Source: a virus (Duplodnaviria; Caudoviricetes). Taken from it: a DNA stretch of 64,000 nt. The notes beneath the pieces were generated by a model. The model searched no databases and had not been told where the DNA came from. It saw only the letters and a list, made by a program, of their open reading frames with translations. Both the position numbers and the translations under genes were made by a program. Where the stretch lies: positions 1 to 64,000 of IMG/VR virus record IMGVR_UViG_3300001580_000006. One strand, given 5' to 3'. Shown here piece after piece: positions 1-64,000 of this stretch. Numbering within the stretch: the stretch's first letter is position 1; the number at the start of each line of letters is the position of its first letter.

Positions 1-211
1 TGGAGACAAGGACAATGATTATGACTGCAACCTATATAGACAGGATGCTGGTAAGTTACAATCTGATGGTTCAATAGAGGCAACCGCTTTTGTTACAACG
101 GGTTCTGCATGGGTAGCAGATGGTACCTATACAGTGGGATTAGGTTCGACCACAAATGGCACAATCACTATCTCTAACGGGGTTATCACTGCAATACAAG
201 AGTGCACTTAG
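1..211 (+). CDS. 3' end of a fibre/adhesin-like structural protein (partial)
   Basis: Frame 2 is open from the window edge to TAG at 209-211 and ends ...GSTTNGTITISNGVITAIQECT, a beta-rich C-terminus typical of phage fibres. Confidence 0.5.
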   Translation, partial: GDKDNDYDCNLYRQDAGKLQSDGSIEATAFVTTGSAWVADGTYTVGLGSTTNGTITISNGVITAIQECT

Positions 212-214
212 GCC

Positions 215-243
215 TTGACTTTAGTGCAGATTTATGGTATAAT
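215..243 (+). promoter_or_regulatory. sigma70/sigmaA-type promoter with extended -10
   Basis: TTGACT (215-220), 17-nt spacer, then TG-G-TATAAT (hexamer 238-243), upstream of the HNH gene at 272. Confidence 0.8.
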
Positions 244-271
244 TACACAGTACAAATAGGATAGTATAACA

Positions 272-730
272 ATGCCAGTTGGTGTATATATAAGAACTGA
301 AGAAACCAGGGCCAGACTGCGGGCAGCCAAACTGGGTAAGCACCACTCGAAGGAAACTAAAGCAAAGATTGGTGCAGCCAATCGAGTTTCCAAACTACGT
401 AAACCCTGTTCCGAAGAAACTAAGGTTAGGATAAGCGTTGCTCGTAAGCTCCTATATGACGCAAAGGGAAGAAAGACACCGCTCCGGCTAGCAATTAGAC
501 AGAGTCTCTCCTATAGGCAGTGGAAATATGCAGTATTTACTAGAGACAACTTTACTTGCCAAGACTGTGGCAGGCGAGGTGGAGACTTAGAAGCACATCA
601 CATTAAAGCCTTTGCTACTATCTGCAACGAGAACAAGGTAGAAACACTGGATGAAGCTCTTGCCTGTGTAGAACTATGGAATGATTGGAACGGTAGAACA
701 CTTTGTACAACCTGCCACAAGAAATATTAA
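272..730 (+). CDS. HNH homing endonuclease, NUMOD3-type N-terminus (family A)
   Basis: HSKETKAKI/CSEETKVRI repeats, YRQWK..VFTRDNFTCQDCG, LEAHHIK and TLCTTCH. Confidence 0.85.
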   Translation: MPVGVYIRTEETRARLRAAKLGKHHSKETKAKIGAANRVSKLRKPCSEETKVRISVARKLLYDAKGRKTPLRLAIRQSLSYRQWKYAVFTRDNFTCQDCGRRGGDLEAHHIKAFATICNENKVETLDEALACVELWNDWNGRTLCTTCHKKY

Positions 731-757
731 TTAGGTAACTTAATGAGGAGGAGGAAC

Positions 758-931
758 ATGGAAAACTTAGTAATCACAGGAACAGAGAAGACAATTAAGA
801 ATGCTGTTCTATTCTTAGAGCGGGCATCCCTACATGGTAACGAAGTCGTAGCATTTAACGAAGTGCTTAATATGATACTGGCTGCAAAACCTTTATCTAA
901 GTTTGTAGCAGAGTTGCCAAAGCCAGAGTAG
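758..931 (+). CDS. small hypothetical protein (possible fibre chaperone)
   Basis: Strong RBS GAGGAGG before ATG 758; 57 aa. Confidence 0.6.
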   Translation: MENLVITGTEKTIKNAVLFLERASLHGNEVVAFNEVLNMILAAKPLSKFVAELPKPE

Positions 932-933
932 GA

Positions 934-1064
934 CTACGGTGGCAGCACGTTGGCCGAACACCTTGACACTGGCAAAGCACTCAGCGATGCTGGGCGGCCT
1001 GGCAATACACGGAGTGTGCCAGTATCAGGAGATACAGATCCTGGCACGTCTGGAGAGATGGTAG
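934..1064 (+). ncRNA. candidate structured non-coding RNA
   Basis: GC-rich intergenic rod with nested pairings 962-974/1017-1029, 978-982/1012-1016, 943-955/1043-1052 and 934-937/1061-1064. Confidence 0.45.
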
Positions 1065-1122
1065 CAAAGAAATTATTGAAATTTACAACTTGGATCGGTC
1101 TTAAGTAATTAAAGGAGAAAAC

Positions 1123-1590
1123 ATGGCACAAACCGTAACCCCAACAATAGTAGGGCCCATTGCTGATGTTAGTGATGAAGTAAAGCCTGTTCTTACACAA
1201 TACCCAACTTTCAGTTGGGAGATTGCTACAACTGACGAAATAGAGTATTTTATTATAACTATTGAAAGATTTCCAGGTGATTTGCCGTTTTCGCCAGTTA
1301 CGTCGTACACTATAACAGATGGCACAGCTAGAAACTACAAGCCAACTACTCCTCTAGCGGTGTGTAAAATCAATCCTCCTGCGTGGTATCCATACCTAGT
1401 TTGGTCTATTAAGGCAAAGGCGGTTGACCAAGACCTCAGTGAGCAGTCTAACTATGGTGCTTTTCAAGTAGCAGACGAACTAGTTGTTAACCTAGGAAAA
1501 ATAGTTCTAGACGTAGCATATGATGGTGTTCGTGAGAAAAGAGTAACCAATGTAAAAGTTACGCGCGCTGCAAGAAGAGAAGATAAATGA
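1123..1590 (+). CDS. hypothetical beta-sandwich (Fn3/Ig-like) protein
   Basis: RBS AAGGAG; PTFSWE...YFIITI...WSIKAKAVD pattern resembles Fn3 strands. Confidence 0.5.
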   Translation: MAQTVTPTIVGPIADVSDEVKPVLTQYPTFSWEIATTDEIEYFIITIERFPGDLPFSPVTSYTITDGTARNYKPTTPLAVCKINPPAWYPYLVWSIKAKAVDQDLSEQSNYGAFQVADELVVNLGKIVLDVAYDGVREKRVTNVKVTRAARREDK

Positions 1591-1665
1591 CACCAAAACC
1601 TCCACTAAAAAGTGAGGGCGGTAAGAAGCCAAAACCAAACAAACACCCAAAAATAAAGAATTCGT

Positions 1666-1740
1666 AGGACTATAGTGTTAGCGGTAGCACGTTGGTCTCC
1701 AAAACCAAAAGCCTCCGTCCGAATCGGAGTGGTCCTGCCA
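1666..1740 (+). tRNA. tRNA-Trp(CCA)
   Basis: Acceptor AGGACTA/TGGTCCT-G-CCA; anticodon arm TTGGT-CTCCAAA-ACCAA; T-loop TCCGAAT. Confidence 0.9.
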
Positions 1741-1741
1741 T

Positions 1742-1819
1742 GATCCCGTAGGCGAGTTGGCTAAAGCCATCACCCTTTCACGGTGAAATTCGCGGGTTCA
1801 ACTCCCGCCGGGATTACCA
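1742..1819 (+). tRNA. tRNA-Glu(TTC)
   Basis: GATCCCG/CGGGATT-A-CCA; TCACC-CTTTCAC-GGTGA. Confidence 0.92.
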
Positions 1820-1824
1820 AATTT

Positions 1825-1900
1825 GCCGACGTAGCTCAGTTGGTAGAGCGGCTGCCCTGTAAGCAGCGGGTCACGGGTTCGAAGCCTGTCGTCGGCTCCA
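1825..1900 (+). tRNA. tRNA-Thr(TGT)
   Basis: GCCGACG/CGTCGGC-T-CCA; GCTGC-CCTGTAA-GCAGC (C at position 33). Confidence 0.9.
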
Positions 1901-1914
1901 GCTATAAGGTTGTT

Positions 1915-2160
1915 ATGATTAGACTGATATTAAACTTAAAAATTCTCTTTACTTTGGGTCCAAAAGAGCTTTTACACGCTTTAAGCCTGCAGAAGTCTAT
2001 AAATAAAAGTAGACAGAAATTATATAATATGGGCTATATAACAGTTAGTTGGACTACTGATAACTACACACATCATAGCCGGTTAATGCGGTATAGAGAA
2101 CCAGCGTTCTATGAAAAGCAACTTACTGATTACTTAGAAAATATGGTGGGTGTAGTTTAA
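1915..2160 (+). CDS. hypothetical protein within the tRNA cluster
   Basis: ATG 1915 after AAGG. The track start at 1783 runs through tRNAs. The stop overlaps the 5' end of tRNA-His. Confidence 0.45.
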   Translation: MIRLILNLKILFTLGPKELLHALSLQKSINKSRQKLYNMGYITVSWTTDNYTHHSRLMRYREPAFYEKQLTDYLENMVGVV

Positions 2161-2222
2161 TTGGCTAAAGCGCTAGACTGTGAATCTAGAAATTGCGAGT
2201 TCAATCCTCGCCGCCCACCCCA
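2145..2222 (+). tRNA. tRNA-His(GTG) with encoded G-1
   Basis: 8-bp acceptor GGTGGGTG/CGCCCACC-CCA; CTAGA-CTGTGAA-TCTAG. Confidence 0.92.
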
Positions 2223-2263
2223 AAGGAATATGAGACATAAACGTAGGAAACATAAATTTAATT

Positions 2264-2340
2264 ATCCCGATAGCTCAACTGAATAGAGCATCTGTCTTCT
2301 AAACAGAGAGTTACAGGTTTGAGTCCTGTTCGGGGTACCA
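2264..2340 (+). tRNA. tRNA-Arg(TCT)
   Basis: ATCCCGA/TCGGGGT-A-CCA; TCTGT-CTTCTAA-ACAGA. Confidence 0.9.
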
Positions 2341-2367
2341 ACATAATAAGGATGGAGATCCATAGTT

Positions 2368-2793
2368 ATGAGCAGAAATGGTAATACTACCAAAGATGTG
2401 CTACTAGGCATGCCACACGGAACAGCGAGCGGTAAATTACGCAAAATCATTATCTTTCGTTTGGCCGAAAAGTGCGGCGAGCTGATATGTTTCCACTGTA
2501 CTAAGCAGATAGAGTCGATTGATGACTTGTCCATAGAGCACAAAGAGGCGTGGCAAGGTGCGGCAGACCCAAAACTGGCGTTTTTCAATCCCGATAATAT
2601 AGCGTTTTCGCACTTATCTTGCAACATAAGTGCTGGTAGTAGAACTAAAACTGCTGCCATAAATACCAGTAAAACACACTGCCCCAGTGGCCACGAATAC
2701 ACTGACACTAATACATATCGTAATAATGTAAACGGTTCTCGCCACTGTAGAACTTGTCGCAGAGAGTATATGCAAAAACACCGCAAGCATTAA
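2368..2793 (+). CDS. HNH endonuclease (family B) with C-terminal Zn-finger
   Basis: CFHC..SIEHKEAW..NIAFSHLSCN, then KTHCPSGHEY..CRTC. Confidence 0.75.
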   Translation: MSRNGNTTKDVLLGMPHGTASGKLRKIIIFRLAEKCGELICFHCTKQIESIDDLSIEHKEAWQGAADPKLAFFNPDNIAFSHLSCNISAGSRTKTAAINTSKTHCPSGHEYTDTNTYRNNVNGSRHCRTCRREYMQKHRKH

Positions 2794-2799
2794 ATTTAT

Positions 2800-2885
2800 G
2801 GAGAGGTGGCTGAGCGGTCCAAAGCAACGGTTTGCTAAACCGTAGCCCAATGGGCTCGTAGGTTCGAATCCTGCTCTCTCCGCCA
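2800..2885 (+). tRNA. tRNA-Ser(GCT)
   Basis: GGAGAGG/TCTCTCC-G-CCA; ACGGT-TTGCTAA-ACCGT; long variable arm AGCCC-AAT-GGGCT. Confidence 0.93.
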
Positions 2886-2954
2886 AACTAAGGGTAAAGA
2901 TCTCAGAAAAGGCTAACGGCATAAAATTTACTGATTCAATATCAAGGACACCAG

Positions 2955-3182
2955 ATGACAATCAACCATGAAATATATTTTGCTCTAGCCCTGGAGGAGT
3001 TTAAGCGCCGCGGAGACGAGTCTATAAGAAAGGGCGAGAAATTTGCTTTATCGCTGGAATATGACAGTCAGACTATAACCACAAGCTTTAAGTTGGTGAA
3101 AGATGGACCTGACAAAGCAAAAAAGATTGTTCCGGTGGCTAAGGCGCCGAGACAAAAGATTAGGCTTGAAGACAAAGCGTAA
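2955..3182 (+). CDS. hypothetical protein
   Basis: RBS AAGGA; 75 aa between tRNAs. Confidence 0.5.
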   Translation: MTINHEIYFALALEEFKRRGDESIRKGEKFALSLEYDSQTITTSFKLVKDGPDKAKKIVPVAKAPRQKIRLEDKA

Positions 3183-3184
3183 AC

Positions 3185-3259
3185 TGCGGAATAGTTCAGA
3201 GGTGGAACGTTGCCCTCATAAGGCAAATGGCGAGAGTTCGAATCTCTCTTCCGCTACCA
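3185..3259 (+). tRNA. tRNA with CAT anticodon (Met/fMet-like)
   Basis: TGCGGAA/TTCCGCT-A-CCA with T1:T72 mismatch; TTGCC-CTCATAA-GGCAA. Confidence 0.88.
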
Positions 3260-3269
3260 AACGTTCTAA

Positions 3270-3343
3270 GCGGGCGTAACCTAGCGGTCAGGTACCACCT
3301 TGCCATGGTGGCTACGAGGGCTCGACTCCCTCCGCCCGCTCCA
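3270..3343 (+). tRNA. tRNA-Gly(GCC)
   Basis: GCGGGCG/CGCCCGC-T-CCA; CCACC-TTGCCAT-GGTGG; T-loop CTCGACT. Confidence 0.9.
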
Positions 3344-3346
3344 TTT

Positions 3347-3421
3347 GCTTCGGTGGCCTAATGGCTAGGGCGTCTGCCTTCCAAGCAGAATATGAGAGTT
3401 CAATTCTCTCCCGAGGCTCCA
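3347..3421 (+). tRNA. tRNA-Gly(TCC)
   Basis: GCTTCGG/CCGAGGC-T-CCA; TCTGC-CTTCCAA-GCAGA. Confidence 0.92.
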
Positions 3422-3423
3422 AT

Positions 3424-3499
3424 AGGCGGGTAGCTCAACTGGTAGAGCGTTGGACTTTGACTCCAAATGTTATACGTTCGATCCGTATCCCGCCTGCCA
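3424..3499 (+). tRNA. tRNA-Gln(TTG)
   Basis: AGGCGGG/CCCGCCT-G-CCA; TTGGA-CTTTGAC-TCCAA. Confidence 0.92.
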
Positions 3500-3521
3500 T
3501 ATAAATATCGAAGTACTTATT

Positions 3522-3908
3522 GTGGATAGACGACACGCACAGCTAGGTTTAGACCCAGGAACAGCATCGTATAGATTAAATAAAATGCTGCTGTTTGATT
3601 ATGCAATAAAGGCTGGGCATAATGTTTGTTATAGGTGTGGCGAAAAGATAGTTGAACTGCGCCAATTTAGTATAGAACACAAGATTCCGTGGTTAGATTC
3701 TATAAACCCAGCGGTGTTGTTCTTTGACCTAAATAACATAGCATACAGCCATCTTAGTTGTAATAGTAAGGCGGCAAGAAAAACAAATAGAAAGTATGCA
3801 ACGGCAGACGAATTTAAAACCTATGAAAGAATTAGAGTTAGAGATAAGGCGAGAAGATCATATACTCCAGAGCGTCGGCGAAGCAAATACTTAAAAACTG
3901 GTTGGTAG
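3522..3908 (+). CDS. HNH endonuclease (family B), paralogue of 2368..2793
   Basis: GTAS..L.K, CYRC, SIEHKIPW and NIAYSHLSCN. Probable GTG start at 3522, because the track start lies inside tRNA-Gln. Confidence 0.72.
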   Translation: MDRRHAQLGLDPGTASYRLNKMLLFDYAIKAGHNVCYRCGEKIVELRQFSIEHKIPWLDSINPAVLFFDLNNIAYSHLSCNSKAARKTNRKYATADEFKTYERIRVRDKARRSYTPERRRSKYLKTGW

Positions 3909-3973
3909 CCAAAATATACGGGGTGTAGCACAGTTGGTAGCCAAAATATACGGGGTGTGGCGCAGTTGGTAGC
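3901..3973 (+). repeat. 32-bp tandem duplication including a 5' fragment of tRNA-Pro
   Basis: GTTGGTAGCCAAAATATACGGGGTGT(A/G)GC(A/G)CA twice (3901-3932, 3933-3964), followed by GTTGGTAGC. Confidence 0.95.
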
Positions 3974-4026
3974 GCGCTTGCTTTGGGAGCAAGAGGCCGT
4001 CCGTTCGAACCGGACCACCCCGACCA
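3951..4026 (+). tRNA. tRNA-Pro(TGG)
   Basis: CGGGGTG/CACCCCG-A-CCA; CTTGC-TTTGGGA-GCAAG. Confidence 0.93.
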
Positions 4027-4041
4027 AAATAAGGAGACCAC

Positions 4042-4248
4042 ATGAAGTTTAAAGCATCTATTGAGGTAGAGGTTACCGCCAGTTCCGCCGACGAGGCTAT
4101 GAAAAAGGTATGTGACGAACTTGCACTTCTTAACCCAGTGCCATTTAAACTGTATGTTGGCACTATCTTAAGAGATTATATTGGAAAGGGTGTTCTTGGA
4201 AGAACAAAAGGCGGTTACTTTACAGTTAAGGAACTGGAAATCGGATAA
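4042..4248 (+). CDS. hypothetical protein
   Basis: RBS AAGGAG; TAATG coupling to the next gene. Confidence 0.6.
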   Translation: MKFKASIEVEVTASSADEAMKKVCDELALLNPVPFKLYVGTILRDYIGKGVLGRTKGGYFTVKELEIG

Positions 4249-4721
4249 TGGCTGCACCATCACGACACATAACAATCTCTGGCCTTCCGGCCATGCTACT
4301 CTGCCACTACTTTCCAGTTTGGCCGGTCTACATAGTAGCTGGCCTTTTCTCATTTATTAGCCATATAGGTGTAGATGTTCTTTTTGATGAATACTGGAAT
4401 AGAACACCATCCCAAACATTTATTTTGGCTGCTACCGGGACTATAGCTATGTTTGCAGCATACTGGTTCTTCGCTGTTCCGATGTTTGGTTGGGCCACAT
4501 TTCTCATAATGGCTATTTTAGCTTGTGGTATGGATATAATTGATGGTGTTGTGCAAGCAGCTGCTCAGTTGAAAAACACAATCTTTCAGCCACTATTCCC
4601 GTGTCACTTTGGTAATAAACATTATATTCCACAGTTGTTTCCAACAGAAAGCTTTACTACAACAGTATTACTGGAAGTTGTGGCTGCAATAATACTGATT
4701 CTAGTAGTAGTTTTACTGTGA
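4248..4721 (+). CDS. multi-pass membrane protein, possibly a membrane-bound metal-dependent hydrolase
   Basis: About 4 hydrophobic helices; SHIGVD, MDIID and a later His resemble YdjM-like metal ligands. Confidence 0.45.
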   Translation: MAAPSRHITISGLPAMLLCHYFPVWPVYIVAGLFSFISHIGVDVLFDEYWNRTPSQTFILAATGTIAMFAAYWFFAVPMFGWATFLIMAILACGMDIIDGVVQAAAQLKNTIFQPLFPCHFGNKHYIPQLFPTESFTTTVLLEVVAAIILILVVVLL

Positions 4722-4724
4722 AGG

Positions 4725-4757
4725 CATTTTGGTTTTGGTAACTTGTTGTGGTATAAT
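4725..4757 (+). promoter_or_regulatory. promoter, CATTTT-N21-TATAAT with extended -10
   Basis: GGCATTTTGGTT...TGTGGTATAAT; the same architecture occurs at 20452, 35894, 52196 and 61390. Confidence 0.7.
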
Positions 4758-4792
4758 AAAGTATGATAAAGAACTTCGAATGGAGCTATAAA

Positions 4793-6643
4793 ATGCGTCA
4801 ATTTGCCTTAGCAATTTGTGCTATATTGTTGCTGGTAGGCTCAGTTAATGCTGTGCCTTATCGAGTCCGCAACGATATGACCCCAGGCACAGATCATAAA
4901 TATAGACTTGGCATACCTGGTGAAAGCTGGAGCAGCGCTAGCATAGATACTGTTTTTTGTTCTGTGCTGGTTGGTGCACTGGTTACTAATGCTGAAAGCC
5001 TATATGCAAGAGGTGCCTACCACGCAGGTGATGATTTTCTATTAAACACTGTAAGAGATACTATGCACTCCGATCTTGTAATTCAAGGTAATCTATATTT
5101 GAACAAGATCGCCACTAGTGCAGTTCCTCTTGCAGCCGGCCTATCAATGGGCTCCTCTGGAACACATTGGCGCTATGGGTACATCGATACTTTAATGAAT
5201 AACATCGGCGCACAAAGCATCCTACCAAGAGCACCTAATACGTATGATCTTGGGTCTATAGCTTATTTGTGGAAGAGTCTTTATGCAGTAGATGTAATAG
5301 GATATAAGCTAACAACTCTTAACGGAATGATAGCTGCTGGAGATTTTATAAAGTTCGATATTGACGACGACGGTGACGGCGAGTTTAGTATAGAATATCG
5401 TGGCGCTGCGGTCATGGATACTGGTGGCTATGCGGTTCGAGACTCGGTAAAAACTGATAAGCTGATATTAAACGGTAATTTCGTACCAAGCGTTGATGCT
5501 ACTTATGATCTAGGTACATCTTCGTATAGATTTAGGTTTGGAAGATTTACACACCTATACACTGATCAACTTAACCTCAACTACGGATCTATATACGTAA
5601 ATGACTCGCCTTTTAGTGTTGATATAAACGGAGACAGCGACTCGGACTTTCTATTATTTGCGTCTGGCACAAAGACTAGAGATAGCGCTGACTATGCTGT
5701 TAGAGACACCGTGAGGGCTAGATATGCCATGCTAGCTAAGCGCGCTCTAATAGACTCACTGTGGCCTACGTGGATATCTAGCTTAGCGGTTGCCGGAAAT
5801 GCAGACATAGACGGCGAGCTGTGGGTTGGTGCCGGAGTAGGACCAGCTTTAATTACCCAATATTCTGGTGTCACAGGCGGCAGATATCATGGGTATTCAA
5901 TTGCTCCCGCTCTAACATACGCTATAGGCAATATGATTACTCATGGTGAGTATGATTCTATTATCTCAACATCTTCTTGGGCCTACGCACCAATACATAA
6001 TCGCATTGGCGGTTACAGATCGAAAATACAGCATGCTAACGACTCGCTTGGCACTCCTGCTGGTCGAGCCGGGGTTTGCGGCTCAACAGTAGACGGTGCA
6101 TATGGCTTAGCCTATAACTCCGGGCAAGACGTGTTTTCCGCTGGCGGATTCAGTAGCCTACGTGGGTCGTCGCAGCACTCACGCTACGTAATGCAGGACA
6201 CCACATCAGCCGCAGATGGCGGACAAGACTCAACTTCATTAATGCTATATACCCAACAGTCTTCGCTCGACACAATGCGCACTATTTATATGCCAGACAG
6301 TACAGTTTGGAGGATAGAGGCCACCGTGTCAGCTGTAATAGATTCCGCAGAGTACCTGGACGAGGCCTTGATTGGTGCGTCATGGTCCTTCAAATTTCAA
6401 GCTTTGGTGTCAAGGACAGGCACGGTCACTGTTATAGATACAGCCACTACAGATGTATTTGAAAATATGCAAAATGCTGGTATAATCTTTGATACCTACC
6501 CAAGAGCGTACATACAAACCACCGATAAAGGCATTAAACTGCGCGCAGTTCATGGTATGCAAAGCTCTAACGCATATCAAAGGTACCGCTGGAGCGCAAA
6601 CGTAGAGATACTAGAAACTGGATTTTATCATAGACAACGCTAA
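4793..6643 (+). CDS. fibre-like protein with Sec signal peptide
   Basis: RBS GGAG before ATG 4793; MRQFALAICAILLLVGSVNA signal; four P....Y.LG....W fibre repeats (e.g. PRAPNTYDLGSIAYLWKSLY, PSVDATYDLGTSSYRF). Confidence 0.65.
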   Translation: MRQFALAICAILLLVGSVNAVPYRVRNDMTPGTDHKYRLGIPGESWSSASIDTVFCSVLVGALVTNAESLYARGAYHAGDDFLLNTVRDTMHSDLVIQGNLYLNKIATSAVPLAAGLSMGSSGTHWRYGYIDTLMNNIGAQSILPRAPNTYDLGSIAYLWKSLYAVDVIGYKLTTLNGMIAAGDFIKFDIDDDGDGEFSIEYRGAAVMDTGGYAVRDSVKTDKLILNGNFVPSVDATYDLGTSSYRFRFGRFTHLYTDQLNLNYGSIYVNDSPFSVDINGDSDSDFLLFASGTKTRDSADYAVRDTVRARYAMLAKRALIDSLWPTWISSLAVAGNADIDGELWVGAGVGPALITQYSGVTGGRYHGYSIAPALTYAIGNMITHGEYDSIISTSSWAYAPIHNRIGGYRSKIQHANDSLGTPAGRAGVCGSTVDGAYGLAYNSGQDVFSAGGFSSLRGSSQHSRYVMQDTTSAADGGQDSTSLMLYTQQSSLDTMRTIYMPDSTVWRIEATVSAVIDSAEYLDEALIGASWSFKFQALVSRTGTVTVIDTATTDVFENMQNAGIIFDTYPRAYIQTTDKGIKLRAVHGMQSSNAYQRYRWSANVEILETGFYHRQR

Positions 6644-7239
6644 TGCAGTGTGATATTTGTAGGAGACCTGGGTCTCAGTATAAGAAAACAGAATTTATAC
6701 TTTGCCCTAGATGCCTAGGAAACGCAACTGTAGCTAAAGGTGTTCTTCGCAAGAAGAAAGTATATGGTAGAAGTAGAATCCAGGCACAAACAAAATGGGC
6801 TCTACGTAAGTTCTTTTCTCCTATCACAGAAGAAGCATACTTTAAATGGGCTGTAAATCCGGAGACCGGTGCAATACTGCCATATGACTTTTTCTGCCCA
6901 TCAGTAGATCTAATAGTAGAAGTGCAGGGCCTTGAACACTATAAATTCATCAAGGCGTTTCATAAGGACCAGGCAGCGTTTGAGCGCCGCCAATTTCTAG
7001 ACAAACTAAAGAGGCTACTTGCTGAAGAGCAGGGATATAATTTCTTAGAAATCGATTGTAGACAGCTAGAAGATAAATGGTCGATAGTTAAATTCTTACA
7101 AAGGCACATAAAGCATGAAGCTAAACCTGGACCAAGCGTACGAAATATCGGAAAAAAGCGTACAACCCGAGTGGGCAAAGGACAAAGACAACAAGTACCT
7201 ACTAGCGAACATAAAGTTCTTCGTAGACCACTTTGGTAA
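6643..7239 (+). CDS. Vsr/DUF559-like PD-(D/E)XK endonuclease with N-terminal Zn ribbon
   Basis: CDIC..CPRC; PYDFF...IVEVQGLEHY...DKLKR..A...GYNFLEID. Confidence 0.7.
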   Translation: MQCDICRRPGSQYKKTEFILCPRCLGNATVAKGVLRKKKVYGRSRIQAQTKWALRKFFSPITEEAYFKWAVNPETGAILPYDFFCPSVDLIVEVQGLEHYKFIKAFHKDQAAFERRQFLDKLKRLLAEEQGYNFLEIDCRQLEDKWSIVKFLQRHIKHEAKPGPSVRNIGKKRTTRVGKGQRQQVPTSEHKVLRRPLW

Positions 7240-7312
7240 AAACTGTCCAACAGCCTCTAGGTGTCTTATTTTACTCAATGATAATATAGAAAAGCAATGC
7301 CAGACGAGATAA
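7115..7312 (+). CDS. small hypothetical protein overlapping both neighbours
   Basis: 65-aa ORF bridging to the next gene; overlaps the low-complexity tail of 6643..7239. Confidence 0.35.
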   Translation: MKLNLDQAYEISEKSVQPEWAKDKDNKYLLANIKFFVDHFGKNCPTASRCLILLNDNIEKQCQTR

Positions 7313-8091
7313 CAATAGATCGCATAGCAAAAGAAGAGGAAGAGATTTCTCTTAATCAAGCAATTGAGGAATTCATTGCGTTGATGCCATTTGCTAGTCT
7401 TCCTGAGGCGTATAAGGCGAAGCATATACTGAAGAGGTATGAAGCAAGGAAGATGAGCGATCAGATCCAGTTGAATATTGTTCGCCCAGGCTCATCGCTG
7501 CCAATGTTGTGCCGTGGTCCGTCGTGCCACATAAAACATCAATGTGCATTTAACAATGCCGAAGGCGGAGCAGTCACATTTCCTATAGGCGCTCCTTGTC
7601 CAGTAGAAGCCAGTTTAATAGAATTTTGGCGCAATGATTATTATAGAACTCTTAACATAGACCGCAGTGATAAAGTTGAACGTGATAGAACTGAGGAGCT
7701 GGTAGAGCTTGACCTAACCGTATGGAGAATTAACACCGTAATAGCTGCAAATGGCTATACGGTGGACAATGCAGTTGGAGTAAGCAATACTGGAGCTCCG
7801 TTATTTAAGAAAGAACTCAATCCGCTATTAGAAGCCAAAGATAAGGCAAGCCGTAGAAAAGATAAAATCCTAAATGAGTTTATATCTACTCGTGACTCTA
7901 GAGAGAGGTCTGCTGTACGTAGAGCCAAAATACAGTCAATGCAAAACACTGGTGACTGGTTTAAGATTCTACGTGACAAGGCAGCCGCTGCCGGCATAGA
8001 TTCTGGTAGCTTTAAGTCTCCAGTTGAGATTGCTATGGAAAAAGTTGAAGCAACTAAACAAATAGAACAGGCTGCAGCAAAGAATGGCTAA
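7297..8091 (+). CDS. terminase small subunit-like protein
   Basis: I...G......G.....ELNPLL...K...RKDKILNEFISTR.SR resembles the P27-family TerS; Cys cluster; lies upstream of TerL. Confidence 0.55.
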   Translation: MPDEITIDRIAKEEEEISLNQAIEEFIALMPFASLPEAYKAKHILKRYEARKMSDQIQLNIVRPGSSLPMLCRGPSCHIKHQCAFNNAEGGAVTFPIGAPCPVEASLIEFWRNDYYRTLNIDRSDKVERDRTEELVELDLTVWRINTVIAANGYTVDNAVGVSNTGAPLFKKELNPLLEAKDKASRRKDKILNEFISTRDSRERSAVRRAKIQSMQNTGDWFKILRDKAAAAGIDSGSFKSPVEIAMEKVEATKQIEQAAAKNG

Positions 8092-8617
8092 GTCACGTAA
8101 GCCGCTCTCAGCCGAACATAAAGCAAAGATATCAAGTGCCAGACTTGGTAAGAAACACTCTGCCGATACAAAAGCAAAGATATCTGCATCGAAGATCGGT
8201 AAGAAGCGTTCGGCAGATATGATAGCAAAGATGTGTGCCCGAAGACAGTCTGAAGAAGTCAAGGAAAAACTACGCAAACTAAATCTTGGTAAACCGCGCC
8301 CCGATTACCTTGGTAATAAGAATCCATTTTGGAAAGGTGGCATTACGGCGGCAAACTGGGGGCTAAATAAAGCACTACGTTCAACATTTGAGTATCGTCA
8401 GTGGCGTTCAGATGTTTATACTAGAGATAATTTTACTTGCCAGGATTGTGGAGATAATAAAGGCGGTAACCTAGAGGCTCATCACAAAAAGGGATTTCAG
8501 CAAATAATAAATGAACACAAAATAACTACAGTCGAACAAGCTTTAGCCTGTGAGGAACTGTGGAATATTAATAATGGCGTTACTTTGTGCAAAGACTGTC
8601 ATAAGAGGTATAAGTAA
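8084..8617 (+). CDS. HNH homing endonuclease, NUMOD3 repeats (family A)
   Basis: SAEHKAKIS/SADTKAKIS; WKGGIT; RDNFTCQDCG; AHHKK; TLCKDCH. Confidence 0.88.
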   Translation: MAKSRKPLSAEHKAKISSARLGKKHSADTKAKISASKIGKKRSADMIAKMCARRQSEEVKEKLRKLNLGKPRPDYLGNKNPFWKGGITAANWGLNKALRSTFEYRQWRSDVYTRDNFTCQDCGDNKGGNLEAHHKKGFQQIINEHKITTVEQALACEELWNINNGVTLCKDCHKRYK

Positions 8618-9279
8618 TGGCAAACTTTGGACCGTGGTTCCGCTCGTTTACCGGTAATAACCTGAAGTCTACGTGGGAAAAAGTCAGTAAATCTTGGCTA
8701 AAGTCCACTGATAAAAAAGCATTCTATGGTAGTTTAAAGGAGACCAGTAAGGAGTTCTTAATGAACTCTACCGACTTCGAGCGCTACGCAATCTCCGAAG
8801 TAACCACTTCGTGGCTTCCGGTGGTAGGGGATCCAATCCAGCTAGCAATGTTAAATTACTTCAAACGTGCAGGCTTAGCGGCAACCAACCTATCTCCTAT
8901 TCAGAAACAGGCATCAAATATACTTGGTCTATCACTTGGCGTTGGCGCTACTATTACAGCAGTCCGCGCATTTAATAAACTACGTAGAAGCGACGACGAT
9001 CCTTATGCAAAACCCCCAAGATACCGTAAGGCATATAGTAGGCTACACGCCATGGAGCACGGACAACCATTTTTTGGCTCTGGTGCGGTAACTGATGAGA
9101 TATTAAGACACGGCGTAAAAACATTGCAATCAGCGTCACTTAAGCCAATACACATAAAGCCATTGTTAAACCCCAAGGCTGGCGGAATGGTGCAAGAACT
9201 AGCCCGCACAGCAAATACCCACCACTTAATAGGAAGTGCGGCTACCGATTTCAACATTAGTCGCCTATTTAGATTTTAA
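8617..9279 (+). CDS. hypothetical protein, candidate internal/ejected virion protein
   Basis: Basic, with one Gly/Ala hydrophobic segment (ILGLSLGVGATITAV); translationally coupled. Confidence 0.45.
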   Translation: MANFGPWFRSFTGNNLKSTWEKVSKSWLKSTDKKAFYGSLKETSKEFLMNSTDFERYAISEVTTSWLPVVGDPIQLAMLNYFKRAGLAATNLSPIQKQASNILGLSLGVGATITAVRAFNKLRRSDDDPYAKPPRYRKAYSRLHAMEHGQPFFGSGAVTDEILRHGVKTLQSASLKPIHIKPLLNPKAGGMVQELARTANTHHLIGSAATDFNISRLFRF

Positions 9280-9725
9280 TGGCAAGTTGGTTTGAAAAAG
9301 CAAAAGGCCACATGTGGCAATCACCCAAGGGGTCTGGGGCCTGGACAGCCAAACTGTCTGAGTCTAGGTGGGGGTCGTTCAGGGGATTGGGCAAGAGCCC
9401 CATACCTCGACCCGTGCCGGCCGCAGCTGCCAAGATTTCCTCAGCTGTAGCTAAAGGATCCAGCAGATTAAAATGGGGCAGGGCCCTAACCATCGGTGGG
9501 GCTGCTGCTGCGGCAGCTCTTGGCGTGGCCGCAGGTGGAATAGCTGCCATGACTTCTGTGAACCCATACATAAACCGTCGTCGTAAAAGCAACGGCGTAC
9601 CTATGCAATCTATCGGTCCAGGGTATCCAACATTTAGTGGCGGGCACGGCCCAATGTCGTCAAATAATCTTGGAACTGCCGGCCTATCACAAGCACTCTA
9701 CAACACAAGAAGAAAACAGCACTGA
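9279..9725 (+). CDS. hypothetical Gly/Ala-rich protein, candidate internal/ejected virion protein
   Basis: TIGGAAAAAALGVAAGGIAAM segment; very basic. Confidence 0.45.
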   Translation: MASWFEKAKGHMWQSPKGSGAWTAKLSESRWGSFRGLGKSPIPRPVPAAAAKISSAVAKGSSRLKWGRALTIGGAAAAAALGVAAGGIAAMTSVNPYINRRRKSNGVPMQSIGPGYPTFSGGHGPMSSNNLGTAGLSQALYNTRRKQH

Positions 9726-9734
9726 CCGACTTTT

Positions 9735-10325
9735 ATGAGTAAGAATAAAGGTACATTCGAATCACTGATTGGCCGGATATTTGGAAAATTAACCGTTCTG
9801 TCCCGCCTGCCAAATGACAAATTTGGTACAGCCAAGTGGTTGTGTCAGTGCGAATGTGGGCATCAGACCAACACAAGAACTACCAAATTGATATCTGGAA
9901 AAATAACACAGTGCCAAAGTTGTAACCGTAAAGGTAACATCGATAGAAGACTGCCTCCTGGCGAGTATGGCTTTAACAATCATTATCGTAGTATACAACG
10001 CGGCGCGGAGAAGCGCAGAATAGAATTCTCCCTCACGAAAGGCCAAGTTCGTGAGTTAAATCAGCGCCCGTGCTACTACTGTGGCTGTCCTCCGTCTCAA
10101 ATATATAATGGAACCAGGGCAAAATCAGTCACCGCTGCTGGGCGCCTTCATGCGGCATATACCTATAATGGTGTGGACCGGGTTGATAATACAAAAGGCT
10201 ATACCATTGATAACTGTGTTCCCTGCTGTAAGGTCTGTAATTGGATGAAATCGGATTTGCCCTATGAGGATTTTATTACCCACATCGAGCAGATTCTGGC
10301 GATTCATAAGAAGGCAGTTGAATAA
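9735..10325 (+). CDS. HNH-type homing endonuclease (family C)
   Basis: LIGRIFGKLTV..WLCQCECG N-domain; CYYCG..NGVDRVDNTKGYTIDNCVPCCKVCNWMK. Confidence 0.85.
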   Translation: MSKNKGTFESLIGRIFGKLTVLSRLPNDKFGTAKWLCQCECGHQTNTRTTKLISGKITQCQSCNRKGNIDRRLPPGEYGFNNHYRSIQRGAEKRRIEFSLTKGQVRELNQRPCYYCGCPPSQIYNGTRAKSVTAAGRLHAAYTYNGVDRVDNTKGYTIDNCVPCCKVCNWMKSDLPYEDFITHIEQILAIHKKAVE

Positions 10326-11488
10326 TGGATCAAGTAACTAGCATACAGGGCCCCGGAACAATAAGCGGTGCCGAGGAATTAGCAACTGCCCCGATGTCTG
10401 AAAAGCCCGGGGTAGCAAAATCTATTCTCGGCGAGATATATGGGCACCCGGTAAGAAACCTAGCGTATCAATACTACTTAACTCCTTGGAATATACGTCC
10501 AGGGATGAAATGGCACGGTGCGTTTGGTTGGAAGGGTATTGCTGGAACATCCAACAACCCGCTTAACCCAGTAGTGGCTGCTAGGTATGGTGCAGGTAGA
10601 GCCGCAGCAGGAATTACTGGCAAGGTTGGTCTTAGCGGCACCAGTTCATTCTTTAATGCCTTCGCTGGTGGTGGGTTTGCTCAGATCTCAAAACAAATGC
10701 AAGCAACTAGTCCAGCCACAACTGCTGTTTTTAGTGCACTTAGTAAACTGACTGGCGGAACACCCACTTCTCATATTGGCGTGTTTGGCTATGGCTTAAT
10801 GGGCGGGATCAAGCCCGGTGTTATAAAAGGATTTCAAACGGCTGCAACACAGAACTGGGGTAGAGGCCAGATGCGGATGGCTGAAGTATTTGGCCCAGAA
10901 GTAACTGGAGGGTGGACCGGAGTAAACCCAAGCTTAACCTCCTATTTGGAGAAAAACACCGCCAATTTTGTTGGAAACTTTGCTGGTAAGGCTACGGCTC
11001 TTACAGAAAAATATGCATCCAACTGGAATGCAATTAGAACAATCGGTGGCGGAGTGCGCAGCGCGTTTGGCGGCTCATCCACAAGTTTATATGAGAAGTT
11101 GGCTGGCGACGCGGTAAAGAAATTTGGTCTTACTAGGGCGTCCGCTACAGCAGAGGCAACTGCTTTCCTACGCGGCAACGCAATAATGTTTGGGCTAAGA
11201 ACAGCGGCTACCGCCTCTCTAATATATGATATAGGAAAGTTTGCTACAAAGCAAACTTACAAATTAACTAAGTATGCGCTTGAAGGCAGCAGTGCTGCAG
11301 TTGAGGGTATATTATCCCAAGAATGGGGGACTGGCCAACTATCACCTGGGTTTATGGCAGCTAACTCAATGACTGAAAGGCAGAGAGCTCTTAGCGAAAT
11401 CAATCGCTCTTCTATGAATGCTAGAAGCCTACTAGGCAACGAAGCCTCCCTATCTGCTCGTACTTATCTAGGCGGCAGAATTATATGA
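10325..11488 (+). CDS. Gly/Ala-rich protein, candidate internal/ejected virion protein
   Basis: 387 aa, G/A-rich, Cys-free, directly upstream of TerL. Confidence 0.45.
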   Translation: MDQVTSIQGPGTISGAEELATAPMSEKPGVAKSILGEIYGHPVRNLAYQYYLTPWNIRPGMKWHGAFGWKGIAGTSNNPLNPVVAARYGAGRAAAGITGKVGLSGTSSFFNAFAGGGFAQISKQMQATSPATTAVFSALSKLTGGTPTSHIGVFGYGLMGGIKPGVIKGFQTAATQNWGRGQMRMAEVFGPEVTGGWTGVNPSLTSYLEKNTANFVGNFAGKATALTEKYASNWNAIRTIGGGVRSAFGGSSTSLYEKLAGDAVKKFGLTRASATAEATAFLRGNAIMFGLRTAATASLIYDIGKFATKQTYKLTKYALEGSSAAVEGILSQEWGTGQLSPGFMAANSMTERQRALSEINRSSMNARSLLGNEASLSARTYLGGRII

Positions 11489-13419
11489 TGCTAGAAGCAG
11501 TAGAACAAGTAGACATATCAAAATTTCTTATCTCCGACGACTACGACCAGCGCAAAGAGGAAGCCGAAGACAAAGAGTGGCTAGAGTCGTCGGCACAGAA
11601 GCTGCAGTCATTTGAAGACATGCTTACTGAGCTACGTCCTGACCAGTTAGCACAACAACTTACCACTTGGAATCTACCATCGGCTTGGGCGGAGACTTAC
11701 TTAAATCACCCCGATGATCCCGCAAAGCCACTAGAGCTAAAGAACTTTCAAACCACTATTATAAATGACTGGCACCCAAACGTAGTATTGCGTATTGGCC
11801 GCCAGCAGGGTAAATCAGTGGTCCTGTGTTGCAGGGCAATCTGGTATTGCATGCGACACCCAAATAAAACATTCCTTATAGCTACGCCAACTAGAGCACA
11901 GGTATGGCGTTTATTCGAGGCTGTATCAAACCTAGCATATAATCTCATTCTGCAAGAGCAGATAAAAGTTACCCGCGGTAACCCTATGATAGTCCGTTTT
12001 CCAAATGGATCCAAAATCGTAGGATTTACTGTAGGCACTAAGTCTGGTAGAAAAGCTTTTGGTGTTCGTGGTCAGATGGCCGACGTGCTAGCTCTCGACG
12101 AGGCTGATTTAATGAGCGAGGGAGACGTATCTACCCTATACGCTATTAAAAACAACCTGAAAGAAAAGCTACACTTCTGGATGTCGTCAACCCCAACAGG
12201 GGAGCGAAAGCAGTTCTACACAGCCTGCACTAAGGCTAATGAATTAGGCTACCATCACTATCACTTCCGCCCAGAGGAGCTGCCCGGGTATAACGCAGAG
12301 ACTGACAAAGAACTCCGTCAGATGATTCCACTGGACGAATACGAACATGAAATCTTGGCTGAGTTTGGGTCCATCGCCGCCGGCGTATTCCGTACGGATC
12401 TGCTAGAAGACGCTATGGACGACAAATCAATGCCTCCTTTCATCGACGGCGTTCTTACTACCTATGATACTGCAAAGTATCTTCCAGTTAACGAAGCTCG
12501 CCTGTACACTATCGGCGTGGATTGGAATACGGCATCTGTCGGCCAGGCTATCACCGTAATGGAATGGAATATCCAAACGAAGAAAGCTCGCATATGGCTA
12601 CAAGAAGAAATACCTGGTAAGTTATATTCCCACTCTGATGCTGTTAATAGAATAATCCAGCTCACTAAGTTGCTAGACCCAGACACTATTGCTGTAGACC
12701 ACGGCTTTGGCGATGCAGATATCGAACGGCTGCGTATGGCAGATGATGACCACGTTGGGCTAAACATGAAAAATCGCTTAATGGTCGTTAACTTTGGTGT
12801 AGACATAGAGATCGAAGACCCGATGACCAGAGAGATAGTTCGTAAGGATGCAAAGCCGCTGGTTATCAACTCTACTGTTATGCTACTTGAAAATCATATG
12901 TTATCTCTACCAAAAGTCTGGGACACTAAGAACAGACTTATAGATGATATGCGTCATTATATGATCATGCGAAAGTCAGAAGCCGGCTCAACGATTTATA
13001 CTAAAACAAATGATCACAGAATTATATCATTCTGTCTAGCCAATTTTGCTATTTCGTTGAAAGGAAACATTCTTATACCCGGGCGCACAGGTGCAGTAGA
13101 GCGCATAGTGATGAAAAACTCAGACATTTGGTCCACTTTAATAGATAAGCATCCATCAGCTAGTCGCACTAGTAGTATAGAGTCTATTAATTACTTCAAT
13201 AAGTCGTCAAAGAAGCAGTGGAATTCTAGTATAGCTGCATCTAAGTCTAGAGAAAGTAGTGATGAAGTAACGATAAAGCAGTTTAAGAAGCAACTTGCTG
13301 GAGGTGGAAAGCCCATTTTAGCAGGAAGAGTCTCGTGGGCCAACCGTCGAGCTGCCGGAATACCAACTAGTTTAGTAAACACGCCATTTTTATCACGCAG
13401 CGGTAGAAGAATTAAGTGA
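11485..13419 (+). CDS. terL: terminase large subunit
   Basis: Walker A IGRQQGKS, Walker B VLALDEAD, coupling motif SSTPTG, RNase H-like nuclease IGVDWN..AVDHGFG..NDH. Confidence 0.93.
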   Translation: MMLEAVEQVDISKFLISDDYDQRKEEAEDKEWLESSAQKLQSFEDMLTELRPDQLAQQLTTWNLPSAWAETYLNHPDDPAKPLELKNFQTTIINDWHPNVVLRIGRQQGKSVVLCCRAIWYCMRHPNKTFLIATPTRAQVWRLFEAVSNLAYNLILQEQIKVTRGNPMIVRFPNGSKIVGFTVGTKSGRKAFGVRGQMADVLALDEADLMSEGDVSTLYAIKNNLKEKLHFWMSSTPTGERKQFYTACTKANELGYHHYHFRPEELPGYNAETDKELRQMIPLDEYEHEILAEFGSIAAGVFRTDLLEDAMDDKSMPPFIDGVLTTYDTAKYLPVNEARLYTIGVDWNTASVGQAITVMEWNIQTKKARIWLQEEIPGKLYSHSDAVNRIIQLTKLLDPDTIAVDHGFGDADIERLRMADDDHVGLNMKNRLMVVNFGVDIEIEDPMTREIVRKDAKPLVINSTVMLLENHMLSLPKVWDTKNRLIDDMRHYMIMRKSEAGSTIYTKTNDHRIISFCLANFAISLKGNILIPGRTGAVERIVMKNSDIWSTLIDKHPSASRTSSIESINYFNKSSKKQWNSSIAASKSRESSDEVTIKQFKKQLAGGGKPILAGRVSWANRRAAGIPTSLVNTPFLSRSGRRIK

Positions 13420-14045
13420 TTAAAAACAACACTTTTCCTAAATTAGGTCACCAGTGCTCAGAAGAGACTAAGGCCAAGTTGCGGACTGCCGCGCTTGCTC
13501 GTGGAGCTAAACCGCCATCCCGCAAAGGTTGTCGTGCGTCAGAAGAAACGCGTATAAGAATAGGCGTAGGACACCTTGGCGGGCGTAGGTCTGCCGAAAC
13601 CAAAGCTAAGATGCGGGAGGCCTCACTTGGTAAAACTATGTCTATGGAGGCTAGGTCAAAAATGGGCTCCTCCAAGCGTGGCATGCCTCTATCTACTGAA
13701 CACAAGAGAAAGATAAGCGAGGCCCTCTCTAAAGAAAAAGCCCCAAACTGGAAAGGTGGTATTACAGCAGTAAACTGGGGATTAAGTAAAGCACTGCGCT
13801 CCACATTTGAGTATCGTCAGTGGCGCTCCGATATATTTACCCGGGACAACTTCACTTGTCAAGGTTGCGGAAAACGCGGTTCGTATCTTCACGCACACCA
13901 TAAAAAGCACCTCCAAGATATCATAAATGAGTATAACATAACTACAGTTGAGCAAGCTTTAGTTTGTGAAGAATTGTGGAATATTAATAATGGCACGACC
14001 CTTTGTAAGGGCTGCCACAAGAAGAGGCATCAAAGACGTGCGTAG
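13416..14045 (+). CDS. HNH homing endonuclease, NUMOD3 repeats (family A)
   Basis: CSEETKAKL/SAETKAKM/STEHKRKIS; WKGGIT; RDNFTCQGCG; AHHKK; TLCKGCH. Confidence 0.88.
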   Translation: MIKNNTFPKLGHQCSEETKAKLRTAALARGAKPPSRKGCRASEETRIRIGVGHLGGRRSAETKAKMREASLGKTMSMEARSKMGSSKRGMPLSTEHKRKISEALSKEKAPNWKGGITAVNWGLSKALRSTFEYRQWRSDIFTRDNFTCQGCGKRGSYLHAHHKKHLQDIINEYNITTVEQALVCEELWNINNGTTLCKGCHKKRHQRRA

Positions 14046-16521
14046 TCTTCAGGAGTTTAAATGGGTACCACGCCCAATCAGCCTGCCAGGCAAAGCCACT
14101 GCTGAGCTTACGTCAGGGCAAACGGATTTATTGGACGAGCTTATCGAACTGAAGAATGATTTCGATGAGGTTGACGACCTATTTAATAGTGTATATGACC
14201 TACTTGATAAGTCATTGGCTAATATGTCGCTGATACCTGATCCAGCTGATAAAGCCTTAGCCAAATCACTTGAATCTTTTGGTTCTCCTGGGAAAATAAC
14301 CAAAGAGGTTATTGACCGAGCTAACTTAGTGCTAGCTGCGCCAATGGGCATTCTTCCATACGACATTGGAAGCACTAAGAATGAGTTCTATACTAGTAGC
14401 AATGTATTTGAAAGCTGTCAGCACTACTCAGAGGCGGTTAGGGCTGCCATTACCGGTAGCCTGAACCCAAACAGTTGGGTGGTTTCAAGTGCTGCCGGCT
14501 ATAACGACAAAGTGCAATCTATAGGACGCAAGAAAGCCATTAAGATGGTGTGGCTTGCGATAATGGAATTCCTTATAGACTTACTGGAAAAAATGCTAAA
14601 GCCTCTTACTTACACGCCGGCCAGGCCGGCTGTAAAGAAGATGATATCCAAACTGCGTAAGGCCAATAGAGATGCACAGCGCAATTTACTAAGAGTAGAT
14701 CCTATTGGGCAGTATAGCCCAAACACCTCTGCTACCAGATATGAAATCTGGATGAAAATAAGTACCATACGTTGGAGTTTATCAGTACCAACTACAGGTG
14801 TCGAGTGGGATGTTGCCATGGACGCCAGCGGTAAACCATACCAAAAGGTATCAGACATTCCACCATCGTATATTAGATCCATATTGCTTGAGCCTGATAA
14901 TAGTGGTGAGGCTTCTCGCAATCTTGGAAAAACATATTATGGCTGGGATAGGGTTTCGGCTAACAATGTTACCTCATATTCATACTTCTCATTGCCATTA
15001 ATACCTCGTCCAAGCTACAATAGTCCGCTTAGTAGTGTAGTACAATACTTTGTAATTGATACTACAGTTCAATACATGGATCAAGATAGTTGGACCATCA
15101 AATACTATCCTACTGAAGTAGATGAAGAGCTGAGGGAGACAGCAAATGACTGCACAGCCCACGCTATGCGGATATTAAATGCTGCTGATTCCTTACATTT
15201 AGAGCCTTCCCTAGACGAAAAAGACTACCCAAGCCAAACGTGGTCGATATATAGGACATTAGGATCCGTTCGGTCAGGGTATGATGCTGCCAAGACGATA
15301 ACCAAATCAACCTTTATTGCCTCGTCAAACCTATTCGAAGCTGCTGGCCTAGATTCTAGTTGGATAGATAGTTTTGGCAAAGAAGCCAATGATCATACTT
15401 TTGGGTGGGCTGAGAAGCAACTATCTGAAGTATACAGAGACTATCAAGACTTGATGAAAAAGCTTCCAGACCTTAAAGACCCAAACAATGTCATTCTGGG
15501 AAAAACTCTATTTGGCAAGAAGTGGCAAAGAGATATGACCAAGAGAATGCTAGGTTCTATCAAAACCCTCCTTAGGTCTTTAGAGGTTGATCTTAAGAAC
15601 TGGATGCACGATAGAACTATATTATGCTGCTTCCTACAGAACACCGCACTGTCTGCTCGCAAATGGCGTCCATATATAAAGATTCTGCGTCTGGCTATAT
15701 CCCTGCTTCGCAACAAAGGTGCTAACTTAATAAAAGCAACCTTAGCTGATTTACTAGATATAGGTAAGCTTATATATAATACTGCAGTATCAGTCGTTCT
15801 TGCATTGCTTCAAGCACTAATTCAAACTGGTATTAACTGGGCACGCAATGCCGTTGAGAAAGAGTTTACTTCAGTGATGAGCCCAAAGAATGCTCTGCAG
15901 TGCCTACCATTAAAAGCATTTGCTTTTAGCATTCTTGGTGGGCTTGAGTTAATAGAACAAGAAATAATGGCCTATCTAAAAGATTTCTTCACTATGCAGG
16001 ATTCGGCCATTAAAATGGTCCAGATTGCTAGTGAGCAGTCAAAGTTTAATGATTGGCTAGATCACATAGATAAAGCGTTGGCGGCTCTAGATGTTGCATT
16101 ACAGAATGAACTAATTTGTAAAAACGGTATAGCTGTTAACGCGGTTGACATTCCAGATACAGGTGCTAATCTAACAATTGATATTTCTGACCCAATCGAA
16201 AGACCGGATATAGTTCCAATGGTAATTTCGACCATCACTGAGAAGATTGATGAGTCTAATTTGTCTTCCGGCCCCATATCTACTGCTGAGCTAATACAAT
16301 TTTATCAATCGTTTATGCACTACACGCCAGCTCAGATATCTCAGGCTATGACTGGTGACTGGACCGATACGAAGGAACGAATGGCGCAACTAGCTATGCT
16401 AGTTCCAGAATTTAACACTATGGTTGGAAACGGTACTTGTTTGGATAAGCTCTCTGCTGCAGAAAGACAAGAAGCCGAACAACGTATTCAACAACTGCAA
16501 GAGCTGGAAAATCGGAGGTAA
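14038..16521 (+). CDS. large hypothetical protein between TerL and portal
   Basis: Long ORF; start uncertain (13966, 13990, or GTG 14038 after GAGG); helical with amphipathic segments. Confidence 0.6.
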   Translation: MRSLQEFKWVPRPISLPGKATAELTSGQTDLLDELIELKNDFDEVDDLFNSVYDLLDKSLANMSLIPDPADKALAKSLESFGSPGKITKEVIDRANLVLAAPMGILPYDIGSTKNEFYTSSNVFESCQHYSEAVRAAITGSLNPNSWVVSSAAGYNDKVQSIGRKKAIKMVWLAIMEFLIDLLEKMLKPLTYTPARPAVKKMISKLRKANRDAQRNLLRVDPIGQYSPNTSATRYEIWMKISTIRWSLSVPTTGVEWDVAMDASGKPYQKVSDIPPSYIRSILLEPDNSGEASRNLGKTYYGWDRVSANNVTSYSYFSLPLIPRPSYNSPLSSVVQYFVIDTTVQYMDQDSWTIKYYPTEVDEELRETANDCTAHAMRILNAADSLHLEPSLDEKDYPSQTWSIYRTLGSVRSGYDAAKTITKSTFIASSNLFEAAGLDSSWIDSFGKEANDHTFGWAEKQLSEVYRDYQDLMKKLPDLKDPNNVILGKTLFGKKWQRDMTKRMLGSIKTLLRSLEVDLKNWMHDRTILCCFLQNTALSARKWRPYIKILRLAISLLRNKGANLIKATLADLLDIGKLIYNTAVSVVLALLQALIQTGINWARNAVEKEFTSVMSPKNALQCLPLKAFAFSILGGLELIEQEIMAYLKDFFTMQDSAIKMVQIASEQSKFNDWLDHIDKALAALDVALQNELICKNGIAVNAVDIPDTGANLTIDISDPIERPDIVPMVISTITEKIDESNLSSGPISTAELIQFYQSFMHYTPAQISQAMTGDWTDTKERMAQLAMLVPEFNTMVGNGTCLDKLSAAERQEAEQRIQQLQELENRR

Positions 16522-16524
16522 GCT

Positions 16525-18246
16525 ATGTCCCTAATCATTGCTGGCTCACTGCCTGCTACAATATCGGCTCAGGACCAAGAGCTGAAAAAGCGTGCTCCTT
16601 TAGCTAGAAGTGTTGGTTTAAAAACTAAGCCAATGCGCACTAGTTTGGTGCATGACGGCGAGAAAGATGCCAAGCGAAATGGTGATCCAGCTGACGTAAG
16701 GCCGCAGTTGTATGACTATGAGTCTATACGTAGGTTGCTAAATATTGAATCGTACTTCTCTAGGATTTGCTGGAAGTATGTAGAACAGATATGGAGCCGC
16801 GGTTGGGACATAGTATCTAAAACTCCGACAATCTCAGCCTATATTAAAAAGAGATTGGCACAAATAGCATACGTATCAGATTACACCACACACGAGTTAC
16901 TAGTAGATACCGCTATACAGTTAGTTGCGTATAGTAACGTGTATATCAAGAAAATCAGAAAACTTGAATCATCTGGTGGTGCAGCATATTATATTGGTGG
17001 AAAAAAGATACTACCAATCGCTGCTTTGGTAGTTCTAGATACTCCATCTGTTCGAGCTCTTAGAAACGAGTTTGGTATTCCTGTAGTTTATCAGCAAAGA
17101 GTTCGCGAGCAAACTCCAAGTGGATATGTAGATATATACGAAGACATTTCTCCACAAGACATAATCCACATTACATTCCATCGCGATGCCGGATTTAGCG
17201 AAGGCACGCCGATGGTGATTCCTGTTATAGATGACATTGCCGCTCTCCGTAGGTTAGAGGAAACCGCTGAAATTATAGCCTTCCAGGCGTCCATACCGAT
17301 CTATCACTTTAAAGCTGGAACAGAAAAGTCACCTGCCGGTGCCCCAGAAGTAGACGATCTTGAGTCTAGAGTATCGGAGATGCTTGCCCATGGAGCTCTA
17401 ATTACTAACGAGCGCATGACAGCTGCCGTTATCCAGGCTGAGGCCGAAATTACTAGCATACTTGAGTTCATCCAGTACTATAAAGGCAGAGTACTTATGG
17501 GCCTAGGAACGTCTGGAGTAATGGTTGGCGAATCAAGTACCTCTAATAGAGATACTTCGTTAGTGCTGACTAACGAAATGCATCAAGTAACTAGAATGAT
17601 GCAAAGGGCTATTAAGGAGGCATTCGATCATCGCATATTTACCGATCTTCTATTAGAGGGGTCAGTGGATATCTTTGATTCCAGATACACAGCTCAACTA
17701 TATATTCCAGAAATAGATGTAGATGCACAGAGAGCGCACCAAGACCACGGCCTACTTCTATATCAGGGTGGAGCAATTGGCGAGACAGAGCTTCGTGGTG
17801 CTTATCTTGGCCTAGACCCAATAGATGATTCTCAAAGAGAAGATATGTACCTAGAGAGATTCATTATACCTAAGATTGTAGCAACGGGTCAGGCTGCTGC
17901 TGATGCCAAAATCGCTGGCGCCGAAGCCTCCGCTAAGAAAACGCAATCGCAATCGAGGCCTACCAACCAACATGGTACAAAGGCTGCTCCAGCAAAGAAA
18001 GCTAAAAGAGATGCTATGGCCGCAGTGGAGAAAGAGGTAAGAGGCACTGCGTCAGCAGAAGACTGGATGCGAATCGCTACGGATGCGTTTGATCTTACAG
18101 ACAAAGCAAAGGTAAAGCTTCACATAATATTCCGTGATAATGAGATAATACTTAAGAACTCCGTTATACCTGATCTTACAGAATTAACATACGATGAAAT
18201 AATTAGCGCAATATCAACCATTGTGCCGGAGGAGTCCGTTAAATGA
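16525..18246 (+). CDS. portal protein
   Basis: QLVAYSNVYIKK, IIHITFHRDAG..GTPMVIPVIDDI..LRRLEE and VLMGLG..V.VG.....NR portal signature; position after TerL. Confidence 0.85.
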   Translation: MSLIIAGSLPATISAQDQELKKRAPLARSVGLKTKPMRTSLVHDGEKDAKRNGDPADVRPQLYDYESIRRLLNIESYFSRICWKYVEQIWSRGWDIVSKTPTISAYIKKRLAQIAYVSDYTTHELLVDTAIQLVAYSNVYIKKIRKLESSGGAAYYIGGKKILPIAALVVLDTPSVRALRNEFGIPVVYQQRVREQTPSGYVDIYEDISPQDIIHITFHRDAGFSEGTPMVIPVIDDIAALRRLEETAEIIAFQASIPIYHFKAGTEKSPAGAPEVDDLESRVSEMLAHGALITNERMTAAVIQAEAEITSILEFIQYYKGRVLMGLGTSGVMVGESSTSNRDTSLVLTNEMHQVTRMMQRAIKEAFDHRIFTDLLLEGSVDIFDSRYTAQLYIPEIDVDAQRAHQDHGLLLYQGGAIGETELRGAYLGLDPIDDSQREDMYLERFIIPKIVATGQAAADAKIAGAEASAKKTQSQSRPTNQHGTKAAPAKKAKRDAMAAVEKEVRGTASAEDWMRIATDAFDLTDKAKVKLHIIFRDNEIILKNSVIPDLTELTYDEIISAISTIVPEESVK

Positions 18247-19283
18247 AAAGAATAATACTTACAGTGTTCTCCATAGCCATACTAGCCAGCATCGCCATAG
18301 GCCAAATAGCTACAGATATTAAGCTAACGCTATTCGACCCGGCCGACTCTACGTGGAAAACAGCAGCTGGAAGACCAGTAGAGAGTGCGCCGTGGGGCCG
18401 TGGAATAATTGCTAGAATGTGGACTGATAATGGCACCACCTGGACCCCACTTGGTCCTGTTGGTGACTCTACCAGACTTACTTCAACTTCTATAGTAAAT
18501 CAACTTTTTGCCGCTATAGATGACTCTGGGCGTGGAGCTTGGACTAGCTACATAGAGATTGATTCATTTAAAATGATATCAGGAAAGTTGTCTGGTGGAC
18601 TAAGCATTGGAAGCGCTCCTGTAATTACATGCTCTTTTTCTCCTGGTGGAGGCGCCCCTGTTATAGAAACAAGTACTCTAACCTCAGTATACGGCTCTCT
18701 TGTGCTCTGCGGTGGTGATGATGGATGGGGCCGTGGTGCACTTTACGCCGTAAGTATGCGTGATACATCAGTAGAACCCTTTGCTGGAGTTTGTGGGTAC
18801 GATTGTAATTATGATGGTATTCGTGAAAAGCAAGTTTATATTGGTGGCGTGGGCTGGCAGGCACCAAATGCAAACTCTGTAGTAATCTGGTCGACCCAAA
18901 CCTATGCTGGCGACCCAGACGGTTTGGATGGGCAATTAGGTGCATACTTGATGCCTGGCGGTAGTTGGCTGTTCAAAAGCTTAGGTGTCGGCGACTTCAA
19001 CAGTAGTTATAGCGGTCTATACAATCCTGTGGCTTATAAGGTATATGTTGAGGGCGGGCTTAGTGTAGATAAAATAAATACGTCCGATAGCATTACCGGC
19101 TTCGATGGTAGTGAGACTATTAGCAACTTTGGTGCCTACTCTACGAAAGACACTCTCTCACCGTTTGTTGTTGGCGATCCAAATACAAACGGTTCTTGGC
19201 GGCTAATCGGTAGCGGCGACGATCTCGTAGTACAAAGAAAAGAGTCAGACGTATGGGTAACAAAACAAACCTATAGCCCATAA
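18243..19283 (+). CDS. fibre/adhesin-like protein with Sec signal peptide
   Basis: MKRIILTVFSIAILASIAIG-Q signal; beta-rich; C-terminal GDPNTNGSWRL..GDDLVVQR. Confidence 0.55.
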   Translation: MKRIILTVFSIAILASIAIGQIATDIKLTLFDPADSTWKTAAGRPVESAPWGRGIIARMWTDNGTTWTPLGPVGDSTRLTSTSIVNQLFAAIDDSGRGAWTSYIEIDSFKMISGKLSGGLSIGSAPVITCSFSPGGGAPVIETSTLTSVYGSLVLCGGDDGWGRGALYAVSMRDTSVEPFAGVCGYDCNYDGIREKQVYIGGVGWQAPNANSVVIWSTQTYAGDPDGLDGQLGAYLMPGGSWLFKSLGVGDFNSSYSGLYNPVAYKVYVEGGLSVDKINTSDSITGFDGSETISNFGAYSTKDTLSPFVVGDPNTNGSWRLIGSGDDLVVQRKESDVWVTKQTYSP

Positions 19284-19292
19284 GGAGGCACT

Positions 19293-19406
19293 ATGACACA
19301 GGATGAGCAAGCAAAAATGGATGCGCTGCTTCAAGAGAACGAGGCATTGTATAAAGTAATTGATGACACATTTGCGTGGCTTAAAGAACACGTAACTGGT
19401 TCCTAA
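19293..19406 (+). CDS. small coiled-coil hypothetical protein (37 aa)
   Basis: RBS AAGGAGG; MTQDEQAKMDALLQENEALYKVIDDTFAWLKEHVTGS; below the ORF-track cutoff. Confidence 0.55.
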   Translation: MTQDEQAKMDALLQENEALYKVIDDTFAWLKEHVTGS

Positions 19407-19408
19407 AT

Positions 19409-19945
19409 ATGAGATACATCGTAATGCACCACTCCTACACTATAAGTGGGAAAACTGTTAGTTGGGATGATATCAAGAGATATCACACTTCTTGGAGATA
19501 CAAAGATAGTATTATCTCTAAAGAGGATGCTGAGGATTTGATATCAAAAGGTAAGGCTGTGACGGAGCCATGGGCCGATATAGGATACCACATGGGTGTA
19601 GAGGAGCTAACAACTGGTATTATAATTGTACAATTTGGTAGACCACTAGAGCAGTCTGGGGCACACGCCAAAGGCTACAACACCAACGGCTACGGTGTGT
19701 GTATAGTTGGTAATTTCGATAAAAACGAGCCTAGCGAAAAACAATGGCAGACAGCCATTGAAGTAGTTCGAGGTTTAATGGTAAAAGATAATATTCCGGT
19801 GTCAAATGTAATTGGTCACTGGGAAACCTTTATAGCCAAAGGACAAGCTAGTAATAAAAAAGAGGCTCAAAAAATTAAATCATGCCCGGGTTTGAAGTTC
19901 GATATGGTAAAGTTTCGGACTGAACTTGGTACATGGACAGTTTAA
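19409..19945 (+). CDS. endolysin, N-acetylmuramoyl-L-alanine amidase (Amidase_2/T7 lysozyme-like)
   Basis: IVMHHS, DIGYH, GAHAKGYN, GVCIVGNFD, IGHWE and KSCPG zinc ligands. Confidence 0.92.
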   Translation: MRYIVMHHSYTISGKTVSWDDIKRYHTSWRYKDSIISKEDAEDLISKGKAVTEPWADIGYHMGVEELTTGIIIVQFGRPLEQSGAHAKGYNTNGYGVCIVGNFDKNEPSEKQWQTAIEVVRGLMVKDNIPVSNVIGHWETFIAKGQASNKKEAQKIKSCPGLKFDMVKFRTELGTWTV

Positions 19946-19961
19946 CTAAAAGGAGTATAAC

Positions 19962-20315
19962 ATGATCGCTTCAATCATTGCACTATCTGTAATTCTGGGT
20001 GCCACAACCGCTACCGTTGTTGAGTTCTTCAAGAAAGCCGCTGCTGCTGGCAAAGCATTCTTTGTAAAGATCATCGGTGGATGGAAGACAATCGTCACCG
20101 CAGTAGTAGTTGGCTTGATAGTAGGTGCAGGCTACAAGGCCTTACTTGTAACTGGCCTAGCAGCCCTATTTCTATCTGCAGCCCAGGTCACGGCGCTTGC
20201 TGCCTTTGCTGGTATGCCATGGCTCGGCTTCATAGCTGCCGGCGGATATTCTGGCGCAGTTGTGTCTGGTGTCATTAGTCTTATATCTGGTTGGCTAAAA
20301 CCATCAGTAAAATAA
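19962..20315 (+). CDS. holin
   Basis: Small 3-4 TM protein directly after the endolysin; RBS AAGGAG. Confidence 0.7.
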   Translation: MIASIIALSVILGATTATVVEFFKKAAAAGKAFFVKIIGGWKTIVTAVVVGLIVGAGYKALLVTGLAALFLSAAQVTALAAFAGMPWLGFIAAGGYSGAVVSGVISLISGWLKPSVK

Positions 20316-20322
20316 CTAAAAA

Positions 20323-20364
20323 GTTGCCGGCGGAGGCAAAATCTTTAAGTCTCCGCCATGCAAC
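20323..20364 (+). terminator. stem-loop after the lysis cassette
   Basis: GTTGC-C-GGCGGAGGC ... GTCTCCGCC-AT-GCAAC; no U-tract. Confidence 0.5.
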
Positions 20365-20451
20365 AGATTCCTTCGTAAACACTTGTAAATAGTGGGTTTC
20401 CGCAAAAATATGACTATATGTTGTATAACGACGTAACCTATTAGTTGCAAG

Positions 20452-20485
20452 CATTTTGGCCTTTCTACATGATTCGTGCTATAAT
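20452..20485 (+). promoter_or_regulatory. promoter, CATTTT-N22-TATAAT with extended -10
   Basis: GCATTTTGGCC...GTGCTATAAT upstream of HNH 20497 and the head operon. Confidence 0.65.
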
Positions 20486-20496
20486 TAGAACAATAA

Positions 20497-21024
20497 ATGA
20501 TAGATATATCTGGTAAACATTTTGGGCGCCTTACGGCTGTCAAAAGAGCACACAGGGCAAAGAATGGGGAATATACGTGGTTATGTAATTGTAGCTGTGG
20601 TGGCAAAACAACGGTGGCCCTCAATAGTTTAAAAAAGGGACTTACAAAATCCTGTGGCTGTTTGCAAAGAGAAGAAGCCTCCATACTGCACAAGGTGCTG
20701 CCCCACCCAAAAGGATCGGCGCATCCTAGCTGGAGAGGCGGACTAACTAGACTTGGGACCGCCATACGGAATCTGCTTGAGTACCATCAGTGGCGTAGTG
20801 CTGTTTTCCACAGAGATGGGTTCACCTGCCAGAAGTGTGGTAATAAGGGTGGCTGTTTGCACGCACACCATAAGAAGCATTTCCAGACTATTATTGACGA
20901 ATACAACATAACCACAGTAGAGCAAGCAATAGCTTGCGAAGAACTATGGGATATCTGGAATGGTACTACTCTTTGTAAGGACTGCCACAAAGAAACACAT
21001 GAAAACCTAGGAGAGGTAAATTGA
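20497..21024 (+). CDS. HNH homing endonuclease, DxxGxxFGRL N-domain (family A nuclease)
   Basis: DISGKHFGRLT..WLCNCSCG..TKSCGC; RDGFTCQKCG; AHHKK; TLCKDCH. Confidence 0.88.
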   Translation: MIDISGKHFGRLTAVKRAHRAKNGEYTWLCNCSCGGKTTVALNSLKKGLTKSCGCLQREEASILHKVLPHPKGSAHPSWRGGLTRLGTAIRNLLEYHQWRSAVFHRDGFTCQKCGNKGGCLHAHHKKHFQTIIDEYNITTVEQAIACEELWDIWNGTTLCKDCHKETHENLGEVN

Positions 21025-23096
21025 TGGAACTTAAATTTGACCGCAAGCGTAAGCTATGGGTCGGAATTGATGCGATTCAAGTTCCTACTAGCGGAATAAA
21101 CGTAGACCGCGCCAAGCAGTTCTTAACCGATGACAAACAAGAACGGCATGCTCTGGCTGTTGAAATGGCGATCACACACGCAGGGTTTATCAATCTGAAT
21201 AAAAGGTTATACCTTGAACGTCAGATGTCAGAATCCACCGAAACCTGGCTTAAGCCCCACCCAAAGCCAGTGATTCGTACGCACGACATCCACTCAGCAG
21301 AACCAATTGGGCGCATGTACGCAGCCGAATATCGCACAGACCCGGGCATCGGAGCCTCAGTAAACGCAAAGAACGTAACTGATGATGATGTCAAAAAATT
21401 CTTTGAAACTTACAAGCCTGGCAACAAACCAACTGGGCATATATATGCCGGCTTCTATGTAACCGACGCTGACGCTATTGACAAGTGGCTTGATGGTCGC
21501 TATCAAACAGTATCAGTAGGCTTTACGACCAATGAAATGTTTTGCTCTGTGTGTGGCGAGAACTTTGCCGCAATGACCCCAGAAGAGTATATGGAGCACG
21601 AACATGTTCCTGGTAAGGATGACTGTTATCTAGCTGTTGGTAGAATGGAATATGATCACTTAGCTGTGGTCAATCTACCTGCTGACGAGTATGTACACGT
21701 TGCTTCAATGAAGCTGTCTCGTGAGACATTCGGTGATTCTATAAAACAGAAAGTATTTTATATAAGTAAAGATAACAAAACCCTATCACTAGGAGATGAG
21801 GCGGCCACACCTATGTCAAAATTAGATCTTACACCAAAAGAGGTGAAGGTAATTTGGCCGGCAGATGCTAAATCTTTAGTCGAGGGTGATGCTAAAAAGG
21901 CTAACTATCTCGCGTTTGAGAAAGAAGGTCATATGCATCGCTGCATTGTTGATCCAGCTACTGGTAACGGATGGACTGACTATGCTCTACACCACTCACA
22001 CGACATTACGAACAAGGTTATCGACGCCTACCCGGATGTCTTTGATTATAGTGTAGATGTAGAACCAGGACAAACCCGCCCAATACTGGTAAAGGGTCAC
22101 AAGCATACCTTGGGTGAAGAGATAGAGCCTCTGACAGATTCTGAGCAGACTAAACACATCTATGAGTACGTATGCGACGAATGCCTTGGAGAAGTATCGG
22201 AAGAGGATACCCTCGAAGCACAAGTAGCAATGGAAGACGAATACCCAAAAATCATGGATGAGTTACTAGCTGCTGGAAAAGTGTCCGCAGATGCAAAATT
22301 GTCGGCAGCACAGCGTAAAAAGCTAGCCGCATCTACCTTCTGTGGCCCCGGTCGCTCCTTCCCAGTCCCTGATTGCGACCACTATACTGCAGCTCTGCGC
22401 TTGCTAGGTCGCTATAAAGGGTCTGCCGAAACCAAGGCTAAGATTCACGCCTGCGTAAATAGCAAAGGCAAGAAACTTGGCTGCACCAAGGGAGACGAAG
22501 CAGTGCCAGAAACCACAGCACCGGCTGAGCTTACTCTTGAACAAATTCTTGCTCGTCAAGACATTATTGACCATATCGCTTCGCTGATGGCAGCACACGA
22601 TGAGGAAAAGAGTGCCCTTAATGAGAAGATAACCACTCTGACTACCACTGTTTCTGAGCTGACTACCAAAGTTGCAGAACTTGAGGGGCAGCTTGGCCAG
22701 GCTAGCAAAGATGGTCAAGACAAGCAAGCCACAATAGATGCACAGATTACGCAGAATACAAGTCTATTTAGAAAGAACAAAAGTGTTCTAGTAGACAACA
22801 TTATCCTACGTTCTCTGATCGCTAAATCGGGTCAGGTATACGAATCTATTATACCAGGAGCTACAGACGACTTCGACGCAAAGGTTCTAAGCGTACGCAC
22901 CAAGTTAATGGACGAGACAACCGAATCCCTAACCACCAAGCTCGAAGCAATTGGTCCAATAACGGGGATATCAGATCTTAGCAAGCTTACCCCTGGTGAC
23001 TTCCGCGGCAATGATGGCAAAGAAAAGCCAGCCACTGCTCCGGCAGTGCAGCCAGAAGCTAGCAAGCCGTCCTTGGGCCAGATTTATGAGTACTAA
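21024..23096 (+). CDS. prohead maturation protease fused to scaffold-like coiled coil
   Basis: ITHAG..N.NKR.Y, KPVIRTHD..PIGR, DGRYQTVSVG..CSVCG and AVVNLPAD; C-terminal coiled coil; upstream of capsid genes. Confidence 0.8.
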   Translation: MELKFDRKRKLWVGIDAIQVPTSGINVDRAKQFLTDDKQERHALAVEMAITHAGFINLNKRLYLERQMSESTETWLKPHPKPVIRTHDIHSAEPIGRMYAAEYRTDPGIGASVNAKNVTDDDVKKFFETYKPGNKPTGHIYAGFYVTDADAIDKWLDGRYQTVSVGFTTNEMFCSVCGENFAAMTPEEYMEHEHVPGKDDCYLAVGRMEYDHLAVVNLPADEYVHVASMKLSRETFGDSIKQKVFYISKDNKTLSLGDEAATPMSKLDLTPKEVKVIWPADAKSLVEGDAKKANYLAFEKEGHMHRCIVDPATGNGWTDYALHHSHDITNKVIDAYPDVFDYSVDVEPGQTRPILVKGHKHTLGEEIEPLTDSEQTKHIYEYVCDECLGEVSEEDTLEAQVAMEDEYPKIMDELLAAGKVSADAKLSAAQRKKLAASTFCGPGRSFPVPDCDHYTAALRLLGRYKGSAETKAKIHACVNSKGKKLGCTKGDEAVPETTAPAELTLEQILARQDIIDHIASLMAAHDEEKSALNEKITTLTTTVSELTTKVAELEGQLGQASKDGQDKQATIDAQITQNTSLFRKNKSVLVDNIILRSLIAKSGQVYESIIPGATDDFDAKVLSVRTKLMDETTESLTTKLEAIGPITGISDLSKLTPGDFRGNDGKEKPATAPAVQPEASKPSLGQIYEY

Positions 23097-23125
23097 ACCT
23101 ATCAAGTTACGGAGGAACTTCTAAC

Positions 23126-24280
23126 ATGTCTCAGCATTTTTTACCGCTAGGACTTACCCCACAGCGTGAGCTTAAGCAGCTAGGGGCACAATGGCTGGAA
23201 GCCAAGGATCGCGGTCCTCACATTCGTTCGAATGAGATTACCCCCGCAGTTCCTTTCCTACCATTCCGTTGGCTACCTGCGCTTCAGTACGTTGACAAAG
23301 TCACTGGACCAATGCGTGAAGGCTATGTAATGTTGAAGGGTACTATCGTATCCTCAATCAACATTCTGCAGTCACAATCAGTGGCTATCAGCGGCGGCAC
23401 CGTTGAAGGCAACCAAACACCCTGGGATAACGCCCAGCAGTGGGTACTGTTCACCAATCATGACGGTACAACCACCCCGATCACTCTGGAGAACTCCTAC
23501 TACGGCTACGGGCCAGACATCCACTCTCTATTGGTGCCAGCCAACGGTGGAGAAGCCCAGACCGTCACTATGACAACCAATGATACCAGCATGGGCAGAC
23601 TTCGTCCAGATGGTACTCTGATGGAAGTAGGTGACTCTCTAACCCTAAGTGCCAACGTGCCCATCGGATGTATTATGGATGATGCCGGTGTGGACTACCG
23701 CGGCCAGTGGCTTAACTATCACCCAGAAGCCAAAATCCTATTCAATGTTTATAAGCAAGGCGCCGTAGATTATCCATATCTAGACACTACAGCTTATGCA
23801 GCCAACTATGCTCTGGCCGGCGGAACACACGACTTCGAGGACATCAAACCGACGCTAGACAAACTGTATCGTTATTTCTATGCCCCAACAGCTTCCATGC
23901 TGAATGGCTCGAAGATCGTTCCAGATGAAGTTGGTAACCCAACCGTATACGTAGAACCTACTTTCACTGGTAGTGTTCCTCCAACTGTAGCCGAAATCCA
24001 GACCGGACTAGACGCTCACACTTGGGCACAATCACAGATCGTAGGATCTCTAGACGGAGTCAATCCAAAGCAGCCACATTCCCTGAATGATCTGCATGAC
24101 ACCATGCTAGGCAGCGGAATGACCGGCACCGACACAGGTGGAGTAGAAGCCGAACTATTTTGGTTCGTCCACGCAGTTCTAACTCTTGGTGCAAACGTAT
24201 CACCAACGATTGCCAACATCAAGAGCGCGATTCGCAAGGGCCATTTTGGTTTCGCAACCATCTGGTTCCATATCGTTTAA
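23126..24280 (+). CDS. capsid decoration/cement-like structural protein
   Basis: Lies between protease and MCP; strong RBS GGAGG. Confidence 0.55.
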   Translation: MSQHFLPLGLTPQRELKQLGAQWLEAKDRGPHIRSNEITPAVPFLPFRWLPALQYVDKVTGPMREGYVMLKGTIVSSINILQSQSVAISGGTVEGNQTPWDNAQQWVLFTNHDGTTTPITLENSYYGYGPDIHSLLVPANGGEAQTVTMTTNDTSMGRLRPDGTLMEVGDSLTLSANVPIGCIMDDAGVDYRGQWLNYHPEAKILFNVYKQGAVDYPYLDTTAYAANYALAGGTHDFEDIKPTLDKLYRYFYAPTASMLNGSKIVPDEVGNPTVYVEPTFTGSVPPTVAEIQTGLDAHTWAQSQIVGSLDGVNPKQPHSLNDLHDTMLGSGMTGTDTGGVEAELFWFVHAVLTLGANVSPTIANIKSAIRKGHFGFATIWFHIV

Positions 24281-24308
24281 TCCGCGCTGAAGTAGGAGGA
24301 ATATATAA

Positions 24309-25715
24309 ATGTATACACAGCAACAGGTTATGGCACTATTGGATCAGGTCGGGGGCGCTTATCAGCCAACCGAAGATCAGAAGAAACTCTGGTCTTCACG
24401 TAGAAAAGTAGCTAACTTAGCTGACACTTTCCTTAACCACGGGTTTGCCCCCGATGGCGAAATGAAGCGTCTAGGCGACGTTATCACCTCTACCGAGCTA
24501 AAGCCCTTCGTAGAGCCTGCAATTCAGTATGTCATCATTTCAGCCATGGCTCCGAAACTCCTTGTTTCGACTTACCTCTTCCGCGAGATGCAGGTCAACA
24601 AGGAAATCCTCAAAATGGGGTTCGTGGGTCCGCTAAAGGCTGAGCTCATTCCCGAAGGCGGTGAATATCCTGATATCACCTGGGCAATGAGAGAGACCGG
24701 TGATGCCATAAACATCACCCCCTTCAAATACGGTTTGAAGATTCCTATCACCGAGGAAGCCATTGCCAAGTCCGAATGGGACGTAATCTCCTTCTGGTTC
24801 GAAAGAGCTGGTTGGGCCCTAGCAACTCGTAAGGAAGAAGAGGCAACTCAACTTCTACTAGAAGCCGGCCACACCTCATTTGACAACAGCAATCCAACTG
24901 CAAGTGCTCATGGTTGCACCACTGGCCGTGCCGTAACCGGCGCTCAGAATGGAACCTGGACACTAAATGACCTCATCACTCAGTGGGCAGATCTAGCAAT
25001 GCTAGGCCTGACCCCAGACACCATCATCATGAACCCACTAGCTTGGGCCGTGCTGCTGGCAGATCCTGAACTGCAGAGCGTCATCCGCAACTCGACCATC
25101 ATGCAGGAGAAAATGCCTGGTGGAGAAGGTGCACCTGGCTTCGGTCAGTCATTCCACGGCGGGCTAGGACTATGGTCCAAATCCACTGGTTGGAACTGGA
25201 ATAGCAAAGAGCTAGTCCCAACTCCTCCACTGGTTCCACCGGCCACCACTGGCGGACGTGAAGGCTCCGATCCTTGGTCTTGGGGTCTAAACCCAATGGG
25301 CGCTAACTTCGTAATGAGCGGTGGGATGTTCCCAGGCCCAGTACGTATTCTAGTAACCCCAACTGTCTACATCGACTCCGATGGTTTCGTAAATCCGAAC
25401 CCAGGTGGCGGTGGTGGGCTCCCAGCTAGCGGAACTCTAGCAGTAACAGATATCATAATGGCAAGCTCGCAGTACTGCGGTATCACTGCCACCCCAGCCG
25501 GAGCAGTTATCAAGTTCGACGAGTGGAACGATCCATCCCGTGATATCCGCAACATAAAGGCTTCGGCACAGTGGGCTATGGCCATCCTGGCTCAGGGTAA
25601 GGGCATCAATATCGCTCGCAAGATCGTTATCGACCGCAACTACGCCTTCAGTAACGTCAATAGCATCACCATCACCGACCCGATCTCGAAGACCACAACT
25701 TTCGCTTCTGCCTAA
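24309..25715 (+). CDS. major capsid protein (HK97 fold)
   Basis: AELIPEGGEYP, KYGLKIPITEEAI..S.WD and PDTIIMNPLAW patterns; RBS AGGAGG. Confidence 0.9.
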   Translation: MYTQQQVMALLDQVGGAYQPTEDQKKLWSSRRKVANLADTFLNHGFAPDGEMKRLGDVITSTELKPFVEPAIQYVIISAMAPKLLVSTYLFREMQVNKEILKMGFVGPLKAELIPEGGEYPDITWAMRETGDAINITPFKYGLKIPITEEAIAKSEWDVISFWFERAGWALATRKEEEATQLLLEAGHTSFDNSNPTASAHGCTTGRAVTGAQNGTWTLNDLITQWADLAMLGLTPDTIIMNPLAWAVLLADPELQSVIRNSTIMQEKMPGGEGAPGFGQSFHGGLGLWSKSTGWNWNSKELVPTPPLVPPATTGGREGSDPWSWGLNPMGANFVMSGGMFPGPVRILVTPTVYIDSDGFVNPNPGGGGGLPASGTLAVTDIIMASSQYCGITATPAGAVIKFDEWNDPSRDIRNIKASAQWAMAILAQGKGINIARKIVIDRNYAFSNVNSITITDPISKTTTFASA

Positions 25716-25727
25716 TCGCTGAATGCC

Positions 25728-25755
25728 GCAGGGTGGGGCGCAATCCCCACCCTGC
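25728..25755 (+). terminator. GC-rich stem-loop after MCP
   Basis: GCAGGGTGGGG-CGCAAT-CCCCACCCTGC, an 11-bp perfect stem with a weak U-tract. Confidence 0.7.
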
Positions 25756-25778
25756 TTAAAACCAACAAGGAGAAACTG

Positions 25779-26384
25779 ATGCGCAAATTTTTCGCATTAC
25801 TGCTTTGCATGGGTTTACTGATGGTGGGAGCAGCCTCGGCCCAGTATATACCTTATGGTGCCTATCGGTGGACAAAGGTAACCGCCTTTGACTCACTGGA
25901 AGTAGATACCTTAAAGTGGACTACAGCGTCTGGAAGTATTCCTGCTAATTTTTGGTTGCCAACAATCAAGTATAGTGACTTACTTCTAACACTATCTGTG
26001 ACCCACGCTTCCCTATCACCAAAGTACCTAGTCTACGTGGACTACCGATATATCTTTGGTCCAACTAGTGCTGATACTGTAACCCAGACTTATACCATTA
26101 CCCCTGGCGACGACACCCTAAGAACTGCGATCACTCATAATCTATTGCAGTACCCAAATACCTACACGTTCTCTACAACTCTCGATAGTTCAGCTTTCAT
26201 GGCTGACTCGGTTGTAACTGTAGGAGATACACTAATACGGATCGTCGGTACCAATGTAATAGGCGTCACTGGAAATGCATTCGCTCCGCCTGAGAATCCA
26301 ATGTATGGATGTGAAGTCAGAGTTCGTGTAAAATCATTCCGTGCTGGTCTAATACTAAATCGCAACGTCTGGTTCCGTAAGTAA
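25779..26384 (+). CDS. capsid-adjacent beta-rich protein with Sec signal peptide
   Basis: MRKFFALLLCMGLLMVGAASA-Q signal with AxA cleavage site; RBS AAGGAG. Confidence 0.65.
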   Translation: MRKFFALLLCMGLLMVGAASAQYIPYGAYRWTKVTAFDSLEVDTLKWTTASGSIPANFWLPTIKYSDLLLTLSVTHASLSPKYLVYVDYRYIFGPTSADTVTQTYTITPGDDTLRTAITHNLLQYPNTYTFSTTLDSSAFMADSVVTVGDTLIRIVGTNVIGVTGNAFAPPENPMYGCEVRVRVKSFRAGLILNRNVWFRK

Positions 26385-26389
26385 TACCC

Positions 26390-26423
26390 AAGAGGGTCGG
26401 GCACTAACCCGCCCGGCCCTCTT
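26390..26423 (+). terminator. GC-rich stem-loop
   Basis: AAGAGGGTCGGGC-ACTAACCC-GCCCGGCCCTCTT. Confidence 0.7.
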
Positions 26424-26441
26424 TAAAATTGTGGAGGAAAT

Positions 26442-27026
26442 ATGGAAAATACACCAGCTCAGGAAACTAAAAGCACAAAAGGTGCCACAGACTTAAAAGC
26501 CTATCTAGTTTTACAAGGTCAGGTTATGTTCGACGACAAAACGACTGGCGTCAACCTAAACCTGTTTAAGCCCGAGAATTCATTCTGCAAAACACCAAAG
26601 AAGGTACTTGAGTCTCCAGAAAAGTACCCTCAGCTGCTTGCAGCTATTAGGCTCGGGCATATCTGTACTACAGATAAAGCTCCCACCGAATTCACTCAAA
26701 ACAGATATAAACCATCTAGCACCCCATTCATGGATATCTTAAACCAGGGTGTCCAGGAATTCAAGGTCCGCATTGAGCGAATTCAGTCAATTGAACTAAT
26801 TGGTCAATTGTCTACTGTTGAGAGCGCACGCAAAAAGCAAGAAGGTGGACCTCGCCCACAATACCTTAATCTACTAGAGCAAAGAAAAACTGATCTAATC
26901 AGGGCACTTGAGAAGAGAAACTCTGGAGCCTATGACGATAATCAGAGTGCTCTTAAGCCGGCTGTGGTAGCAAAACAGATAATCAAAGCAAAAGAACTAA
27001 CTAAGAAACCTACTCGTAAGAAGTAA
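26442..27026 (+). CDS. hypothetical head-completion region protein
   Basis: RBS GGAGG; located between capsid and neck genes. Confidence 0.55.
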   Translation: MENTPAQETKSTKGATDLKAYLVLQGQVMFDDKTTGVNLNLFKPENSFCKTPKKVLESPEKYPQLLAAIRLGHICTTDKAPTEFTQNRYKPSSTPFMDILNQGVQEFKVRIERIQSIELIGQLSTVESARKKQEGGPRPQYLNLLEQRKTDLIRALEKRNSGAYDDNQSALKPAVVAKQIIKAKELTKKPTRKK

Positions 27027-27029
27027 TAA

Positions 27030-28475
27030 ATGGCTTATGTAAGTGTTATTTCTTTAAGCCCCGTAAGCGGCGCTACTGGAGTTTCTAAGAACATACAGCC
27101 CTCGGCCGTATTTGACCGAGAGATGTATGCTAATTCTATTAACTTCCAGAACGTCCAACTTACTGACGAAAAGCTTAACGTAGTTCAAGGTACTGTATCT
27201 TACAGTGCAGAGACTAAGACAGTAACATTTATACCAGCAGCCGCTCTTTCATATAGTAAGACTTACATATTCACTATTGTTGGTGACCCTTACCCAAATG
27301 ATACTACAAAGCTTGGCGTATTAAGCAAAATATATGAATGCATGTCTGGTAATGTTTCAGTAACATTTACAACTGAAGCTGAGCCAGTAGTTCCGCCAGA
27401 CCCGCCACAGCCACCAACTCCTACTAATACGCAAGGATATGCTAGCTCGTCGCCGGCCATTGGTGAGATTATGGTTCCTGCAGACTTTAAACTGCACGAC
27501 CATAAAATGTACTTAACTTTCGCTCAACCGATCTATGTACTATGGAGAGAATCGACAGGAATTTTAAGTACTGATCTGTATGGTCACTTAGAGATGTATG
27601 GCGGAAACTGCATAGGATTAGCTGGGTCTCTAAACCCAGAAATGTCATTCAGATTCTTCTATAAATCTAATATATCAGATGCCGTATTTGCGCCCGATTC
27701 CGTAACACCAGAGAATACTATTGATGTTCTAGTAAGGCCAGGTACAACAGATAACGATGTTATTCTTGAGTTTGGTGTACGGACAGATGAGGTACTGTGG
27801 GAAAATATTGATTTACCTCTAAGTTATCAATACGTCCTTACCATAAAAGCTGGTATCGGGTCCACCGCGGCTTCTGTAAACATAATGACTTCCAATGTTA
27901 TAGTGTGGTTCGTTACAAAGCTAGAGCCGATGTATACCACAATACAAACTGTTAGACTTAACATTGGGCCATATATTAGATACGTGCCTGACGATACTAT
28001 CGCTAGGCTAATATATGAAATATCCTGGCTAGTAAGAAAGATGTACTATGAGATGAACGAGGTGTGGCTGTCTATTGATGACATTGATCTCGTTCCAGCT
28101 GCCGTAATTCAGTACGTAATTTGTAAGTCCAAACTAGACGCACTTGATGCAGCTTTCGCCGACTATACAGGGACCGGTAGCGGTGTGGCAAAGCAACTTG
28201 GTGACTTCCGAACGGAGCGCGGTGCGGTTGGCGGAAATCCGTTCGCTGAGCTTCGTAAGAAGTACTTACAGTGCCTAACAGATAGCGGAATACAGGCAGG
28301 CATCGATCCAAACAGGTTGGTTGTAAGAGACACCGTATTTGCTGAGAACGACCCACGTCGACCAATAACAGATGAGTCTTGGAGACGTTGGCCTAAAGCA
28401 CCAACTATCTTAAACCAGAATGGTATGTGGCCAGAAGCCAAACCTTACCTAGCTCGTAATTTAGACGATATCTAA
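27030..28475 (+). CDS. Ig-like (Big_5/SbsA-type) domain protein with C-terminal head-tail connector
   Basis: SPVSGATGVS.NI.PSAVFDREM..SI..TVTFIP...LSY..TY; C-terminal YTTIQTVR..QYVICK..KQLGDFR. Confidence 0.65.
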   Translation: MAYVSVISLSPVSGATGVSKNIQPSAVFDREMYANSINFQNVQLTDEKLNVVQGTVSYSAETKTVTFIPAAALSYSKTYIFTIVGDPYPNDTTKLGVLSKIYECMSGNVSVTFTTEAEPVVPPDPPQPPTPTNTQGYASSSPAIGEIMVPADFKLHDHKMYLTFAQPIYVLWRESTGILSTDLYGHLEMYGGNCIGLAGSLNPEMSFRFFYKSNISDAVFAPDSVTPENTIDVLVRPGTTDNDVILEFGVRTDEVLWENIDLPLSYQYVLTIKAGIGSTAASVNIMTSNVIVWFVTKLEPMYTTIQTVRLNIGPYIRYVPDDTIARLIYEISWLVRKMYYEMNEVWLSIDDIDLVPAAVIQYVICKSKLDALDAAFADYTGTGSGVAKQLGDFRTERGAVGGNPFAELRKKYLQCLTDSGIQAGIDPNRLVVRDTVFAENDPRRPITDESWRRWPKAPTILNQNGMWPEAKPYLARNLDDI

Positions 28476-29047
28476 TGTTATATATACCTGATCCATATCC
28501 AGGCTCAACAACGCCGCCAACGATTGCCAACCCGTACCCAACCGCGGCTAATGGCCAACAGATAAGACTTCGTGAGGAATTATATCTTCTTCTAAGAGGT
28601 CTTGCTGGTGACCCAGCAATAGGCCGTTGGACTATATTGCGCCACATGGATAAGACTCAACATAGTAAGTACTGGATACCAGGAACAAATGAATCTCCGG
28701 GCGGGCCTGCCTGGGAATATACTGACTATCTAGGCCTGGCGTTTCGTGTCAGATATACCATTGGCAGACAAATGAGGGAGGCCGATGTGCCTGTCACCCC
28801 GGGTTCGCTTAATGTGCCAGTAGACTTGTGGATTTTCGAGTGGGACATTTTGCCAACAGGTCAGTTAATAGGTGTAGACGACGAAGTCTTTGAGCTTAAT
28901 TATCAAGGCGCAACTGCTCCTACTATAACACAAGATCTTTATATGGATAGATTCAGAGTTGTTCTGCCAGAGCCGCACTGGGGTGAAGACAACGGTAGAC
29001 TAGAATATTGGGGACTAACCTGCAATAGGGAAGTGGTAAGAGGATGA
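28475..29047 (+). CDS. neck/head-closure protein
   Basis: Synteny; beta-barrel-like pattern ending ..EDNGRLEYW. Confidence 0.5.
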   Translation: MLYIPDPYPGSTTPPTIANPYPTAANGQQIRLREELYLLLRGLAGDPAIGRWTILRHMDKTQHSKYWIPGTNESPGGPAWEYTDYLGLAFRVRYTIGRQMREADVPVTPGSLNVPVDLWIFEWDILPTGQLIGVDDEVFELNYQGATAPTITQDLYMDRFRVVLPEPHWGEDNGRLEYWGLTCNREVVRG

Positions 29048-29847
29048 TTCAAGTAGGCCAACAAGGGTTGATTTTTCCAACCGCGGTTGAGTGGAAGGGC
29101 TGGCTAGAAAATAATGTAGTTAGGGCCCCTATTCAGTTGACCTATAATGATGATAAAGCTAAAGCCCAGGGAAATGTTCGCCCAGCCCAACTCATCAACC
29201 TATTGGCTGAAGTATTTGCTCTAGAGCTTCCAGAAATTGAGCAAGTTACTGTAAATGAGATACCAGAGACTGATGGTACCGTGACAGCCGTTCCGATAGG
29301 AAAGACTGTGTTCTCAGCAGGATACCCAGATGTCCTCATGGAAGAACTATCTCGCGCCGATAACACTACTGTGCCTCTTAGCGTTCTAGGAAACTACGTT
29401 ACTTATGAATTGCGTGAGCCTATCACAATGCTAGCAGGTTTATCTGGCCCCATGGTTGAAGGCACTAGAGAACAGCGACCAAGAGTAAGAGGACACGCTT
29501 ACGGGCCAAACGGCGAGATTCTAGAGATACAAGGGCAGAAACACTATTATGAAATGTCACTAACGTGCTGGTCCAGGTCAACAAAGATTGTTGAGTTTCT
29601 AGCAGACTTGGTCCAGGATGTTATGTCATTATACACTGGTTGGCTAACATCAAAAGGCGTTTGTCAGATATCTTATGCATCAAGGACCTCTTTGGGCGGC
29701 ATTACGTCGCAAGATCTGCTAAGCCGGCCAAAACTAATAAGGCTACCAAACCGCGTACTAACATATCTAGTTGTTCTAGATAGACAGTATGTAATACGCA
29801 AACCACTGATAACCAAGATAGACGTAGGCGTCGATAGTATCCAATAA
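29044..29847 (+). CDS. tail completion/terminator protein
   Basis: Directly before the sheath; LTCWSRS..VEFLAD pattern. Confidence 0.5.
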   Translation: MIQVGQQGLIFPTAVEWKGWLENNVVRAPIQLTYNDDKAKAQGNVRPAQLINLLAEVFALELPEIEQVTVNEIPETDGTVTAVPIGKTVFSAGYPDVLMEELSRADNTTVPLSVLGNYVTYELREPITMLAGLSGPMVEGTREQRPRVRGHAYGPNGEILEIQGQKHYYEMSLTCWSRSTKIVEFLADLVQDVMSLYTGWLTSKGVCQISYASRTSLGGITSQDLLSRPKLIRLPNRVLTYLVVLDRQYVIRKPLITKIDVGVDSIQ

Positions 29848-29859
29848 GGAGAACACAAC

Positions 29860-32800
29860 ATGCCACGAAACACACCCGGATTTGAAGTCAGCTATCTTGA
29901 CAACCAACTGAACGTCGGACCTCAGGAAGCTACTCTTAACGAGAGTATTCTAGTCATCGGTACTGCCGAAGATGGACCAACGGACACTGTTATACGTATG
30001 CGCTCTCCCGCATATATTCGCAGCGTCTATGGTCGTAATTCGGTAGGAGATTTGGTTAGAAAAGCTGAAGAGGCCTGGTACGCTCAGCGCGGCAGTCAGG
30101 ATATAAGACTTCTACGCATCTCCAATGGCCGTAAGGCAAAGCTGGCCATCGCTGAGAGCTCTGGTCGTGGTGCTGCAAAGCCACAGCCAACTGGGCAGTC
30201 GATCACTGGTCAGACAATTCTGACCAACCCGGCTCTTGTCCTTGAGGCAAAAGTACCTGGTATGAAATATAACCAGGCCACCACTAGAATGGGCTACAAC
30301 CCAAACGGGCTGTTGTCAGTAATCTTCTATAACCCAAAAACGGGTATGGAAAGCTACTACACATACAGCGCAGATCCAAACAACATAGTGGTAGACGTGC
30401 ATAACGTCCGTGAACTGGCAGCTGCTATGGCCGCAGACCCAAATGCTTCTGCAATTATAACAGCAACCGCCAACACAATAGAAGGTCACGCAGATATACT
30501 ACTGGATCCACAAGGATCAAGTGGCTATAGCTCTGCTGACTGGACTTACGATGCTGGCTACTTCCTATCTCTGTGGGGCTATAAAGATGTTACATCAGAG
30601 CTGGCAGAGATGGAGACTATTACCGCTACTCCAAGCTCAACCGGTAATACGCTTCCAGCAGGTGAATACTGCTACTCGGTAACTGCTCGTAATGAAAACG
30701 GCCAGACCAATGGATCCTACGAGAACCCGCTCGATGAAGCCGAAAGTGCCATGGCTAACGCAACTGTTACAACTGGACAGCAGGTTGCACTAACGTGGTC
30801 GCACGGAGTAGCGACCACCTTCCATGTATATCGTGGATTGGTCGGCATAACGGTTGTTCCGACAGGTGTAGCTGCCCTACCAGCCGCCGTTACTGATGAC
30901 TTTGATGTCATAGTAGTAGCAAATGACAAGTATGGCCACACCAAAAAGTCAGCTGTGGTGACTGTTACCTCTGGCGTTGCAACTGTTATCTCTTGGACTG
31001 CTGTTGCTGGTGCTGTGAGTTACTCACTGTATGGTGCAACACACTCTGCTACGTCTTGGAACTTTATTAGCACCGTAGAGACGAACTCTGCAACCATAAC
31101 AATATCAAGTGCTCCAACTGGTGCACTATATCACGACATCAACACAACTGGTGCGAGATATCGTATAGCCTCACCAACAGTGGCTTCCTTGACAGATACT
31201 GGTTTGGCAATTGACTCATATTACCCAGCGCCCACTGTTAATGACACCAAATATTGGGGCGGATTTGCTCCTGACTCCGGATACGGTAATATTGGGTATT
31301 ATGGTGCCTCCGATGTGTCAGGAAAGCTGCAACTACGGCTATCAACTCGTACCTTAATGCTCCCCAATGAAACTGGCGCACCAACCATAGCACCGTCGGT
31401 GTCCGATCACGGTAATGGCAGTTATGGTGGAGGGTTCTTCCGTCATTTCAACAACACTGATGCTGTGGTCTCTCAGACAGCCGGCAATCGCATAGCTAGC
31501 CTAACTAAGGTTGGTGAGCTTGGTTGCACGGTTGCTCAGATTCTAAACGCCCCTGGTTATAGCAAAATGGATCTGCCATACACCCCAGTGGTCCCGCCGC
31601 CAGTGCGTTTTGGTGCATCTGCTTCTCAGGATGACTTCACTTTCACGTCCAAACTACGTCCTATCCAGAAATATCTGGATGGCGACACGGAACTATACAA
31701 ATATCCCCCAGTAATGGGTCGCTATGGTTATGGCGAAGCTACTGCACACGCAAACGTGGTAGGTAGCGAGTCAGATTTTGCAGACGCAGTTCAACTAATT
31801 ACCAAAGGTTTTGTGGGAACTGTTCCAGTTCTAGAAGACGGCACCACTACGGTAGAATTTGAATTCGCTGCACATCTGCCACCAGATATCGGTTCTGATG
31901 GTAGAATAGCTGGAAGATATGACTACACCTATCTTCTATCAACCTATGGGTTAGCTACATACTGCGAGGGAGCGGACACAGTAGTGGTGTATGAAGTAGT
32001 AAGCGGTGGAGATTTCATCAATGCTGCTGATCTCGGACACAACTACACAATAACCTGGGAAGAGCTACCAGGCCAGGAACCAACAGCCAAGGTGACGTTC
32101 GACGACACTGGCGCAGGCGGCCTACCAGACGCAAATACCTCCATATACATCGACTATAAGTCCCTACCAGGTAAACTGACACAGGTTAGCAATCTAATGT
32201 CTGTCCTGAACAAGACTGGCTGGGATGCATGGAAAACCTATTTCATCGCAGGACGCAGACTGTACTTTGGTGGACCACTTCCAACAGCTCTTCAAATAGC
32301 ATACTGCTTTGAGAAGAACTGGCATGTAGGTGGGGATGTGTCGGTGATAGATTACTCAGCTGGTATTCTTGAGTGGTCAGACCTATCTGATCAACCGGGA
32401 ACTTCAATGAACCAGCCTATGCCAGTAATCATAACTCCAGAAAAAGCCGGCGCGGTTCCAGCACCAGATTGGTCGTCAGTATCTGACGCAGCCGATCATC
32501 GTCCAGAGTGGTCCCGAATCACGCTCTACTACGATTATGACCCAGAGTGGTTAGACATCGGAATGTCATCTAGAACACTACAGGGTGGATCCGATGGTGC
32601 TGTAATGTCAGCAGAAGACCTGTATGACACCATGGACTCTGCATATCTTATGCTATCTAACTACAACTTTGACCACCTGATTCTACCAGATGGCGCTTAT
32701 CTAGACGCGGTCAAAACTGAGCCAAACCCCGTAACTGGTCTACAAGAAAGCGTAAACGCAGGCTTCCAGACTCAGTTAACTAGCTTCCTAGATGTGCTAT

Positions 32801-33531
32801 TGACCAACGTGCATGAAACCATGGCCTATATGTCAGTAACGCCTCCTGCTGATACTAAGCTAGCTACTGTCCAGAAGTGGGTGCAGCGCCTAGTAACAGT
32901 TGATCCTTCAGATCCTACCCGCGGCGCAAACTGGCAAAGCGTGCTAAGCAACAGGCTGGTTCACATGATGGCTTGCTACCCAATCGTTGCCAACCCATCA
33001 GTGGTGCGCTACGTATCAGATGGTATACCATCATTTGTTGGAACATATGCCGAACTGCCAATCAACCAGGGTATGACATATCGCCAGATTCCAACTTGGG
33101 TTGGACTTGCCTTTGAGTTATCACCTGGGCAGCTGGAAACTATGACAGCTATGAGGTATATTACTGGAAAAACTGACGTATACACTGGCTCTCTAGTAGT
33201 AACTGATGTGCCATCATGCGCAGCTGCTGGTAGCGACTATACCCGTTCGACCACAACCCGTATCGTCCGCAGAGTAGTCGACCAAGTACGAAAGGCTGCA
33301 ATACCGTTCCTAGGGCGGCTATCAGAGCCGGCCATCTACAATGCCTGCGCTACTCAAGTAAGCAACGTGCTGAAGCAGAACATAACAGATGGCTCCCTAC
33401 GCAACAACAGCACTTTCACGCTCAACGCAACTCAAGCTGACAGAATTCGTGGATACCTGAATATCGGGCTTTCTCTAGCTGTCAACTTCGAGATCCGCAT
33501 AATCAACATTAGGGTAGCTCTCTCAAAGTAA
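29860..33531 (+). CDS. tail sheath protein with large insertion
   Basis: N-term PG..V..LVIGTAEDGP..YG; C-term LQGGSDG, SDYTR..T.RIV..V.DQVR..FLG and FEIRIINI.V. Confidence 0.88.
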   Translation: MPRNTPGFEVSYLDNQLNVGPQEATLNESILVIGTAEDGPTDTVIRMRSPAYIRSVYGRNSVGDLVRKAEEAWYAQRGSQDIRLLRISNGRKAKLAIAESSGRGAAKPQPTGQSITGQTILTNPALVLEAKVPGMKYNQATTRMGYNPNGLLSVIFYNPKTGMESYYTYSADPNNIVVDVHNVRELAAAMAADPNASAIITATANTIEGHADILLDPQGSSGYSSADWTYDAGYFLSLWGYKDVTSELAEMETITATPSSTGNTLPAGEYCYSVTARNENGQTNGSYENPLDEAESAMANATVTTGQQVALTWSHGVATTFHVYRGLVGITVVPTGVAALPAAVTDDFDVIVVANDKYGHTKKSAVVTVTSGVATVISWTAVAGAVSYSLYGATHSATSWNFISTVETNSATITISSAPTGALYHDINTTGARYRIASPTVASLTDTGLAIDSYYPAPTVNDTKYWGGFAPDSGYGNIGYYGASDVSGKLQLRLSTRTLMLPNETGAPTIAPSVSDHGNGSYGGGFFRHFNNTDAVVSQTAGNRIASLTKVGELGCTVAQILNAPGYSKMDLPYTPVVPPPVRFGASASQDDFTFTSKLRPIQKYLDGDTELYKYPPVMGRYGYGEATAHANVVGSESDFADAVQLITKGFVGTVPVLEDGTTTVEFEFAAHLPPDIGSDGRIAGRYDYTYLLSTYGLATYCEGADTVVVYEVVSGGDFINAADLGHNYTITWEELPGQEPTAKVTFDDTGAGGLPDANTSIYIDYKSLPGKLTQVSNLMSVLNKTGWDAWKTYFIAGRRLYFGGPLPTALQIAYCFEKNWHVGGDVSVIDYSAGILEWSDLSDQPGTSMNQPMPVIITPEKAGAVPAPDWSSVSDAADHRPEWSRITLYYDYDPEWLDIGMSSRTLQGGSDGAVMSAEDLYDTMDSAYLMLSNYNFDHLILPDGAYLDAVKTEPNPVTGLQESVNAGFQTQLTSFLDVLLTNVHETMAYMSVTPPADTKLATVQKWVQRLVTVDPSDPTRGANWQSVLSNRLVHMMACYPIVANPSVVRYVSDGIPSFVGTYAELPINQGMTYRQIPTWVGLAFELSPGQLETMTAMRYITGKTDVYTGSLVVTDVPSCAAAGSDYTRSTTTRIVRRVVDQVRKAAIPFLGRLSEPAIYNACATQVSNVLKQNITDGSLRNNSTFTLNATQADRIRGYLNIGLSLAVNFEIRIINIRVALSK

Positions 33532-33540
33532 GGAATATAA

Positions 33541-33566
33541 GCCAGGGGAGGTAACACTCCCCTGGC
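33541..33566 (+). terminator. stem-loop after the sheath gene
   Basis: GCCAGGGGAG-GTAACA-CTCCCCTGGC, perfect 10-bp stem, no U-tract. Confidence 0.65.
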
Positions 33567-33590
33567 AACCCCAATAGGAGGATACGATAA

Positions 33591-34304
33591 ATGGCCCAGA
33601 TGGATCTACTAACAAGTAGCTTTACTAGAACATACGACACGTTCTCTGGAGCTGACATCATTCTGGTGATACACGATATGGTAATTGGAAATGCAAATGG
33701 TATTTCCTTCTCCATTACTCGTGAAAAGGCACCTCTATATGCACTAGGTTCGGTCGATCCTATCTCAATATCCCGTGGAAAACGTGGTATTGCGGGTTCG
33801 ATGATCATGTACAACACCGACCGTTCTGCTATGTACGACTACATGGCTCGTGCTTGGTATGCCTCTCACCGTTCTGATTTGCCAGCTTCTGGTGGACGCG
33901 CTCGTCCGTTCAGACCTACCGATACTTCTAGCCTTCCACAGGCTTTGGCTACAGCAACTACTGCTACACAGTTTGCTTCAACAACTAACGACACAAACCT
34001 AGAGTTGCGCAACCCAAACTATTCCGATCAGATACCACCATTTGACATTACTCTGACTGCAATGAATGAATATGGTCAGGCTACTTCAATGGCTATCTTC
34101 GGTGTAGAAATCCTGAACGAAGGCGAGGGTCACTCAGTAGACGATATCACATCAGAAACTCAGATGACTTGGATATGCCGCGCTCTAACTCTATGGCATC
34201 CAGCCAGCGGTAATGATCGTGGTATGGACACTACCTTTGAGGCTACTCCTCTAGAAGGCGAGGCAGCTGAACAGGTAGGCTTGTTCGATTTCGTAAATAC
34301 ATAA
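33591..34304 (+). CDS. tail tube protein
   Basis: Follows the sheath; FSGADI, ISFSITREKAP.Y.LG, RGKRGIAGS and PPFDITL..NEYG..GVEILNEG. Confidence 0.78.
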   Translation: MAQMDLLTSSFTRTYDTFSGADIILVIHDMVIGNANGISFSITREKAPLYALGSVDPISISRGKRGIAGSMIMYNTDRSAMYDYMARAWYASHRSDLPASGGRARPFRPTDTSSLPQALATATTATQFASTTNDTNLELRNPNYSDQIPPFDITLTAMNEYGQATSMAIFGVEILNEGEGHSVDDITSETQMTWICRALTLWHPASGNDRGMDTTFEATPLEGEAAEQVGLFDFVNT

Positions 34305-34312
34305 GATGATTA

Positions 34313-34341
34313 TGGGGGCCGGCCCAAAAAGCCGGCTCCCA
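34313..34341 (+). terminator. stem-loop after the tube gene
   Basis: TGGGGGCCGGC-CCAAAAA-GCCGGCTCCCA. Confidence 0.65.
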
Positions 34342-34348
34342 GCTTAAG

Positions 34349-35371
34349 ATGATTAATAGAGACGAGTTTACTGGTTTAAACAACCAGGCAGCCGAGGGCG
34401 TAGATAATTACTATCCACGCATTAGAGGTGATATGGCCCCTATGTGGGAGCCAACTCAGCGAAGCTACGCTGGCGTCGACATTATAGCTACTGGCTATAT
34501 CGATGGCAGGCTTGTCCTATTTGACAACATTTCAGCAATCTCTTATTCAACCCACAGAGAAAAGGTAAACGTACCTACTCTTGGTCGGTCATATGCAAGA
34601 CGTAGAACCAGAGGCATGCGCACTATTGCCGGGTCTATAATCTGGGCAGTTAAGGACCGCACACCACTATACTCTTTTCTAGGCCAGTATAAATATGATG
34701 GTCAGGCATTTATGCATCTACCGATGTCTGACTCTATTCCACCATTCGACATTACTCTTACCTATGCAAACGAGTATGGACACGTTTCTGTAATGAGGAT
34801 ATACGGAGTTGACATTATGTCTGAGGGGCAAGTCCACTCTATACAAGATATTATTACAGAGAACGTAATGGAGTACCAGGCATTTGACATGGATGTCATG
34901 ATGCCAATTGATGCAGAGGCCGGTGAGCTGCCATGGATGCAATCCTCTAGTGGAATCTTCTACCGCGACATCTCCAAGCTATCTACTCCAGCTAACGAAG
35001 GCAATGCGGCTGGTTGGGCAGACTATCAGAAGTATCAAAGAGCGGTGTCGTGGTTATCCATATTCATATCAGACTACGACAACGGAACCATGGCCTATTG
35101 GGTAACTGGTCAAAACTCTGATGGTAGCATTCTTTACTCACTGGCTGCCCCAGATGAAATAGCAAACTATTTCAAGGAACTAGGATATGACGTAACCAAC
35201 GGACGGTATCAGGAACTAGTAAACTTGATGAACAATATACGACAAAGAATCACGGAAATAAGGACTGAAAACGGACTATTCTGGAACTTGGAAGAGAACC
35301 GTCAAGGTATTTCTGATGGCACAATAAGTACCGCAAGTCCTTTTGATTTAAGCGCTTACACGTTCGAATAA
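34349..35371 (+). CDS. tail tube paralogue 2 (tube initiator-like)
   Basis: YAGVDI, ISYSTHREK, RGMRTIAGS and PPFDITL..NEYG..GVDIMSEG shared with 33591. Confidence 0.72.
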   Translation: MINRDEFTGLNNQAAEGVDNYYPRIRGDMAPMWEPTQRSYAGVDIIATGYIDGRLVLFDNISAISYSTHREKVNVPTLGRSYARRRTRGMRTIAGSIIWAVKDRTPLYSFLGQYKYDGQAFMHLPMSDSIPPFDITLTYANEYGHVSVMRIYGVDIMSEGQVHSIQDIITENVMEYQAFDMDVMMPIDAEAGELPWMQSSSGIFYRDISKLSTPANEGNAAGWADYQKYQRAVSWLSIFISDYDNGTMAYWVTGQNSDGSILYSLAAPDEIANYFKELGYDVTNGRYQELVNLMNNIRQRITEIRTENGLFWNLEENRQGISDGTISTASPFDLSAYTFE

Positions 35372-35372
35372 T

Positions 35373-35472
35373 TACCCGGTCCCCTCCTCAAGGTCCCCGG
35401 GTGCTGGCCTAACTCTCCTCCACAGGTTAGGTCAACGGAGCCCCAACGATGCAAATCTGCGGGGCTTCCGTT
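35373..35472 (+). ncRNA. candidate three-hairpin small RNA with CCUCC loops
   Basis: TACCCGG/CCGGGTG, TGGCCTAACT/GGTTAGGTCA and AACGGAGCCCC/GGGGCTTCCGTT; loops 1 and 2 contain CCTCCTC and CTCCTCC. Confidence 0.5.
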
Positions 35473-35499
35473 CGGTAAAGTGGTATTCTACATAAACTT

Positions 35500-35892
35500 A
35501 TGAGGTACGAATTTATGCTATGCATTCGATGTAATCAAGACAAATCAGAATCAAATTTTCGATATGGTAGAAAGTGGTGTATAGACTGCAGAATAACTTA
35601 TAATCGACAGTGGCGACATAACAACTTAAACAAAGAAAACATACGCCGCAAGACGCTAAAGCCAAGATTAGTGGCTGAGTTTGGTGGCAAGTGTAATAAA
35701 TGCGGCGGAGTTTTTGTACCAGCTGTGTATGATTTTCATCATACTGATCCTACCGCTAAAGAATTCTCACTGCGACACGGTATTAGCAAACGTTACAGTT
35801 GGAAACGATTGTTAATCGAAGCCAGCAAGTGTATTCTACTTTGTTCTAATTGTCATCGATCTTTGCACGCTAATGACCATATCGAGTTATGA
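35500..35892 (+). CDS. small HNH endonuclease (family D)
   Basis: CIRC..CIDC; FGGKCNKCG..YDFHHTDP..K..EASKCILLCSNCHR. Confidence 0.85.
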   Translation: MRYEFMLCIRCNQDKSESNFRYGRKWCIDCRITYNRQWRHNNLNKENIRRKTLKPRLVAEFGGKCNKCGGVFVPAVYDFHHTDPTAKEFSLRHGISKRYSWKRLLIEASKCILLCSNCHRSLHANDHIEL

Positions 35893-35893
35893 G

Positions 35894-35926
35894 CATTTTC
35901 GCTTTACACCTTAATTATGGTATAAT
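35894..35926 (+). promoter_or_regulatory. promoter, CATTTT-N21-TATAAT with extended -10
   Basis: GCATTTTCGCT...ATGGTATAAT upstream of 35954. Confidence 0.65.
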
Positions 35927-35953
35927 TAATCATACACAAGTCGTTGAGGGATA

Positions 35954-37798
35954 ATGGCAAACGCACTACGTTTAAATGAGCAATCCTTAGCTGGATACCG
36001 TGCAGACTGTTTTTCAGGCGCACAAATCTCCCTATATATAGGCGGTATATGGGTTGAGGATGCAGTCTCTATTCAATACACTCTAAGCGATCCTAAGTCT
36101 CCAGTATATGGCTATAATAGTCGCTATTATGATATGGTTGCGTTTGGCAATCGTGTAGTACAAGGACAAATAGCCATTGCTTATACTGAGGAGGGCTACC
36201 TATCATCTATTCTATATGCACACAAAAAGATGATGGGAGAACTTGATGGTGAAGAGGATGAAGGATACTCTGGAACCTTTCTGGCGACCAACAAAACTGA
36301 CAAAGCAGCTACCTGGACCACACAGGACGAGTGGGGGTCTAGAGCTATTGTCAGCATCAAAGCTAAGGCCAAGGCTCTTGAGCAACAGATAGCTACCAAT
36401 CCTCCCCCAGACAATGTAGTAGACCTAAAGAAAGATCTTGAGAGATACAACAGACAAATTGCTGATATGGAGAAGATCTCCAATGGCAAGTCTATGCCAA
36501 CTCTATATACAAGACAGAACATACAGGGGTTTCTCGGTGACCTGCGTGGTGTATCATCATACGAGGATTTTGTAGAACTGATCGAGGACGCCCTAGTAGA
36601 CGCAGATAAGATGGCTGCACTATCAAAAAGGTACCCATGGTTAGTAATCCGTGGCAACAATGGAAACAAGATCCGCAGGGGCACAGAGTTTGACGTAGTT
36701 GAAGGTATTACTCAGAAAAACAAGGTCCCGTATTTATACCCAGGCTCAGGCTTCGATATAATAATAGCATATGGCGATATGAGCATTGGGTCAGCTGAGC
36801 ACACAATGAAGACAATTACTGATGTGCACCTAACCACTGAAACGCAAGTAGTCGAGGCGAACGGTAATCCTGTATTAGAGATATACACATTCTTTGCTAA
36901 GGATGTCGATGATCTAAGCACAATGGCTCGTTCAAGATCAAAGGGCTACTCTGGTCAAACAGAAAGCGGCTATGGCACTGGTGCTCCATCTCCTGACGAA
37001 AATGTTACAGAGTTTGACGTATTTGTGAACGCATTATCGTCTAAAGGCGTAGCAACTACTGAGGTTGCTCACCACAGGTTTCCTGTATCCGGAGAAGAAG
37101 TGCAGGTTGGTGTGCAGAGTGGTGATGACGTTCGTATGACATCATCTACACAGTCTGCAGATTTATCCCAGCCGGCTGACTCAGGATTTGTTTCGTCTGT
37201 GTATCAACTAGATGCTGCAATAACTGTAGCTGAGTACCAAAAGGCAAACGCCTACCAATATGCAGTTTCAGACTTCAGGTCCATAGTTCCTAATATATTA
37301 GTAGCCCCGGTTGGCTATACTAAGACTCTTGTATTACGAACCAAAAATGGATCAGAGAAGATAGTCCTTACCGAAACTGTTGGTACTGGCTCAGCTAGAG
37401 ACAATATGTATGATGTAGATGGCGTTGCCGCAATAATAGTTGCTATTGCTGAAGATGCATTGGAGCACAAAGTTGCTATTTTAGATTGGAAGCACGGTAC
37501 TAAGCAGCCTTCGACTGGTAAGTCGCTGGCCGTCACGATAGATCAAATACCTGTTGATGAGTTGACATATGTTGCCTACACTGGGGTTGCATACACTGAA
37601 TCGGCTAAGTCTAGCGTAACAACCAATTCGTACCAAGGCTCTAAGGCTTACAAAAATATAAAAGAATACATAGATTTCGTAAAAACATATCTAGGTATAC
37701 ACGCTGAGCATAAACTAACTTATGCATCGGCATACGTATACTTAGTGGTTACCAAACCCAACATTGGCCACGAGGCTATGAAGGTGGAGGAGCTGTGA
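35954..37798 (+). CDS. tail tube paralogue 3 with C-terminal extension
   Basis: FSGAQI, SIQYTL...K.PVYGY, G.RVVQGQI and GFDIIIAYG..YTFFAKD. Confidence 0.65.
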   Translation: MANALRLNEQSLAGYRADCFSGAQISLYIGGIWVEDAVSIQYTLSDPKSPVYGYNSRYYDMVAFGNRVVQGQIAIAYTEEGYLSSILYAHKKMMGELDGEEDEGYSGTFLATNKTDKAATWTTQDEWGSRAIVSIKAKAKALEQQIATNPPPDNVVDLKKDLERYNRQIADMEKISNGKSMPTLYTRQNIQGFLGDLRGVSSYEDFVELIEDALVDADKMAALSKRYPWLVIRGNNGNKIRRGTEFDVVEGITQKNKVPYLYPGSGFDIIIAYGDMSIGSAEHTMKTITDVHLTTETQVVEANGNPVLEIYTFFAKDVDDLSTMARSRSKGYSGQTESGYGTGAPSPDENVTEFDVFVNALSSKGVATTEVAHHRFPVSGEEVQVGVQSGDDVRMTSSTQSADLSQPADSGFVSSVYQLDAAITVAEYQKANAYQYAVSDFRSIVPNILVAPVGYTKTLVLRTKNGSEKIVLTETVGTGSARDNMYDVDGVAAIIVAIAEDALEHKVAILDWKHGTKQPSTGKSLAVTIDQIPVDELTYVAYTGVAYTESAKSSVTTNSYQGSKAYKNIKEYIDFVKTYLGIHAEHKLTYASAYVYLVVTKPNIGHEAMKVEEL

Positions 37799-38310
37799 GC
37801 AGACTTGCGCCCAATAAGCACTACAGCAACTTCAAAGACCTTACTGGGCAACGATTTGGTAAATTATTAGTACTTCAGTGTGATAAACGTAACGGACGCG
37901 AGCAATATTGGTTTTGCAGGTGTGATTGCGGAAGAGATGCTATAGTGCTAGGACGTAGTCTAAAGAACGGAGACAGTAAGTCTTGTGGCTGCTACTTAAA
38001 GAGAACTGGCGAATCTAGCCACAGATGGAAGGGCGGTATTACCAAACTTACACAGGCTATACGCAGCTGTTTGCGATATCGTCAATGGCGCAGCGATGTA
38101 CTTCATATTGCTAACTATATTTGCCAAGACTGTCTACGGCGTAGAGCAGAACTGCACGCACACCATATCAAGTCTTTTCAAGATATCATTAACGAATATA
38201 ATATTACCACAGTCGAGCAAGCAATAGCTTGTGAAGAGCTGTGGAACATTAACAACGGAGTCTGTCTGTGTATAGATTGTCATCGCAGCAGGCACAACAA
38301 ACACAAGTAA
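37795..38310 (+). CDS. HNH homing endonuclease, DLTGQRFG N-domain (family A nuclease)
   Basis: DLTGQRFGKL..WFCRCDCG..SKSCGC; WKGGIT; CQDC; AHHIK; LCIDCH. Confidence 0.88.
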   Translation: MSRLAPNKHYSNFKDLTGQRFGKLLVLQCDKRNGREQYWFCRCDCGRDAIVLGRSLKNGDSKSCGCYLKRTGESSHRWKGGITKLTQAIRSCLRYRQWRSDVLHIANYICQDCLRRRAELHAHHIKSFQDIINEYNITTVEQAIACEELWNINNGVCLCIDCHRSRHNKHK

Positions 38311-38329
38311 TTTGTGGAGGGAGAGAACC

Positions 38330-38704
38330 ATGGAAGAAGCATTATGGCCAGGAGGCCCAACCCAGACTGAGCTAGATAGTATTAAAGCTGGACTAGCTAG
38401 CAAAAACTTACCCACCGACCTATTCGAAGTATCAGCCGGTAACGTGACAGTAGTCGCTAGGCTAGTTACTAAGGTAGAGTACATGAATCTTAGCAATCAA
38501 GTGTTCAAAGAAGTGCAAGGCAAGCGCATCCCGCCACAGCAGGCTGATGATATGTTCAACATCGCCATGCTTAACGCCGCAGTGGTTTGGAAACAACCAG
38601 AGCTAAGCTTCAATGATCAGACGGCGTGCGGAGTTATCCCAACCCTGATAGACAAGGTAATGAAGCTTAACGGCTTTGACGATGTCGCGCCTCGGAGACT
38701 ATAA
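38330..38704 (+). CDS. tail assembly chaperone-like protein 1
   Basis: RBS GGAGG; between tube and tape-measure genes; ends G.IPTL.DKVM.LNGF. Confidence 0.6.
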   Translation: MEEALWPGGPTQTELDSIKAGLASKNLPTDLFEVSAGNVTVVARLVTKVEYMNLSNQVFKEVQGKRIPPQQADDMFNIAMLNAAVVWKQPELSFNDQTACGVIPTLIDKVMKLNGFDDVAPRRL

Positions 38705-39488
38705 TCTTCCAGATAGCATAAGGGAGAAGCTTCTAGACTGGAAAGTAGAGCATGGGCATCTGTACATTGCGCAGTTTCGTAAGCAACGCTTAAGTGAGAC
38801 TGGTCAGTATGAGACAGATGCCCTAGCTCCCTGGCTATTTGCCATACTTCGAGAGCTTAAACTTAAGGAGTATATGGCCTATTGTGATATCGCTACGTAC
38901 GATAACACAGCTGCCGCATTTAGTCTGGTTAGGCGGTGCCTACTAACTTGCGAAAATGAAAATGGCGAGCACCACTCTATATCAAACGAACCTCATACTA
39001 TGGACTATCTGTTTGGCGTATTGGTCAGTATGTCTGGGTTCTTTGAGGGTAAGGTGCACGCTGCACAGGTAGAGGCCAGGGCAAGCTATGGTAAGTTATA
39101 CAAAAACTTCATAGTACCTCTAATATCTAATTATGGCTTTAGTTTGGACTATCTTGGTAATTCAACTGACACAGATATAGCTGAGATTGCCATAATTCTG
39201 CAGAAACAACGTAGAGAGCGTCCACCAATAAACGGTGAGCGTGACAAGACTAAGGCGTTAACGCTTATGTCAGCCGATCATTCATCCGAGTTGCTACGAG
39301 AAAAGATGGAACACGATAGAAACGGCGGCGGAGAACGCATAAATACCGACGTAGAGAACCTAGCAATACGTGCTAACTTTGGCGAAATCGTAACAAATAG
39401 ACCTGTTCCTGATGTCACAAAATTAAAGAAATTCGACCCAAAAACAATGATGCCAAAGTTTACCCATAAGAAAGTAGATGGCAGATAG
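38682..39488 (+). CDS. tail assembly chaperone-like protein 2 (paralogue with extension)
   Basis: N-terminal half parallels 38330 (RELKLKEY..RRCLL..VLVSMSGF). Confidence 0.55.
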   Translation: MSRLGDYNLPDSIREKLLDWKVEHGHLYIAQFRKQRLSETGQYETDALAPWLFAILRELKLKEYMAYCDIATYDNTAAAFSLVRRCLLTCENENGEHHSISNEPHTMDYLFGVLVSMSGFFEGKVHAAQVEARASYGKLYKNFIVPLISNYGFSLDYLGNSTDTDIAEIAIILQKQRRERPPINGERDKTKALTLMSADHSSELLREKMEHDRNGGGERINTDVENLAIRANFGEIVTNRPVPDVTKLKKFDPKTMMPKFTHKKVDGR

Positions 39489-40074
39489 TAGAGGGCAATA
39501 TCAGGCTCAAAGAGGGGCCGGCCAAAACCTAGTAAAGGCGGTGGTCGGCCTTCGCCCTAAGTGCTCAGAGGAAACTAAGGCAAAAATAAGAGCGGCACTA
39601 ACTGGCAAAAGCTTTATTACAGATAGTGGTAGGGCAAGGATACGTGAGGCCAACAAAAGGCGTAAAGTTTCTCCAGAAACTAGGGCTCGGCTAAGCGCAG
39701 CGCTTATTGGAAACAAACGTAGTGCTGGTAAAAACCAAAAGCCGCACTCAACGTATTGTGGCCATAAAAATCACTTCTGGAAAGGTGGAGTTACTATTAT
39801 TAACCACGGGTTAAGACTGGCTGTAGTTGCTACTCACAAGTATGGCATATGGAGATTATCTATTTTTGTTAGAGATAGCTTTATCTGTCAGGATTGTAAG
39901 CGTAAAAATCTGCGCCTACACGCACACCATAAGAAGCATTTCCAGACTATTATTGACGAATACAACATAACCACAGTAGAGCAAGCAATAGCTTGCGAAG
40001 AACTATGGGATATAAACAACGGTATTACACTCTGCAAACGTTGTCACAGAAAGCGACATAATGCGCAACAATGA
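39478..40074 (+). CDS. HNH homing endonuclease, NUMOD3 repeats (family A)
   Basis: CSEETKAKI, SPETRARL; WKGGVT; RDSFICQDC; AHHKK; TLCKRCH. Confidence 0.88.
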   Translation: MADSRGQYQAQRGAGQNLVKAVVGLRPKCSEETKAKIRAALTGKSFITDSGRARIREANKRRKVSPETRARLSAALIGNKRSAGKNQKPHSTYCGHKNHFWKGGVTIINHGLRLAVVATHKYGIWRLSIFVRDSFICQDCKRKNLRLHAHHKKHFQTIIDEYNITTVEQAIACEELWDINNGITLCKRCHRKRHNAQQ

Positions 40075-43000
40075 TAAATAGGGATCCAAATAACGAGCAA
40101 CGGCAAACTAGTAGTAATCTAGTAAAGGCGGTTGCTGGTATAGGTTTTAGCTTAGTAGCCTTCACGCTTCTGGAGCGCCCGCTCAGAGGTGTGGGACTAG
40201 CTTTGTCTCAGAGGGCTGGTCTAGCAATGAAGGGTGCGTCTTCTACTTTAAGCACAGCTTGGAAAGCAGCTGCTAGCGAAGCCGTAGAGATGCCATCTGG
40301 AGTAGCCGGCACGATTGGTAGATCAGCTGCTGGCTGGAGCCGCACTGCAGAAGCGTTGGCCGCCGAGGGGCAAAAAGGCAAATACGTTCTTCCTGGTCCG
40401 GCAAGAGTTCTTGATCACTGGATGCGCGGCGCATCTGCAGAGTACTCTAACCTTAGACAAAGTGCTTCTGGGGCCTATAAATCATTTACATCTGCATGGA
40501 AGCCTGGAGGGGCTGCAGCCGAAGCTGCAACAAGAAATGTACCAGCCGAGCTACGTGAAAGAGCAACGTCTATTGGTAAGTTCAAGGCCTTCTTTGGCAA
40601 TACCAACGATAGGGGTATGCGCTGGGCCGGTGCCGGCCAGAAGTGGTTTGGTCAGTATCTCACAACCTTGCCCTCCTTCTATCTAGCTGAAAAAGCCACT
40701 GGTTTAATAACCAGACGCGAGGGCGAGTCTAAGAAGAGAGCTTTCTGGAATCTTCCAGGGCACGCTTACGATTTTGCCAAGTTTGCAGTTTCGTTTGCCC
40801 CAGGTGACCTTCTATTCCGTGGTGCTGGAAAAGCAATGAGCGCTGCTCTACATGGCGGGGCCTACAAAGTAGGTATGGCAGCCCGCACACCAGAAGGGCA
40901 GAAGATAGCAGGAAGCTTTGCTGGACTAATATCAAAAGCTGGTGACTTTGGATACAGGGTACAGCAGGCATCCAAAGCGTTTAGTGAAGGCTACCACTCA
41001 CACAACTCCTATACGAATTCTGGATCCACTGTTACTAGAGTTGCAGAAAAAGCTGCTAATGTATTTGCTGGTGCGCTGCGTGGGGCTACCAATTTCTTAG
41101 TAAAAGCTTCTGATAGCAGTATACGCCGTAAGTCCCTTTCATCTCAGGCTGCTAGCCGCCTACACGGGGCGTGGACAGAGGCCGCCTCCTTGGGTGGAAG
41201 CACTTCTGCTGCAAACCAGGCCGTAAGAATAGTTGGACGACAGGGTGGCTTATTTGAGTTTGGGCAGGTAAAGAAATATAATATGATGGAGCAGTTGCTT
41301 GGTGTTAAACAGCAGCGTCGCTCAGCAGATGATTTTATAGGGCTAGTCACCAAGGAGTATGGCCAAGGCGGCTTCGCTGATGCCGTGGCAGGGGTATTTA
41401 AGAGTGGAGCAGGTAGACGAAGCGGGTACCACGCCAACTACAGACTTCCAGGCGACTACACCCAAGGCGACCTATCTTGGATTCTACCAGAGAACTTAAA
41501 GAAGGGTGCCGCGTCGGTTCTTGCGTCTGCCTCTATTACAATACCAAAAATAGGGACGATACGCCCATTCCAGTTTATGCGCGTGCACAGCGTCCTTACC
41601 CCAAAACACTATATTGGCGGAGAACGAGACCAATACTTTGCTACGCTTGCCGAGCAGGACCCACGTCTGAAGAAAATAGCGGAAACATTCCACCCTGGCG
41701 ATCCAGCTAGTGTAGCATATAATAAAATAACAAGTGACAGTGGTATATTTTCCGGTGTTCAGGCTGAGCAACTGGGAACTCAGTTCCAGATACTTAAAGG
41801 CTGGAATCCTGGAGTTCTTCACGCAAGTAGAGGCGGCCTTACCGTGGCTGCTGGTGAAAAGTTGTTCTTTGTCAATAGTGGAGGAAAGGCTGCCACTCTT
41901 AGTGGGTTTAAAGCATTTCCAGTACAGGAACACGAACGCCGCATAATGAGCAATCTTATCTTTGGTAAAGCTGAGGATAAGTTTAAGACTACTGCCGAGC
42001 TGTCCGCAGAAAAGAGTTGGAATCCTTTACGTGGTTTGCTCGACGGTATTAATAGAAAGCTAGAGATCGGAAGATACGCCAATAAAGAAATGGCGTTTGG
42101 TGCGCACGCTCTTCCAACCGGATACCGCAATCTAACAGATAGACGATCTATTCTAAATATATTCTCAGCCGTACCTACTGATAATGCTGGCTGGGAAGCA
42201 GCTGTTGAACACTATAGGACTATTGCTGGTAGAACCCAGACTGGGGTTAGATCTAGGTCTGCTTGGTTTATCGAAGATTTAGCAGACTTAGTGCATAACA
42301 AAGAAGTACAAGACATAATAGGCAGTAAGGATGCTGGCCTAAGAAAAGCTATTACCGACGAAGCCGAGGCAGCGCGCTATTTGCGGGAGCTGTCTGTGTC
42401 ACAAACTGGCAAGGCGTCGAACCTAGTTGCAACTAGAGTTGGCTGGCTGGCCCGTGAGTTAAACGCAGATGTAGGAGCAGGAGTAGTATCATCCGGTCAT
42501 CGCGGTCTTAATCAAGGTCAGCTTGTAAGATCTGCGAGCTTATTTGCTGGCATAGAGAACCGCGCAGACAAGGCAGAGATATTTGACCAGCTGCTGTCGC
42601 TTAACAGTTTAGATAGAAGAGCAAAAGATTCTCTGCGTGTTGCCAAATTTGATGCTATGCTAGAGGATTCTCTACAGCAAAGGTTATTAGATCTAAGGGG
42701 TGACTTTACGCCGCAGAATATGCAGCGTCAAGCCTTTGAGGCACACCGCACCATCAAAGAAGCTATGATAGATAGCAACATCTCTGGCTCATTACACAGA
42801 ATGACCAAAGATAGATCTGTCAGCTTAGCGTTTGAAAACTCTAGTACGGCCATGGACTTCCTCAGCGATGAATATCGCAGGGGAAGACCCGGGTTAGCCA
42901 GTGTACTACTAGAGGACCGTGGCGCAACTAGAACAGTAATGGACTGGATAAACCCAACAGCTAGTGAGCAACTTACTAGAACCGGGTTGACCAGCCGTAT

Positions 43001-46000
43001 GTTTCTTGAGCGCTTTACCAACATTCTTGGCTTAAGGTCGGATAATGTTTCCAGCAACGCAGCATTATTTGGTAAGGTATTTACTCATAGAATTCTACCT
43101 ATGGCTGGAGCCATTTATGGGCTCAGAGCATTAGACACGTTCACCGACGCCAATCCTCTATTTGCTGGTACTATGCTAGATGAGGGTATATTTGTTGCTG
43201 CCGGCGAACAGGTTGCTAAGACACACTTGCTATCATCTAGGGTTCTGGATGCATCTGGTTTGACTCATGCTTCTAAGTGGGCAGAGGGTTTAATGCCAGG
43301 CTTTATAAACTCTCCGATGGCCCGCTTTACGCGAACAGTAGGTATGCCTTTGGCTGGGTATGGCCTAGGAATGAAATATGGTGGGCTGCATAGTGCAAAA
43401 ACAGGGCTAATAGCTGGTCTTGCATTAGATGCCACCTTAGGCTTTGGTTTAACCGATCTTACAAAGACACATGGCGAGCTGGTAGATGAATACGCCGGCC
43501 GTACAGAGGTTCCTGTCAAGAAAGGTCGTTGGTGGGAATTCGGAAAGACCCCATATGAAGGCACACAGATACAGTATTTCCGGCCGAATTGGTTTGCTAG
43601 GTTAAAGAGTCAGCATCAGTATACACCAGAAGGATTTGGCACTAAATGGGAATCGCTATTATTCCAACCAATTCCATTTATAGATGCTGCTCCTGGTATG
43701 TTAATAGAGCCAGACTGGTACGCTAGGAAGAACTACTTAACAAGACCGTATCCAGTCACATCAAATCCATTTAGCGAAGCAGCAATAGTAGGGCCTTTGG
43801 CTGGTGCTACCATTGGTAGTGTGTTAAACCCACCAAGCGTAATGCACGGGAGGGAGCTTGAATCAGCGCTAACTAATCCTGGCTCAAACGCCAACATGTT
43901 TGGCGGTACCGGGCTAGGAACTAGCGGTAACTATATGGCCGGCACACCACAAGGTGCACAAATTTCAGGGCCATCTGATTGGCAGCAGACGCTTAGTAGA
44001 CAGTTCTACTACGGCATAACCGAACCAGGTGGTTTATTTGGGTGGGCGGCTTCAAACTTGGCGGGCGGGCAGATGCCGCTAGCAAAACCAAATGAGCTGG
44101 CAAGCGCTACAGCAGCACAATCCCAGATTAAGAGGTTTTGGGATCTGAACCTTGGCGGATTTGGTCTCCTTAGCGAACCAATTCGTAGGCTACTTCCTAG
44201 AGAGCTGGCCGCCATCAACAAGATTAACCCAATAATGAATACAATGGCCGACTGGCTACCAGAGAATATGCAGCGAGGTGATCAGTTTGCTTCCATGCCT
44301 GAGGGATCGTTGCGGCTGCCTGGCACTGGTTATGAGACAATGCGTGCCGTAACGCATGCGTTTCCATCTCGTGAATCCCAGCTTGGCAAATCAATGTCTG
44401 AGATTGTGCAAGGTATGCTTGGTATGCCACAATCTATGTCTGAAGAACAAGAAGAAATAATGTCTGGTGGCACTGAAATTCACAGACAGATACAAGAGGA
44501 GCTAACTAGGCAAAACCTTGCTGTAGCAATAGAACAGAACATATATGACCCGTACCACGATATATCTGGTACAGCTGACTTAATACTAAGATATGGTCGT
44601 GAGCAAGCTGTTGGCGAAATCAAGACAAAATCTTTAGAAGCTATGCAGAAACTGTCGGGTCCGCAACAGTCGCACATGAGCCAGCTCAACTTCTACTTAC
44701 ATACTACAAAGATGCGTCGTGGATTCCTTATTTATGCAGCCAGAGAAGACCCGTCAGTGCGCAAAGTGTACGAGTTCAATTATTCTCGTAATATGTTTGA
44801 GCGTGATATGGCAAAGGTTGAGCAGGCTAGAGCTGCGGCAGCTGATTTGCTGACCACCGTTCCAACAACGCACGGAGCATCCTACTCCCACGCCGACCGT
44901 CTAAAGATTCTCGCTGACGTAGCACCAACCTCTGACCAGTACTACAGAGAATTGATGATGACTACAAAGCAGAGCAAGATGGGGCTAATGTCACCAGAGG
45001 AGCAGTACACATACGAGACTGCGTTAAAGCAGCGCAATAGCCAAATGCGCGGCATGGACTTGTATCCAAATAGGTTCCTTGGGAAGATGATGAGCCCAGA
45101 GGCTACTTATAATCTGCAGTCTGAGAACACTAACATTAAGGCTGCCTCCGAATATAATATAGCCGAACGAGCTATGGGTGCTGCCTGGGAAGGACTTCAG
45201 GCTGTGCCAAACCCGCTATCAACCAAGTTCTTTAACTATCAGACACCCGAACAGGCATATCAGCGAGCTCAGATGTATGGCAATCTGGAGCAATCCTGGG
45301 ATCACCCAGTACGTAGCTTTGTTACACCATATGGTCAAAGGTTTCTTGGTTCTAGCAATCCAGTATCAGGTGCTTGGAGAGGAGGTATGGCTGGCTTTCT
45401 GATGGGCGGTCCTGCCGGCGCTGCACTGTTAGGAAGCATGGGTGCTATGTATGGTGGCGGTTATAGTGCTGTAAAGGCCACTACTGGGTGGTCATACCTG
45501 CCAAGCGAAGTTAAAAAAGAACGTGCTTTAAATCAGACATTTGATAGGCTAGCTTTTGCGAAAGGCATGGTGGACAATCAAATGACGGGCAGCCCAGAGT
45601 CGTTTGAGATGGCGCAAAATACCTATACTGCGTGGAACACTGGTAGGTCTAGCTCAATGGCTAACTTTATGAGAGCTACTCCGCACCAGGAACGACAATT
45701 TATGGGGGCGTTTATTAATACCACCGATCCTGCCGAGCGCAATAGAATATTAAAGATGTTGCCTACTCCAGCCGCCGAGGGCTTAGAGCGTGTATGGAAT
45801 AACCAAGAAGGAGCCAGCTTTGCATCACACTCCGGAGCAGAAGACTATGTCGCCTCCCAAGGCATGATGAACCAAGCAAGAAACTGGCAGGCTTTCACTC
45901 CACAGACTATGCAGGCTACCAAAGTTAAGATGATTAAAAACGAAGGGCTGAAGGTCCAAGACTTTGGTCTTGGCTACGCGTCACAACTATATGGTGTACA

Positions 46001-46256
46001 AAACAACCCAAACGTTCCAGATTCTATGAACCTAAGTGATCCGCTAGGGGTGGGGGCTGCCCCATCGGTGCAGTTTGACTCAGTCCAAATTAAGAGACAA
46101 ATAGAGCAGATGCTTATTAATAGGGGTGCTAGAAGCATACAAGTATCGGTCAATGAAGTATCTGGCGTAGAGGCCAGAGGAACTCTCACTATTAACTGTC
46201 GCCAAGATAGAACACAAGACATGCTATCTGTGTTGAGATCAACGAGCAATGATTAA
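40071..46256 (+). CDS. tape-measure-like/ejected giant virion protein with embedded PD-(D/E)XK nuclease domain
   Basis: 2061 aa, A/G-rich, tape-measure position. GTEIH..E..SGTAD..GEIKT..SQLNFY motifs at about 44466-44830. Confidence 0.7.
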   Translation: MINRDPNNEQRQTSSNLVKAVAGIGFSLVAFTLLERPLRGVGLALSQRAGLAMKGASSTLSTAWKAAASEAVEMPSGVAGTIGRSAAGWSRTAEALAAEGQKGKYVLPGPARVLDHWMRGASAEYSNLRQSASGAYKSFTSAWKPGGAAAEAATRNVPAELRERATSIGKFKAFFGNTNDRGMRWAGAGQKWFGQYLTTLPSFYLAEKATGLITRREGESKKRAFWNLPGHAYDFAKFAVSFAPGDLLFRGAGKAMSAALHGGAYKVGMAARTPEGQKIAGSFAGLISKAGDFGYRVQQASKAFSEGYHSHNSYTNSGSTVTRVAEKAANVFAGALRGATNFLVKASDSSIRRKSLSSQAASRLHGAWTEAASLGGSTSAANQAVRIVGRQGGLFEFGQVKKYNMMEQLLGVKQQRRSADDFIGLVTKEYGQGGFADAVAGVFKSGAGRRSGYHANYRLPGDYTQGDLSWILPENLKKGAASVLASASITIPKIGTIRPFQFMRVHSVLTPKHYIGGERDQYFATLAEQDPRLKKIAETFHPGDPASVAYNKITSDSGIFSGVQAEQLGTQFQILKGWNPGVLHASRGGLTVAAGEKLFFVNSGGKAATLSGFKAFPVQEHERRIMSNLIFGKAEDKFKTTAELSAEKSWNPLRGLLDGINRKLEIGRYANKEMAFGAHALPTGYRNLTDRRSILNIFSAVPTDNAGWEAAVEHYRTIAGRTQTGVRSRSAWFIEDLADLVHNKEVQDIIGSKDAGLRKAITDEAEAARYLRELSVSQTGKASNLVATRVGWLARELNADVGAGVVSSGHRGLNQGQLVRSASLFAGIENRADKAEIFDQLLSLNSLDRRAKDSLRVAKFDAMLEDSLQQRLLDLRGDFTPQNMQRQAFEAHRTIKEAMIDSNISGSLHRMTKDRSVSLAFENSSTAMDFLSDEYRRGRPGLASVLLEDRGATRTVMDWINPTASEQLTRTGLTSRMFLERFTNILGLRSDNVSSNAALFGKVFTHRILPMAGAIYGLRALDTFTDANPLFAGTMLDEGIFVAAGEQVAKTHLLSSRVLDASGLTHASKWAEGLMPGFINSPMARFTRTVGMPLAGYGLGMKYGGLHSAKTGLIAGLALDATLGFGLTDLTKTHGELVDEYAGRTEVPVKKGRWWEFGKTPYEGTQIQYFRPNWFARLKSQHQYTPEGFGTKWESLLFQPIPFIDAAPGMLIEPDWYARKNYLTRPYPVTSNPFSEAAIVGPLAGATIGSVLNPPSVMHGRELESALTNPGSNANMFGGTGLGTSGNYMAGTPQGAQISGPSDWQQTLSRQFYYGITEPGGLFGWAASNLAGGQMPLAKPNELASATAAQSQIKRFWDLNLGGFGLLSEPIRRLLPRELAAINKINPIMNTMADWLPENMQRGDQFASMPEGSLRLPGTGYETMRAVTHAFPSRESQLGKSMSEIVQGMLGMPQSMSEEQEEIMSGGTEIHRQIQEELTRQNLAVAIEQNIYDPYHDISGTADLILRYGREQAVGEIKTKSLEAMQKLSGPQQSHMSQLNFYLHTTKMRRGFLIYAAREDPSVRKVYEFNYSRNMFERDMAKVEQARAAAADLLTTVPTTHGASYSHADRLKILADVAPTSDQYYRELMMTTKQSKMGLMSPEEQYTYETALKQRNSQMRGMDLYPNRFLGKMMSPEATYNLQSENTNIKAASEYNIAERAMGAAWEGLQAVPNPLSTKFFNYQTPEQAYQRAQMYGNLEQSWDHPVRSFVTPYGQRFLGSSNPVSGAWRGGMAGFLMGGPAGAALLGSMGAMYGGGYSAVKATTGWSYLPSEVKKERALNQTFDRLAFAKGMVDNQMTGSPESFEMAQNTYTAWNTGRSSSMANFMRATPHQERQFMGAFINTTDPAERNRILKMLPTPAAEGLERVWNNQEGASFASHSGAEDYVASQGMMNQARNWQAFTPQTMQATKVKMIKNEGLKVQDFGLGYASQLYGVQNNPNVPDSMNLSDPLGVGAAPSVQFDSVQIKRQIEQMLINRGARSIQVSVNEVSGVEARGTLTINCRQDRTQDMLSVLRSTSND

Positions 46257-49200
46257 ATATAGTCAACGAAATCGTACATATCATAAGGACGACAAGAAGC
46301 TTTACCATATAGGCTTCTCTGCTGCTGGGCTTGGCCTAACAGCCTTTAGTGCGTGGTCTGGCTATAAGTACTTTATGCAGAAGTACGCAACCTCTTCCAT
46401 TGGCGTGGCTGGCTTTATTAACCATATGCGCAGCAACGTTACCAACATGGTGAGGCAGACTGTTGCTCCAAGCGGAGCTAAGGTTAGCAAAATAAGGTCC
46501 CCTTATATGATGGCTACTAGAGCGCTGCACCCAGAAATCAATAAATTGCATGATGTCGCCGTCGCCGTCCGCAGTAGAGTAGTGGTGGAGTCTTCTGAAA
46601 AACAACTAAGCAACTACTACTCACAGATTGCTAAGATAGTTAAGAAATACAACCTCAACATGACACTAGATGAAATTCGTACTGTCGTTGAGGAGTCGGC
46701 TGCTAATACACAACGCAACGCTTATAATTATATAAATGTTGGTTGGGAAAGCGTTTCTGTTGCTGATTCAAAGAAGAACGCAGCCAAGAGATTTCTACGA
46801 ACAATCGAAGAGTCAATCGAGGCCCCAAAGGCTAAGTTTAGAATGAATAGATATCGCCTATCTAATTATGATGAAGCAGTTAGAACTGGCGAACCACTAC
46901 AACGTAGTGTAGAATTTAAAAAGCATTGGTGGAGGCAATATAAGGATGAACTCAGCACCACTATACTAGCTGGTAGGCAGTCAATTACCGCCACCTCTAT
47001 TGGCAGAACTGCTGGACTTATATATGACAAGGAGGGCGATAAAGCCATAGGTTCTCTGGCAGAACCATTCCGTGCATCTATTGAGCAAGCCTTGGGGCTA
47101 GCTAAACGCACATCACTTACTGGGCAGTCAGGCACAGAGTTTATAAAGCAATATACTAGTGAGCTAGAGGCTAGGCAGTATGCGTTACGAGGAGTTGTTG
47201 GGTCGAGCATAGAAACTGGCACCAAAGATGGATATAACCTGCAGTCTATTATTAATCGAATGAAATCCAATCTAAATAGTCTGAAGAACTATAGACCAGA
47301 TGGCGTGCCAGTAATTGGCGATTATAACATAGAGGCCGTAGAGATGAAGGATGGCTATCGCTATCTAAAACTTACTATTGACGATAGCCCATATTATTTT
47401 GGCCTAACCAAGAAGAGAGGGTTTGACTTCAAGCGTTCTCCTTTTGCTATGGAGACCGACTTATCGCGTCTTACGTATGGCGCTAAAATGGGTACAACTG
47501 CCTCAGAACTAGAAATACTTAGAGACGTGACTGAGAGATTGAATTCACTTCCAGGCCAAATATTAGGTGAACGAAATAGACTATCTGAGAAGACGGGTCT
47601 TGATAAAGTATTTGACAAGTCCAACCTGCGGCTAAAAGTAAAAGATATATTAAACAGAACGCTGAAGTTTGATAGACATGAGACAGGAAGGGAAGCTACA
47701 AACTTCCAGTTTAATACCCGTGCTATGTCTAGAGCAAACGTTGCCCAAGATTGGTTTGGGCGGGTTATGACCGCACACAGCAACAACCCATCTAGGCTTA
47801 CTGAATCTCTAAAAACTATAATGGAGCTAGCTTCAGATAAGTCTAAGGTGGCTACAATAGATATCGAGACCGACATAAGCTCAAAAGGTAAGCCCATAAC
47901 CAAACTTGCTGTATACAAAGAGGGTGCAGCGCCGCTGGTTCTATACACCGAAGCGTTTGGAAAGCAAAGTGCTGAAGCCTATATGCTAACCCAGGGAGGC
48001 ATGGAAATAAAGAACGCCGGCACTAGAGCAGTATTACAGGTAAGAGACGCCCACTATATGGCTCTTGAGAAAGCAGGAGTTGTTAGCAAAAGCACCACGG
48101 CTATGGCACAACAGGTGCAGGATTATCTAAAAGGTGTTTCGACAGTTACATACCATGGTGGTAAAATCGGCGACATCACCCAGTTGGCGGCTGCAGGAAT
48201 TAACTTACAAGGCAAGTATAAGACAGTTGATAGCTACAAGCTAGCAAAATCGTTTGATTTGGGAAGCAAGTCTCTACAGGCTTTGATGGATCTGCACGTT
48301 ACAGAACAAGAATTTGCAGAGATACAACTACAAGCTGAAAATGGGATAATGAAGCATCTTCCAGGAGAAGTACGTGGAAAAGTGCAAGCACACCTCCACC
48401 AACCTGAAATAGATGCCATGGTTACTCATAAATATATGTTTGGCCGTAAGGGCGTAGTTAACCAAGTATTAACGGAGCTTCTTGGTAGCTCAACATACAC
48501 AAATGCCCAAATTGGGGAACTTAGAGCCGTACTTGGCGAGGGGTTTGCCACTACTGAGCTGCTGGCCAAGATTAGACAAAGGGTTGGAGCAAAGATGGCG
48601 TCGCTGTCATACTTAAGCTCTACCGGTAAGAAACAGAAGGCGCAGACTATACTTAATTTAAGATCACCTATGACTGCGCCACAGGTAACTGCACAGTTTT
48701 TTAAAGACCACCATCCGATAATAGTTAATGAAAAGCTTGCTGGAAGGATGAGAATAACCGGACTATCCTCCGCCTTTTCTATACTTGAGGATGGGTCTAT
48801 TAATGAGTCTCAGGCTAGTCGTCTATATGAAAGACTAGCAAAACCAGGCATGAGCCAGATGTTCACCGGTGATGCAATTAAGTCAGACGTTATGACTATC
48901 ATAGGCCACCCCGGAATGCAGTTAGGCGGTGCTGTTGTTTCTAAGACTGCTGCTAAATCATTGATGCCTGTAGTAGAGCACACTGTAGATTTGGAGCCAG
49001 GCGACTCGCTATCAGGATTTGTTATAGATTATCAAAAGCTAATTAACAAGCCATCACGCACACAAGCCGACGAATTGCGCTTGTCAGATCTTGGTAGAGA
49101 GTTAAAGCGTGGATTTGCTAAGCGCGCCAATATATCAGACGAGGACCTGGTGGCCAACTTTGACAACATCACTTTCGATATTGGAACCAAAGAAGGAGGG

Positions 49201-52194
49201 CTACCGAGGGTATCGCTGCAGACACCGGTTGGTATAGAGGGCAGCTCCATAATTATGCAGCGCGGTAAGTTTACATTATCCCCGGCCAACAAACAGTTTG
49301 ATGCACTTTTCAGATACTCACGGCGCAAATATGGCCACGAGGCAGCACTGGCCGTTGGCGGAGAATTCGGCCGTACAAACTCCATGCAGCTATTTATTGA
49401 GGGAACTGCAATGAACGCAGTTGCCTCTGGTAGAGACTCTACGAGCAGACAGGTCAGGGACAAAACTGCAGCAACTATGAGGTTACTTCGTAAGGTAGAA
49501 AGAAACCCAGATGACCTCGATTCCTACCAGAAACTTCTTCAAACTACTAAGGATCTACGTAAAGAACTAGGCCTGAGATATACTGCTACTAATAATCTAG
49601 GATCGGCGGAAGAGAAGCAGATGCTAAGACAGCACTTCCAGTTACCTGAATCTGATGCTCGTTGGGACAAGATTGTTGATACCTTGGTAAACGATAAGGC
49701 TGGTGAAGGTGTTATTCTAGAGCGTTTTGCGCAGAAGGGTTCGAAGCCGCTATACTACGCGTTGCAGTCGGAGTTATGGAAAACAAAGAGTCCACCGTGG
49801 TTTCAACTTTATGCTAACGAAGGAAACGTTAGGGCTGGTATTAAAATCACCAATGACATGTTGGTTGGTTTGCAAAATACGCACATGGTATCATACTTGA
49901 AAAGCCAGCTGGGGCAGACTAGAGAGTATCGTGAGATAGCCAACCTTAACGACGTTATGCGCAAGATGGGCGTAAGCGCCCGCGGCAACAGTGGCGGAAT
50001 GATGGCTCAACTCAGCACTGCGGCAGAAATGCCAGAGAATGCTGGCTTCTTCCAAGATGTCACTGATAGAATAAATGGTATGATACATCAGGTTAGGGAG
50101 GGCGGTGCCAGGGGCTCTGACATTATTAAAGCACGAAATGAATTGCTCGACGAAATACTGAAGGCCGGCAAGGTTCCAATATATACTGCACCAGGAATTA
50201 AGGTTCCAGTAGTGGTTAGCAATTTGGTAAACCCTGATCCTGTTGGCAACGTCCACCTTGGCGAAGGAGCCAGGACCTTATATAGTGCTATGAGCGAGGC
50301 TATTACTAGCCACAACGGTAGAGTTATTGACTGGGCCGAGAACGCGTCTATGGTACTTCCAAGGGCTCTTAATGAATACGGAGACTGGCTAAAAGATGTA
50401 ATTAAATCCGGTCGTCAGCTTGAGGGATCATACATGCCCGGCTTTGCTGCAAAGCCTATGGCTGATGTAAACTTCTATGATAAGGTAAAGACCGGTCAGT
50501 CGCCATTCACTATTGGTGTTGGAAAGAAAGAATGGAACACTATAGAGAAGCATTTTGGCAACCCAGCAGACCTAAAGTCTTGGCTGTTTCGTTACCCCAC
50601 CACTGGCTCCCCAAGCATTGTAAATTTCGTTCAAGCTGAGGCCGAGTCAGGCATATTTGTAAATCCTGTGCTAGAACTACTAATGAATATAGACACCGAT
50701 GATGATAAAATTTATACATCAATTTACTCTAAGAAACTCGACCAAGAAGCAATTAGTTCACTAGAAAAAGAAATAGCCGGCCTAAGTGGCGACAGCACTA
50801 GATTACCTATTGCAAAGAGGGAACTATTTAACATAAAACGACATATGGGTAGAATGGAGAAGGAGCTTAGTCGTCGCTCCATTACGCAGGCTCAGCAGTA
50901 TAATCACCTAGTCCGTACCTTTGAAAGGTCCAATGCAACCACCGCAGAGGGAATCCTTGCCGAGATGCAGGGAGCATATACGCAATTTGCAGGAAAGGAA
51001 TATAATATACTGCAGACAGTGGCGGCCTCTCGTCTGCCAGTTGTGCCACTGGTTGGTAACGAACTAGGTATGTTTGATACCGAGTCAGGCAGGCTTATAA
51101 CTAAGAGGTTCCAAGGTACCACAAATGCTGCAATATTTGGTGTGTCTAAGTCACACGCCCGGGCACTAAAAAGTATAGCCTCTAGAGCAGGGATGACGGC
51201 TAGTGAAGAGATTGTTAGGGCAGCCGCTGGCTTTGAGGACCCAGTAATAGAGGCATTGCGCACCCAAGGCTTGATTGGGCAATATACCAACGTAATGACT
51301 AATCTTACAGATTTGTACGGTTCTATGCGCAGAAACCCAGAAGCGCGTTGGGGCCTACTAACCTCCTGTAGGTTAGATGGTGAGACTATGGGTGATGCCA
51401 GCAAAAGGTTCAATACTGACATTGAGCTACTTCGTACTATGACAGATCTTCGAGAAGATGTCATAAAGCAAGTGAAGGGTAATGATCAACAGAAGTTAGG
51501 AACCTATCGTCAGATGGTTAATAAGCTGTCTAAAATAGGTACTAGTGAGAAGCTAGCTGAAGGCGGCGAGCCATGGCTCGAAGAATTGGCTGGACAGTTT
51601 GGCCCAAATGCCGAGAAAATGATTGAGGCTATGAATAGAGTCAACCGCGTGCTCTATGCTCATACTGGTGGAGCAGGAGTTAGAGATAAACTATTTGGTC
51701 GCCCTCTATACAACGAACTCGGTGAACGTATGTTTATGAAGGACTTTACAGAATTATCTGCTGGCTCCATTATGGCAAAGAAAGTCGAAGAGCAGGCGTC
51801 TAAGTCGAAACTTAAACTACCCAGAGAGGTAGCTATAGGTTTGGGTGTTCTTGGCCTAGTTAAGTTCTTCTCCCCCAATCAGATGAAGGTGTTGGGTGAA
51901 ATGCCTGGACAAGGCGGAGAGTTGTGGGACTACAGAAGCGGTAAGTCAGAACTACCATTCTTTACCCCAGTAGATGTGCCGCAATATACCTGGGAGTCTG
52001 ATGCCAGGGTATCTGGAATTGGCCTATCGGACCGTTTTAATAAGATAGCGGCATCTATTATACCAAAGATCCGTCGTGGATACGGAGATCACTCTAATGC
52101 CAGAACAGCTAGCAACGTTACTTATGACAATCGTCGACGCCTAAGTAGCCGGTTTGATTCTAAGTCGGTGTGGCAGGACGTCAATAGATTCTAA
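46249..52194 (+). CDS. putative virion single-chain two-barrel RNA polymerase with DEDDh exonuclease domain
   Basis: FRYPTT..IFVNPVLELLMNIDTDDDKI (compare beta' NRxPTLH..HPLVCxxYNADFDGDQM); beta-like motifs; DIET..YHG..GD..HQPEIDA exonuclease. Confidence 0.68.
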   Translation: MIKYSQRNRTYHKDDKKLYHIGFSAAGLGLTAFSAWSGYKYFMQKYATSSIGVAGFINHMRSNVTNMVRQTVAPSGAKVSKIRSPYMMATRALHPEINKLHDVAVAVRSRVVVESSEKQLSNYYSQIAKIVKKYNLNMTLDEIRTVVEESAANTQRNAYNYINVGWESVSVADSKKNAAKRFLRTIEESIEAPKAKFRMNRYRLSNYDEAVRTGEPLQRSVEFKKHWWRQYKDELSTTILAGRQSITATSIGRTAGLIYDKEGDKAIGSLAEPFRASIEQALGLAKRTSLTGQSGTEFIKQYTSELEARQYALRGVVGSSIETGTKDGYNLQSIINRMKSNLNSLKNYRPDGVPVIGDYNIEAVEMKDGYRYLKLTIDDSPYYFGLTKKRGFDFKRSPFAMETDLSRLTYGAKMGTTASELEILRDVTERLNSLPGQILGERNRLSEKTGLDKVFDKSNLRLKVKDILNRTLKFDRHETGREATNFQFNTRAMSRANVAQDWFGRVMTAHSNNPSRLTESLKTIMELASDKSKVATIDIETDISSKGKPITKLAVYKEGAAPLVLYTEAFGKQSAEAYMLTQGGMEIKNAGTRAVLQVRDAHYMALEKAGVVSKSTTAMAQQVQDYLKGVSTVTYHGGKIGDITQLAAAGINLQGKYKTVDSYKLAKSFDLGSKSLQALMDLHVTEQEFAEIQLQAENGIMKHLPGEVRGKVQAHLHQPEIDAMVTHKYMFGRKGVVNQVLTELLGSSTYTNAQIGELRAVLGEGFATTELLAKIRQRVGAKMASLSYLSSTGKKQKAQTILNLRSPMTAPQVTAQFFKDHHPIIVNEKLAGRMRITGLSSAFSILEDGSINESQASRLYERLAKPGMSQMFTGDAIKSDVMTIIGHPGMQLGGAVVSKTAAKSLMPVVEHTVDLEPGDSLSGFVIDYQKLINKPSRTQADELRLSDLGRELKRGFAKRANISDEDLVANFDNITFDIGTKEGGLPRVSLQTPVGIEGSSIIMQRGKFTLSPANKQFDALFRYSRRKYGHEAALAVGGEFGRTNSMQLFIEGTAMNAVASGRDSTSRQVRDKTAATMRLLRKVERNPDDLDSYQKLLQTTKDLRKELGLRYTATNNLGSAEEKQMLRQHFQLPESDARWDKIVDTLVNDKAGEGVILERFAQKGSKPLYYALQSELWKTKSPPWFQLYANEGNVRAGIKITNDMLVGLQNTHMVSYLKSQLGQTREYREIANLNDVMRKMGVSARGNSGGMMAQLSTAAEMPENAGFFQDVTDRINGMIHQVREGGARGSDIIKARNELLDEILKAGKVPIYTAPGIKVPVVVSNLVNPDPVGNVHLGEGARTLYSAMSEAITSHNGRVIDWAENASMVLPRALNEYGDWLKDVIKSGRQLEGSYMPGFAAKPMADVNFYDKVKTGQSPFTIGVGKKEWNTIEKHFGNPADLKSWLFRYPTTGSPSIVNFVQAEAESGIFVNPVLELLMNIDTDDDKIYTSIYSKKLDQEAISSLEKEIAGLSGDSTRLPIAKRELFNIKRHMGRMEKELSRRSITQAQQYNHLVRTFERSNATTAEGILAEMQGAYTQFAGKEYNILQTVAASRLPVVPLVGNELGMFDTESGRLITKRFQGTTNAAIFGVSKSHARALKSIASRAGMTASEEIVRAAAGFEDPVIEALRTQGLIGQYTNVMTNLTDLYGSMRRNPEARWGLLTSCRLDGETMGDASKRFNTDIELLRTMTDLREDVIKQVKGNDQQKLGTYRQMVNKLSKIGTSEKLAEGGEPWLEELAGQFGPNAEKMIEAMNRVNRVLYAHTGGAGVRDKLFGRPLYNELGERMFMKDFTELSAGSIMAKKVEEQASKSKLKLPREVAIGLGVLGLVKFFSPNQMKVLGEMPGQGGELWDYRSGKSELPFFTPVDVPQYTWESDARVSGIGLSDRFNKIAASIIPKIRRGYGDHSNARTASNVTYDNRRRLSSRFDSKSVWQDVNRF

Positions 52195-52195
52195 G

Positions 52196-52228
52196 TATTT
52201 TTGATTACAATCACTTATGTGGTATAAT
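52196..52228 (+). promoter_or_regulatory. promoter with extended -10, probably leaderless transcript
   Basis: TATTTTTGATT...TGTGGTATAATAAAGTATG; the 19-mer is identical to 4747-4765; ATG 52234 begins 6 nt after the -10. Confidence 0.65.
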
Positions 52229-52233
52229 AAAGT

Positions 52234-52428
52234 ATGTTGAACATCGTAATTTCTTGTGGGTATGATGGCGATGCTGGGGCTTTAGCCTCAGCGATTGCAG
52301 ACTACATTAGGTCGCAAAGTGGCCAGGACATAACTGTTCGTGTAAATACACTTGATGACCCAAACACCGTGTCCAAGATAGCTGCACTAAACGCAGCACA
52401 ACTAGTTAAACGGAGACCCAATATTTAA
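52234..52428 (+). CDS. small hypothetical protein
   Basis: 64 aa, after the promoter, TAATG-coupled to the next gene. Confidence 0.55.
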   Translation: MLNIVISCGYDGDAGALASAIADYIRSQSGQDITVRVNTLDDPNTVSKIAALNAAQLVKRRPNI

Positions 52429-55400
52429 TGGCATTTAAAGGCAAAGATAGTAGCAACGTACGCTGGGCAAGCCTACATGCAGTTCTAAAAGATAAGCTTA
52501 CTAAGCTCGAAGAACTTGTCAGCAAAGACGTCGATATGCCTCAGTTCCAAATAACTGACGGCCTTCGCACTATTCGCGAGCAGGCAGAGCTGTATGCTAA
52601 GGGCCGCACTAAGCCAGGTACTATAGTAACGTATGCGAAAACCCCACAGGCCCACGGGTTTGGTTTAGCCGTAGACGTAGTTCCACTTAAGGATGGTAAG
52701 AAGGACTACAACAACAAATCCGCTTACGATAAGTTAGCAGCCTATGCAACACAAGTTGGATTAAGATCTGGGCATAATCAGCCGTTTAAGAAGAAAGACG
52801 GATCTCTTTTTTATGACCACCCTCACATAGAGGTGTGGAACTGGAATACATATGTAGATAAAAACGCACAGCTCATCGGTGATGAGTTTGTATTTGACTC
52901 CAACGTACAGCAGAACCTTGATGTATATAGCCAGAATGGATTCTTCACAGACGCTAATTCTACCACTGTTTATGGTCTAGGTGCGTACGGCGACGCCATA
53001 ACATCGAAAGTAGATGTGTTGGTAGAAGATGATGCCTATTTCTATGAGGCTGTATCTAGCGCCAATGCTTATAAGGACGGTGCGTTTAGATTTGGCGATG
53101 TGTGGCTGTCCGTTCCACCAACAACCATAGATATAGCCAGCTTTTCAGCAAACCAAGAAATACCTGCATTTCGTACTCCTGGCAACCCAACTAAGCAGGG
53201 TGATCTTAGGGAGATGCGGTTTGATGTGCAGATGATATTTCCGCACGCCCAGACTATCAACGGCGAGCTAAGACCACTTATTGCACAGTTCTTTGCATCA
53301 CCCATTATTAGTGTTGAGAACCAGTTTGTGCAGATGGCTGCTGCTCCAGACATACAGCCAGCAGAAAGTGAAGTTAACTATGAACTAGAAAAGCAAACTA
53401 GTGCAGCTGACCTTACTGGTGCTAACTTCGCTACGGAGATCGACGCCTGGCAAAAGACGCAGGCAGATAATGCCAAGCTGTTTAGGGAAGGCAAATTTAA
53501 GGAACTAATAGATAAGTTTGACGGTGTGCCCAAATCGGAGAAGGAGCAGGTTGATCGTCTAATAGCCAAAGCCAAGAAAGACAGGAAGGTTCGATATTCT
53601 AGGTATGGGTGGGCGCTCAATGATGAACCACTTTTGTTTTGTTTCAAAGAATTACACATAAATACTGTATCAGGTTTTCCATCAGCTATTCAGGCACACG
53701 CCGTACTAAACTTGTTTAACTCACGCCCATTTTGCAAGCAAGTAGCGTGGCTAAAGGATTGGAGTGACGTCTCTGCACAGCTAACATACGGCGATCAACT
53801 TAAAAGTTGCTTACGTGAGGCTAAGGACGCAAGTACTGTAGAGCCCCCTGTAGTAAATCATGTATCTAGCCCAGAATTCTCAACTCCTTATAAAGACTAT
53901 TACTCTCATTGGCTTATAGAAGGCAAGGCTCTGCGCGAGGCTGATGGGCACACAGTGCCACCACTTAGTTCTAGCTTGAGTTCACCGCTACACCAAACCC
54001 TTGGAATGCTGTATCTAGACGAGTTTGATAATACCAACTTTGTCAATAACATTGTGATGTCTTGGCGAGGCGCGTCAAAAAGTATGCTTCAGTCAGAGCT
54101 GGAAAGAATTCGTAATACCAAAAACCGCCTTGTTAAAATTAAGGCTCAATTGTTAGATTATAGGGCAAAAGACTTTCCTGATATATCTAGTGGTTTTAGG
54201 GATGGTATAGCTGCTCTGTGGAAAACTCCAGCACTGTTAAAGCAATATTTTGATAGAGTGGTAGAAAAAACTGGTGGTCTTGTTTGGATAACAGCCGCAA
54301 CCTTAAAGGGTGATCTTGGGTTTAACAGCAAAGACGCAGAAGATAAATTCAAAAAATACTTTGTCAACACTACCGGCATAACAGCTTATGATTTGTATCA
54401 ATACGTAACTACTAAGGTTGAGGATAAAGACAAGCGCTGGCTTCTTACTAGGCTAACTGATCTCGTACTTCGAAGTAACACCACCCAGGAGCACGCCAAG
54501 ATAATAGATCAGTGTATTGAGCTTTCCAATGAAGCCGATAAACAACTCGGTGTATATAAAGATGGCGCCAGTTCTATCCACAGTATAGACCTATCAGAAT
54601 ACAGCGGCACGACCATATCTGGTATGTCAGCTAGCATAGCAAATAAATTTGCTAGAATACCGCTGTTGTCTGAGTTCATACCTACTTATCAACACATGGG
54701 TAGGTCAAACATTAGTGTTACAATGAGTCTTCAGACAGAAAATCTGGAGATAGTATCTGAGCTGCGCAGGCTAGAACTGGAGACATCTATAGCTCAGCAG
54801 ATGAGAGACCTTATTACGCCAATAGAGTTACAAAAGTTTATTCCAGGAAGTGTAGTCGCTGTTACTGGTAATGCGTTCTTTAGCATGTTAGGTGTACATA
54901 ACGTAGTGGTTGGCAATGTTCAAACCTCCACTGTTCCTAATAGACCAGGACTGTGTAACGTAACTATTGAATTTATTCAAGCAGACTATGTTCTTCACGA
55001 ACACGAGCAAATTCAACCATATAATATACTTCCAGCTAATCTTGTTGCTATCACAGCAAAAAGTATTCTTGATGCCGGTGATACAAAGGTAGTTGGCTGG
55101 CTTAATACGATTAAGAATTCTAAACCTGATTTATACAATCAGTTAGACTGGGAAGTAATGCCAGCATATAATGGGGTATTGGATCTTATTAAAGAATATG
55201 GGCAGCAGATAAATTATGATGTTGTTAATAAACTAACTACTGAGGCTACAGCCACAGCACCGCCATCCACAAAATCTAATGTATTATCTATAAGTGGCAC
55301 AACAAGCGACAATTTTTGGCAGAGTGCCGTAGAAAGAGCAGAACAGGCAACGCCACGCCCATATACTATTGGATCTGAACTTAAGAAAGTAAATACTTTA

Positions 55401-58400
55401 TCTTTTTTAAGTAGGGCCAATATAGTCTTCCTGGTGGTTATGGGGCACATTACCCTTTGGCAGACCATCAGAATTCTTTTAAGCAATAGACAGTATCGTA
55501 CTGATCTTAAGGAGATGTTACAAACATTAGTACCAAATCCTGAAAAGATAGTTAAAATATATGAAGACTCTGAAGTATACATAACCGATAGAGAGCGTGC
55601 GGCACATCAGGGGCGCTGTGCGCTACCAGATATACTACAAATACAAATACCAGGTTCACCGCCTAATAAAGAATTATATACACCAGGTGATTTATACTTC
55701 TATCGTGACTACTACATTAATAAGCAAGTAGTAGACCTAGCTGAGAGTATAATAGAGTGTGAGCATGGCCTACTGACTGAAACCTTCCACGATTTACTGA
55801 CAATTGACCTAGCCAAAACCAAGGATTTGTTGGCTGAGTACCGTGTTAAACTAGAGAGTAGCGCAGCCGATATTAAGGGCCTCGGTGCTACTAACAAACA
55901 GCTATTACTAAAACACGATCAGCTCCTAAAAATGTATAATGACCTAGAAGCAACATATAAGAAGTATGAGGATACTAGAAAACTACCACTGGGAATTAAT
56001 ATAGAAGCTATTGAGGGAAGCACCAATATATCTCCGGCCATGCTATATAAATATCAAGAGCTTCTTATAGGAATGGAGTCCTTTGGTAAAGTAGTGGAGG
56101 CTGTTGAAGCTGGTAAAGAATATAATTATGAGGTTAGTAAACCAAAGCCAGATGCTAATAGACTGAAGATGCTGGAAAAAAGATATAACTTTTTAAGTAC
56201 AAGAATCCTGGCTGGGATGAACAGCATAGACGTTTTGGATAGCACGTTTAATCCAGAGGTTGGCAGTGTTGGCGCGTCAGAGGGCTTGCGCATGATTAGC
56301 AAAACCCTAGGAGCGCTTCCACGAGATGTCGCAGAGACCGAACGGGGTATACTAAATGACGTTAAAGTAGCCATGGCCGCTGATAGCACGTTTTCACTAT
56401 CCAGGGCTTTTCCAGCTGTGAAAATATATCTTATAGAAAAAGATTCTCCTGCATGGATGCTTTTTGATGATTTTTATTCATATAATGCAGTTGTATCTAT
56501 TGATGTTCTTAAAAATGCGTACTCTGCCTCAGAGACCGCTATAATTAGGTTAAGCAACGTTACTAACAACTTGGCCAATACGACATCAAAGAACTATGAA
56601 AGACATGGGTTGCAAGATACAGCATCTGAGCAAACAGTCTTTTCTATTGACCTAAAACCTGGTGCCGATATTGCACTTAAATATGGTTATGAGGCGGACC
56701 CGTCTCAAATGCCATTTAAATTCCGTGGCACCATAGTAGAGGTGTCACCTGGCCCAATTACAGAGATTGTTGCGCAGTCTGCTGGCGCTCAGCTAAATCA
56801 AGTACCTTATCCAGTAAAGGATAAGAAGGCCGGATTGAATAGCACAACCAGATCTCTAGGTAACGTGGCCCTTAGCGTATTGGACGACATGCCAGGAAGA
56901 CTTCGTGGTCTTGGGGGCTGGGGATTAGACCAGGCCATACAAAAGAATGTGGACTCAAACAGATCAGATTCTAAGGAAGAGTGGGCCGAACTTGCACAAA
57001 AGCTGATAGGTATGCCAAGACCAATTGGAGCGTCTAGCAACGTTGGCGAGAATATATTTCTTCCTTTCGGTTTTAGTTTTATACCACTATGGCCCGCTAC
57101 TGAGTCTAAAACGTCCAAAAGAAATTCTGGTAATAATTTTGACTGGGTGTGCTCTGCTGGAAAAACTGGATGGGAACTTCTACAAGATATAGCATTATAT
57201 AATAGAGACTATATAGTTAAAGTGCCTATCTACAACGCCTGGCTAGACCCCAGATCAGTAGACTGTGATCTAAGATATACTGTTTATCTTGGGCCGCGTG
57301 ATGGTGTATATAAAAGCTCAAGCAAATCCACCGAAACCTCTGAAGCCGCCATCAGAAGGATTGTGGACTCGTTTGACACGAATTTTGCTTCTGCAAAGGA
57401 GCAGATGAAAGAACTACCAAAACTACTAAAGGTAGTTGATAAAAGGCTTTCTGCAAAGCAAGCTACAGCCTTACTAATGACTAAAGGTTTTGTACCATTA
57501 GTACACTCTGATAGCCCAGACAACACCAATATTTGGGGAATTGATTTTAGTGGCGCTGTAGACTATTTATACGATAAGCAATTTCTAGTAACGTGTTTGC
57601 ACACTTATGATAAAGATCTTGGCGCCGCCGCAACGTCTGGCGGTGTGTGGAGAGGCTGGGCACATAAGTTGATAAAAGTTTCACCTCCGAATACAATAGA
57701 GGTGTTCCCAGAAGCACTAGATAAAATAAGTGAGCAGATCAAAGAGCAACTCAAAATAGCTGCTAACGTATCAGCATCACTACTAGGCAGCCCAATTCCG
57801 CCCGAACAGAGTGGGCTGACTCACGCTGCTGGTGTGTATGAGCCAATCATAAGAAAGCACCTAGTGGACTCATACCACCACATAATATCCAACGGCCTGG
57901 TGGCCTCATCTAATAATTTCTATAATAGATTGCGTCTAATTTATCCAAATGCGGAACCTATTGGCGAAAGCAAGATGCGTGAGCTTGAGCTAGACCATGA
58001 ATTAAGCCACGACGTTAGGATAGATAAAGCGACTATAGACGCAATAAAATTATATCTTGGTACCATCAATACTGGGCTAAGAGAGGCGGTAGTGTCTATT
58101 GATGACGACATTAACCCAGATCAAATTAAAGAGCAGATATTGTGGTATGGCAATATCGATACTAATTTTTATGATAGCCCGTGGGTGCTTAGAGACAGTA
58201 GCCCATCTGGATACAACGTTCCTGAGCTGCACGAGGAGCAACTAACGCGATTGAAAGAGGACGGAGGTGTTGCTAAACCATGGTTTGTTGCAGCACAAGC
58301 TCTAGCCAAGCTTGCAGCAAGGATGTACTCTGGCTCACTGGTACTAGTTGGCAATCCAAACATAGAACCATTTGATGAGGTATACCTGACTGATGTGGCA

Positions 58401-59099
58401 TCTGATATGTTTGGTCCCATAGTTGTTGAACAAGTACATGACCACATAGATGGTGAGACTGGATTTACTACAACAATTACGCCAAATGCTTATATAAGAG
58501 TAGCCAGTTTAGCAAACTCATTCAACCAGTCATATATGAGCAACATTGGAAAGGTGGCTACTGCCACATCAATGCTAAAGCTCGGTGAAAACATCCTTGG
58601 CGGTATCGCAGCCTACGGAATAGCTAAGAAGGCGGCGCCAATAGTAGCACCTGCTGCCGGTATGGTCAAGGCGTCGGCAACTGGTGCCCTGTCCTCGGCG
58701 GCTAATAGTGTAAAAGAGGCTATATACGCCTATAACTCCCTGGATTACGGACGATCTATTGGTCTAAATCCAACAGGGGTTAAGCAAATGGCGGTATTTA
58801 ATAATGTTAAGAAAGTTGGTGGAGCACTAAGCAGATTATCACTGAAAACAATTGGTACTTATATACTTGCATTTAAGGTTGTATCTGATTCACACATCCA
58901 ATATGCTCAAACATTTAATAGAATGATGGGTACTCTGTTTGGTAGGCAAGCAATAGATGTTGTCCCGGTGTGGTATCGAGGTGAGCCACTGCTTGCAGGA
59001 ATGGACGGCGCAATGAAAAACGATTGGTGGACACACGCACAATACCAGTATTATGGTAAAGTACTATCGTTGGTCGATAAGATAACAGAAGGAACTTAA
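52428..59099 (+). CDS. giant baseplate hub protein with N-terminal M15 (L-Ala-D-Glu-type) peptidase
   Basis: ITDGLRT..EQAELYAKGRT..AHGFGLAVDVV..DHPHIEV; C-terminal hub YSGSLVLVGNPNIEPFD..VEQV.D..D...GFTTTITP. Confidence 0.75.
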   Translation: MAFKGKDSSNVRWASLHAVLKDKLTKLEELVSKDVDMPQFQITDGLRTIREQAELYAKGRTKPGTIVTYAKTPQAHGFGLAVDVVPLKDGKKDYNNKSAYDKLAAYATQVGLRSGHNQPFKKKDGSLFYDHPHIEVWNWNTYVDKNAQLIGDEFVFDSNVQQNLDVYSQNGFFTDANSTTVYGLGAYGDAITSKVDVLVEDDAYFYEAVSSANAYKDGAFRFGDVWLSVPPTTIDIASFSANQEIPAFRTPGNPTKQGDLREMRFDVQMIFPHAQTINGELRPLIAQFFASPIISVENQFVQMAAAPDIQPAESEVNYELEKQTSAADLTGANFATEIDAWQKTQADNAKLFREGKFKELIDKFDGVPKSEKEQVDRLIAKAKKDRKVRYSRYGWALNDEPLLFCFKELHINTVSGFPSAIQAHAVLNLFNSRPFCKQVAWLKDWSDVSAQLTYGDQLKSCLREAKDASTVEPPVVNHVSSPEFSTPYKDYYSHWLIEGKALREADGHTVPPLSSSLSSPLHQTLGMLYLDEFDNTNFVNNIVMSWRGASKSMLQSELERIRNTKNRLVKIKAQLLDYRAKDFPDISSGFRDGIAALWKTPALLKQYFDRVVEKTGGLVWITAATLKGDLGFNSKDAEDKFKKYFVNTTGITAYDLYQYVTTKVEDKDKRWLLTRLTDLVLRSNTTQEHAKIIDQCIELSNEADKQLGVYKDGASSIHSIDLSEYSGTTISGMSASIANKFARIPLLSEFIPTYQHMGRSNISVTMSLQTENLEIVSELRRLELETSIAQQMRDLITPIELQKFIPGSVVAVTGNAFFSMLGVHNVVVGNVQTSTVPNRPGLCNVTIEFIQADYVLHEHEQIQPYNILPANLVAITAKSILDAGDTKVVGWLNTIKNSKPDLYNQLDWEVMPAYNGVLDLIKEYGQQINYDVVNKLTTEATATAPPSTKSNVLSISGTTSDNFWQSAVERAEQATPRPYTIGSELKKVNTLSFLSRANIVFLVVMGHITLWQTIRILLSNRQYRTDLKEMLQTLVPNPEKIVKIYEDSEVYITDRERAAHQGRCALPDILQIQIPGSPPNKELYTPGDLYFYRDYYINKQVVDLAESIIECEHGLLTETFHDLLTIDLAKTKDLLAEYRVKLESSAADIKGLGATNKQLLLKHDQLLKMYNDLEATYKKYEDTRKLPLGINIEAIEGSTNISPAMLYKYQELLIGMESFGKVVEAVEAGKEYNYEVSKPKPDANRLKMLEKRYNFLSTRILAGMNSIDVLDSTFNPEVGSVGASEGLRMISKTLGALPRDVAETERGILNDVKVAMAADSTFSLSRAFPAVKIYLIEKDSPAWMLFDDFYSYNAVVSIDVLKNAYSASETAIIRLSNVTNNLANTTSKNYERHGLQDTASEQTVFSIDLKPGADIALKYGYEADPSQMPFKFRGTIVEVSPGPITEIVAQSAGAQLNQVPYPVKDKKAGLNSTTRSLGNVALSVLDDMPGRLRGLGGWGLDQAIQKNVDSNRSDSKEEWAELAQKLIGMPRPIGASSNVGENIFLPFGFSFIPLWPATESKTSKRNSGNNFDWVCSAGKTGWELLQDIALYNRDYIVKVPIYNAWLDPRSVDCDLRYTVYLGPRDGVYKSSSKSTETSEAAIRRIVDSFDTNFASAKEQMKELPKLLKVVDKRLSAKQATALLMTKGFVPLVHSDSPDNTNIWGIDFSGAVDYLYDKQFLVTCLHTYDKDLGAAATSGGVWRGWAHKLIKVSPPNTIEVFPEALDKISEQIKEQLKIAANVSASLLGSPIPPEQSGLTHAAGVYEPIIRKHLVDSYHHIISNGLVASSNNFYNRLRLIYPNAEPIGESKMRELELDHELSHDVRIDKATIDAIKLYLGTINTGLREAVVSIDDDINPDQIKEQILWYGNIDTNFYDSPWVLRDSSPSGYNVPELHEEQLTRLKEDGGVAKPWFVAAQALAKLAARMYSGSLVLVGNPNIEPFDEVYLTDVASDMFGPIVVEQVHDHIDGETGFTTTITPNAYIRVASLANSFNQSYMSNIGKVATATSMLKLGENILGGIAAYGIAKKAAPIVAPAAGMVKASATGALSSAANSVKEAIYAYNSLDYGRSIGLNPTGVKQMAVFNNVKKVGGALSRLSLKTIGTYILAFKVVSDSHIQYAQTFNRMMGTLFGRQAIDVVPVWYRGEPLLAGMDGAMKNDWWTHAQYQYYGKVLSLVDKITEGT

Positions 59100-59104
59100 G
59101 GTAT

Positions 59105-59710
59105 ATGGATTCTATAATATCTACTATAGTTGAGTACTTTCCACCAACTGGAACAAGGCCGGCGGCTGTACTACTAACACACGACGCTGAACCAGAAGCC
59201 GCTAAGCGCCACTATTTTGTACCAGCAGCGCTGCCGCCCGGCCTGGGCATAGAATCGCTGAACATTGGTAATCATTATGCTATTCACAATATGCTTGATG
59301 ACTCGCCAACTCAGATTAACACCCTTCGGGTTAACGAAAATGCCATTATTATCCGTAAGGAGGCTGCCACTACACCGGGTGGCCCCAGCCACGCCCTGCT
59401 CACTGGATCCCTGATGAGTTCAGCGGACGACTCGTACAACATAGCCAACTTTGCAACCGTTACAAAGGACGGCATGCAGGCTGGCAACACCGCCATAGGA
59501 CCAAAGGGAGCAGTAGTTGAGCAGGTTGGGCCTAAAACCGGAAGGACATACGGTGGAGTTATGCAAGAGAACCCCTTAAACTTTCTACCATCTTTTGCGT
59601 TTCTTCCTTTACCAAAATACCTACCATCTATGACTATCTTTTCGACAGTAGCCGGCATCGCCACTCTTATAAAAGATACTATGAAGGTCATACAAGACAC
59701 TACAAAATGA
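59105..59710 (+). CDS. putative baseplate spike-like protein
   Basis: Position between the hub and the gp25-like gene; no diagnostic motif. Confidence 0.35.
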   Translation: MDSIISTIVEYFPPTGTRPAAVLLTHDAEPEAAKRHYFVPAALPPGLGIESLNIGNHYAIHNMLDDSPTQINTLRVNENAIIIRKEAATTPGGPSHALLTGSLMSSADDSYNIANFATVTKDGMQAGNTAIGPKGAVVEQVGPKTGRTYGGVMQENPLNFLPSFAFLPLPKYLPSMTIFSTVAGIATLIKDTMKVIQDTTK

Positions 59711-60393
59711 GTGGTACTGTAAAAGAAATAGTTAGGCAAAGATTTGGTCGACTGCTAGTAATATCTCGTGCTGGATCAATTGGATCAATTAGAAGTAGGC
59801 GCTCTACGTGGCTGTGCAGATGCGATTGTGGTACAGAAAAGATAATCGCTGGTGACGTGCTTAGGAGAGGTGACACCAGATCTTGCGGTTGTCTGCGAGT
59901 CGGCAGTGCTACTGTAGACCTTACTGGACAAACTTTCGGGTTGCTCGTGGTTGTTTCCTTAGCTGGGGTTGATAAGCACAAACGCGCACTGTGGCATTGT
60001 AAGTGTAACTGTGGCACAGAGGTAGTTGTATCTAGCAGTGGCCTTCGAGCAGGAAGCACTAAATCGTGTGGTTGCACTCATTATAGGCACGGAGAGCAGC
60101 ATCATAGCTGGCGAGGCGGCATTACTGAACTTAGGCACGCTATACGTAATCTATTGGTTTATCGAGAGTGGCGAGACGCGGTATTTCATAGAGATAACTT
60201 CACATGCCAGAAATGCGGCGGTGGTGCCGGTGGAAACCTGAACGCTCATCACCTGAAACCATTTCAACAAATAATCGATGAGTATAAAATAACTACAGTA
60301 GAGCAAGCAATAGCTTGTGCAGAACTATGGGATATCTGGAATGGTATTACGTTGTGCAAAACCTGTCACGATAAAATTCATACCAAGGAGTAA
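59707..60393 (+). CDS. HNH homing endonuclease, tandem FGRL N-domains (family A nuclease)
   Basis: Two QRFGRL/QTFGLL..WxCxCxCG..SCGC repeats; RDNFTCQKCG; AHHLK; TLCKTCH. Confidence 0.88.
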   Translation: MSGTVKEIVRQRFGRLLVISRAGSIGSIRSRRSTWLCRCDCGTEKIIAGDVLRRGDTRSCGCLRVGSATVDLTGQTFGLLVVVSLAGVDKHKRALWHCKCNCGTEVVVSSSGLRAGSTKSCGCTHYRHGEQHHSWRGGITELRHAIRNLLVYREWRDAVFHRDNFTCQKCGGGAGGNLNAHHLKPFQQIIDEYKITTVEQAIACAELWDIWNGITLCKTCHDKIHTKE

Positions 60394-60396
60394 GCA

Positions 60397-60855
60397 ATGT
60401 CTTGTGATTTGAAAATCAGTTACCAAGGAAATTTTGTTATAGAAAACGGTGACTTGGCCATGGCGTCTGGTAGTGATTTTATCGCCAGGGCAATTGGGCT
60501 TAGGGTGCGCACCCCTCTAAAGAATACTTATTGGCCGGGGTGCAGTATTACTTCGTTTATAGGCAAGCTAGATCAGACCGCCGGCGTTCGTGAGATGCAA
60601 TCCGTTGTGCGGCAAGCACTTGTAAAAGATGGTCTGCTAGAATCTGCCTCTGTAGTAGCAGAGCCAATGGGAGAAGCTGGTATCAAAGTAACCATCCAAG
60701 CCCTAACAGGAGAAGATACAGTTACAAAGCGAATATTTTACATAGAGAATGGCGTTGTAGAGACCATTGACGACCTAGACATAAGCGAAATAATATCTAC
60801 TGACACCAGCCAGGCTCGGCCTGTAATCAATAAGTATTTGCGTAGGAACAGATAA
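60397..60855 (+). CDS. baseplate wedge gp25-like protein
   Basis: DLKI...G.FVIENGDL..SG.DFI..AI..R.RT..PGCSI..FIG. Confidence 0.7.
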   Translation: MSCDLKISYQGNFVIENGDLAMASGSDFIARAIGLRVRTPLKNTYWPGCSITSFIGKLDQTAGVREMQSVVRQALVKDGLLESASVVAEPMGEAGIKVTIQALTGEDTVTKRIFYIENGVVETIDDLDISEIISTDTSQARPVINKYLRRNR

Positions 60856-61376
60856 TGGCTGGGACGCACATTAGAACGGAGCCAGAGAAGGAGAAGCATC
60901 GTATTGCTATGAAGGCCTTCTACTCCAACAAGTCTATGCCTAAAGAGCATCGTGATAAAATAAGTGCTGCTCTAGCTGGTAAGCCAAAGAGTGCAGCACA
61001 TAGGGAGTCTACTCGTAGAGCGGCACTGCTACGAGATCACAAATCATATTGTGGTAAGAACAACTCTAACTGGAAGGGCGGAATTACTGCGATAAATCAT
61101 GGGTTGCGCGATGCTATACAGAACACTTTTGAATATCGACAATGGCGGTCGGATGTATACATGCGCGATAACTTCCAGTGCAAGAGATGCGGTTCTTCGG
61201 CAAGCGGCACCTTAAACGCACATCATAAAAAGCTGTTTCAACAAATCCTTGATGAGCATAGAGTTACAACTGTAGAGCAGGCCATTTTATGTGAGGAGCT
61301 TTGGAATATCAACAATGGTATGACTTTATGTCTAGATTGTCACAAGAAGCGGCATAAGAAACCGGCCGGCAACTAA
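60855..61376 (+). CDS. HNH homing endonuclease, NUMOD3 repeats (family A)
   Basis: EHRDKIS; WKGGIT; RDNFQCKRCG; AHHKK; TLCLDCH. Confidence 0.88.
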   Translation: MAGTHIRTEPEKEKHRIAMKAFYSNKSMPKEHRDKISAALAGKPKSAAHRESTRRAALLRDHKSYCGKNNSNWKGGITAINHGLRDAIQNTFEYRQWRSDVYMRDNFQCKRCGSSASGTLNAHHKKLFQQILDEHRVTTVEQAILCEELWNINNGMTLCLDCHKKRHKKPAGN

Positions 61377-61389
61377 TTATTACACTAAT

Positions 61390-61422
61390 CATTTTGCTTT
61401 TTAACGATATTTGTGCTATAAT
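61390..61422 (+). promoter_or_regulatory. promoter, CATTTT-N21-TATAAT with extended -10
   Basis: CATTTTGCTT...TGTGCTATAAT upstream of baseplate J. Confidence 0.65.
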
Positions 61423-61445
61423 TCTATTATAAGCTTAAGGAATAT

Positions 61446-62714
61446 ATGCTGATACCCAAAACACAACAAGATATTGTTAGGGAGACTGTCGAGCTTCTAT
61501 CCGGCTCTCCTTTTAGCAAAGTAGATAGCCCTAACAGCTTAGCCGGCGCTTTAATACAAGTGCTAGCTAAGTACCAATCCGACCTGTATACGTTTACGTC
61601 TGCTGGGCTGCTTGAATCAGTATTGTCAGCTGCTAGTGGGGCTGCGTTGGATAGACTTGGCGTCTTACTTGGTAGACCAAGATCTAACTCAACTACAGCA
61701 TTTGACGATACCACTACTAATGTTATATTTAGCGTCGATCCGGTTTTGGGCACCGATATCTCAGGTCTTGTTAAGCTAATTGACCCGACTACGGCCCCTG
61801 GCAGTCCGCCAGCATTTAGTCTTACAGCACCTATATATGTAAGAATCCCACAAGGCACCAGATTATCCAAGCCAGATACAGCTATTGAGTATGTCACGAC
61901 CCAGGAAGTTCTTATTACCATGGAGGATCCTGATAAGACAACCTCGGTTGGGGTTCCAGTTATAGCAACAGCGCCTGGCGACCTGTATAATGTCTCTGGT
62001 GGAGAGCTTAGTACACACAACCTCGACGAATCTCAGCCGGCTCTACAATCTATATCGAAGTATATACTATGTACAAATACACAGGACATAGTAAATGGTT
62101 TTGGCGTAGAGTCTGACGATAACTATCGTTACTTTCTATCTAAGCAAGTAAATAGTGCTGAGGCTGCAAATGAGGCCGCTATACGCATTGCTGCACTAGC
62201 CGTTCCTGGTGTATCCGATATATATCTACGCAGGTGGACTTATGGTATTGGCACTTTTTCGGTGCACATAGTGTCTACTACGCCAGTTGTAGGTCAGGGT
62301 CTAATAAATGCCGTTAGTGAGTCTGTAGGCAGGGTAGCGGCATATCCAGAGAAATTTACAGTAGCTGGTCCAGATTATATTGGGGTTAAGTTAGTTGTTG
62401 GTTTGACATTTATCCCTTCTACTACACAAGCCGAGCGCGACGGGTTAGTGAGCTCCGCAGCGAGGGTAGTAGTTGATTATATAAATAACATAGAACTGGG
62501 TGGAAGTCTGATAATTAACGAGATAATACAAAGAGTTATGGATTTATCAGACAAAATTCTAGACACCACACTAACAGACATGAATCTTGGTAGGTACAAC
62601 ATTAAGCTTAATAAACTTGAGTACCTTCGCCCAGTGATTATCGGTAATCAAAAAGCAGGCACACATCAGAAGTTTTACACCACGTTTGGCTACATTGTAG
62701 CCTGCGCAAACTAA
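61446..62714 (+). CDS. baseplate J/gp6-like wedge protein
   Basis: ASGAALDRLG..LG..R, IPQGT, NG.GVESDDNYR and AALAVPGV.D....GIGT..V. Confidence 0.88.
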   Translation: MLIPKTQQDIVRETVELLSGSPFSKVDSPNSLAGALIQVLAKYQSDLYTFTSAGLLESVLSAASGAALDRLGVLLGRPRSNSTTAFDDTTTNVIFSVDPVLGTDISGLVKLIDPTTAPGSPPAFSLTAPIYVRIPQGTRLSKPDTAIEYVTTQEVLITMEDPDKTTSVGVPVIATAPGDLYNVSGGELSTHNLDESQPALQSISKYILCTNTQDIVNGFGVESDDNYRYFLSKQVNSAEAANEAAIRIAALAVPGVSDIYLRRWTYGIGTFSVHIVSTTPVVGQGLINAVSESVGRVAAYPEKFTVAGPDYIGVKLVVGLTFIPSTTQAERDGLVSSAARVVVDYINNIELGGSLIINEIIQRVMDLSDKILDTTLTDMNLGRYNIKLNKLEYLRPVIIGNQKAGTHQKFYTTFGYIVACAN

Positions 62715-62802
62715 GAGGGACGACTAATGGCCACCAAGTCACCCGCACTACAAAAAACCATTGATAAGCTTAAAGCTTGTCTACAGCAGATAGAGGACAA
62801 CA

Positions 62803-63333
62803 ATGCCATCCTCAAAGAGCGCTTCCCGACAACCCGCCCCATACTCGAAGAAGACGCAAGTGGAGCAGCTATTCGAGCTTTTGCTAGACGTTCAGGCAAG
62901 GTCAACGCAACAGCTATCAGCCGTGACGCGTGCCTTGGGAGAGTTGCAAAATTATTTAGATCAGAATAACAACGCTCTGCGTAACGATAATCTACTTGTC
63001 CGCGCAGACATGCAAGCCACCAATAACTGCATATCTGCCCTTACGCAGCAGATCCAGACCAGCTGTAATATGATCGACTCCCAAGTAAAGTCACTTCAGA
63101 TGGTCATAGTCGGAACCGATCAAGCTGTTAAATCTGCTATTAACTCCATGAAGGGCCCAGACCAGTTCTGGAAGGACCGTCAGTGGTGGATGATTATTAC
63201 TATTGTAATGCTTGTTATCCTACTAGGCCTTACTTGGGGATTTGATCTACCAAATAAGGTTAACGAACTGCGTGGCGGTGGTCACAAGGTTGAACAAGTT
63301 CTACCTGATATACAACCTAAGCTTTTAAAATAA
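62803..63333 (+). CDS. coiled-coil protein with C-terminal transmembrane helix
   Basis: RBS GAGG; heptad region then WWMIITIVMLVILLGLTW; TAATG-coupled to the next gene. Confidence 0.55.
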   Translation: MPSSKSASRQPAPYSKKTQVEQLFELLLDVQARSTQQLSAVTRALGELQNYLDQNNNALRNDNLLVRADMQATNNCISALTQQIQTSCNMIDSQVKSLQMVIVGTDQAVKSAINSMKGPDQFWKDRQWWMIITIVMLVILLGLTWGFDLPNKVNELRGGGHKVEQVLPDIQPKLLK

Positions 63334-64000
63334 TGTATCCAGATAAGAACGTACTTAGAATATTTGCTGGCTGGCCGCCTAATGTCAGAACAGCTTACGA
63401 TCCGCAAGACCCACTCCATATTCTTATAAGAGCTGCTTGGGGAGCCGGGCTATATAACTTTGAATATAGGTCTAAGCGCGAGCTAGATAATAGATTTCCA
63501 CACACCGCAAACCTAGCCCAGGCCCGTGAGCTATACAAAGTATCAGCTCCAGCTGCATGGTCCAACCCAAAAGTAACTGGTGTAATAAGAGCTCGCGATG
63601 AGGAAGAGTTCTGGTTTGGAAAACCTACTGGGTTTGACTATGTAGGGTCGGAGACACTTACACTACCTGTTCTTTGTAACCAGCTTTCTGGTCTACTATA
63701 TACTAGACCTAGCAGTGCCGACCAGGGCAAATTATATTATTTAACACACAATATTACTAGCTCTCCATACTATGACGATGGAACATTATGTTATGTTCCA
63801 CTACAGTCGGTGTATGGAGATTTAGAATTTGATGCAGAAAGAACTGACACCGAATACCAATACGCTACACAGGATTATGCTACTACTGGGTTTGATCAAA
63901 TACTAGAGCTATCTCCAGAAGAGGATTTAGACCCACACCCTGGCTATATGCCAATGACCAATTTTTTGGCAAAGCTGCCGCAGGTAGATATTGATCCTGA
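63333..64000 (+). CDS. partial structural (baseplate wedge-like) protein
   Basis: ATG 63333 (MYPDKNVLRIFAGWPP...) appears to run off the window end; follows baseplate J. Confidence 0.5.
   Translation, partial: MYPDKNVLRIFAGWPPNVRTAYDPQDPLHILIRAAWGAGLYNFEYRSKRELDNRFPHTANLAQARELYKVSAPAAWSNPKVTGVIRARDEEEFWFGKPTGFDYVGSETLTLPVLCNQLSGLLYTRPSSADQGKLYYLTHNITSSPYYDDGTLCYVPLQSVYGDLEFDAERTDTEYQYATQDYATTGFDQILELSPEEDLDPHPGYMPMTNFLAKLPQVDIDP

Follow-up and report, generated by a model that had tools for sequence, protein, structure and literature searches.

Motif-driven periplasmic O-glycosylation has been described for Bacteroidota only, where the substrates of the general system carry a three-residue motif that is confined to proteins with export signals, is enriched in soluble extracytoplasmic proteins and shows a preference for particular residues at its +1 position (review PMC12871550). 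The proteins reported here resemble those substrates in each of these features, and differ from them in that they are phage-encoded and that their glycosylation is read from the sequence. They belong to a 223-kb jumbo myovirus of lytic type, known as an uncultured phage, whose first 64,000 nucleotides (IMGVR_UViG_3300001580_000006:1-64000) are the stretch of DNA analysed here and are referred to as the window.

Proteins with a signal peptide followed by Gln (the Q-rule) were reported from prophages of Porphyromonas gingivalis and interpreted as an adaptation to host secretion (PMC10367356). As in those prophages, leaders followed by Gln at +1 are found here on phage-encoded proteins that lack an assigned function, but that study concerns temperate Bacteroidia phages and mentions glycosylation or sequons 0 times, whereas the present genes are SD-led, lie in a lytic-type jumbo myovirus and include one that encodes a fibre-like protein. 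Leaders ending YS|QV, SA|QT and NA|QT are also present on gp085, gp086 and gp087 of Cellulophaga phage phi18:3 (NC_021794), which are virion or tail proteins by MS/MS according to that record. These resemble the present proteins as large Bacteroidota-phage proteins with classical leaders and Gln at +1, but they have one sequon each, which is below expectation, they come from an SD-poor podovirus, and no sequence similarity between them and the predicted exported proteins here was detected. An earlier, sequence-only reading of the window had proposed a new system of Sec-exported virion glycoproteins; the label of a new system is too strong, since the proteins are unrelated rather than parts of a multi-component system and the leader-bearing virion proteins of phi18:3 were already on record.

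Two further comparisons come from outside the virion. The MAT fibres of Bdellovibrio combine a signal peptide with a beta-helical stalk resembling those of tail fibres and the K1F endosialidase, and with variable C-terminal binding tips (Caulton et al. 2024, PMC10769870). They are adhesins used outside the cytoplasm (PMC10769870), as is proposed below for the fibre-type protein, but they are bacterial, and in every one of them the leader is followed by a conserved ~130-aa domain that is missing from the phage proteins. The latter also gave no sign of an S74 chaperone domain, and MATs have no link to O-glycosylation. With spanins and periplasmic lysis proteins the present proteins share a predicted export and a location beside endolysin and holin genes, and a TM-anchored post-endolysin protein of Bacteroides phage B40-8 is likewise sequon-rich (5 in 201 aa). 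Unlike spanins they have predicted cleavable signal peptidase I (SPI) leaders, and they either exceed them considerably in size (346 aa) or are unrelated; as a heuristic scan found neither a lipobox nor a further TM segment or membrane anchor in the three window proteins, their identification as spanins was rejected.

Predicted signal peptides

Three genes of the window, which all sit amid head and packaging genes, and two genes outside it encode proteins of the SPI class.

4793..6643, + strand: 616-aa fibre-like protein, predicted exported; 15 sequons; GGAG at 4782-4785
4793..4852, + strand: predicted Sec/SPI signal peptide of 20 aa, VNA/VPY cleavage (heuristic scan)
16525..18246, + strand: portal gene (phrog_9232, E 3e-32), landmark of the post-portal slot
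18243..19283, + strand: 346-aa protein, predicted exported; 4 sequons; GGAGGAG at 18228-18234
18243..18302, + strand: predicted signal peptide of 20 aa, AIG/QIA cleavage, Gln +1 (heuristic scan)
24309..25715, + strand: major capsid protein (MCP), landmark (PF25209, phrog_3922); 1 sequon in 468 aa
25779..26384, + strand: 201-aa all-beta protein, predicted exported; 6 sequons; AAGGAG at 25767-25772
25779..25841, + strand: predicted signal peptide of 21 aa, ASA/QYI cleavage, Gln +1 (heuristic scan)
G000 197910-198665, - strand: fourth predicted SPI-type protein, outside the window, SNA/AQ cleavage
216735-217115: fifth predicted SPI-type protein, outside the window, AAA/Q cleavage

The starts of the window genes are backed by strong SD sequences, with GGAG 7 nt 5' of ATG 4793, AAGGAG 6 nt 5' of ATG 25779 and GGAGGAG 5' of ATG 18243, a start codon that overlaps the stop of the portal gene; in an independent gene call (protein collection) the first gene likewise has a product of 616 aa. 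Signal peptides were called across the genome with a heuristic scan of our own rather than a trained predictor, the SPI class being defined by a positively charged n-region, an uncharged hydrophobic core of 10-16 residues, small residues at -3/-1 and the absence of a lipobox Cys and of any further TM segment. All three window proteins have these features (K/R n-regions, cores of 12-16 residues, cleavage contexts VNA|V, AIG|Q and ASA|Q), which bears out the classical leaders noted in the sequence-only reading, as do the two proteins outside, and the five are unrelated to one another in sequence. Gln directly follows the predicted cleavage site in the proteins from 18243, 25779 and 216735, as had been noted for the first two, but not in that from 4793; the 197910 protein has it at +2, or at +1 if cleavage falls one residue further on, and the homologues in relatives L002 and L003 have it at +1 too. 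No C-terminal T9SS sorting domain of type A or B was matched (NCBIfam/Pfam) in the five, or in the siphophage protein P0007 discussed below, which leaves the periplasm as the destination to be expected.

The same N-termini could be membrane tethers or prohead-protease propeptides, with the proteins remaining on the cytoplasmic side, given that the leaders were called by a heuristic predictor only and that the Porphyromonas phage study ascribes leader-like MCP starts to the prohead protease (PMC10367356). We regard this as highly improbable, because the small -3/-1 residues are canonical and followed by Gln, the leaders are kept in relatives though the mature parts diverge, and sequon enrichment would be pointless in a domain that does not face the periplasm.

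Sequon enrichment

The sequon was defined as D-[ST]-[AILVMT], and the 222 phage ORFs of at least 100 aa were ranked by its density. The five predicted exported proteins take ranks 1, 2, 3, 8 and 12 (Mann-Whitney against the other ORFs, p = 2e-5). Manual counts in the sequence-only reading (15, 4 and 6 in the three window proteins, 4 in the sheath and 1 in the MCP) proved exact, and the enrichment they suggested holds in shuffles: the pooled five have 32 sequons against 7.3 ± 2.5 when composition is preserved, a number attained in 0 of 20,000 shuffles. Their pooled density of 2.2 per 100 aa is 7.5x that of ORFs without a signal peptide and 4-5 times the 0.48 of the secreted proteins sampled from a candidate host-like genome. 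Individually, the 201-aa protein has the highest density of the 222 ORFs (3.0 per 100 aa) and the 616-aa protein has 2.4 (15 sites against 3.3 ± 1.7 in shuffles), while the enrichment of the 346-aa protein alone is not significant (4 against 1.8, p = 0.10).

Control motifs (E-, N-, reversed, swapped and permuted) stay at 0.74-1.33x and D-[ST]-other at 1.7x, and a residue of the AILVMT set follows D-[ST] in 76% of cases in the exported proteins versus 42% elsewhere. Phage proteins that are membrane-anchored or polytopic contain 0 sequons, which makes the signal specific to soluble proteins of the SPI class. In the only two relatives the leader, Gln +1 and the positions of the sequons are kept. 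The post-portal signal-peptide protein of the relative G256 ranks #1 of 93 ORFs by sequons, and in an unrelated SD-rich siphophage the ORFs with a signal peptide or TM anchor have 1.1-3.0 sequons per 100 aa, others at most 0.7. The phage has 0 genes of the GT2 and GT1 families, which favours glycosylation by the host over a phage-encoded one.

Export could also be real and the enrichment reflect a structural habit common to secreted proteins rich in beta structure, or some other, unknown system of modification or recognition. The exported proteins are indeed rich in D, S, T, G and Y and poor in E/K, just 5 proteins are concerned, and the host may fall outside the lineages with demonstrated glycosylation, which for these proteins is a prediction from sequence. 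Such an origin of the motif is unlikely, as shuffles that keep composition fall so far below the observed count, reversing, swapping or permuting the motif abolishes the enrichment, the five proteins share no sequence relationship, the +1 spectrum (L, V, T, A, I) agrees with the published glycosite preference, sequons stay in register at 33% identity, and the pattern is seen again among the secreted proteins of an SD-using phylum-sample genome (see below).

The fibre-like protein

4749..4757, + strand: extended -10 promoter-like element TGGTATAAT, 5' of the 616-aa gene (read from the sequence)
5060..5632, + strand: tail-fibre/tailspike stalk-type repeats, Y-x-L-G...R-W/F...Y units (HMMER matches)
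5633..6640, + strand: unique C-terminal ~335 aa of the 616-aa protein; no detectable relatives; 9 of the 15 sequons

An exhaustive HMMER search with the 616-aa protein gave 145 matches, every one to mature residues ~70-260, so that the stalk repeat region is the sole part with relatives. The 616-aa protein itself falls below Pfam thresholds, but PF12219 (End_tail_spike) is present in 9 of 10 tested matches and 7 of 7 tested matches go to tail fibre or tail spike families in PHROGs. A signal-peptide-like start is found in 5 of the 145, whose median sequon density is 0.46 per 100 aa. Stalk repeats of the phage tail fibre/tailspike type occur here in the 616-aa protein alone, which has no paralogue in the phage and is the sole fibre-repeat protein of the genome. 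No recognisable N-terminal virion-attachment domain was found in the mature protein, where the repeats begin ~20-70 residues past the cleavage site. The 616-aa protein may just as well belong to the virion; the MS/MS-listed virion proteins of phi18:3 have leaders of this kind.

The 346-aa and 201-aa proteins and their neighbours

19038..19280, + strand: C-terminal ~83-aa domain common to the 346-aa protein and P0007 (48% identity over 83 aa, E 2e-19)
19409..19945, + strand: Amidase_2 endolysin-type gene adjoining the 346-aa gene (PF01510, E 1.9e-14; PHROG lysis families)
19962..20315, + strand: 117-aa holin-like protein with four hydrophobic segments; 0 sequons
25728..25755, + strand: GC-rich hairpin with an 11-bp stem, after the MCP stop (25715) and before the 201-aa gene (read from the sequence)

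The N-terminus of the 346-aa protein is 46% identical over 74 aa to the post-portal ORF of the closest relative, L002, which keeps the leader, Gln +1 and the first DST sequon. Its C-terminal domain is shared, together with a DTL sequon, with P0007, a signal-peptide-bearing fibre-repeat protein of the unrelated siphophage that is encoded after large tail proteins. An Amidase_2 gene and a 4-TM gene follow the signal-peptide gene in all three relatives, and the 117-aa holin-like gene is kept 3' of the hydrolase gene in L002 and L003.

For the 201-aa protein a word search of 5.8 billion proteins returned no homologue, and structure modelling was confident for the signal peptide only, as a helix; Atlas leads to Bbp16/XepA clusters were set aside as under the reliable range. 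One homologue was located by synteny, in L003, with 33% identity. It keeps the leader (IASA|QSV) with Gln +1, has 4 of 4 of its sequons in register, and occupies the post-portal slot beside Amidase_2 and 4-TM lysis-type genes. In L002 no counterpart, and no gene at all, lies between the MCP gene and the next one. A head decoration or cement protein would be expected to have a conserved gene beside that of the MCP, which the 201-aa gene is not. The hairpin upstream of its gene has no T-run after the stem, and a terminator scan made no call there. A place beside lysis genes, seen for both the 346-aa gene and the homologue in L003, is positional evidence only.

Taken with the fibre repeats, these genes bear on the proposal that the exported proteins are virion appendages (fibres or head decoration) that mature and are glycosylated in the periplasm and, once the inner membrane is breached at lysis, dock onto particles already completed, giving glycan-coated virions. 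In its favour are the stalk repeats unique to the 616-aa protein, the domain shared by the 346-aa protein and P0007, the leader-then-Gln starts of gp085-gp087 and the location of the three genes among head and packaging genes. On the other side, the mature 616-aa repeats are preceded by no attachment domain, the 201-aa gene is missing after the MCP gene of the closest relative and its homologue is placed elsewhere, and the phage encodes a complete tail module of conventional type, whose proteins lack leaders. The virion proteins of phi18:3 are moreover sequon-poor (1 each against 3.0-3.6 expected), so that leader-bearing virion proteins and sequon loading are unlinked in that phage. No post-lysis docking step is known in tailed phages. 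We consider virion appendages possible but doubtful: the leaders, the specific sequon enrichment and their conservation all stood up, whereas membership of the virion did not gain from the absence of the 201-aa gene after the MCP gene in L002 or from the lysis-type neighbours. For two of the three proteins, action on the cell envelope, which the sequence-only reading offered as an alternative, is no less probable.

The proposed host

SD use is 55% across the phage; three cultured phages of Bacteroidia have 2-7% and loci of Bacteroidota 5%. TGnTATAAT is present in 14 of 81 upstream intergenic regions. These two features separate the phage from phages of Bacteroidia; the sequence-only reading had reported SD use and TATAAT promoters, and its case for a host other than an SD-poor member of the Bacteroidia stands up. 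Unlike Bacteroidia, the host here appears to be SD-using. An SBP-OmpA fusion gene of the phage has full-length homologues (41-54% identity) almost only in Bacteroidota MAGs, and these relatives fall in SD-poor lineages. We know of no experimental proof of sequon glycosylation beyond Bacteroidia.

One SD-using genome of the phylum sample combines the Q-rule with a 2x sequon enrichment. In G009 (the phylum sample around a Saprospiraceae genome) SD use is 36%, Gln is at +1 in 16 of 31 soluble SPI-like proteins, and 76 sequons are found against 48 ± 6 in shuffles. The presence of SD-using, Q-rule and sequon-enriched genomes in the same phylum sample makes such a host coherent, if unproven; no CRISPR or prophage link from the phage to a host was found. 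Published Q-values reach 77% in Ignavibacterium and 55% in Chloroherpeton (Bochtler et al. 2018, PMC5837995).

A candidate phage secretome

The explanation that we prefer, at a probability of about 0.5, is a small phage secretome that would be glycosylated by the host in the periplasm and function outside the cytoplasm, in an SD-using Bacteroidota/FCB host. It would comprise five or more soluble proteins without relation to one another, three of which the window encodes; the host Sec machinery would translocate them and signal peptidase I would cut them, exposing in most an N-terminal Gln (Q-rule, pyroglutamate). The general Bacteroidota-type system of the host would then O-glycosylate them at their dense D-(S/T)-(A/I/L/V/M/T) sites, the host being a member of the Bacteroidota/FCB radiation that uses SD rather than a typical SD-poor member of the Bacteroidia. 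The proteins would act outside the cytoplasm and would not be incorporated into the particle there. The 616-aa protein may be an adhesin of trimeric-fibre type with a private C-terminal binding domain, building up in the periplasm until its release at lysis and then binding envelope or surface glycans, while the 346-aa protein and the 201-aa family may form part of a portal-adjacent endolysin/holin-like cassette that acts on the envelope late in infection.

Tailed virions assemble in the cytoplasm, and to our knowledge the building of tailed-phage parts outside it has not been described. The leaders and dense sequons of the five proteins, including the fibre-like one, suggest that in this phage they probably mature and are O-glycosylated outside the cytoplasm.

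The phage and its relatives

The window is the first 64 kb of a 223,464-bp IMG/VR record (G000; completeness 94% by CheckV), which belongs to a jumbo myovirus with the following landmarks.

Landmark features in the window
1666-4026, array of 11 tRNAs
11485-13419, TerL
16525-18246, portal
24309-25715, major capsid protein (MCP)
29860-33531, sheath, 1223 aa
61446-62714, baseplate wedge gene

The MCP is only a distant relative (28-33% identity) of the proteins from the Bacillus 0305phi8-36 group, a Moorella phage and an Acinetobacter phage. Two relatives were found in total, both from the same metagenome (IMG sample 3300002220): an 85-kb contig (L002, also G256), with a portal 52% and an MCP 69-71% identical to those of the phage, and an 8-kb contig (L003). 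Word-based homologue searches returned self-matches, P0006 and P0007 (a signal peptide protein of an unrelated siphophage) and nothing else. No further relatives were found in viral contigs by scans with A2, A3 and A5, in metagenome contigs by scans with portal and MCP alignments, or in genome contigs by scans with P0007 and an amidase alignment.

The phage has two repeated gene families. Many small NUMOD3/HNH genes are scattered between the structural genes, have in common a repeated motif of the type S-x-E-T-K-A-K-I and look like a homing endonuclease family. The second family shares the N-terminal pattern FGRLTV...W-x-C-x-C-x-C-G, has no Pfam match and is probably another mobile nuclease family; one of its copies sits between the holin-like gene and a 691-aa head gene. 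Three giant genes (2061, 1981 and 2223 aa) follow one another at 40071-59099, with the tail tube/sheath region on one side of them and baseplate genes on the other.

Repeated gene families
272-730, 8084-8617 and 13416-14045, NUMOD3/HNH genes with a Pfam match
39478-40074, 60855-61376 and, in whole-record coordinates, 82127-82660, further genes of the NUMOD3/HNH family
9735-10325, 20497-21024, 37795-38310 and 59707-60393, FGRLTV family

Predicted exported proteins of the phage

The sequence-only reading had singled out three ORFs of the morphogenesis region as encoding secreted proteins, and all three are present as it described. Judged from sequence, their N-termini are textbook signal peptidase I (SPI) leaders. 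Our own heuristic predicted the cleavage sites listed below, detected no lipobox or second hydrophobic segment in the three proteins and, when run on all 310 ORFs, yielded only two others of the soluble SPI type, whose genes lie outside the window.

Predicted soluble SPI-type proteins and cleavage sites
4793-6643, plus strand, 616-aa protein, VNA/V
18243-19283, plus strand, 346-aa protein, AIG/Q
25779-26384, plus strand, 201-aa protein, ASA/Q
197910-198665 (whole record), minus strand, additional protein, SNA/AQ
216735-217115 (whole record), additional protein, AAA/Q

The starts that encode the three leaders are all preceded by a strong, properly spaced Shine-Dalgarno (SD) motif. ATG 4793 has GGAG 7 nt upstream, with TGGTATAAT at 4749-4757, and an independent gene call also gave 616 aa; ATG 18243, which overlaps the portal stop codon, is preceded by GGAGGAG, and ATG 25779 by AAGGAG 6 nt upstream. 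A spanin reading was rejected, as the signal peptide proteins have no lipobox or anchor. No type IX secretion system (T9SS) sorting domain was found in the exported proteins; they were thus rejected as T9SS cargo, and the periplasm is their expected destination.

Sequon enrichment in the predicted exported class

The earlier counts of the Bacteroidota O-glycosylation sequon, D-[ST]-[AILVMT], proved exact (15, 4 and 6 in the three proteins, 4 in the sheath and 1 in the MCP), and the enrichment they hinted at holds against both shuffled sequences and non-secreted ORFs. The five signal peptide proteins, chosen from their N-termini alone with no part played by sequon ranking, take ranks 1, 2, 3, 8 and 12 in sequon density among the 222 ORFs of at least 100 aa. 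Over their mature parts the count is 32 sequons, whereas shuffles with the composition of each protein kept gave 7.3 +/- 2.5 and reached 32 in 0 of 20,000 cases; sequon density is 7.5-fold that seen in the other ORFs (Mann-Whitney p = 2e-5). Taken alone, the 346-aa protein is not significant (4 sequons, 1.8 expected, p = 0.10).

The same comparison with control motifs (E-[ST]-hydrophobic, N-[ST]-hydrophobic, reversed, swapped and permuted forms, and the N-glycosylation motif) gave ratios of 0.74-1.33, and D-[ST] followed by any other residue gave 1.7; chance and composition are ruled out as causes by the shuffles and these controls. In 32 of 42 cases D-[ST] is followed by L, V, T, A, I or M, in agreement with the published glycosite preference (PMC12871550). 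Membrane-anchored and polytopic proteins of the phage, including the holin-like protein, an ABC permease and a substrate-binding protein (SBP)-OmpA fusion, have zero sequons, so that the signal is specific for soluble exported proteins. Searches of the phage found no glycosyltransferase of family GT2 or GT1. The reading we consider best, with a probability of roughly 0.7, is that these proteins would be exported to the periplasm and O-glycosylated there by the host.

Conservation in relatives and recurrence elsewhere

The order of genes after the portal is alike in the window, L002 and L003, namely a signal peptide gene, a downstream ORF and a 4-TM gene. The downstream ORF is an Amidase_2 endolysin-type gene in the window, where it follows the 346-aa gene and precedes the 4-TM holin-like gene; L002 has a 65%-identical homologue, and L003 another, unassigned ORF. 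The post-portal gene of L002 encodes a short protein that shares 46% identity over 74 aa with the N-terminal part of the 346-aa protein, has the same leader, Gln at +1 and first DST sequon, and has the highest sequon density of the 93 ORFs on that contig. L003 instead carries at this place a homologue of the 201-aa protein (30-33% identity, E 1e-9, leader IASA/Q), and each of its four sequons falls in the alignment columns of one of the six sequons of that protein; three-residue motifs kept in register at 33% identity argue for selection on the sequon sites themselves.

The 346-aa protein ends in 83 aa that match the C-terminus of P0007 at 48% identity, with a DTL sequon conserved between the two. 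P0007 is 360 aa long, combines a leader with a fibre repeat and is encoded behind tube and large tail proteins on an unrelated 33-kb siphophage contig, where ORFs with a signal peptide or TM anchor have 1.1-3.0 sequons per 100 aa and other ORFs at most 0.7. A scan of 401 genomes of the phylum sample with the shared domain found no match. The association of leaders with sequons is real, specific and conserved.

Neither the 346-aa nor the 201-aa protein has a match in Pfam, PHROGs or NCBIfam. Atlas look-ups gave sub-threshold leads only (viral hypothetical clusters, with low shares of Bbp16/XepA, T4 gp9/10_N and PTL_trimer). AlphaFold2 with a 2-row alignment gave the 201-aa protein a pLDDT of 44.8, too low for use. 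The 201-aa gene is preceded by a GC-rich hairpin after the MCP gene, and L002 has no counterpart behind its MCP; the gene therefore behaves like a mobile cassette and not a core head gene, and a decoration-protein reading was rejected for the same absence. In the cultured Bacteroides phage B40-8 (L118, 15801-16406), a TM-anchored protein whose gene comes straight behind that of the endolysin carries 5 sequons over its 201 aa (2.5 per 100 aa), which suggests that periplasmic proteins of its lysis cassette may be glycosylation substrates too.

The inferred host

SD-type motifs (GGAG, GAGG or AGGA at -20 to -4) precede 55% of phage genes against a background of 10%, and use is 55-58% across the phage and the relatives L002 and L004. 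In these three TGnTATAAT is frequent, and TATAAT is the commonest upstream hexamer of the phage. By comparison, SD use is 2-7% in Cellulophaga phage phi18:3, Flavobacterium phage 11b and Bacteroides phage B40-8, and 5% in Bacteroidota chromosomal loci, which counts against a typical Bacteroidia host. An explanation by a phage bS21 that frees the anti-SD in such a host was rejected, the phage having no PF01165 match.

A Bacteroidota-type host is favoured by the sequon, by Gln at +1 after SPI cleavage (the Q-rule) and by homologues of the SBP-OmpA fusion. This 512-aa protein, encoded among ABC-transporter genes outside the window (whole record 174955-178251, minus strand) and also present in L002, joins an NMT1/phosphonate-type substrate-binding domain to an OmpA peptidoglycan-binding domain. 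Its full-length homologues (41-54% identity) come almost only from Bacteroidota metagenome-assembled genomes (MAGs), chiefly Saprospiraceae, and it occurs in 5 of 251 sampled genomes of the phylum. Other full-length homologues lie on a Leptospiraceae contig (L113) and on SD-rich contigs of a Saccharibacteria MAG (L095) and a Paceibacterota MAG (L097), both binned in 0.8-Mb CPR genomes. CPR organisms have no outer membrane, which makes an OmpA fusion odd there; phage or other foreign DNA put in the wrong bin may account for these contigs. NadE relatives span many phyla at 39-53% identity and are uninformative on the host.

A blind screen of the phylum sample around a Saprospiraceae genome, with SD use scored by the same crude measure, found SD-using members (G009, G023 and G024). 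G009 has 45% GC, like the phage, SD use of 36%, Gln at +1 in 16 of 31 soluble SPI-like proteins and a sequon excess (76 against 48 +/- 6 in shuffles; 0.48 against 0.24 per 100 aa, p = 0.008). For G024, SD use is 31%, with Gln at +1 in 12 of 23 and only a weak sequon excess. The exported proteins of the phage have 4-5 times the sequon density of the secretome sampled from G009. Published values for Gln at +1 are 77% in Ignavibacterium and 55% in Chloroherpeton (PMC5837995). Together with the screen, they make an SD-using FCB host outside the classical Bacteroidetes, as proposed earlier, a coherent candidate. The phage, L002 and L004 combine SD use, the Q-rule and Bacteroidota-type sequons.

Where the exported proteins would act

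The 616-aa protein is fibre-like. Searched exhaustively with HMMER against 1.8 billion representatives, its mature form gave 145 matches, all confined to a repeat region at about mature residues 70-260, and the C-terminal ~335 aa had no relatives in that search. Of ten matches tested, nine have the End_tail_spike stalk repeat, and the seven compared with PHROGs all fell in tail fibre or tail spike families. A signal peptide-like start occurs in only 5 of the 145, and the median sequon density is 0.46 per 100 aa, compared with 2.4 in the 616-aa protein; both its leader and its sequon load are thus unusual among fibres of this class. The idea that fibre homologues with signal peptides are generally sequon-rich did not hold, the five not being so; in three of the five, as read from their N-termini, Gln directly follows a plausible cleavage site. 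The 616-aa protein lacks a paralogue in the phage, and AlphaFold2 gave its mature form a pLDDT of 34.3, again too low for use.

We prefer a mechanism in which the exported proteins would work outside the cytoplasm, and not as part of the particle built inside it, and give it about even odds. Docking of the proteins onto virions after lysis is a serious rival, if an improbable one. Virion membership is favoured by the fibre type of the 616-aa protein, by the tail-module position of P0007 and by cultured phi18:3 (NC_021794, L124; 32891-38583), whose gp085, gp086 and gp087, annotated as virion/tail proteins from MS/MS in the GenBank record, all have a classical leader followed by Gln. These three have only one sequon each against 3.0-3.6 expected, however, so leader-bearing virion proteins exist and are sequon-poor in this phage. 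Virion membership is further weakened by the presence of a full tail module without leaders, by the position of two of the three genes, which lie beside lysis-type genes or shift between genomes, and by the mature 616-aa protein, which has no recognisable attachment domain.

A broader version of docking, which we regard as quite unlikely, is that in Q-rule, O-glycosylating hosts the fibre-like recognition proteins of tailed phages would travel via Sec, be glycosylated by the host in the periplasm and join finished particles only at lysis, in an extracytoplasmic last assembly step dependent on host glycans. If true, it would place that step here in a jumbo myovirus of an SD-using, non-Bacteroidia lineage and extend the known range of sequon-driven glycosylation.

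Implications

Periplasmic O-glycosylation driven by this motif is described as Bacteroidota-specific, with a transferase that is still unknown (PMC12871550). The literature searched held no case of a phage that exploits the host's general O-glycosylation for its own proteins, and nothing on exported or O-glycosylated tailed-phage fibres; it deals instead with cytoplasmic glycosyltransferases that phages encode and with secreted morons that carry no modification. The nearest observations are Porphyromonas prophage proteins for which the Q-rule is described and glycosylation not mentioned (PMC10367356), and the Bdellovibrio MAT fibres, exported fibre adhesins with phage-like stalks (PMC10769870).

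The proteins supply concrete test substrates, the best being the fibre-type protein with 15 sites, and raise the question of how a fibre-like protein could leave the cytoplasm and yet serve a virion built inside it. Sequon, Q-rule and SD use together offer a cheap host-prediction signature, and suggest that the glycosylation system is active in SD-using relatives of Bacteroidia. If these proteins are exported and glycosylated, the phage would be using the general O-glycosylation machinery of its host on its own proteins.

What the first reader, a model, noticed from the sequence alone, without database searches (positions are those of the whole stretch)
46249..52194. Single-chain two-barrel RNA polymerase with a variant NIDTDDD active site in the tail module
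Seen, in order: DVMTIIGHPGMQLGGAVVSK (compare beta NxxVAFMPWNGYNFEDSILVS); GIEGSSIIMQRGKFTL..AVGGEFGRTNSMQLFIE (compare GDKMAGRHGNKGVI..LNPLGVPSRMNIGQILE); PFTIGVGKK; FRYPTT; FVNPVLELLMNIDTDDDKI (NIDTDDD at 50686-50706; compare NADFDGD); and a bridge-like EALRTQGLIGQYTN. Known: crAss-like phages package single-chain DPBB RNAPs, and SPbeta YonO is a single-chain relative. Inference: a virion-injected RNAP in a myovirus. All three metal-binding Asp are kept, but the motif Gly, the beta ED and one beta Lys are substituted, so activity may be altered or lost.
Basis: partly seen in the sequence, partly recalled or inferred. Interest (0 to 1): 0.88.

Follow-up and report, generated by a model that had tools for sequence, protein, structure and literature searches.

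The report
Divergent RNA-polymerase-like giant tail protein
A 1981-residue orphan protein in the tail module of a 223-kb jumbo myovirus sits where related phages encode giant virion proteins with a QDE-1/RDR-like two-barrel RNA polymerase core, and it keeps their catalytic motifs plus a DNA-polymerase-type exonuclease domain, but its own fold could not be verified.

Summary
The ORF (46249-52194, +, 1981 aa) and every quoted motif are real. No sequence method finds a homologue of it: Pfam, PHROGs, PDB, phage GenBank and 1.84 billion protein representatives all drew blanks.

Its gene position is conserved. It lies between giant protein A (homologue of Bacillus phage 0305phi8-36 ORF145) and giant protein C (homologue of ORF147, lysozyme-bearing), upstream of the baseplate wedge. 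At that slot, 46 of 69 distinct proteins from related phages carry RxP...(G/A)DxDxD at about 70-80% of their length.

Direct similarity is only marginal: hhalign P = 0.017 to the jumbo-phage subgroup. AlphaFold on P0001 failed (pLDDT 37). The Gly-to-Asp change is unremarkable, because that position varies across the clade.

New here: a DEDDh exonuclease-like domain at residues ~530-725.

Verdict: probably a hyper-divergent virion RNA-polymerase-like protein in the tape-measure slot, a new variant of a known kind. Membership rests on synteny and motifs, not on a tested fold.

The parts
46249..52194 (+). ORF P0001, 1981 aa. Giant 'B-slot' protein; its start overlaps the stop of giant A by 8 nt.
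47836..48423 (+). DEDDh 3'-5' exonuclease-like domain, residues ~530-725. ExoI D538-I-E540-T, ExoII G637..D642, ExoIII H717-x4-D722.
   Evidence: The motifs are shared with G005_B and four J-group proteins. A profile of the six hits the exonuclease domain of archaeal family-B DNA polymerases (2jgu_A, E 7.5e-4) and Cas2-DEDDh (E 0.008). No Pfam hit for P0001 alone.
48886..49401 (+). The second-barrel assignment is unconfirmed.
   Evidence: The strings are present. MAFFT places GIEGSS..RGK..NKQF opposite the family's GI..MDxLKK..NQxF block, but hhalign gives P = 0.53.
50491..50748 (+). Beta'-type DPBB-A-like motif set, residues ~1415-1500: FTIGVG (1420-1425), R1448-Y-P1450-TTG, P1473-VL, NIDTDDD.
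   Evidence: Collinear with VVGI / RHPxIG / SPxVGxAGDxDxD of the related family. hhalign to the J-group profile aligns RYPT..DxDxD in register, P = 0.017. phmmer to G001_B: 1432-1492 vs 2451-2514, domain E 0.012. Composite motif in 8 of 20,000 shuffles.
50686..50706 (+). NIDTDDD. Candidate metal-binding triad D1482, D1484, D1486; position 4 is Asp instead of Gly.
51826..52113 (+). C-terminal module, residues 1860-1955: short hydrophobic segment plus tail. This is the only part with detectable similarity to the nearest relative's B protein.
   Evidence: the genome search E 1.9e-4. phmmer domain E 1.4e-4, 1860-1955 vs 2193-2291 of G005_B. Best, non-significant, hhalign hit to the family's C-terminal hydrophobic region.
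40071..46256 (+). Giant protein A, 2061 aa. Conserved core at aa ~1100-1900 and a Cas4/PD-(D/E)xK-like nuclease domain at aa 1438-1592. Homologue of 0305phi8-36 ORF145, a virion protein.
52428..59099 (+). Giant protein C, 2223 aa, with an N-terminal lysozyme-like domain. Homologue of 0305phi8-36 ORF147.
61446..62714 (+). Baseplate wedge (gpJ-like) protein D. It closes the conserved A-B-C-D block.
52201..52427 (+). Sigma70-like promoter TTGATT-16-TGgTATAAT (52201-52228) and a 64-codon ORF (52235-52427), in the gap between B and C.
   Evidence: Consensus match only.

Best explanation
P0001 is most likely the hyper-divergent member, in this phage, of a class of giant virion proteins found in 0305phi8-36-like, mostly jumbo, myoviruses. 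These proteins are encoded in the tape-measure slot of the tail module and carry a QDE-1/RDR-like single-chain two-barrel RNA polymerase core.

Proposed mechanism (inferred, not shown). The protein is assembled into the virion together with giants A and C and is expelled through the contracted tail with the DNA. Its DPBB-A loop (D1482, D1484, D1486) binds Mg2+ for template-dependent RNA synthesis of the first phage genes. This would parallel P23-45 gp96, crAss gp66 and N4 vRNAP.

An upstream DEDDh exonuclease-like domain (residues ~530-725) adds a 3'-5' nuclease function of unknown target.

Shown here: gene position, motifs, the fold of the related family and profile-level exonuclease homology. 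Inferred: the fold of P0001 itself, virion packaging and activity.
For: 1. Conserved A-B-C-D synteny with more than 80 viral contigs and two cultured phages. A, C and D are BLAST-homologous; for the nearest relative G005, E is 5e-90, 8e-72 and 1e-55.
2. 46 of 69 distinct B-slot proteins carry RxP...(G/A)DxDxD at ~70-80% of their length, as P0001 does at 75%.
4. Cluster 1 and the jumbo-phage J group are homologous across the catalytic region (hhalign E 2.3e-10).
5. P0001 against the J profile: the top hit is RYPT..DxDxD in register, 37% identity over 49 columns, P = 0.017. The P-to-D spacing of 9 is the same as in G001_B.
6. Another sequence singleton in the B slot, Acinetobacter phage ME3 gp036 (SREP..GGDHDQD), has no BLAST link to the family. 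A BFVD model that is most likely its C-terminal half (an 802-residue second part of an uncharacterized ME3 protein; identity inferred from size) matches the cluster-1 model at E 3.3e-8. If so, loss of sequence similarity with retention of the fold has a precedent at this slot.
7. P0001 shares the DEDDh-plus-RNAP-motif architecture with G005_B (exonuclease motif at 541 vs 538) and with J-group members.
8. 0305phi8-36 ORF145 and ORF146 (slots A and B) are mass-spectrometry-identified virion proteins according to the GenBank notes.
9. Weak lead: the nearest Pfam-bearing ESM-Atlas cluster for residues 1395-1720 is RdRP PF05183, score 0.79.
Against: - There is no statistically solid similarity of P0001 to any polymerase. 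Pfam PF00562, PF00623, PF00940 and PF05183 were not found, and PDB phmmer found nothing.
- HMMs of the cluster-1 catalytic region do not rank P0001 first even within its own genome. A J-group HMM ranks it first, but only at E 0.17.
- hhalign against cluster 1 gives P = 0.37.
- An ungapped two-block PSSM test was negative: 766 of 2000 shuffles scored as high.
- AlphaFold on residues 860-1800 failed even with family rows added (pLDDT 36.6), so no barrel has been seen in P0001.
- The second barrel with its two basic residues was not located.
- The B slot is not always a polymerase. 0305phi8-36 ORF146 and a 9-member cluster lack DxDxD.
- The genome has a second RNAP-motif candidate (P0008), so RNAP function need not reside here.
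Confidence: 0.62

Rival explanations
1. P0001 is a structural tape-measure-like or ejection protein with no polymerase activity. The RxP...DxDxD stretch would then be either a chance resemblance or a decayed relic (pseudo-enzyme) of an ancestral RNAP module.
For: - The slot's protein in 0305phi8-36 is annotated as a hypothetical tape measure protein and has no DxDxD. It shares only ~50 C-terminal residues with cluster-1 proteins, not with P0001.
- Twenty-three of 69 B-slot proteins lack the motif or are truncated.
- Profile tests of P0001 are marginal or negative.
- The predicted secondary structure of 860-1800 is mostly helical, at low confidence.
- DxDxD alone occurs in 18% of shuffles.
Against: - All three Asp, the RxP and the P-h-h elements are kept in the right order, spacing and relative position.
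- In every sequence-divergent lineage that has the motif, the three Asp are invariant while their neighbours vary freely. That pattern indicates selection on catalysis.
- The nearest relative has a canonical ADFDSD.
Confidence: 0.25
2. The functional enzyme is the DEDDh exonuclease. P0001 would be an injected nuclease effector for host nucleic-acid degradation or anti-defence, and the DxDxD region would serve another role, for example metal-dependent DNA binding.
For: The exonuclease-like domain is the only part with a database-level profile match (E 7.5e-4 to PolB exonuclease domains). Neighbouring giant A also carries a nuclease domain, Cas4-like at E 7e-17.
Against: The exonuclease domain is absent from most cluster-1 proteins, whereas RxP..DxDxD is the common denominator of the slot. 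The two functions are not mutually exclusive.
Confidence: 0.08

Closest known systems
P23-45 gp96, tape-measure-fused virion two-barrel RNAP (PDB 8H2N/8H2M; Chaban et al. 2024, PMC10770324)
   Same: - A virion RNAP-like module associated with the tape-measure slot of the tail module.
- Recognisable essentially only by DxDxD.
- The genome may also hold a second, smaller RNAP candidate (P0008), as P23-45 has gp64.
   Different: - P23-45 is a siphovirus, with the RNAP at the N-terminus of a 5002-aa TMP. Here the phage is a contractile-tailed jumbo myovirus.
- Here the module lies at ~75% of a separate 1981-aa protein flanked by two other giants.
- There is no sequence similarity.
- A DEDDh exonuclease-like domain is present here.
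QDE-1 / plant RDR2 cellular RNA-dependent RNA polymerases (PDB 7Y7P, 2J7N, 7W84)
   Different: They are eukaryotic RNA-silencing enzymes, and sequence identity is 8-13%. The comparison was made with P0003, a relative, not with P0001.
crAss-like phage phi14:2 gp66 virion RNAP (PDB 6VR4) and SPbeta YonO
   Same: Phage single-chain two-barrel RNAPs. gp66 is a ~2180-aa virion-packaged protein encoded beside other large virion proteins.
   Different: gp66 belongs to a podovirus and is thought to be capsid cargo. YonO is an ~840-aa non-virion enzyme. Neither appeared in the structural hit lists shown, which is inconclusive, and there is no sequence similarity.
Bacillus phage 0305phi8-36 ORF145-ORF146-ORF147 tail block; Acinetobacter phage ME3 gp035-gp036-gp037
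   Same: Same gene order, with homologous sheath, tube, A, C and baseplate genes. ME3 gp036 has SREP..GGDHDQD at 76% of its length. A BFVD model that is most likely its C-terminal half shares the fold of the cluster-1 model (E 3.3e-8).
   Different: 0305phi8-36 ORF146 has no DxDxD. Neither protein is annotated as a polymerase, and neither shows BLAST similarity to P0001.

Membership tests
Two-barrel (DPBB) RNA polymerase superfamily | DPBB-A carrying a DxDxD metal-binding loop (Iyer et al. 2021, PMC7824862) | tested here: inconclusive
   Motif level: met. D1482-x-D1484-x-D1486 is preceded by RYP and P-V-L in beta' order. Fold level: the AlphaFold model is unusable, pLDDT 36.6.
Two-barrel (DPBB) RNA polymerase superfamily | Second barrel (DPBB-B) supplying two basic residues | tested here: inconclusive
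   Candidate K/R pairs exist at 949-955 and at 1007/1015. Alignment to the family's invariant K639/K645 region is not significant (hhalign P 0.53).
Two-barrel (DPBB) RNA polymerase superfamily | Bridge helix and trigger loop after DPBB-A | not testable with these tools
Two-barrel (DPBB) RNA polymerase superfamily | Significant sequence or profile match to a curated RNAP family | tested here: not met
   PF00562, PF00623, PF00940 and PF05183 were not found. Pfam, PHROGs and PDB gave none. Many accepted two-barrel families also fail this test (PMC10770324).
Two-barrel (DPBB) RNA polymerase superfamily | Template-dependent RNA synthesis | not testable with these tools
   Requires biochemistry.
B-slot giant RNAP-like proteins of 0305phi8-36-like myoviruses (cluster 1 + J group, defined here) | Encoded between the ORF145-like (A) and ORF147-like (C) genes, upstream of the gpJ-like baseplate gene | tested here: met
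B-slot giant RNAP-like proteins of 0305phi8-36-like myoviruses (cluster 1 + J group, defined here) | RxP ... (G/A/x)DxDxD at ~70-80% of the protein length | tested here: met
   P0001 has R1448-Y-P ... D1482 at 75% of its length. Others: G005_B 77%, ME3 gp036 76%, P0003 73%, G001_B 70%.
B-slot giant RNAP-like proteins of 0305phi8-36-like myoviruses (cluster 1 + J group, defined here) | BLAST- or HMM-level similarity to other members | tested here: not met
   P0001 is a singleton at BLAST E 1e-4. Only its C-terminal ~95 residues match G005_B. hhalign to the J group is marginal, P 0.017. G005_B and ME3 gp036 are equally isolated.
DEDDh/DnaQ-like 3'-5' exonuclease (residues ~530-725) | ExoI DxE, ExoII D and ExoIII Hx4D motifs in order, with profile similarity to known DEDD exonucleases | tested here: met
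   Motifs. The six-sequence profile A7 hits PolB exonuclease domains (E 7.5e-4) and Cas2-DEDDh (E 0.008). P0001 alone gives no Pfam hit. Fold and activity were not tested.
Tape measure protein | Gene after the tail chaperone genes and before the baseplate hub; length proportional to tail length; protein lies in the tail tube lumen | tested here: inconclusive
   Three giant genes (A, B, C) occupy the slot. Only the 0305phi8-36 annotation calls B a 'hypothetical tape measure protein'. No TMP family hit.

The most novel reading that the evidence does not exclude
Contractile-tailed jumbo phages related to 0305phi8-36 and ME3 inject a fast-evolving two-barrel polymerase physically fused to a family-B-type DEDDh proofreading exonuclease. 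That combination is unknown among RNAPs. It could mean a virion polymerase with intrinsic 3'-5' editing or transcript-cleavage activity, or even a two-barrel enzyme acting on DNA, as PolD does. The extreme divergence of the slot, with invariant Asp triads, would then reflect an arms race with host defences that target the first injected protein.
Probability: 0.12. Interest if true: 0.85.

Novelty: new variant of a known kind. Interest (0 to 1): 0.6.

Why it matters
Virion-delivered two-barrel RNAPs are documented for crAss-like podoviruses and for the P23-45 siphovirus, where the enzyme is fused to the tape measure protein. If the reading here holds, a large and mostly uncultured lineage of (jumbo) myoviruses carries an analogous enzyme in the tape-measure slot. 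That lineage includes the cultured Acinetobacter phage ME3.

These proteins evolve so fast that even orthologues in sister genomes lose all detectable sequence similarity while keeping the Asp triad. Three consequences would follow:
- the 'inject your own polymerase' strategy would extend to contractile-tailed phages beyond the phiKZ-type multisubunit enzymes;
- thousands of unannotated giant tail genes would gain an explanation;
- ME3 gp036 would offer a tractable experimental system.

The fused DEDDh exonuclease-like domain is an unreported companion of such polymerases.

Tried and rejected
- Direct homology searches with P0001 all found nothing. These were Pfam and PHROGs, PDB phmmer and tblastn against 50,697 phage records. 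The word-indexed search of 5.8 billion proteins and exhaustive phmmer of residues 850-1800 against 1.84 billion representatives were also blank apart from an identical fragment. So were the IMG/VR pattern scan and ESM-Atlas features for 850-1800.
- hhalign and HMM comparisons with the cluster-1 family were not significant.
- A two-block ungapped PSSM (RxP block plus DxDxD block) built from 45 relatives gave no support: 766 of 2000 shuffles scored as high. The block misaligns because P0001 has two extra residues between P and the first D.
- AlphaFold of P0001:860-1800 with eight family rows as alignment gave pLDDT 36.6 and no usable model, so no fold search was run on it.
- PF05183 (RdRP) was searched in the genome after the Atlas lead and not found.
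- crAss gp66 (6VR4) and YonO did not appear in the structural hit lists shown for the relative's model. This is no evidence against kinship.
- P0008, the second RNAP-motif ORF, had no Pfam, PDB or phage hit and no homologue in five related records.
- I considered that B might be an ordinary TMP only. This is kept as a rival, not rejected.
Full report
**What is there**

The window is the first 64 kb of a 223,464-bp IMG/VR virus record, estimated 94% complete. Coordinates 46249-52194 (+) hold one uninterrupted ORF of 1981 codons, P0001.

The surrounding genes are a myovirus morphogenesis module: large terminase, portal, major capsid protein, a 1223-aa sheath, tube proteins and a gpJ-like baseplate wedge. 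The module is collinear with the tail module of Bacillus phage 0305phi8-36.

P0001 is the middle of three consecutive giant genes.
- A: 40071-46256, 2061 aa, with a Cas4/PD-(D/E)xK-like domain.
- B: P0001.
- C: 52428-59099, 2223 aa, with an N-terminal lysozyme-like domain.

**P0001 is an orphan at the sequence level**

The following searches returned nothing apart from a 100% identical fragment:
- Pfam, PHROGs, PDB sequences and tblastn against 50,697 phage records;
- a word-indexed search of 5.8 billion proteins;
- an exhaustive phmmer of residues 850-1800 against 1.84 billion representatives;
- an IMG/VR pattern scan.

Pfam RNAP models PF00562, PF00623, PF00940 and PF05183 find nothing anywhere in the genome.

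**Synteny rescues the analysis**

Giant A has relatives in IMG/VR. In more than 80 contigs an A homologue is followed directly by another giant gene of 1.2-3.6 thousand codons. Where the fetched DNA reaches far enough, a C homologue follows, and in the seven loci examined that far a gpJ-like baseplate gene too.

The nearest relative, G005, matches the window's A, C and D proteins at E 5e-90, 8e-72 and 1e-55. Its B protein (2322 aa) matches P0001 only over the last ~95 residues, at E about 1e-4. The B slot therefore evolves far faster than its neighbours.

Two cultured phages share the layout.
- Bacillus phage 0305phi8-36: ORF145 / ORF146 / ORF147. ORF145 and ORF146 are identified in virions by mass spectrometry according to the record, and ORF146 is annotated 'hypothetical tape measure protein'.
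- Acinetobacter phage ME3: gp035 / gp036 / gp037.

**What the B-slot proteins are**

Of 69 distinct B-slot proteins, 46 carry an RxP element followed 20-80 residues later by (G/A)DxDxD, at about 70-80% of the protein length. By BLAST they fall into three groups plus singletons:
- cluster 1: 38 members, including P0003-P0007;
- the J group: 11 members from jumbo-size genomes, with the motif R[YF]PT..DxDGD;
- a 9-member cluster without the motif;
- singletons, including G005_B and P0001.

Cluster 1 and the J group are homologous across the catalytic region (hhalign E 2.3e-10, 201 columns).

An AlphaFold model of the cluster-1 core (P0003:540-1400, eight-sequence alignment) reached pLDDT 67 and pTM 0.52.
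- All 50 best Foldseek PDB hits are RNAP beta'-type subunits.
- Isolated double-psi barrels align on model residues 460-612, which hold RxP and DxDxD.

I conclude that the B-slot family is a QDE-1/RDR-like single-chain two-barrel polymerase family. Neither Pfam nor PDB sequence profiles recognise it.

**How P0001 relates to that family**

Positive evidence:
- It occupies the slot.
- It has the three beta'-type elements in order: FTIGVG at 1420, RYPTTG at 1448, and NPVLELLMNIDTDDD at 1472-1486. MAFFT aligns them to the family's VVGI / RHPxIG / SPxVGxAGDxDxD blocks.
- RYPTTGSPS..F closely resembles RHPTTGPESFQF of one cluster-1 subgroup and R[YF]PT of the J group.
- hhalign of the J-group core profile against P0001:1232-1812 gives this stretch, in register, as its top hit: 49 columns, 37% identity, P = 0.017.
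- phmmer against G001_B aligns 1432-1492 with 2451-2514 at domain E 0.012.
- The composite motif occurs in 8 of 20,000 shuffles and in no other ORF of the genome.
- The Asp triad lies at 75% of the length, as in the relatives.
- The nearest Pfam-bearing ESM-Atlas cluster for residues 1395-1720 is an RdRP (PF05183) cluster. The score of 0.79 makes this a lead only.

Negative evidence:
- HMMs of the cluster-1 catalytic region do not pick out P0001. A J-group HMM ranks it first in its genome, but only at E 0.17.
- hhalign against cluster 1 gives P = 0.37.
- An ungapped two-block PSSM test was negative.
- AlphaFold of residues 860-1800 failed at pLDDT 36.6 even with family rows supplied. P0001's own fold is therefore untested.

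There is a useful precedent. ME3 gp036 is another singleton without BLAST links, with the motif SREP..GGDHDQD. A BFVD model that is most likely its C-terminal half matches the cluster-1 model at E 3.3e-8. That target is an 802-residue second part of an uncharacterized ME3 protein, and I infer its identity from the size. So at this slot the fold appears to survive complete loss of sequence similarity.

The beta-like barrel motifs at 880-1051 and the bridge-like helix could not be confirmed. MAFFT does place GIEGSS..RGK..NKQF opposite the family's invariant GI..MDxLKK..NQxF block, but hhalign of this region gives P = 0.53.

The suggestion that NIDTDDD (Gly to Asp) implies impaired activity is not supported. 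In 45 relatives the fourth motif position is G 21, A 14, K 6, R 3, D 1 (DHDDD in L025). It is S in G005_B and Q in ME3 gp036. The three Asp are invariant throughout.

Residues ~530-725 carry DEDDh exonuclease motifs: D538-I-E540-T, G637..D642 and H717-x4-D722. The same set occurs at the same position in G005_B (541-760) and N-terminally in several J-group proteins.

A profile of the six sequences hits the 3'-5' exonuclease domain of archaeal family-B DNA polymerases (2jgu_A, E 7.5e-4). The alignment runs over ExoI 'DIET' and ExoII 'TYNGDSFD'. The profile also hits a Cas2-DEDDh chain at E 0.008.

This shared exonuclease-plus-RNAP-motif architecture is further evidence that P0001, G005_B and the J group belong together.

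**Mechanism and comparison with known systems**

The most likely reading (about 0.6) is this. P0001 is a virion protein of the tape-measure slot that is expelled with the DNA. It carries a two-barrel RNAP core for the first round of phage transcription, plus an exonuclease domain of unknown target.

The closest documented system is P23-45 gp96. It is a two-barrel vRNAP fused to the tape measure protein, and it too is recognisable only by DxDxD (PMC10770324). The differences here are a contractile tail, a separate gene flanked by two other giants, the module at 75% of the length rather than at the N-terminus, and the exonuclease domain. crAss gp66 and YonO are more distant analogues.

The main rival (about 0.25) is a structural tape-measure-like protein whose polymerase motif is a chance match or a relic. 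0305phi8-36 ORF146 and a 9-member cluster show that the slot can exist without DxDxD.

The genome also holds a second candidate outside the window. P0008, at 205013-207643 (-), is 876 aa with FGRYPFNQPGEV...NGDFDQD. It is unverified. If real, it would give a vRNAP/nvRNAP pair as in P23-45. Sigma70-like promoters, for example at 52201-52228, suggest that host RNAP is used as well.

**Verdict**

The RNAP interpretation is the best explanation but rests on synteny, motifs and the fold of relatives. It does not rest on a tested fold or on significant homology of P0001 itself. I rate it a new variant of a known kind (virion two-barrel RNAPs), of moderate to high interest mainly because of three things: the breadth and extreme divergence of the family uncovered, its presence in a cultured phage, and the fused exonuclease domain.

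Noticed in passing
window 47836-48423 (P0001 residues ~530-725): DEDDh 3'-5' exonuclease-like domain (DIET / TYHGGKIGD / Hx4D). It is shared with G005_B and J-group B proteins. A profile of the six sequences hits PolB exonuclease domains (E 7.5e-4) and Cas2-DEDDh (E 0.008).
   Followed up: yes
G000 205013-207643 (-), outside the window; L096:2014-4644:-: An 876-aa ORF (P0008) with FGRYPFNQPGEVQHVRV..(24)..FSNGDFDQD at 444-496. It is a YonO-sized second candidate two-barrel RNAP, possibly a non-virion enzyme. It has no Pfam, PDB or phage hit and no homologue in five related records.
   Followed up: partly
L097:18340-23151 (Acinetobacter phage vB_AbaM_ME3 gp036, NC_041884): A cultured jumbo phage has a 1603-aa 'hypothetical protein' in the same slot, with SREP..GGDHDQD at residue 1217. 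A BFVD model that is most likely its second half (802 aa; identity inferred from size) matches the RNAP-like model of the metagenomic family at E 3.3e-8. It appears to be an unannotated RNAP-like virion protein.
   Followed up: partly
window 40071-46256: Giant protein A (2061 aa) has a Cas4/PD-(D/E)xK-like nuclease domain at aa 1438-1592 (phrog_1706, E 7e-17). It also has a conserved core (KKGRWWEFG .. YNPIRNTMPxWLPG) without any Pfam match. It is a homologue of the 0305phi8-36 ORF145 virion protein.
   Followed up: partly
window 52201-52427: Strong sigma70-like promoter with an extended -10 (TTGATT-16-TGgTATAAT) immediately after the P0001 stop. It is followed by a 64-codon ORF whose stop overlaps the ATG of giant C. 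The nearest relative G005 has a similar ~258-nt gap between B and C.
   Followed up: no
window 39478-40074 and 59707-60393: Two HNH homing-endonuclease genes bracket the three-giant block. These are probably mobile insertions in the tail module.
   Followed up: no
L095:21957-29570 (0305phi8-36 ORF146) and loci L057, L060-L067, L070, L075, L084: Some B-slot proteins lack any DxDxD. ORF146 shares only ~50 C-terminal residues with cluster 1. So the slot seems to exchange or lose the polymerase module while keeping a C-terminal anchoring tail.
   Followed up: partly
L025:12151-16686: A cluster-1 B protein with the motif AMDHDDD, that is, Asp at the canonical Gly position as in P0001's DTDDD.
   Followed up: yes
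BFVD hit A0A075BUT7_2 (Microcystis phage MaMV-DC): An uncharacterized cyanophage protein matches the RNAP-like model at E 9.8e-5. The family may therefore extend to Ma-LMM01-type cyanomyoviruses.
   Followed up: no

Follow-up and report, generated by a model that had tools for sequence, protein, structure and literature searches.

A putative DEDDh exonuclease domain of extreme divergence in a giant tail-module protein of a large myovirus

Within the window analysed here (64,000 nucleotides, positions 1 to 64,000 of IMG/VR record IMGVR_UViG_3300001580_000006), the 1981-residue tail-module protein P0001 carries at residues ~511–745 what, judged by sequence comparison with related phages, is probably a real but extremely diverged exonuclease domain. 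For the fuller interpretation, namely that this is a probably still catalytic DEDDh 3'-5' exonuclease of the DnaQ/PolC type, and an old module that recurs in the proteins encoded at this genomic position, we would put the chances at about even. A DEDDh domain (DnaQ/RNase T-like) had been proposed in an earlier note on this DNA; that proposal gains indirect support from synteny, from the same position of the domain in the orthologous giants of relatives and from profiles and alignments specific to the family, but none from general domain HMMs.

The tail module and the family of middle giants

The phage is a 223-kb contractile-tailed myovirus, kin of Bacillus phage 0305phi8-36, and P0001 is the product of the middle one (g2) of three giant tail-module genes. 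The assignments, with the evidence for each, are as follows.

40071..46256, + strand: g1 (P0003, 2061 aa), orthologue of 0305phi8-36 gp145 (PHROG 1706, E 7e-17; phmmer against gp145, E 8.5e-67)
46249..52194, + strand: g2 (P0001, 1981 aa) (ORF list, translation, synteny, and orthology of g1 and g3)
51766..51882, + strand: C-terminal hydrophobic helix of g2, with FFSPN (C-terminal family HMM, a weak match whose score is reached by 53/2000 shuffles)
52428..59099, + strand: g3 (P0004, 2223 aa), a hub-type giant, orthologue of 0305phi8-36 gp147 (PHROG and tblastn; phmmer E 1e-18 to 1e-34)

The 3' end of g1 and the start of g2 overlap by 8 nt, and synteny gives the gene order as sheath, tube, chaperones, g1, g2, g3 and baseplate. 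A PD-(D/E)XK/Cas4-like nuclease region is seen at residues ~1438–1592 of g1, and an M15 cell-wall peptidase at the N-terminus of g3. By position, P0001 is orthologous to 0305phi8-36 gp146, a 'hypothetical tape measure protein' that likewise sits between orthologues of g1 (gp145) and g3 (gp147), and the same flanking genes are found around g2 in Moorella phage MTATph1, Edson, KLEB27-3 and the GCA_029972165.1 contig (phmmer together with annotation). The position of g2, past the tail chaperones and ahead of the hub, is that of a tape measure gene; for the role of tail ruler g1 qualifies just as well. Other g2 proteins have a corresponding hydrophobic helix ~110–120 aa from the C-terminus, and some database records annotate g2 products as virion or structural proteins (0305phi8-36 gp146, by mass spectrometry; WH1 gp095; KLEB27-3 gp034). 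The gp146 protein evolves so fast that alignment with its own relatives is limited to the last 60 residues (Hardies et al. 2007, PMC2147016; also Thomas et al. 2007).

Of the g2 ORFs in 160 related loci, about 35 distinct ones contain a DnaQ/PolC-like DEDDh domain according to family HMMs. The Pfam RNase_T threshold is passed by the g2 proteins of Moorella phage (25.5 bits) and of L052 (36.3 bits), and in NCBIfam the canonical g2 domains come nearest to PolC/DnaQ proofreading exonucleases. When relatives are ranked by similarity of g1, the domain is present in g2 of five of the six closest; in the nearest it occupies residues ~490–825, the same place as in P0001, with ExoI beginning at residues 529, 519 and 521 as against 534 in P0001. 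Against the family HMM the g2 proteins of L019 and L017 score 11.9 and 10.0 bits respectively, and 0/1000 shuffles reach either value.

Exonuclease motifs and their statistical support

The motif strings picked out in the earlier note are all in frame and correctly placed in the + strand ORF 46249–52194: VATIDIETD is residues 534–542 (from nt 47848), TYHGGKIGD 634–642, TVDSYKLAK 659–667, SKSLQAL 673–679 and HQPEIDA 717–723. As candidates for catalysis these strings supply D538, E540, D642, H717 and D722, so that an ExoI DxE, an ExoII D and an ExoIII Hx4D occur in the right order and with a spacing compatible with the DEDDh superfamily. The parts of the putative domain can be laid out as follows, where the block letters and scores refer to the chain scan described below.

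47779..48483, + strand: putative DEDDh (DnaQ-like) exonuclease domain, aa ~511–745, taking in an upstream helix conserved across the g2 family (family HMMs, MAFFT alignment, mafft --add controls)
47848..47880, + strand: ExoI block VATIDIETDIS, with D538 and E540 (block A, 9.0)
47896..47922, + strand: block ITKLAVYKE, strand β2-like (block B, 4.9)
48145..48186, + strand: ExoII block VTYHGGKIGDITQL, with D642 (near-invariant family ExoII column; MAFFT and mafft --add)
48217..48285, + strand: block YKTVDSYKLAKSFD, strand β5-like with the next helix, then SKSLQAL, the 'SL..L' segment before ExoIII (block D, 6.9)
48394..48438, + strand: ExoIII block LHQPEIDAMVTHKYM, with H717, D722 and T726 (block E, 8.6)

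For comparison with known enzymes the reference set comprised PF00929 and E. coli DnaQ, RNase T, ExoX, Orn and ExoI. P0001 resembles the DnaQ/PolC type of DEDDh enzyme in the order ExoI–ExoII–ExoIII, in the approximate spacing (104 aa from ExoI to ExoII, against 91 in DnaQ), in the hydrophobic, strand-like context of ExoI, and in having 'xxD..LA+' and 'SL..L' segments ahead of ExoIII; the YKTVDSYKLAKSFD block parallels segments of both E. coli DnaQ and the g2 family. Its ExoI aligns with the DxET of the family (19-sequence HMM; hhalign) and its ExoIII with the family's HxAxxD...T (19- and 34-sequence HMMs), and an H-x4-D-x4-H pattern is common to ExoIII of P0001 and of its nearest relatives, L016 and L019. 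Unlike the DnaQ/PolC enzymes, the domain in P0001 is embedded in a tail-module protein of 1981 residues and matches no curated model. Its motif contexts are also atypical in places: before D642 (HGGKIGD) the expected Asn and aromatic residue are missing, while H717 is followed by Pro-Glu, where Ala-Leu would be usual.

How far such a set of motifs departs from chance was gauged with a five-block DEDDh chain scan, the blocks being built from true members and run over the whole 1981-residue protein. The best chain independently recovers four of the five proposed blocks (ExoI, β2, β5 and ExoIII), whereas for ExoII it selects residue 627 rather than 633, with a block score of −1.6. The chain scores 27.7, whereas shuffles average 19.6 (sd 3.7) and 29/1000 of them do as well (p ~0.03); true members left out of the blocks give z = 6.7 to 10.6, far above P0001, and several natural proteins that do not contain the domain reach P0001's score. 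Across the protein as a whole, the exonuclease motif signal thus exceeds chance only weakly.

The signal is stronger once the comparison is confined to the region. Profiles of the family itself give a score that grows with the size of the profile: 1.7 bits with 16 sequences (94/1000 shuffles; not significant), 4.6 bits with 19 (25/2000 shuffles) and 7.5 bits with 34 (7/3000 shuffles; marginal). The local alignments have ExoI and ExoIII in register in the 19-sequence HMM, and ExoIII alone cleanly so in the 34-member HMM. In an unsupervised MAFFT alignment D538, E540, D642, H717 and D722 all fall in the five conserved catalytic columns, as they do with mafft --add, which yields this outcome for 2/850 shuffles and 1/397 natural windows (3/1247 controls, ~0.25%). 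By hhalign, P0001 matches the g2 family at an E-value of 0.078 only. AlphaFold2 models of the region (pLDDT 39.0 from the single sequence, 39.5 with a 17-sequence family alignment) are both too poor for use. The named feature neighbours of the region in the ESM Atlas are all clusters of viral 3'-5' exonucleases (scores 0.84–0.88) or of the RNase H clan, which may be taken as a lead only.

A domain HMM scan (RNase_T/DnaQ), named as a check in the earlier note, proved negative for P0001 in Pfam, PHROGs and NCBIfam. PF00929 (RNase_T) matches neither the whole protein nor residues 500–800 at E ≤ 1, and is absent from the entire 223-kb genome at E ≤ 10; no exonuclease match to P0001 was found in PHROGs or NCBIfam. 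PF00929 also misses the clear exonuclease domains of the Edson and KLEB27-3 g2 proteins. Searches of PDB sequences with P0001 or its exonuclease region, tblastn and megablast of P0001 against phage records, word-indexed homologue searches with the whole protein and with residues 1300–1700, and IMG/VR and metagenome scans with P0001 or, as a single sequence, with the g1 C-terminus all returned nothing, while an exhaustive phmmer search with residues 515–765 against 1.84 billion representatives returned one spurious repeat-protein match only. Nor was similarity detected by BLASTP between P0001 and 0305phi8-36 gp145, gp146 or Moorella g2, between P0001 and a profile of its nearest g2 pair (L016 and L019), or by phmmer between P0001 and any other g2 in the full ORF set of the 160 related loci. 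A scan with the alignment of that nearest pair recovered those two contigs only, and their full-length profile found nothing relevant in the PDB. With small HMMs, one built from five E. coli DEDDh proteins together with sequences of the Moorella type and one from four g2 members, P0001 was not separated from shuffles in the former case and scored at shuffle level in the latter.

A polymerase-type motif in the same chain

Downstream of the exonuclease region P0001 has a second set of conserved residues.

50590..50706, + strand: β' double-psi β-barrel-like catalytic motif RYPTT...NIDTDDD, with R1448, P1450, D1482, D1484 and D1486 (regex survey, g2 HMM, alignment, profile)

The motif lies 494 aa from the C-terminus and 750–950 residues beyond the exonuclease residues, and its five named residues form invariant columns across 12 g2 proteins. 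P0001 scores 4.9 bits against the g2 HMM of this region, a value reached by 1/1000 shuffles, and its DTDDD has Asp at the position where the family has Gly. In the PDB the g2 family profile of the region matches the catalytic loops of RNAP β'/RPB1 at E 6e-4 to 0.03, and that of the tape-measure RNAP of phage P23-45 at E 0.045. To this extent the earlier description of the exonuclease as lying in front of polymerase barrels holds at the level of motifs, a β'-type RxP...DxDxD being present downstream. P0001 has no match among Pfam RNAP domains and no sequence match to solved two-barrel RNAP structures in the PDB, and the 223-kb genome none to the YonO/RdRP, β, β' and T7-type RNAP families.

The expected co-occurrence of the two modules in homologues is found, again at motif level, in at least 17 distinct g2 ORFs, in which the exonuclease and RxP...DxDGD share one polypeptide and always occur in that order; it fails in several others, an intact exonuclease standing without the polymerase motif in g2 of the Moorella/GCA type, L052 and L022. 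A constant pairing of the two in the g2 proteins of this lineage is thereby ruled out.

The closest known parallel is gp96 of Thermus phage P23-45, a virion two-barrel RNA polymerase fused to the tape measure (Chaban et al. 2024, PMC10770324; PDB 8H2M/8H2N), which was discovered by searching virion proteins for a motif and, apart from a DxDGD-type motif, has no detectable RNAP similarity (PMC10770324). Like gp96, g2 is a giant at the tape-measure position with a DxDxD-type catalytic motif, and was found by motif. The differences are that P23-45 is a siphovirus with the polymerase at the N-terminus of 5002 aa, whereas g2 belongs to a large myovirus and has its motif ~500 aa from the C-terminus; that DFDGD in P23-45 corresponds to DTDDD in P0001; and that the g2 polymerase is a predicted one. 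The P23-45 polymerase paper contains no mention of an exonuclease (PMC10770324). In 0305phi8-36, gp146 has the family's exonuclease-like domain at residues 1195–1606 but lacks RxP...DxDGD and, unlike P0001, has not conserved the ExoIII His; that phage also has a separate YonO-like RNAP (orf99), whereas the present genome has no match to such a family. Other single-polypeptide two-barrel polymerases, namely YonO and the crAss-like virion RNAP phi14:2 gp66, are recognisable mainly by DxDxD, and in crAss-like phages the two-barrel RNAP lies within a block of giant virion genes (see also PMC7824862). Both come from phage lineages other than that of the present phage. We know of no exonuclease domain in RNAPs of the phi14:2 gp66 or YonO type, and the literature searched yielded none, nor any description of an exonuclease–polymerase pairing in proteins of the g2 type.

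Competing readings and their implications

Were the domain active, D538, E540, D642 and D722 would be expected to hold two Mg2+ ions, with H717 as general base, and nucleotides would be removed from free 3' ends. The g2 protein would be built into the tail where a tape measure sits and would pass into the cell together with the DNA; since a polymerase-type motif is present in the same chain, as in P23-45, the substrates of the exonuclease would then be 3' ends, either of DNA or of nascent RNA, at the entry site during the opening minutes of infection.

The region could instead be homologous to the g2 exonucleases yet catalytically dead, a structural or nucleic-acid-binding remnant within a giant tail or ejection protein. 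Loss of catalytic residues is evidently tolerated in the family, L017 having Ala, Gln and Glu in the first three catalytic columns and gp146 having lost its ExoIII His, which implies that the domain can persist without activity; the degenerate ExoII and ExoIII contexts of P0001 and its extreme divergence point the same way. What tells against a dead remnant is that P0001, L016 and L019 keep all five catalytic residues at ~15% identity, a pattern difficult to account for unless the active site is under selection, and we regard such a remnant as somewhat unlikely. Slightly further down the scale, at quite unlikely, we would place a chance resemblance to the motifs in an acid-rich protein of 1981 residues unrelated to exonucleases, such as a tape-measure or ejection protein of largely helical structure. 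Such an accident would account for the missing support from general HMMs, phmmer and the PDB, the shuffle-level scores with small-family HMMs, a protein-wide chain score equalled by domain-free natural proteins, and the lack of a confident fold; it would leave to coincidence that the best chain falls just where the HMM-supported domain of the nearest relatives sits, that significance grows with the family profile, that all five catalytic columns are occupied as in so few controls, and that g2 contains the domain in five of the six relatives closest by g1.

A different question, if an active exonuclease is accepted, is what it would serve. Viral DEDDh domains serve polymerases elsewhere, coronavirus nsp14 ExoN being an example, and with both modules in one chain, in constant order, in so many g2 ORFs, the exonuclease might be dedicated to the polymerase module, as a proofreader or trimmer of transcripts, rather than act as an independent injected nuclease. 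In the earlier note a further suggestion was that an injected nuclease might act on nucleic acids connected with defence. The existence of relatives with an intact exonuclease and no polymerase motif argues against a strictly polymerase-dependent role, and the closest named relatives are proofreading exonucleases of DNA (PolC/DnaQ-type). A dedicated partnership appears unlikely. The most far-reaching version, in which the g2 giants are delivered by the tail, a two-barrel polymerase and a DnaQ-type exonuclease cooperate in one chain, and P0001 is itself functional despite its extreme divergence and is the only polymerase that the phage encodes, is decidedly improbable.

From the present window alone the gain is modest, since it contributes one very diverged family member with marginal statistics. 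If the cooperating-enzyme version were true, g2 would provide the first case of a two-barrel RNA polymerase equipped with a nuclease of its own for proofreading or 3'-end processing, comparable in function to the pairing of coronavirus nsp14 and its RdRp or of DP2 and DP1 in archaeal PolD. Should the main reading hold, large myoviruses of the 0305phi8-36 lineage would carry nucleic-acid enzymes within the very protein that occupies the tail tube; the fusion of a polymerase to the tape measure, so far known solely from the Thermus siphovirus P23-45, would extend to a different and widespread phage group; and an exonuclease partner would be added to it. It would also illustrate how fast g2 evolves: the flanking giants can still be aligned (E 1e-18 to 1e-67), while in g2 hardly more than the catalytic residues and the order of the domains has been preserved, which would explain why standard annotation leaves it blank.

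Candidate motifs in P0001

The 1981-residue product of g2 (P0001), the middle one of three giant genes in the tail module, was described in the earlier note as carrying a DEDDh-type 3'-5' exonuclease in front of polymerase barrels, and all of the motif strings quoted there are indeed found in frame on translation (ExoI, ExoII and ExoIII being the DEDDh motif blocks):

aa 534-542 (from nt 47848), + strand: ExoI, VATIDIETD
aa 634-642, + strand: ExoII, TYHGGKIGD
aa 659-667, + strand: TVDSYKLAK
aa 673-679, + strand: SKSLQAL
aa 717-723, + strand: ExoIII, HQPEIDA

The candidate catalytic residues are D538, E540, D642, H717 and D722, and the contexts of ExoII and ExoIII are atypical. The domain HMM scan proposed as a check gave no match in Pfam, PHROGs or NCBIfam, either for P0001 or for the exonuclease region, and Pfam RNase_T found nothing over the entire 223-kb genome at E<=10. 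Searches of PDB sequences with P0001 or with the exonuclease region were empty, the single match to aa 515-765 in an exhaustive phmmer search of 1.84 billion representatives is a repeat-protein artefact, and no relative of P0001 emerged from word-indexed searches, phage tblastn, or scans of IMG/VR and metagenomes. AlphaFold2 confidence is too low for the models to be used (pLDDT 39.0 from the single sequence, 39.5 with a 17-sequence family alignment). Those ESM Atlas feature neighbours that have names are all clusters of viral 3'-5' exonucleases or of the RNase H clan, with scores (0.84-0.88) that by the tool's calibration constitute a lead only.

The giant gene trio and its syntenic relatives

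The record is 223,464 bp long, the window being its first 64 kb, and on the + strand of the window there is a myovirus structural module comprising large terminase, portal, major capsid and a 1223-aa sheath. Sheath and tube are followed by chaperone-sized genes and then by the three giant ORFs:

40071-46256, + strand: g1, 2061 aa
46249-52194, + strand: g2 (P0001), 1981 aa, bearing the candidate exonuclease
52428-59099, + strand: g3, 2223 aa

At 46249-46256 there is an 8-nt overlap between the g1 stop and the g2 start codon, and a 64-aa ORF occupies the gap between g2 and g3 (52234-52428). Relatives reached through g3 and the sheath are Moorella phage MTATph1 and the Bacillus phages 0305phi8-36, Edson, WH1 and KLEB27-3, all of which show this trio between tail chaperones and baseplate. 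Orthology is clear between g1 and gp145 of 0305phi8-36 with its counterparts (E 1e-27 to 8.5e-67), and g3 is orthologous to gp147 and the equivalent proteins (E 1e-18 to 1e-34). P0001 has no match to any other g2. Mass spectrometry detected the middle gene product of 0305phi8-36, gp146, in virions, and its annotation reads 'hypothetical tape measure protein'; it diverges so fast that it can be aligned with its own relatives over the last 60 residues only (Hardies et al., PMC2147016).

Within g1, aa ~1438-1592 form a PD-(D/E)XK or Cas4-RecB-like nuclease region (PHROG 1706, E 7e-17; also PHROGs 2506 and 298, 'exonuclease'), so that, with the candidate in g2, each of two consecutive giant tail proteins would carry a nuclease-type domain. 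The N-terminus of g3 has an M15 L-Ala-D-Glu peptidase-like domain (aa ~14-147), and its hub-type regions are common to gp147 and to the g3 proteins of Edson, KLEB27-3 and Moorella phage. In MTATph1, an isolated phage, g2 is split in two (locus L002, 15513-22869): CDS0027 (1309 aa) corresponds to residues 69-1195 of the intact 1513-aa relative and CDS0031 (313 aa) to residues 1202-1513 (E 3e-139); between the two lie a gene annotated as a transposase and a 252-aa ORF.

The exonuclease domain in the g2 family and the probable membership of P0001

Textbook DEDDh motifs are present in the Moorella g2, which passes the Pfam RNase_T threshold (25.5 bits), and in the 71% identical g2 of the same trio in the GCA_029972165.1 contig. 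The g2 proteins of Edson, WH1 and KLEB27-3 have obvious ExoI, ExoII and ExoIII blocks close to the N-terminus that Pfam misses, so that a negative Pfam result is weak evidence against such a domain in this family. Among related loci gathered through the conserved g1 C-terminus (alignment A1; 80 from IMG/VR and 80 from metagenomes), family HMMs and a five-block chain scan located the domain in ~35 distinct g2 ORFs, one of which (locus L052) passes Pfam RNase_T at 36.3 bits; for canonical members the closest models are PolC/DnaQ proofreading exonucleases. In the nearest relatives by g1 similarity (loci L016, L017/18 and L019) the domain lies at aa ~491-825. Against a 16-member profile built without them, the scores are 11.9 bits for L019 and 10.0 bits for L017, neither being reached by any of 1000 shuffles. 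The ExoI block of this group starts at aa 529, 521 and 519, as compared with 534 in P0001, and L016, L019 and P0001 have in common an ExoIII of the form H-x4-D-x4-H.

An unannotated exonuclease-like domain also occupies aa 1195-1606 of gp146, with a strong ExoI (MTYLDIETTGL, at aa 1219) and an ExoIII lacking the conserved His. In KLEB27-3 gp034, Edson and WH1 gp095 the clear N-terminal domain spans aa ~70-400 of g2 proteins whose only annotation is structural or hypothetical; since these Bacillus jumbo phages are cultivated, they could serve as experimental models.

A chain scan of the whole of P0001 recovers the ExoI, beta2, beta5 and ExoIII blocks of the earlier note as the best chain, with ExoII placed at aa 627 rather than 633; its score of 27.7 (shuffle mean 19.6, sd 3.7) is reached by 29 of 1000 shuffles, as compared with z = 6.7 to 10.6 for true members that had not contributed to the blocks. 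With small HMMs P0001 cannot be told apart from shuffles, and its score climbs with the size of the g2 profile, from 1.7 bits (94/1000 shuffles) through 4.6 (25/2000; local alignments on the upstream helix with ExoI, and on ExoIII) to 7.5 (7/3000; ExoIII the only cleanly aligned block). With hhalign, region and family align at E 0.078. In an unsupervised MAFFT alignment the five candidate residues all coincide with the five conserved columns of the family, a result that mafft --add gave for 2 of 850 shuffles and for 1 of 397 natural windows (261 aa, from exonuclease-free giant proteins). The region is likely to be homologous to the g2 family domain. The DEDDh assignment is probable, standing on family context rather than on the sequence signal of P0001 itself.

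Retention of all five residues in each of P0001, L016 and L019, at ~15% identity, suggests selection on the active site. Catalytic residues are partly lost in L017 and gp146, so inactive copies do persist; any functional reading of the putative P0001 exonuclease is one that we infer.

The polymerase-type motif and its pairing with the exonuclease

The g2 proteins that carry a motif R[YF]P...(30-45 aa)...DxDGD are those of loci L016, L019, L031, L037, L038, L042, L070, L092 and L093, and of KLEB27-3 and Edson/WH1 (RYPT...DYDGD or DHDGD, ~500 aa from the C-terminus), lying 464-520 aa from the C-terminus in several g2 proteins. In P0001 the corresponding segment is RYPTT...NIDTDDD (aa 1448-1486), which lies 494 aa from the C-terminus; a seven-member HMM of the region, built without P0001, aligns that protein exactly on the motif with a score reached by 1 of 1000 shuffles. 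In a 12-sequence alignment the only invariant columns are the R, the P and three Asp, and the corresponding profile finds, in the PDB, the catalytic loops of ASFV RPB1 (E 6e-4), bacterial beta' (E 0.0018), phiKZ RNAP (E 0.028) and the P23-45 'tape tail measure protein' (E 0.045). Pfam models for RNAP beta, beta', YonO/RdRP and T7-type polymerases match nowhere in the 223-kb genome; were the g2 motif to mark a real polymerase, it would be the sole one encoded by this phage.

The proposed co-occurrence of the two modules is borne out at motif level in at least 17 distinct g2 ORFs, with the exonuclease always first. Literature searches on two-barrel polymerases or tape measure proteins in combination with exonuclease domains yielded nothing relevant; P23-45 gp96 is the known tape-measure-fused virion RNAP, and its description mentions no exonuclease (PMC10770324). 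The g2 proteins of the Moorella/GCA type, L052 and L022 have an intact exonuclease and no polymerase motif, which argues for a role that is not strictly dependent on a polymerase in the same chain. In 0305phi8-36, gp146 combines a degenerate exonuclease with absence of the RxP...DxDGD motif, and there is a separate YonO-like RNAP (orf99), the only entry for this phage in a jumbo-phage survey (PMC7824862). At loci L054/L094 the exonuclease domain (FHVLDVETTGL, aa 17) lies not in g2 but at the N-terminus of a g1-like ORF (7700-12643).
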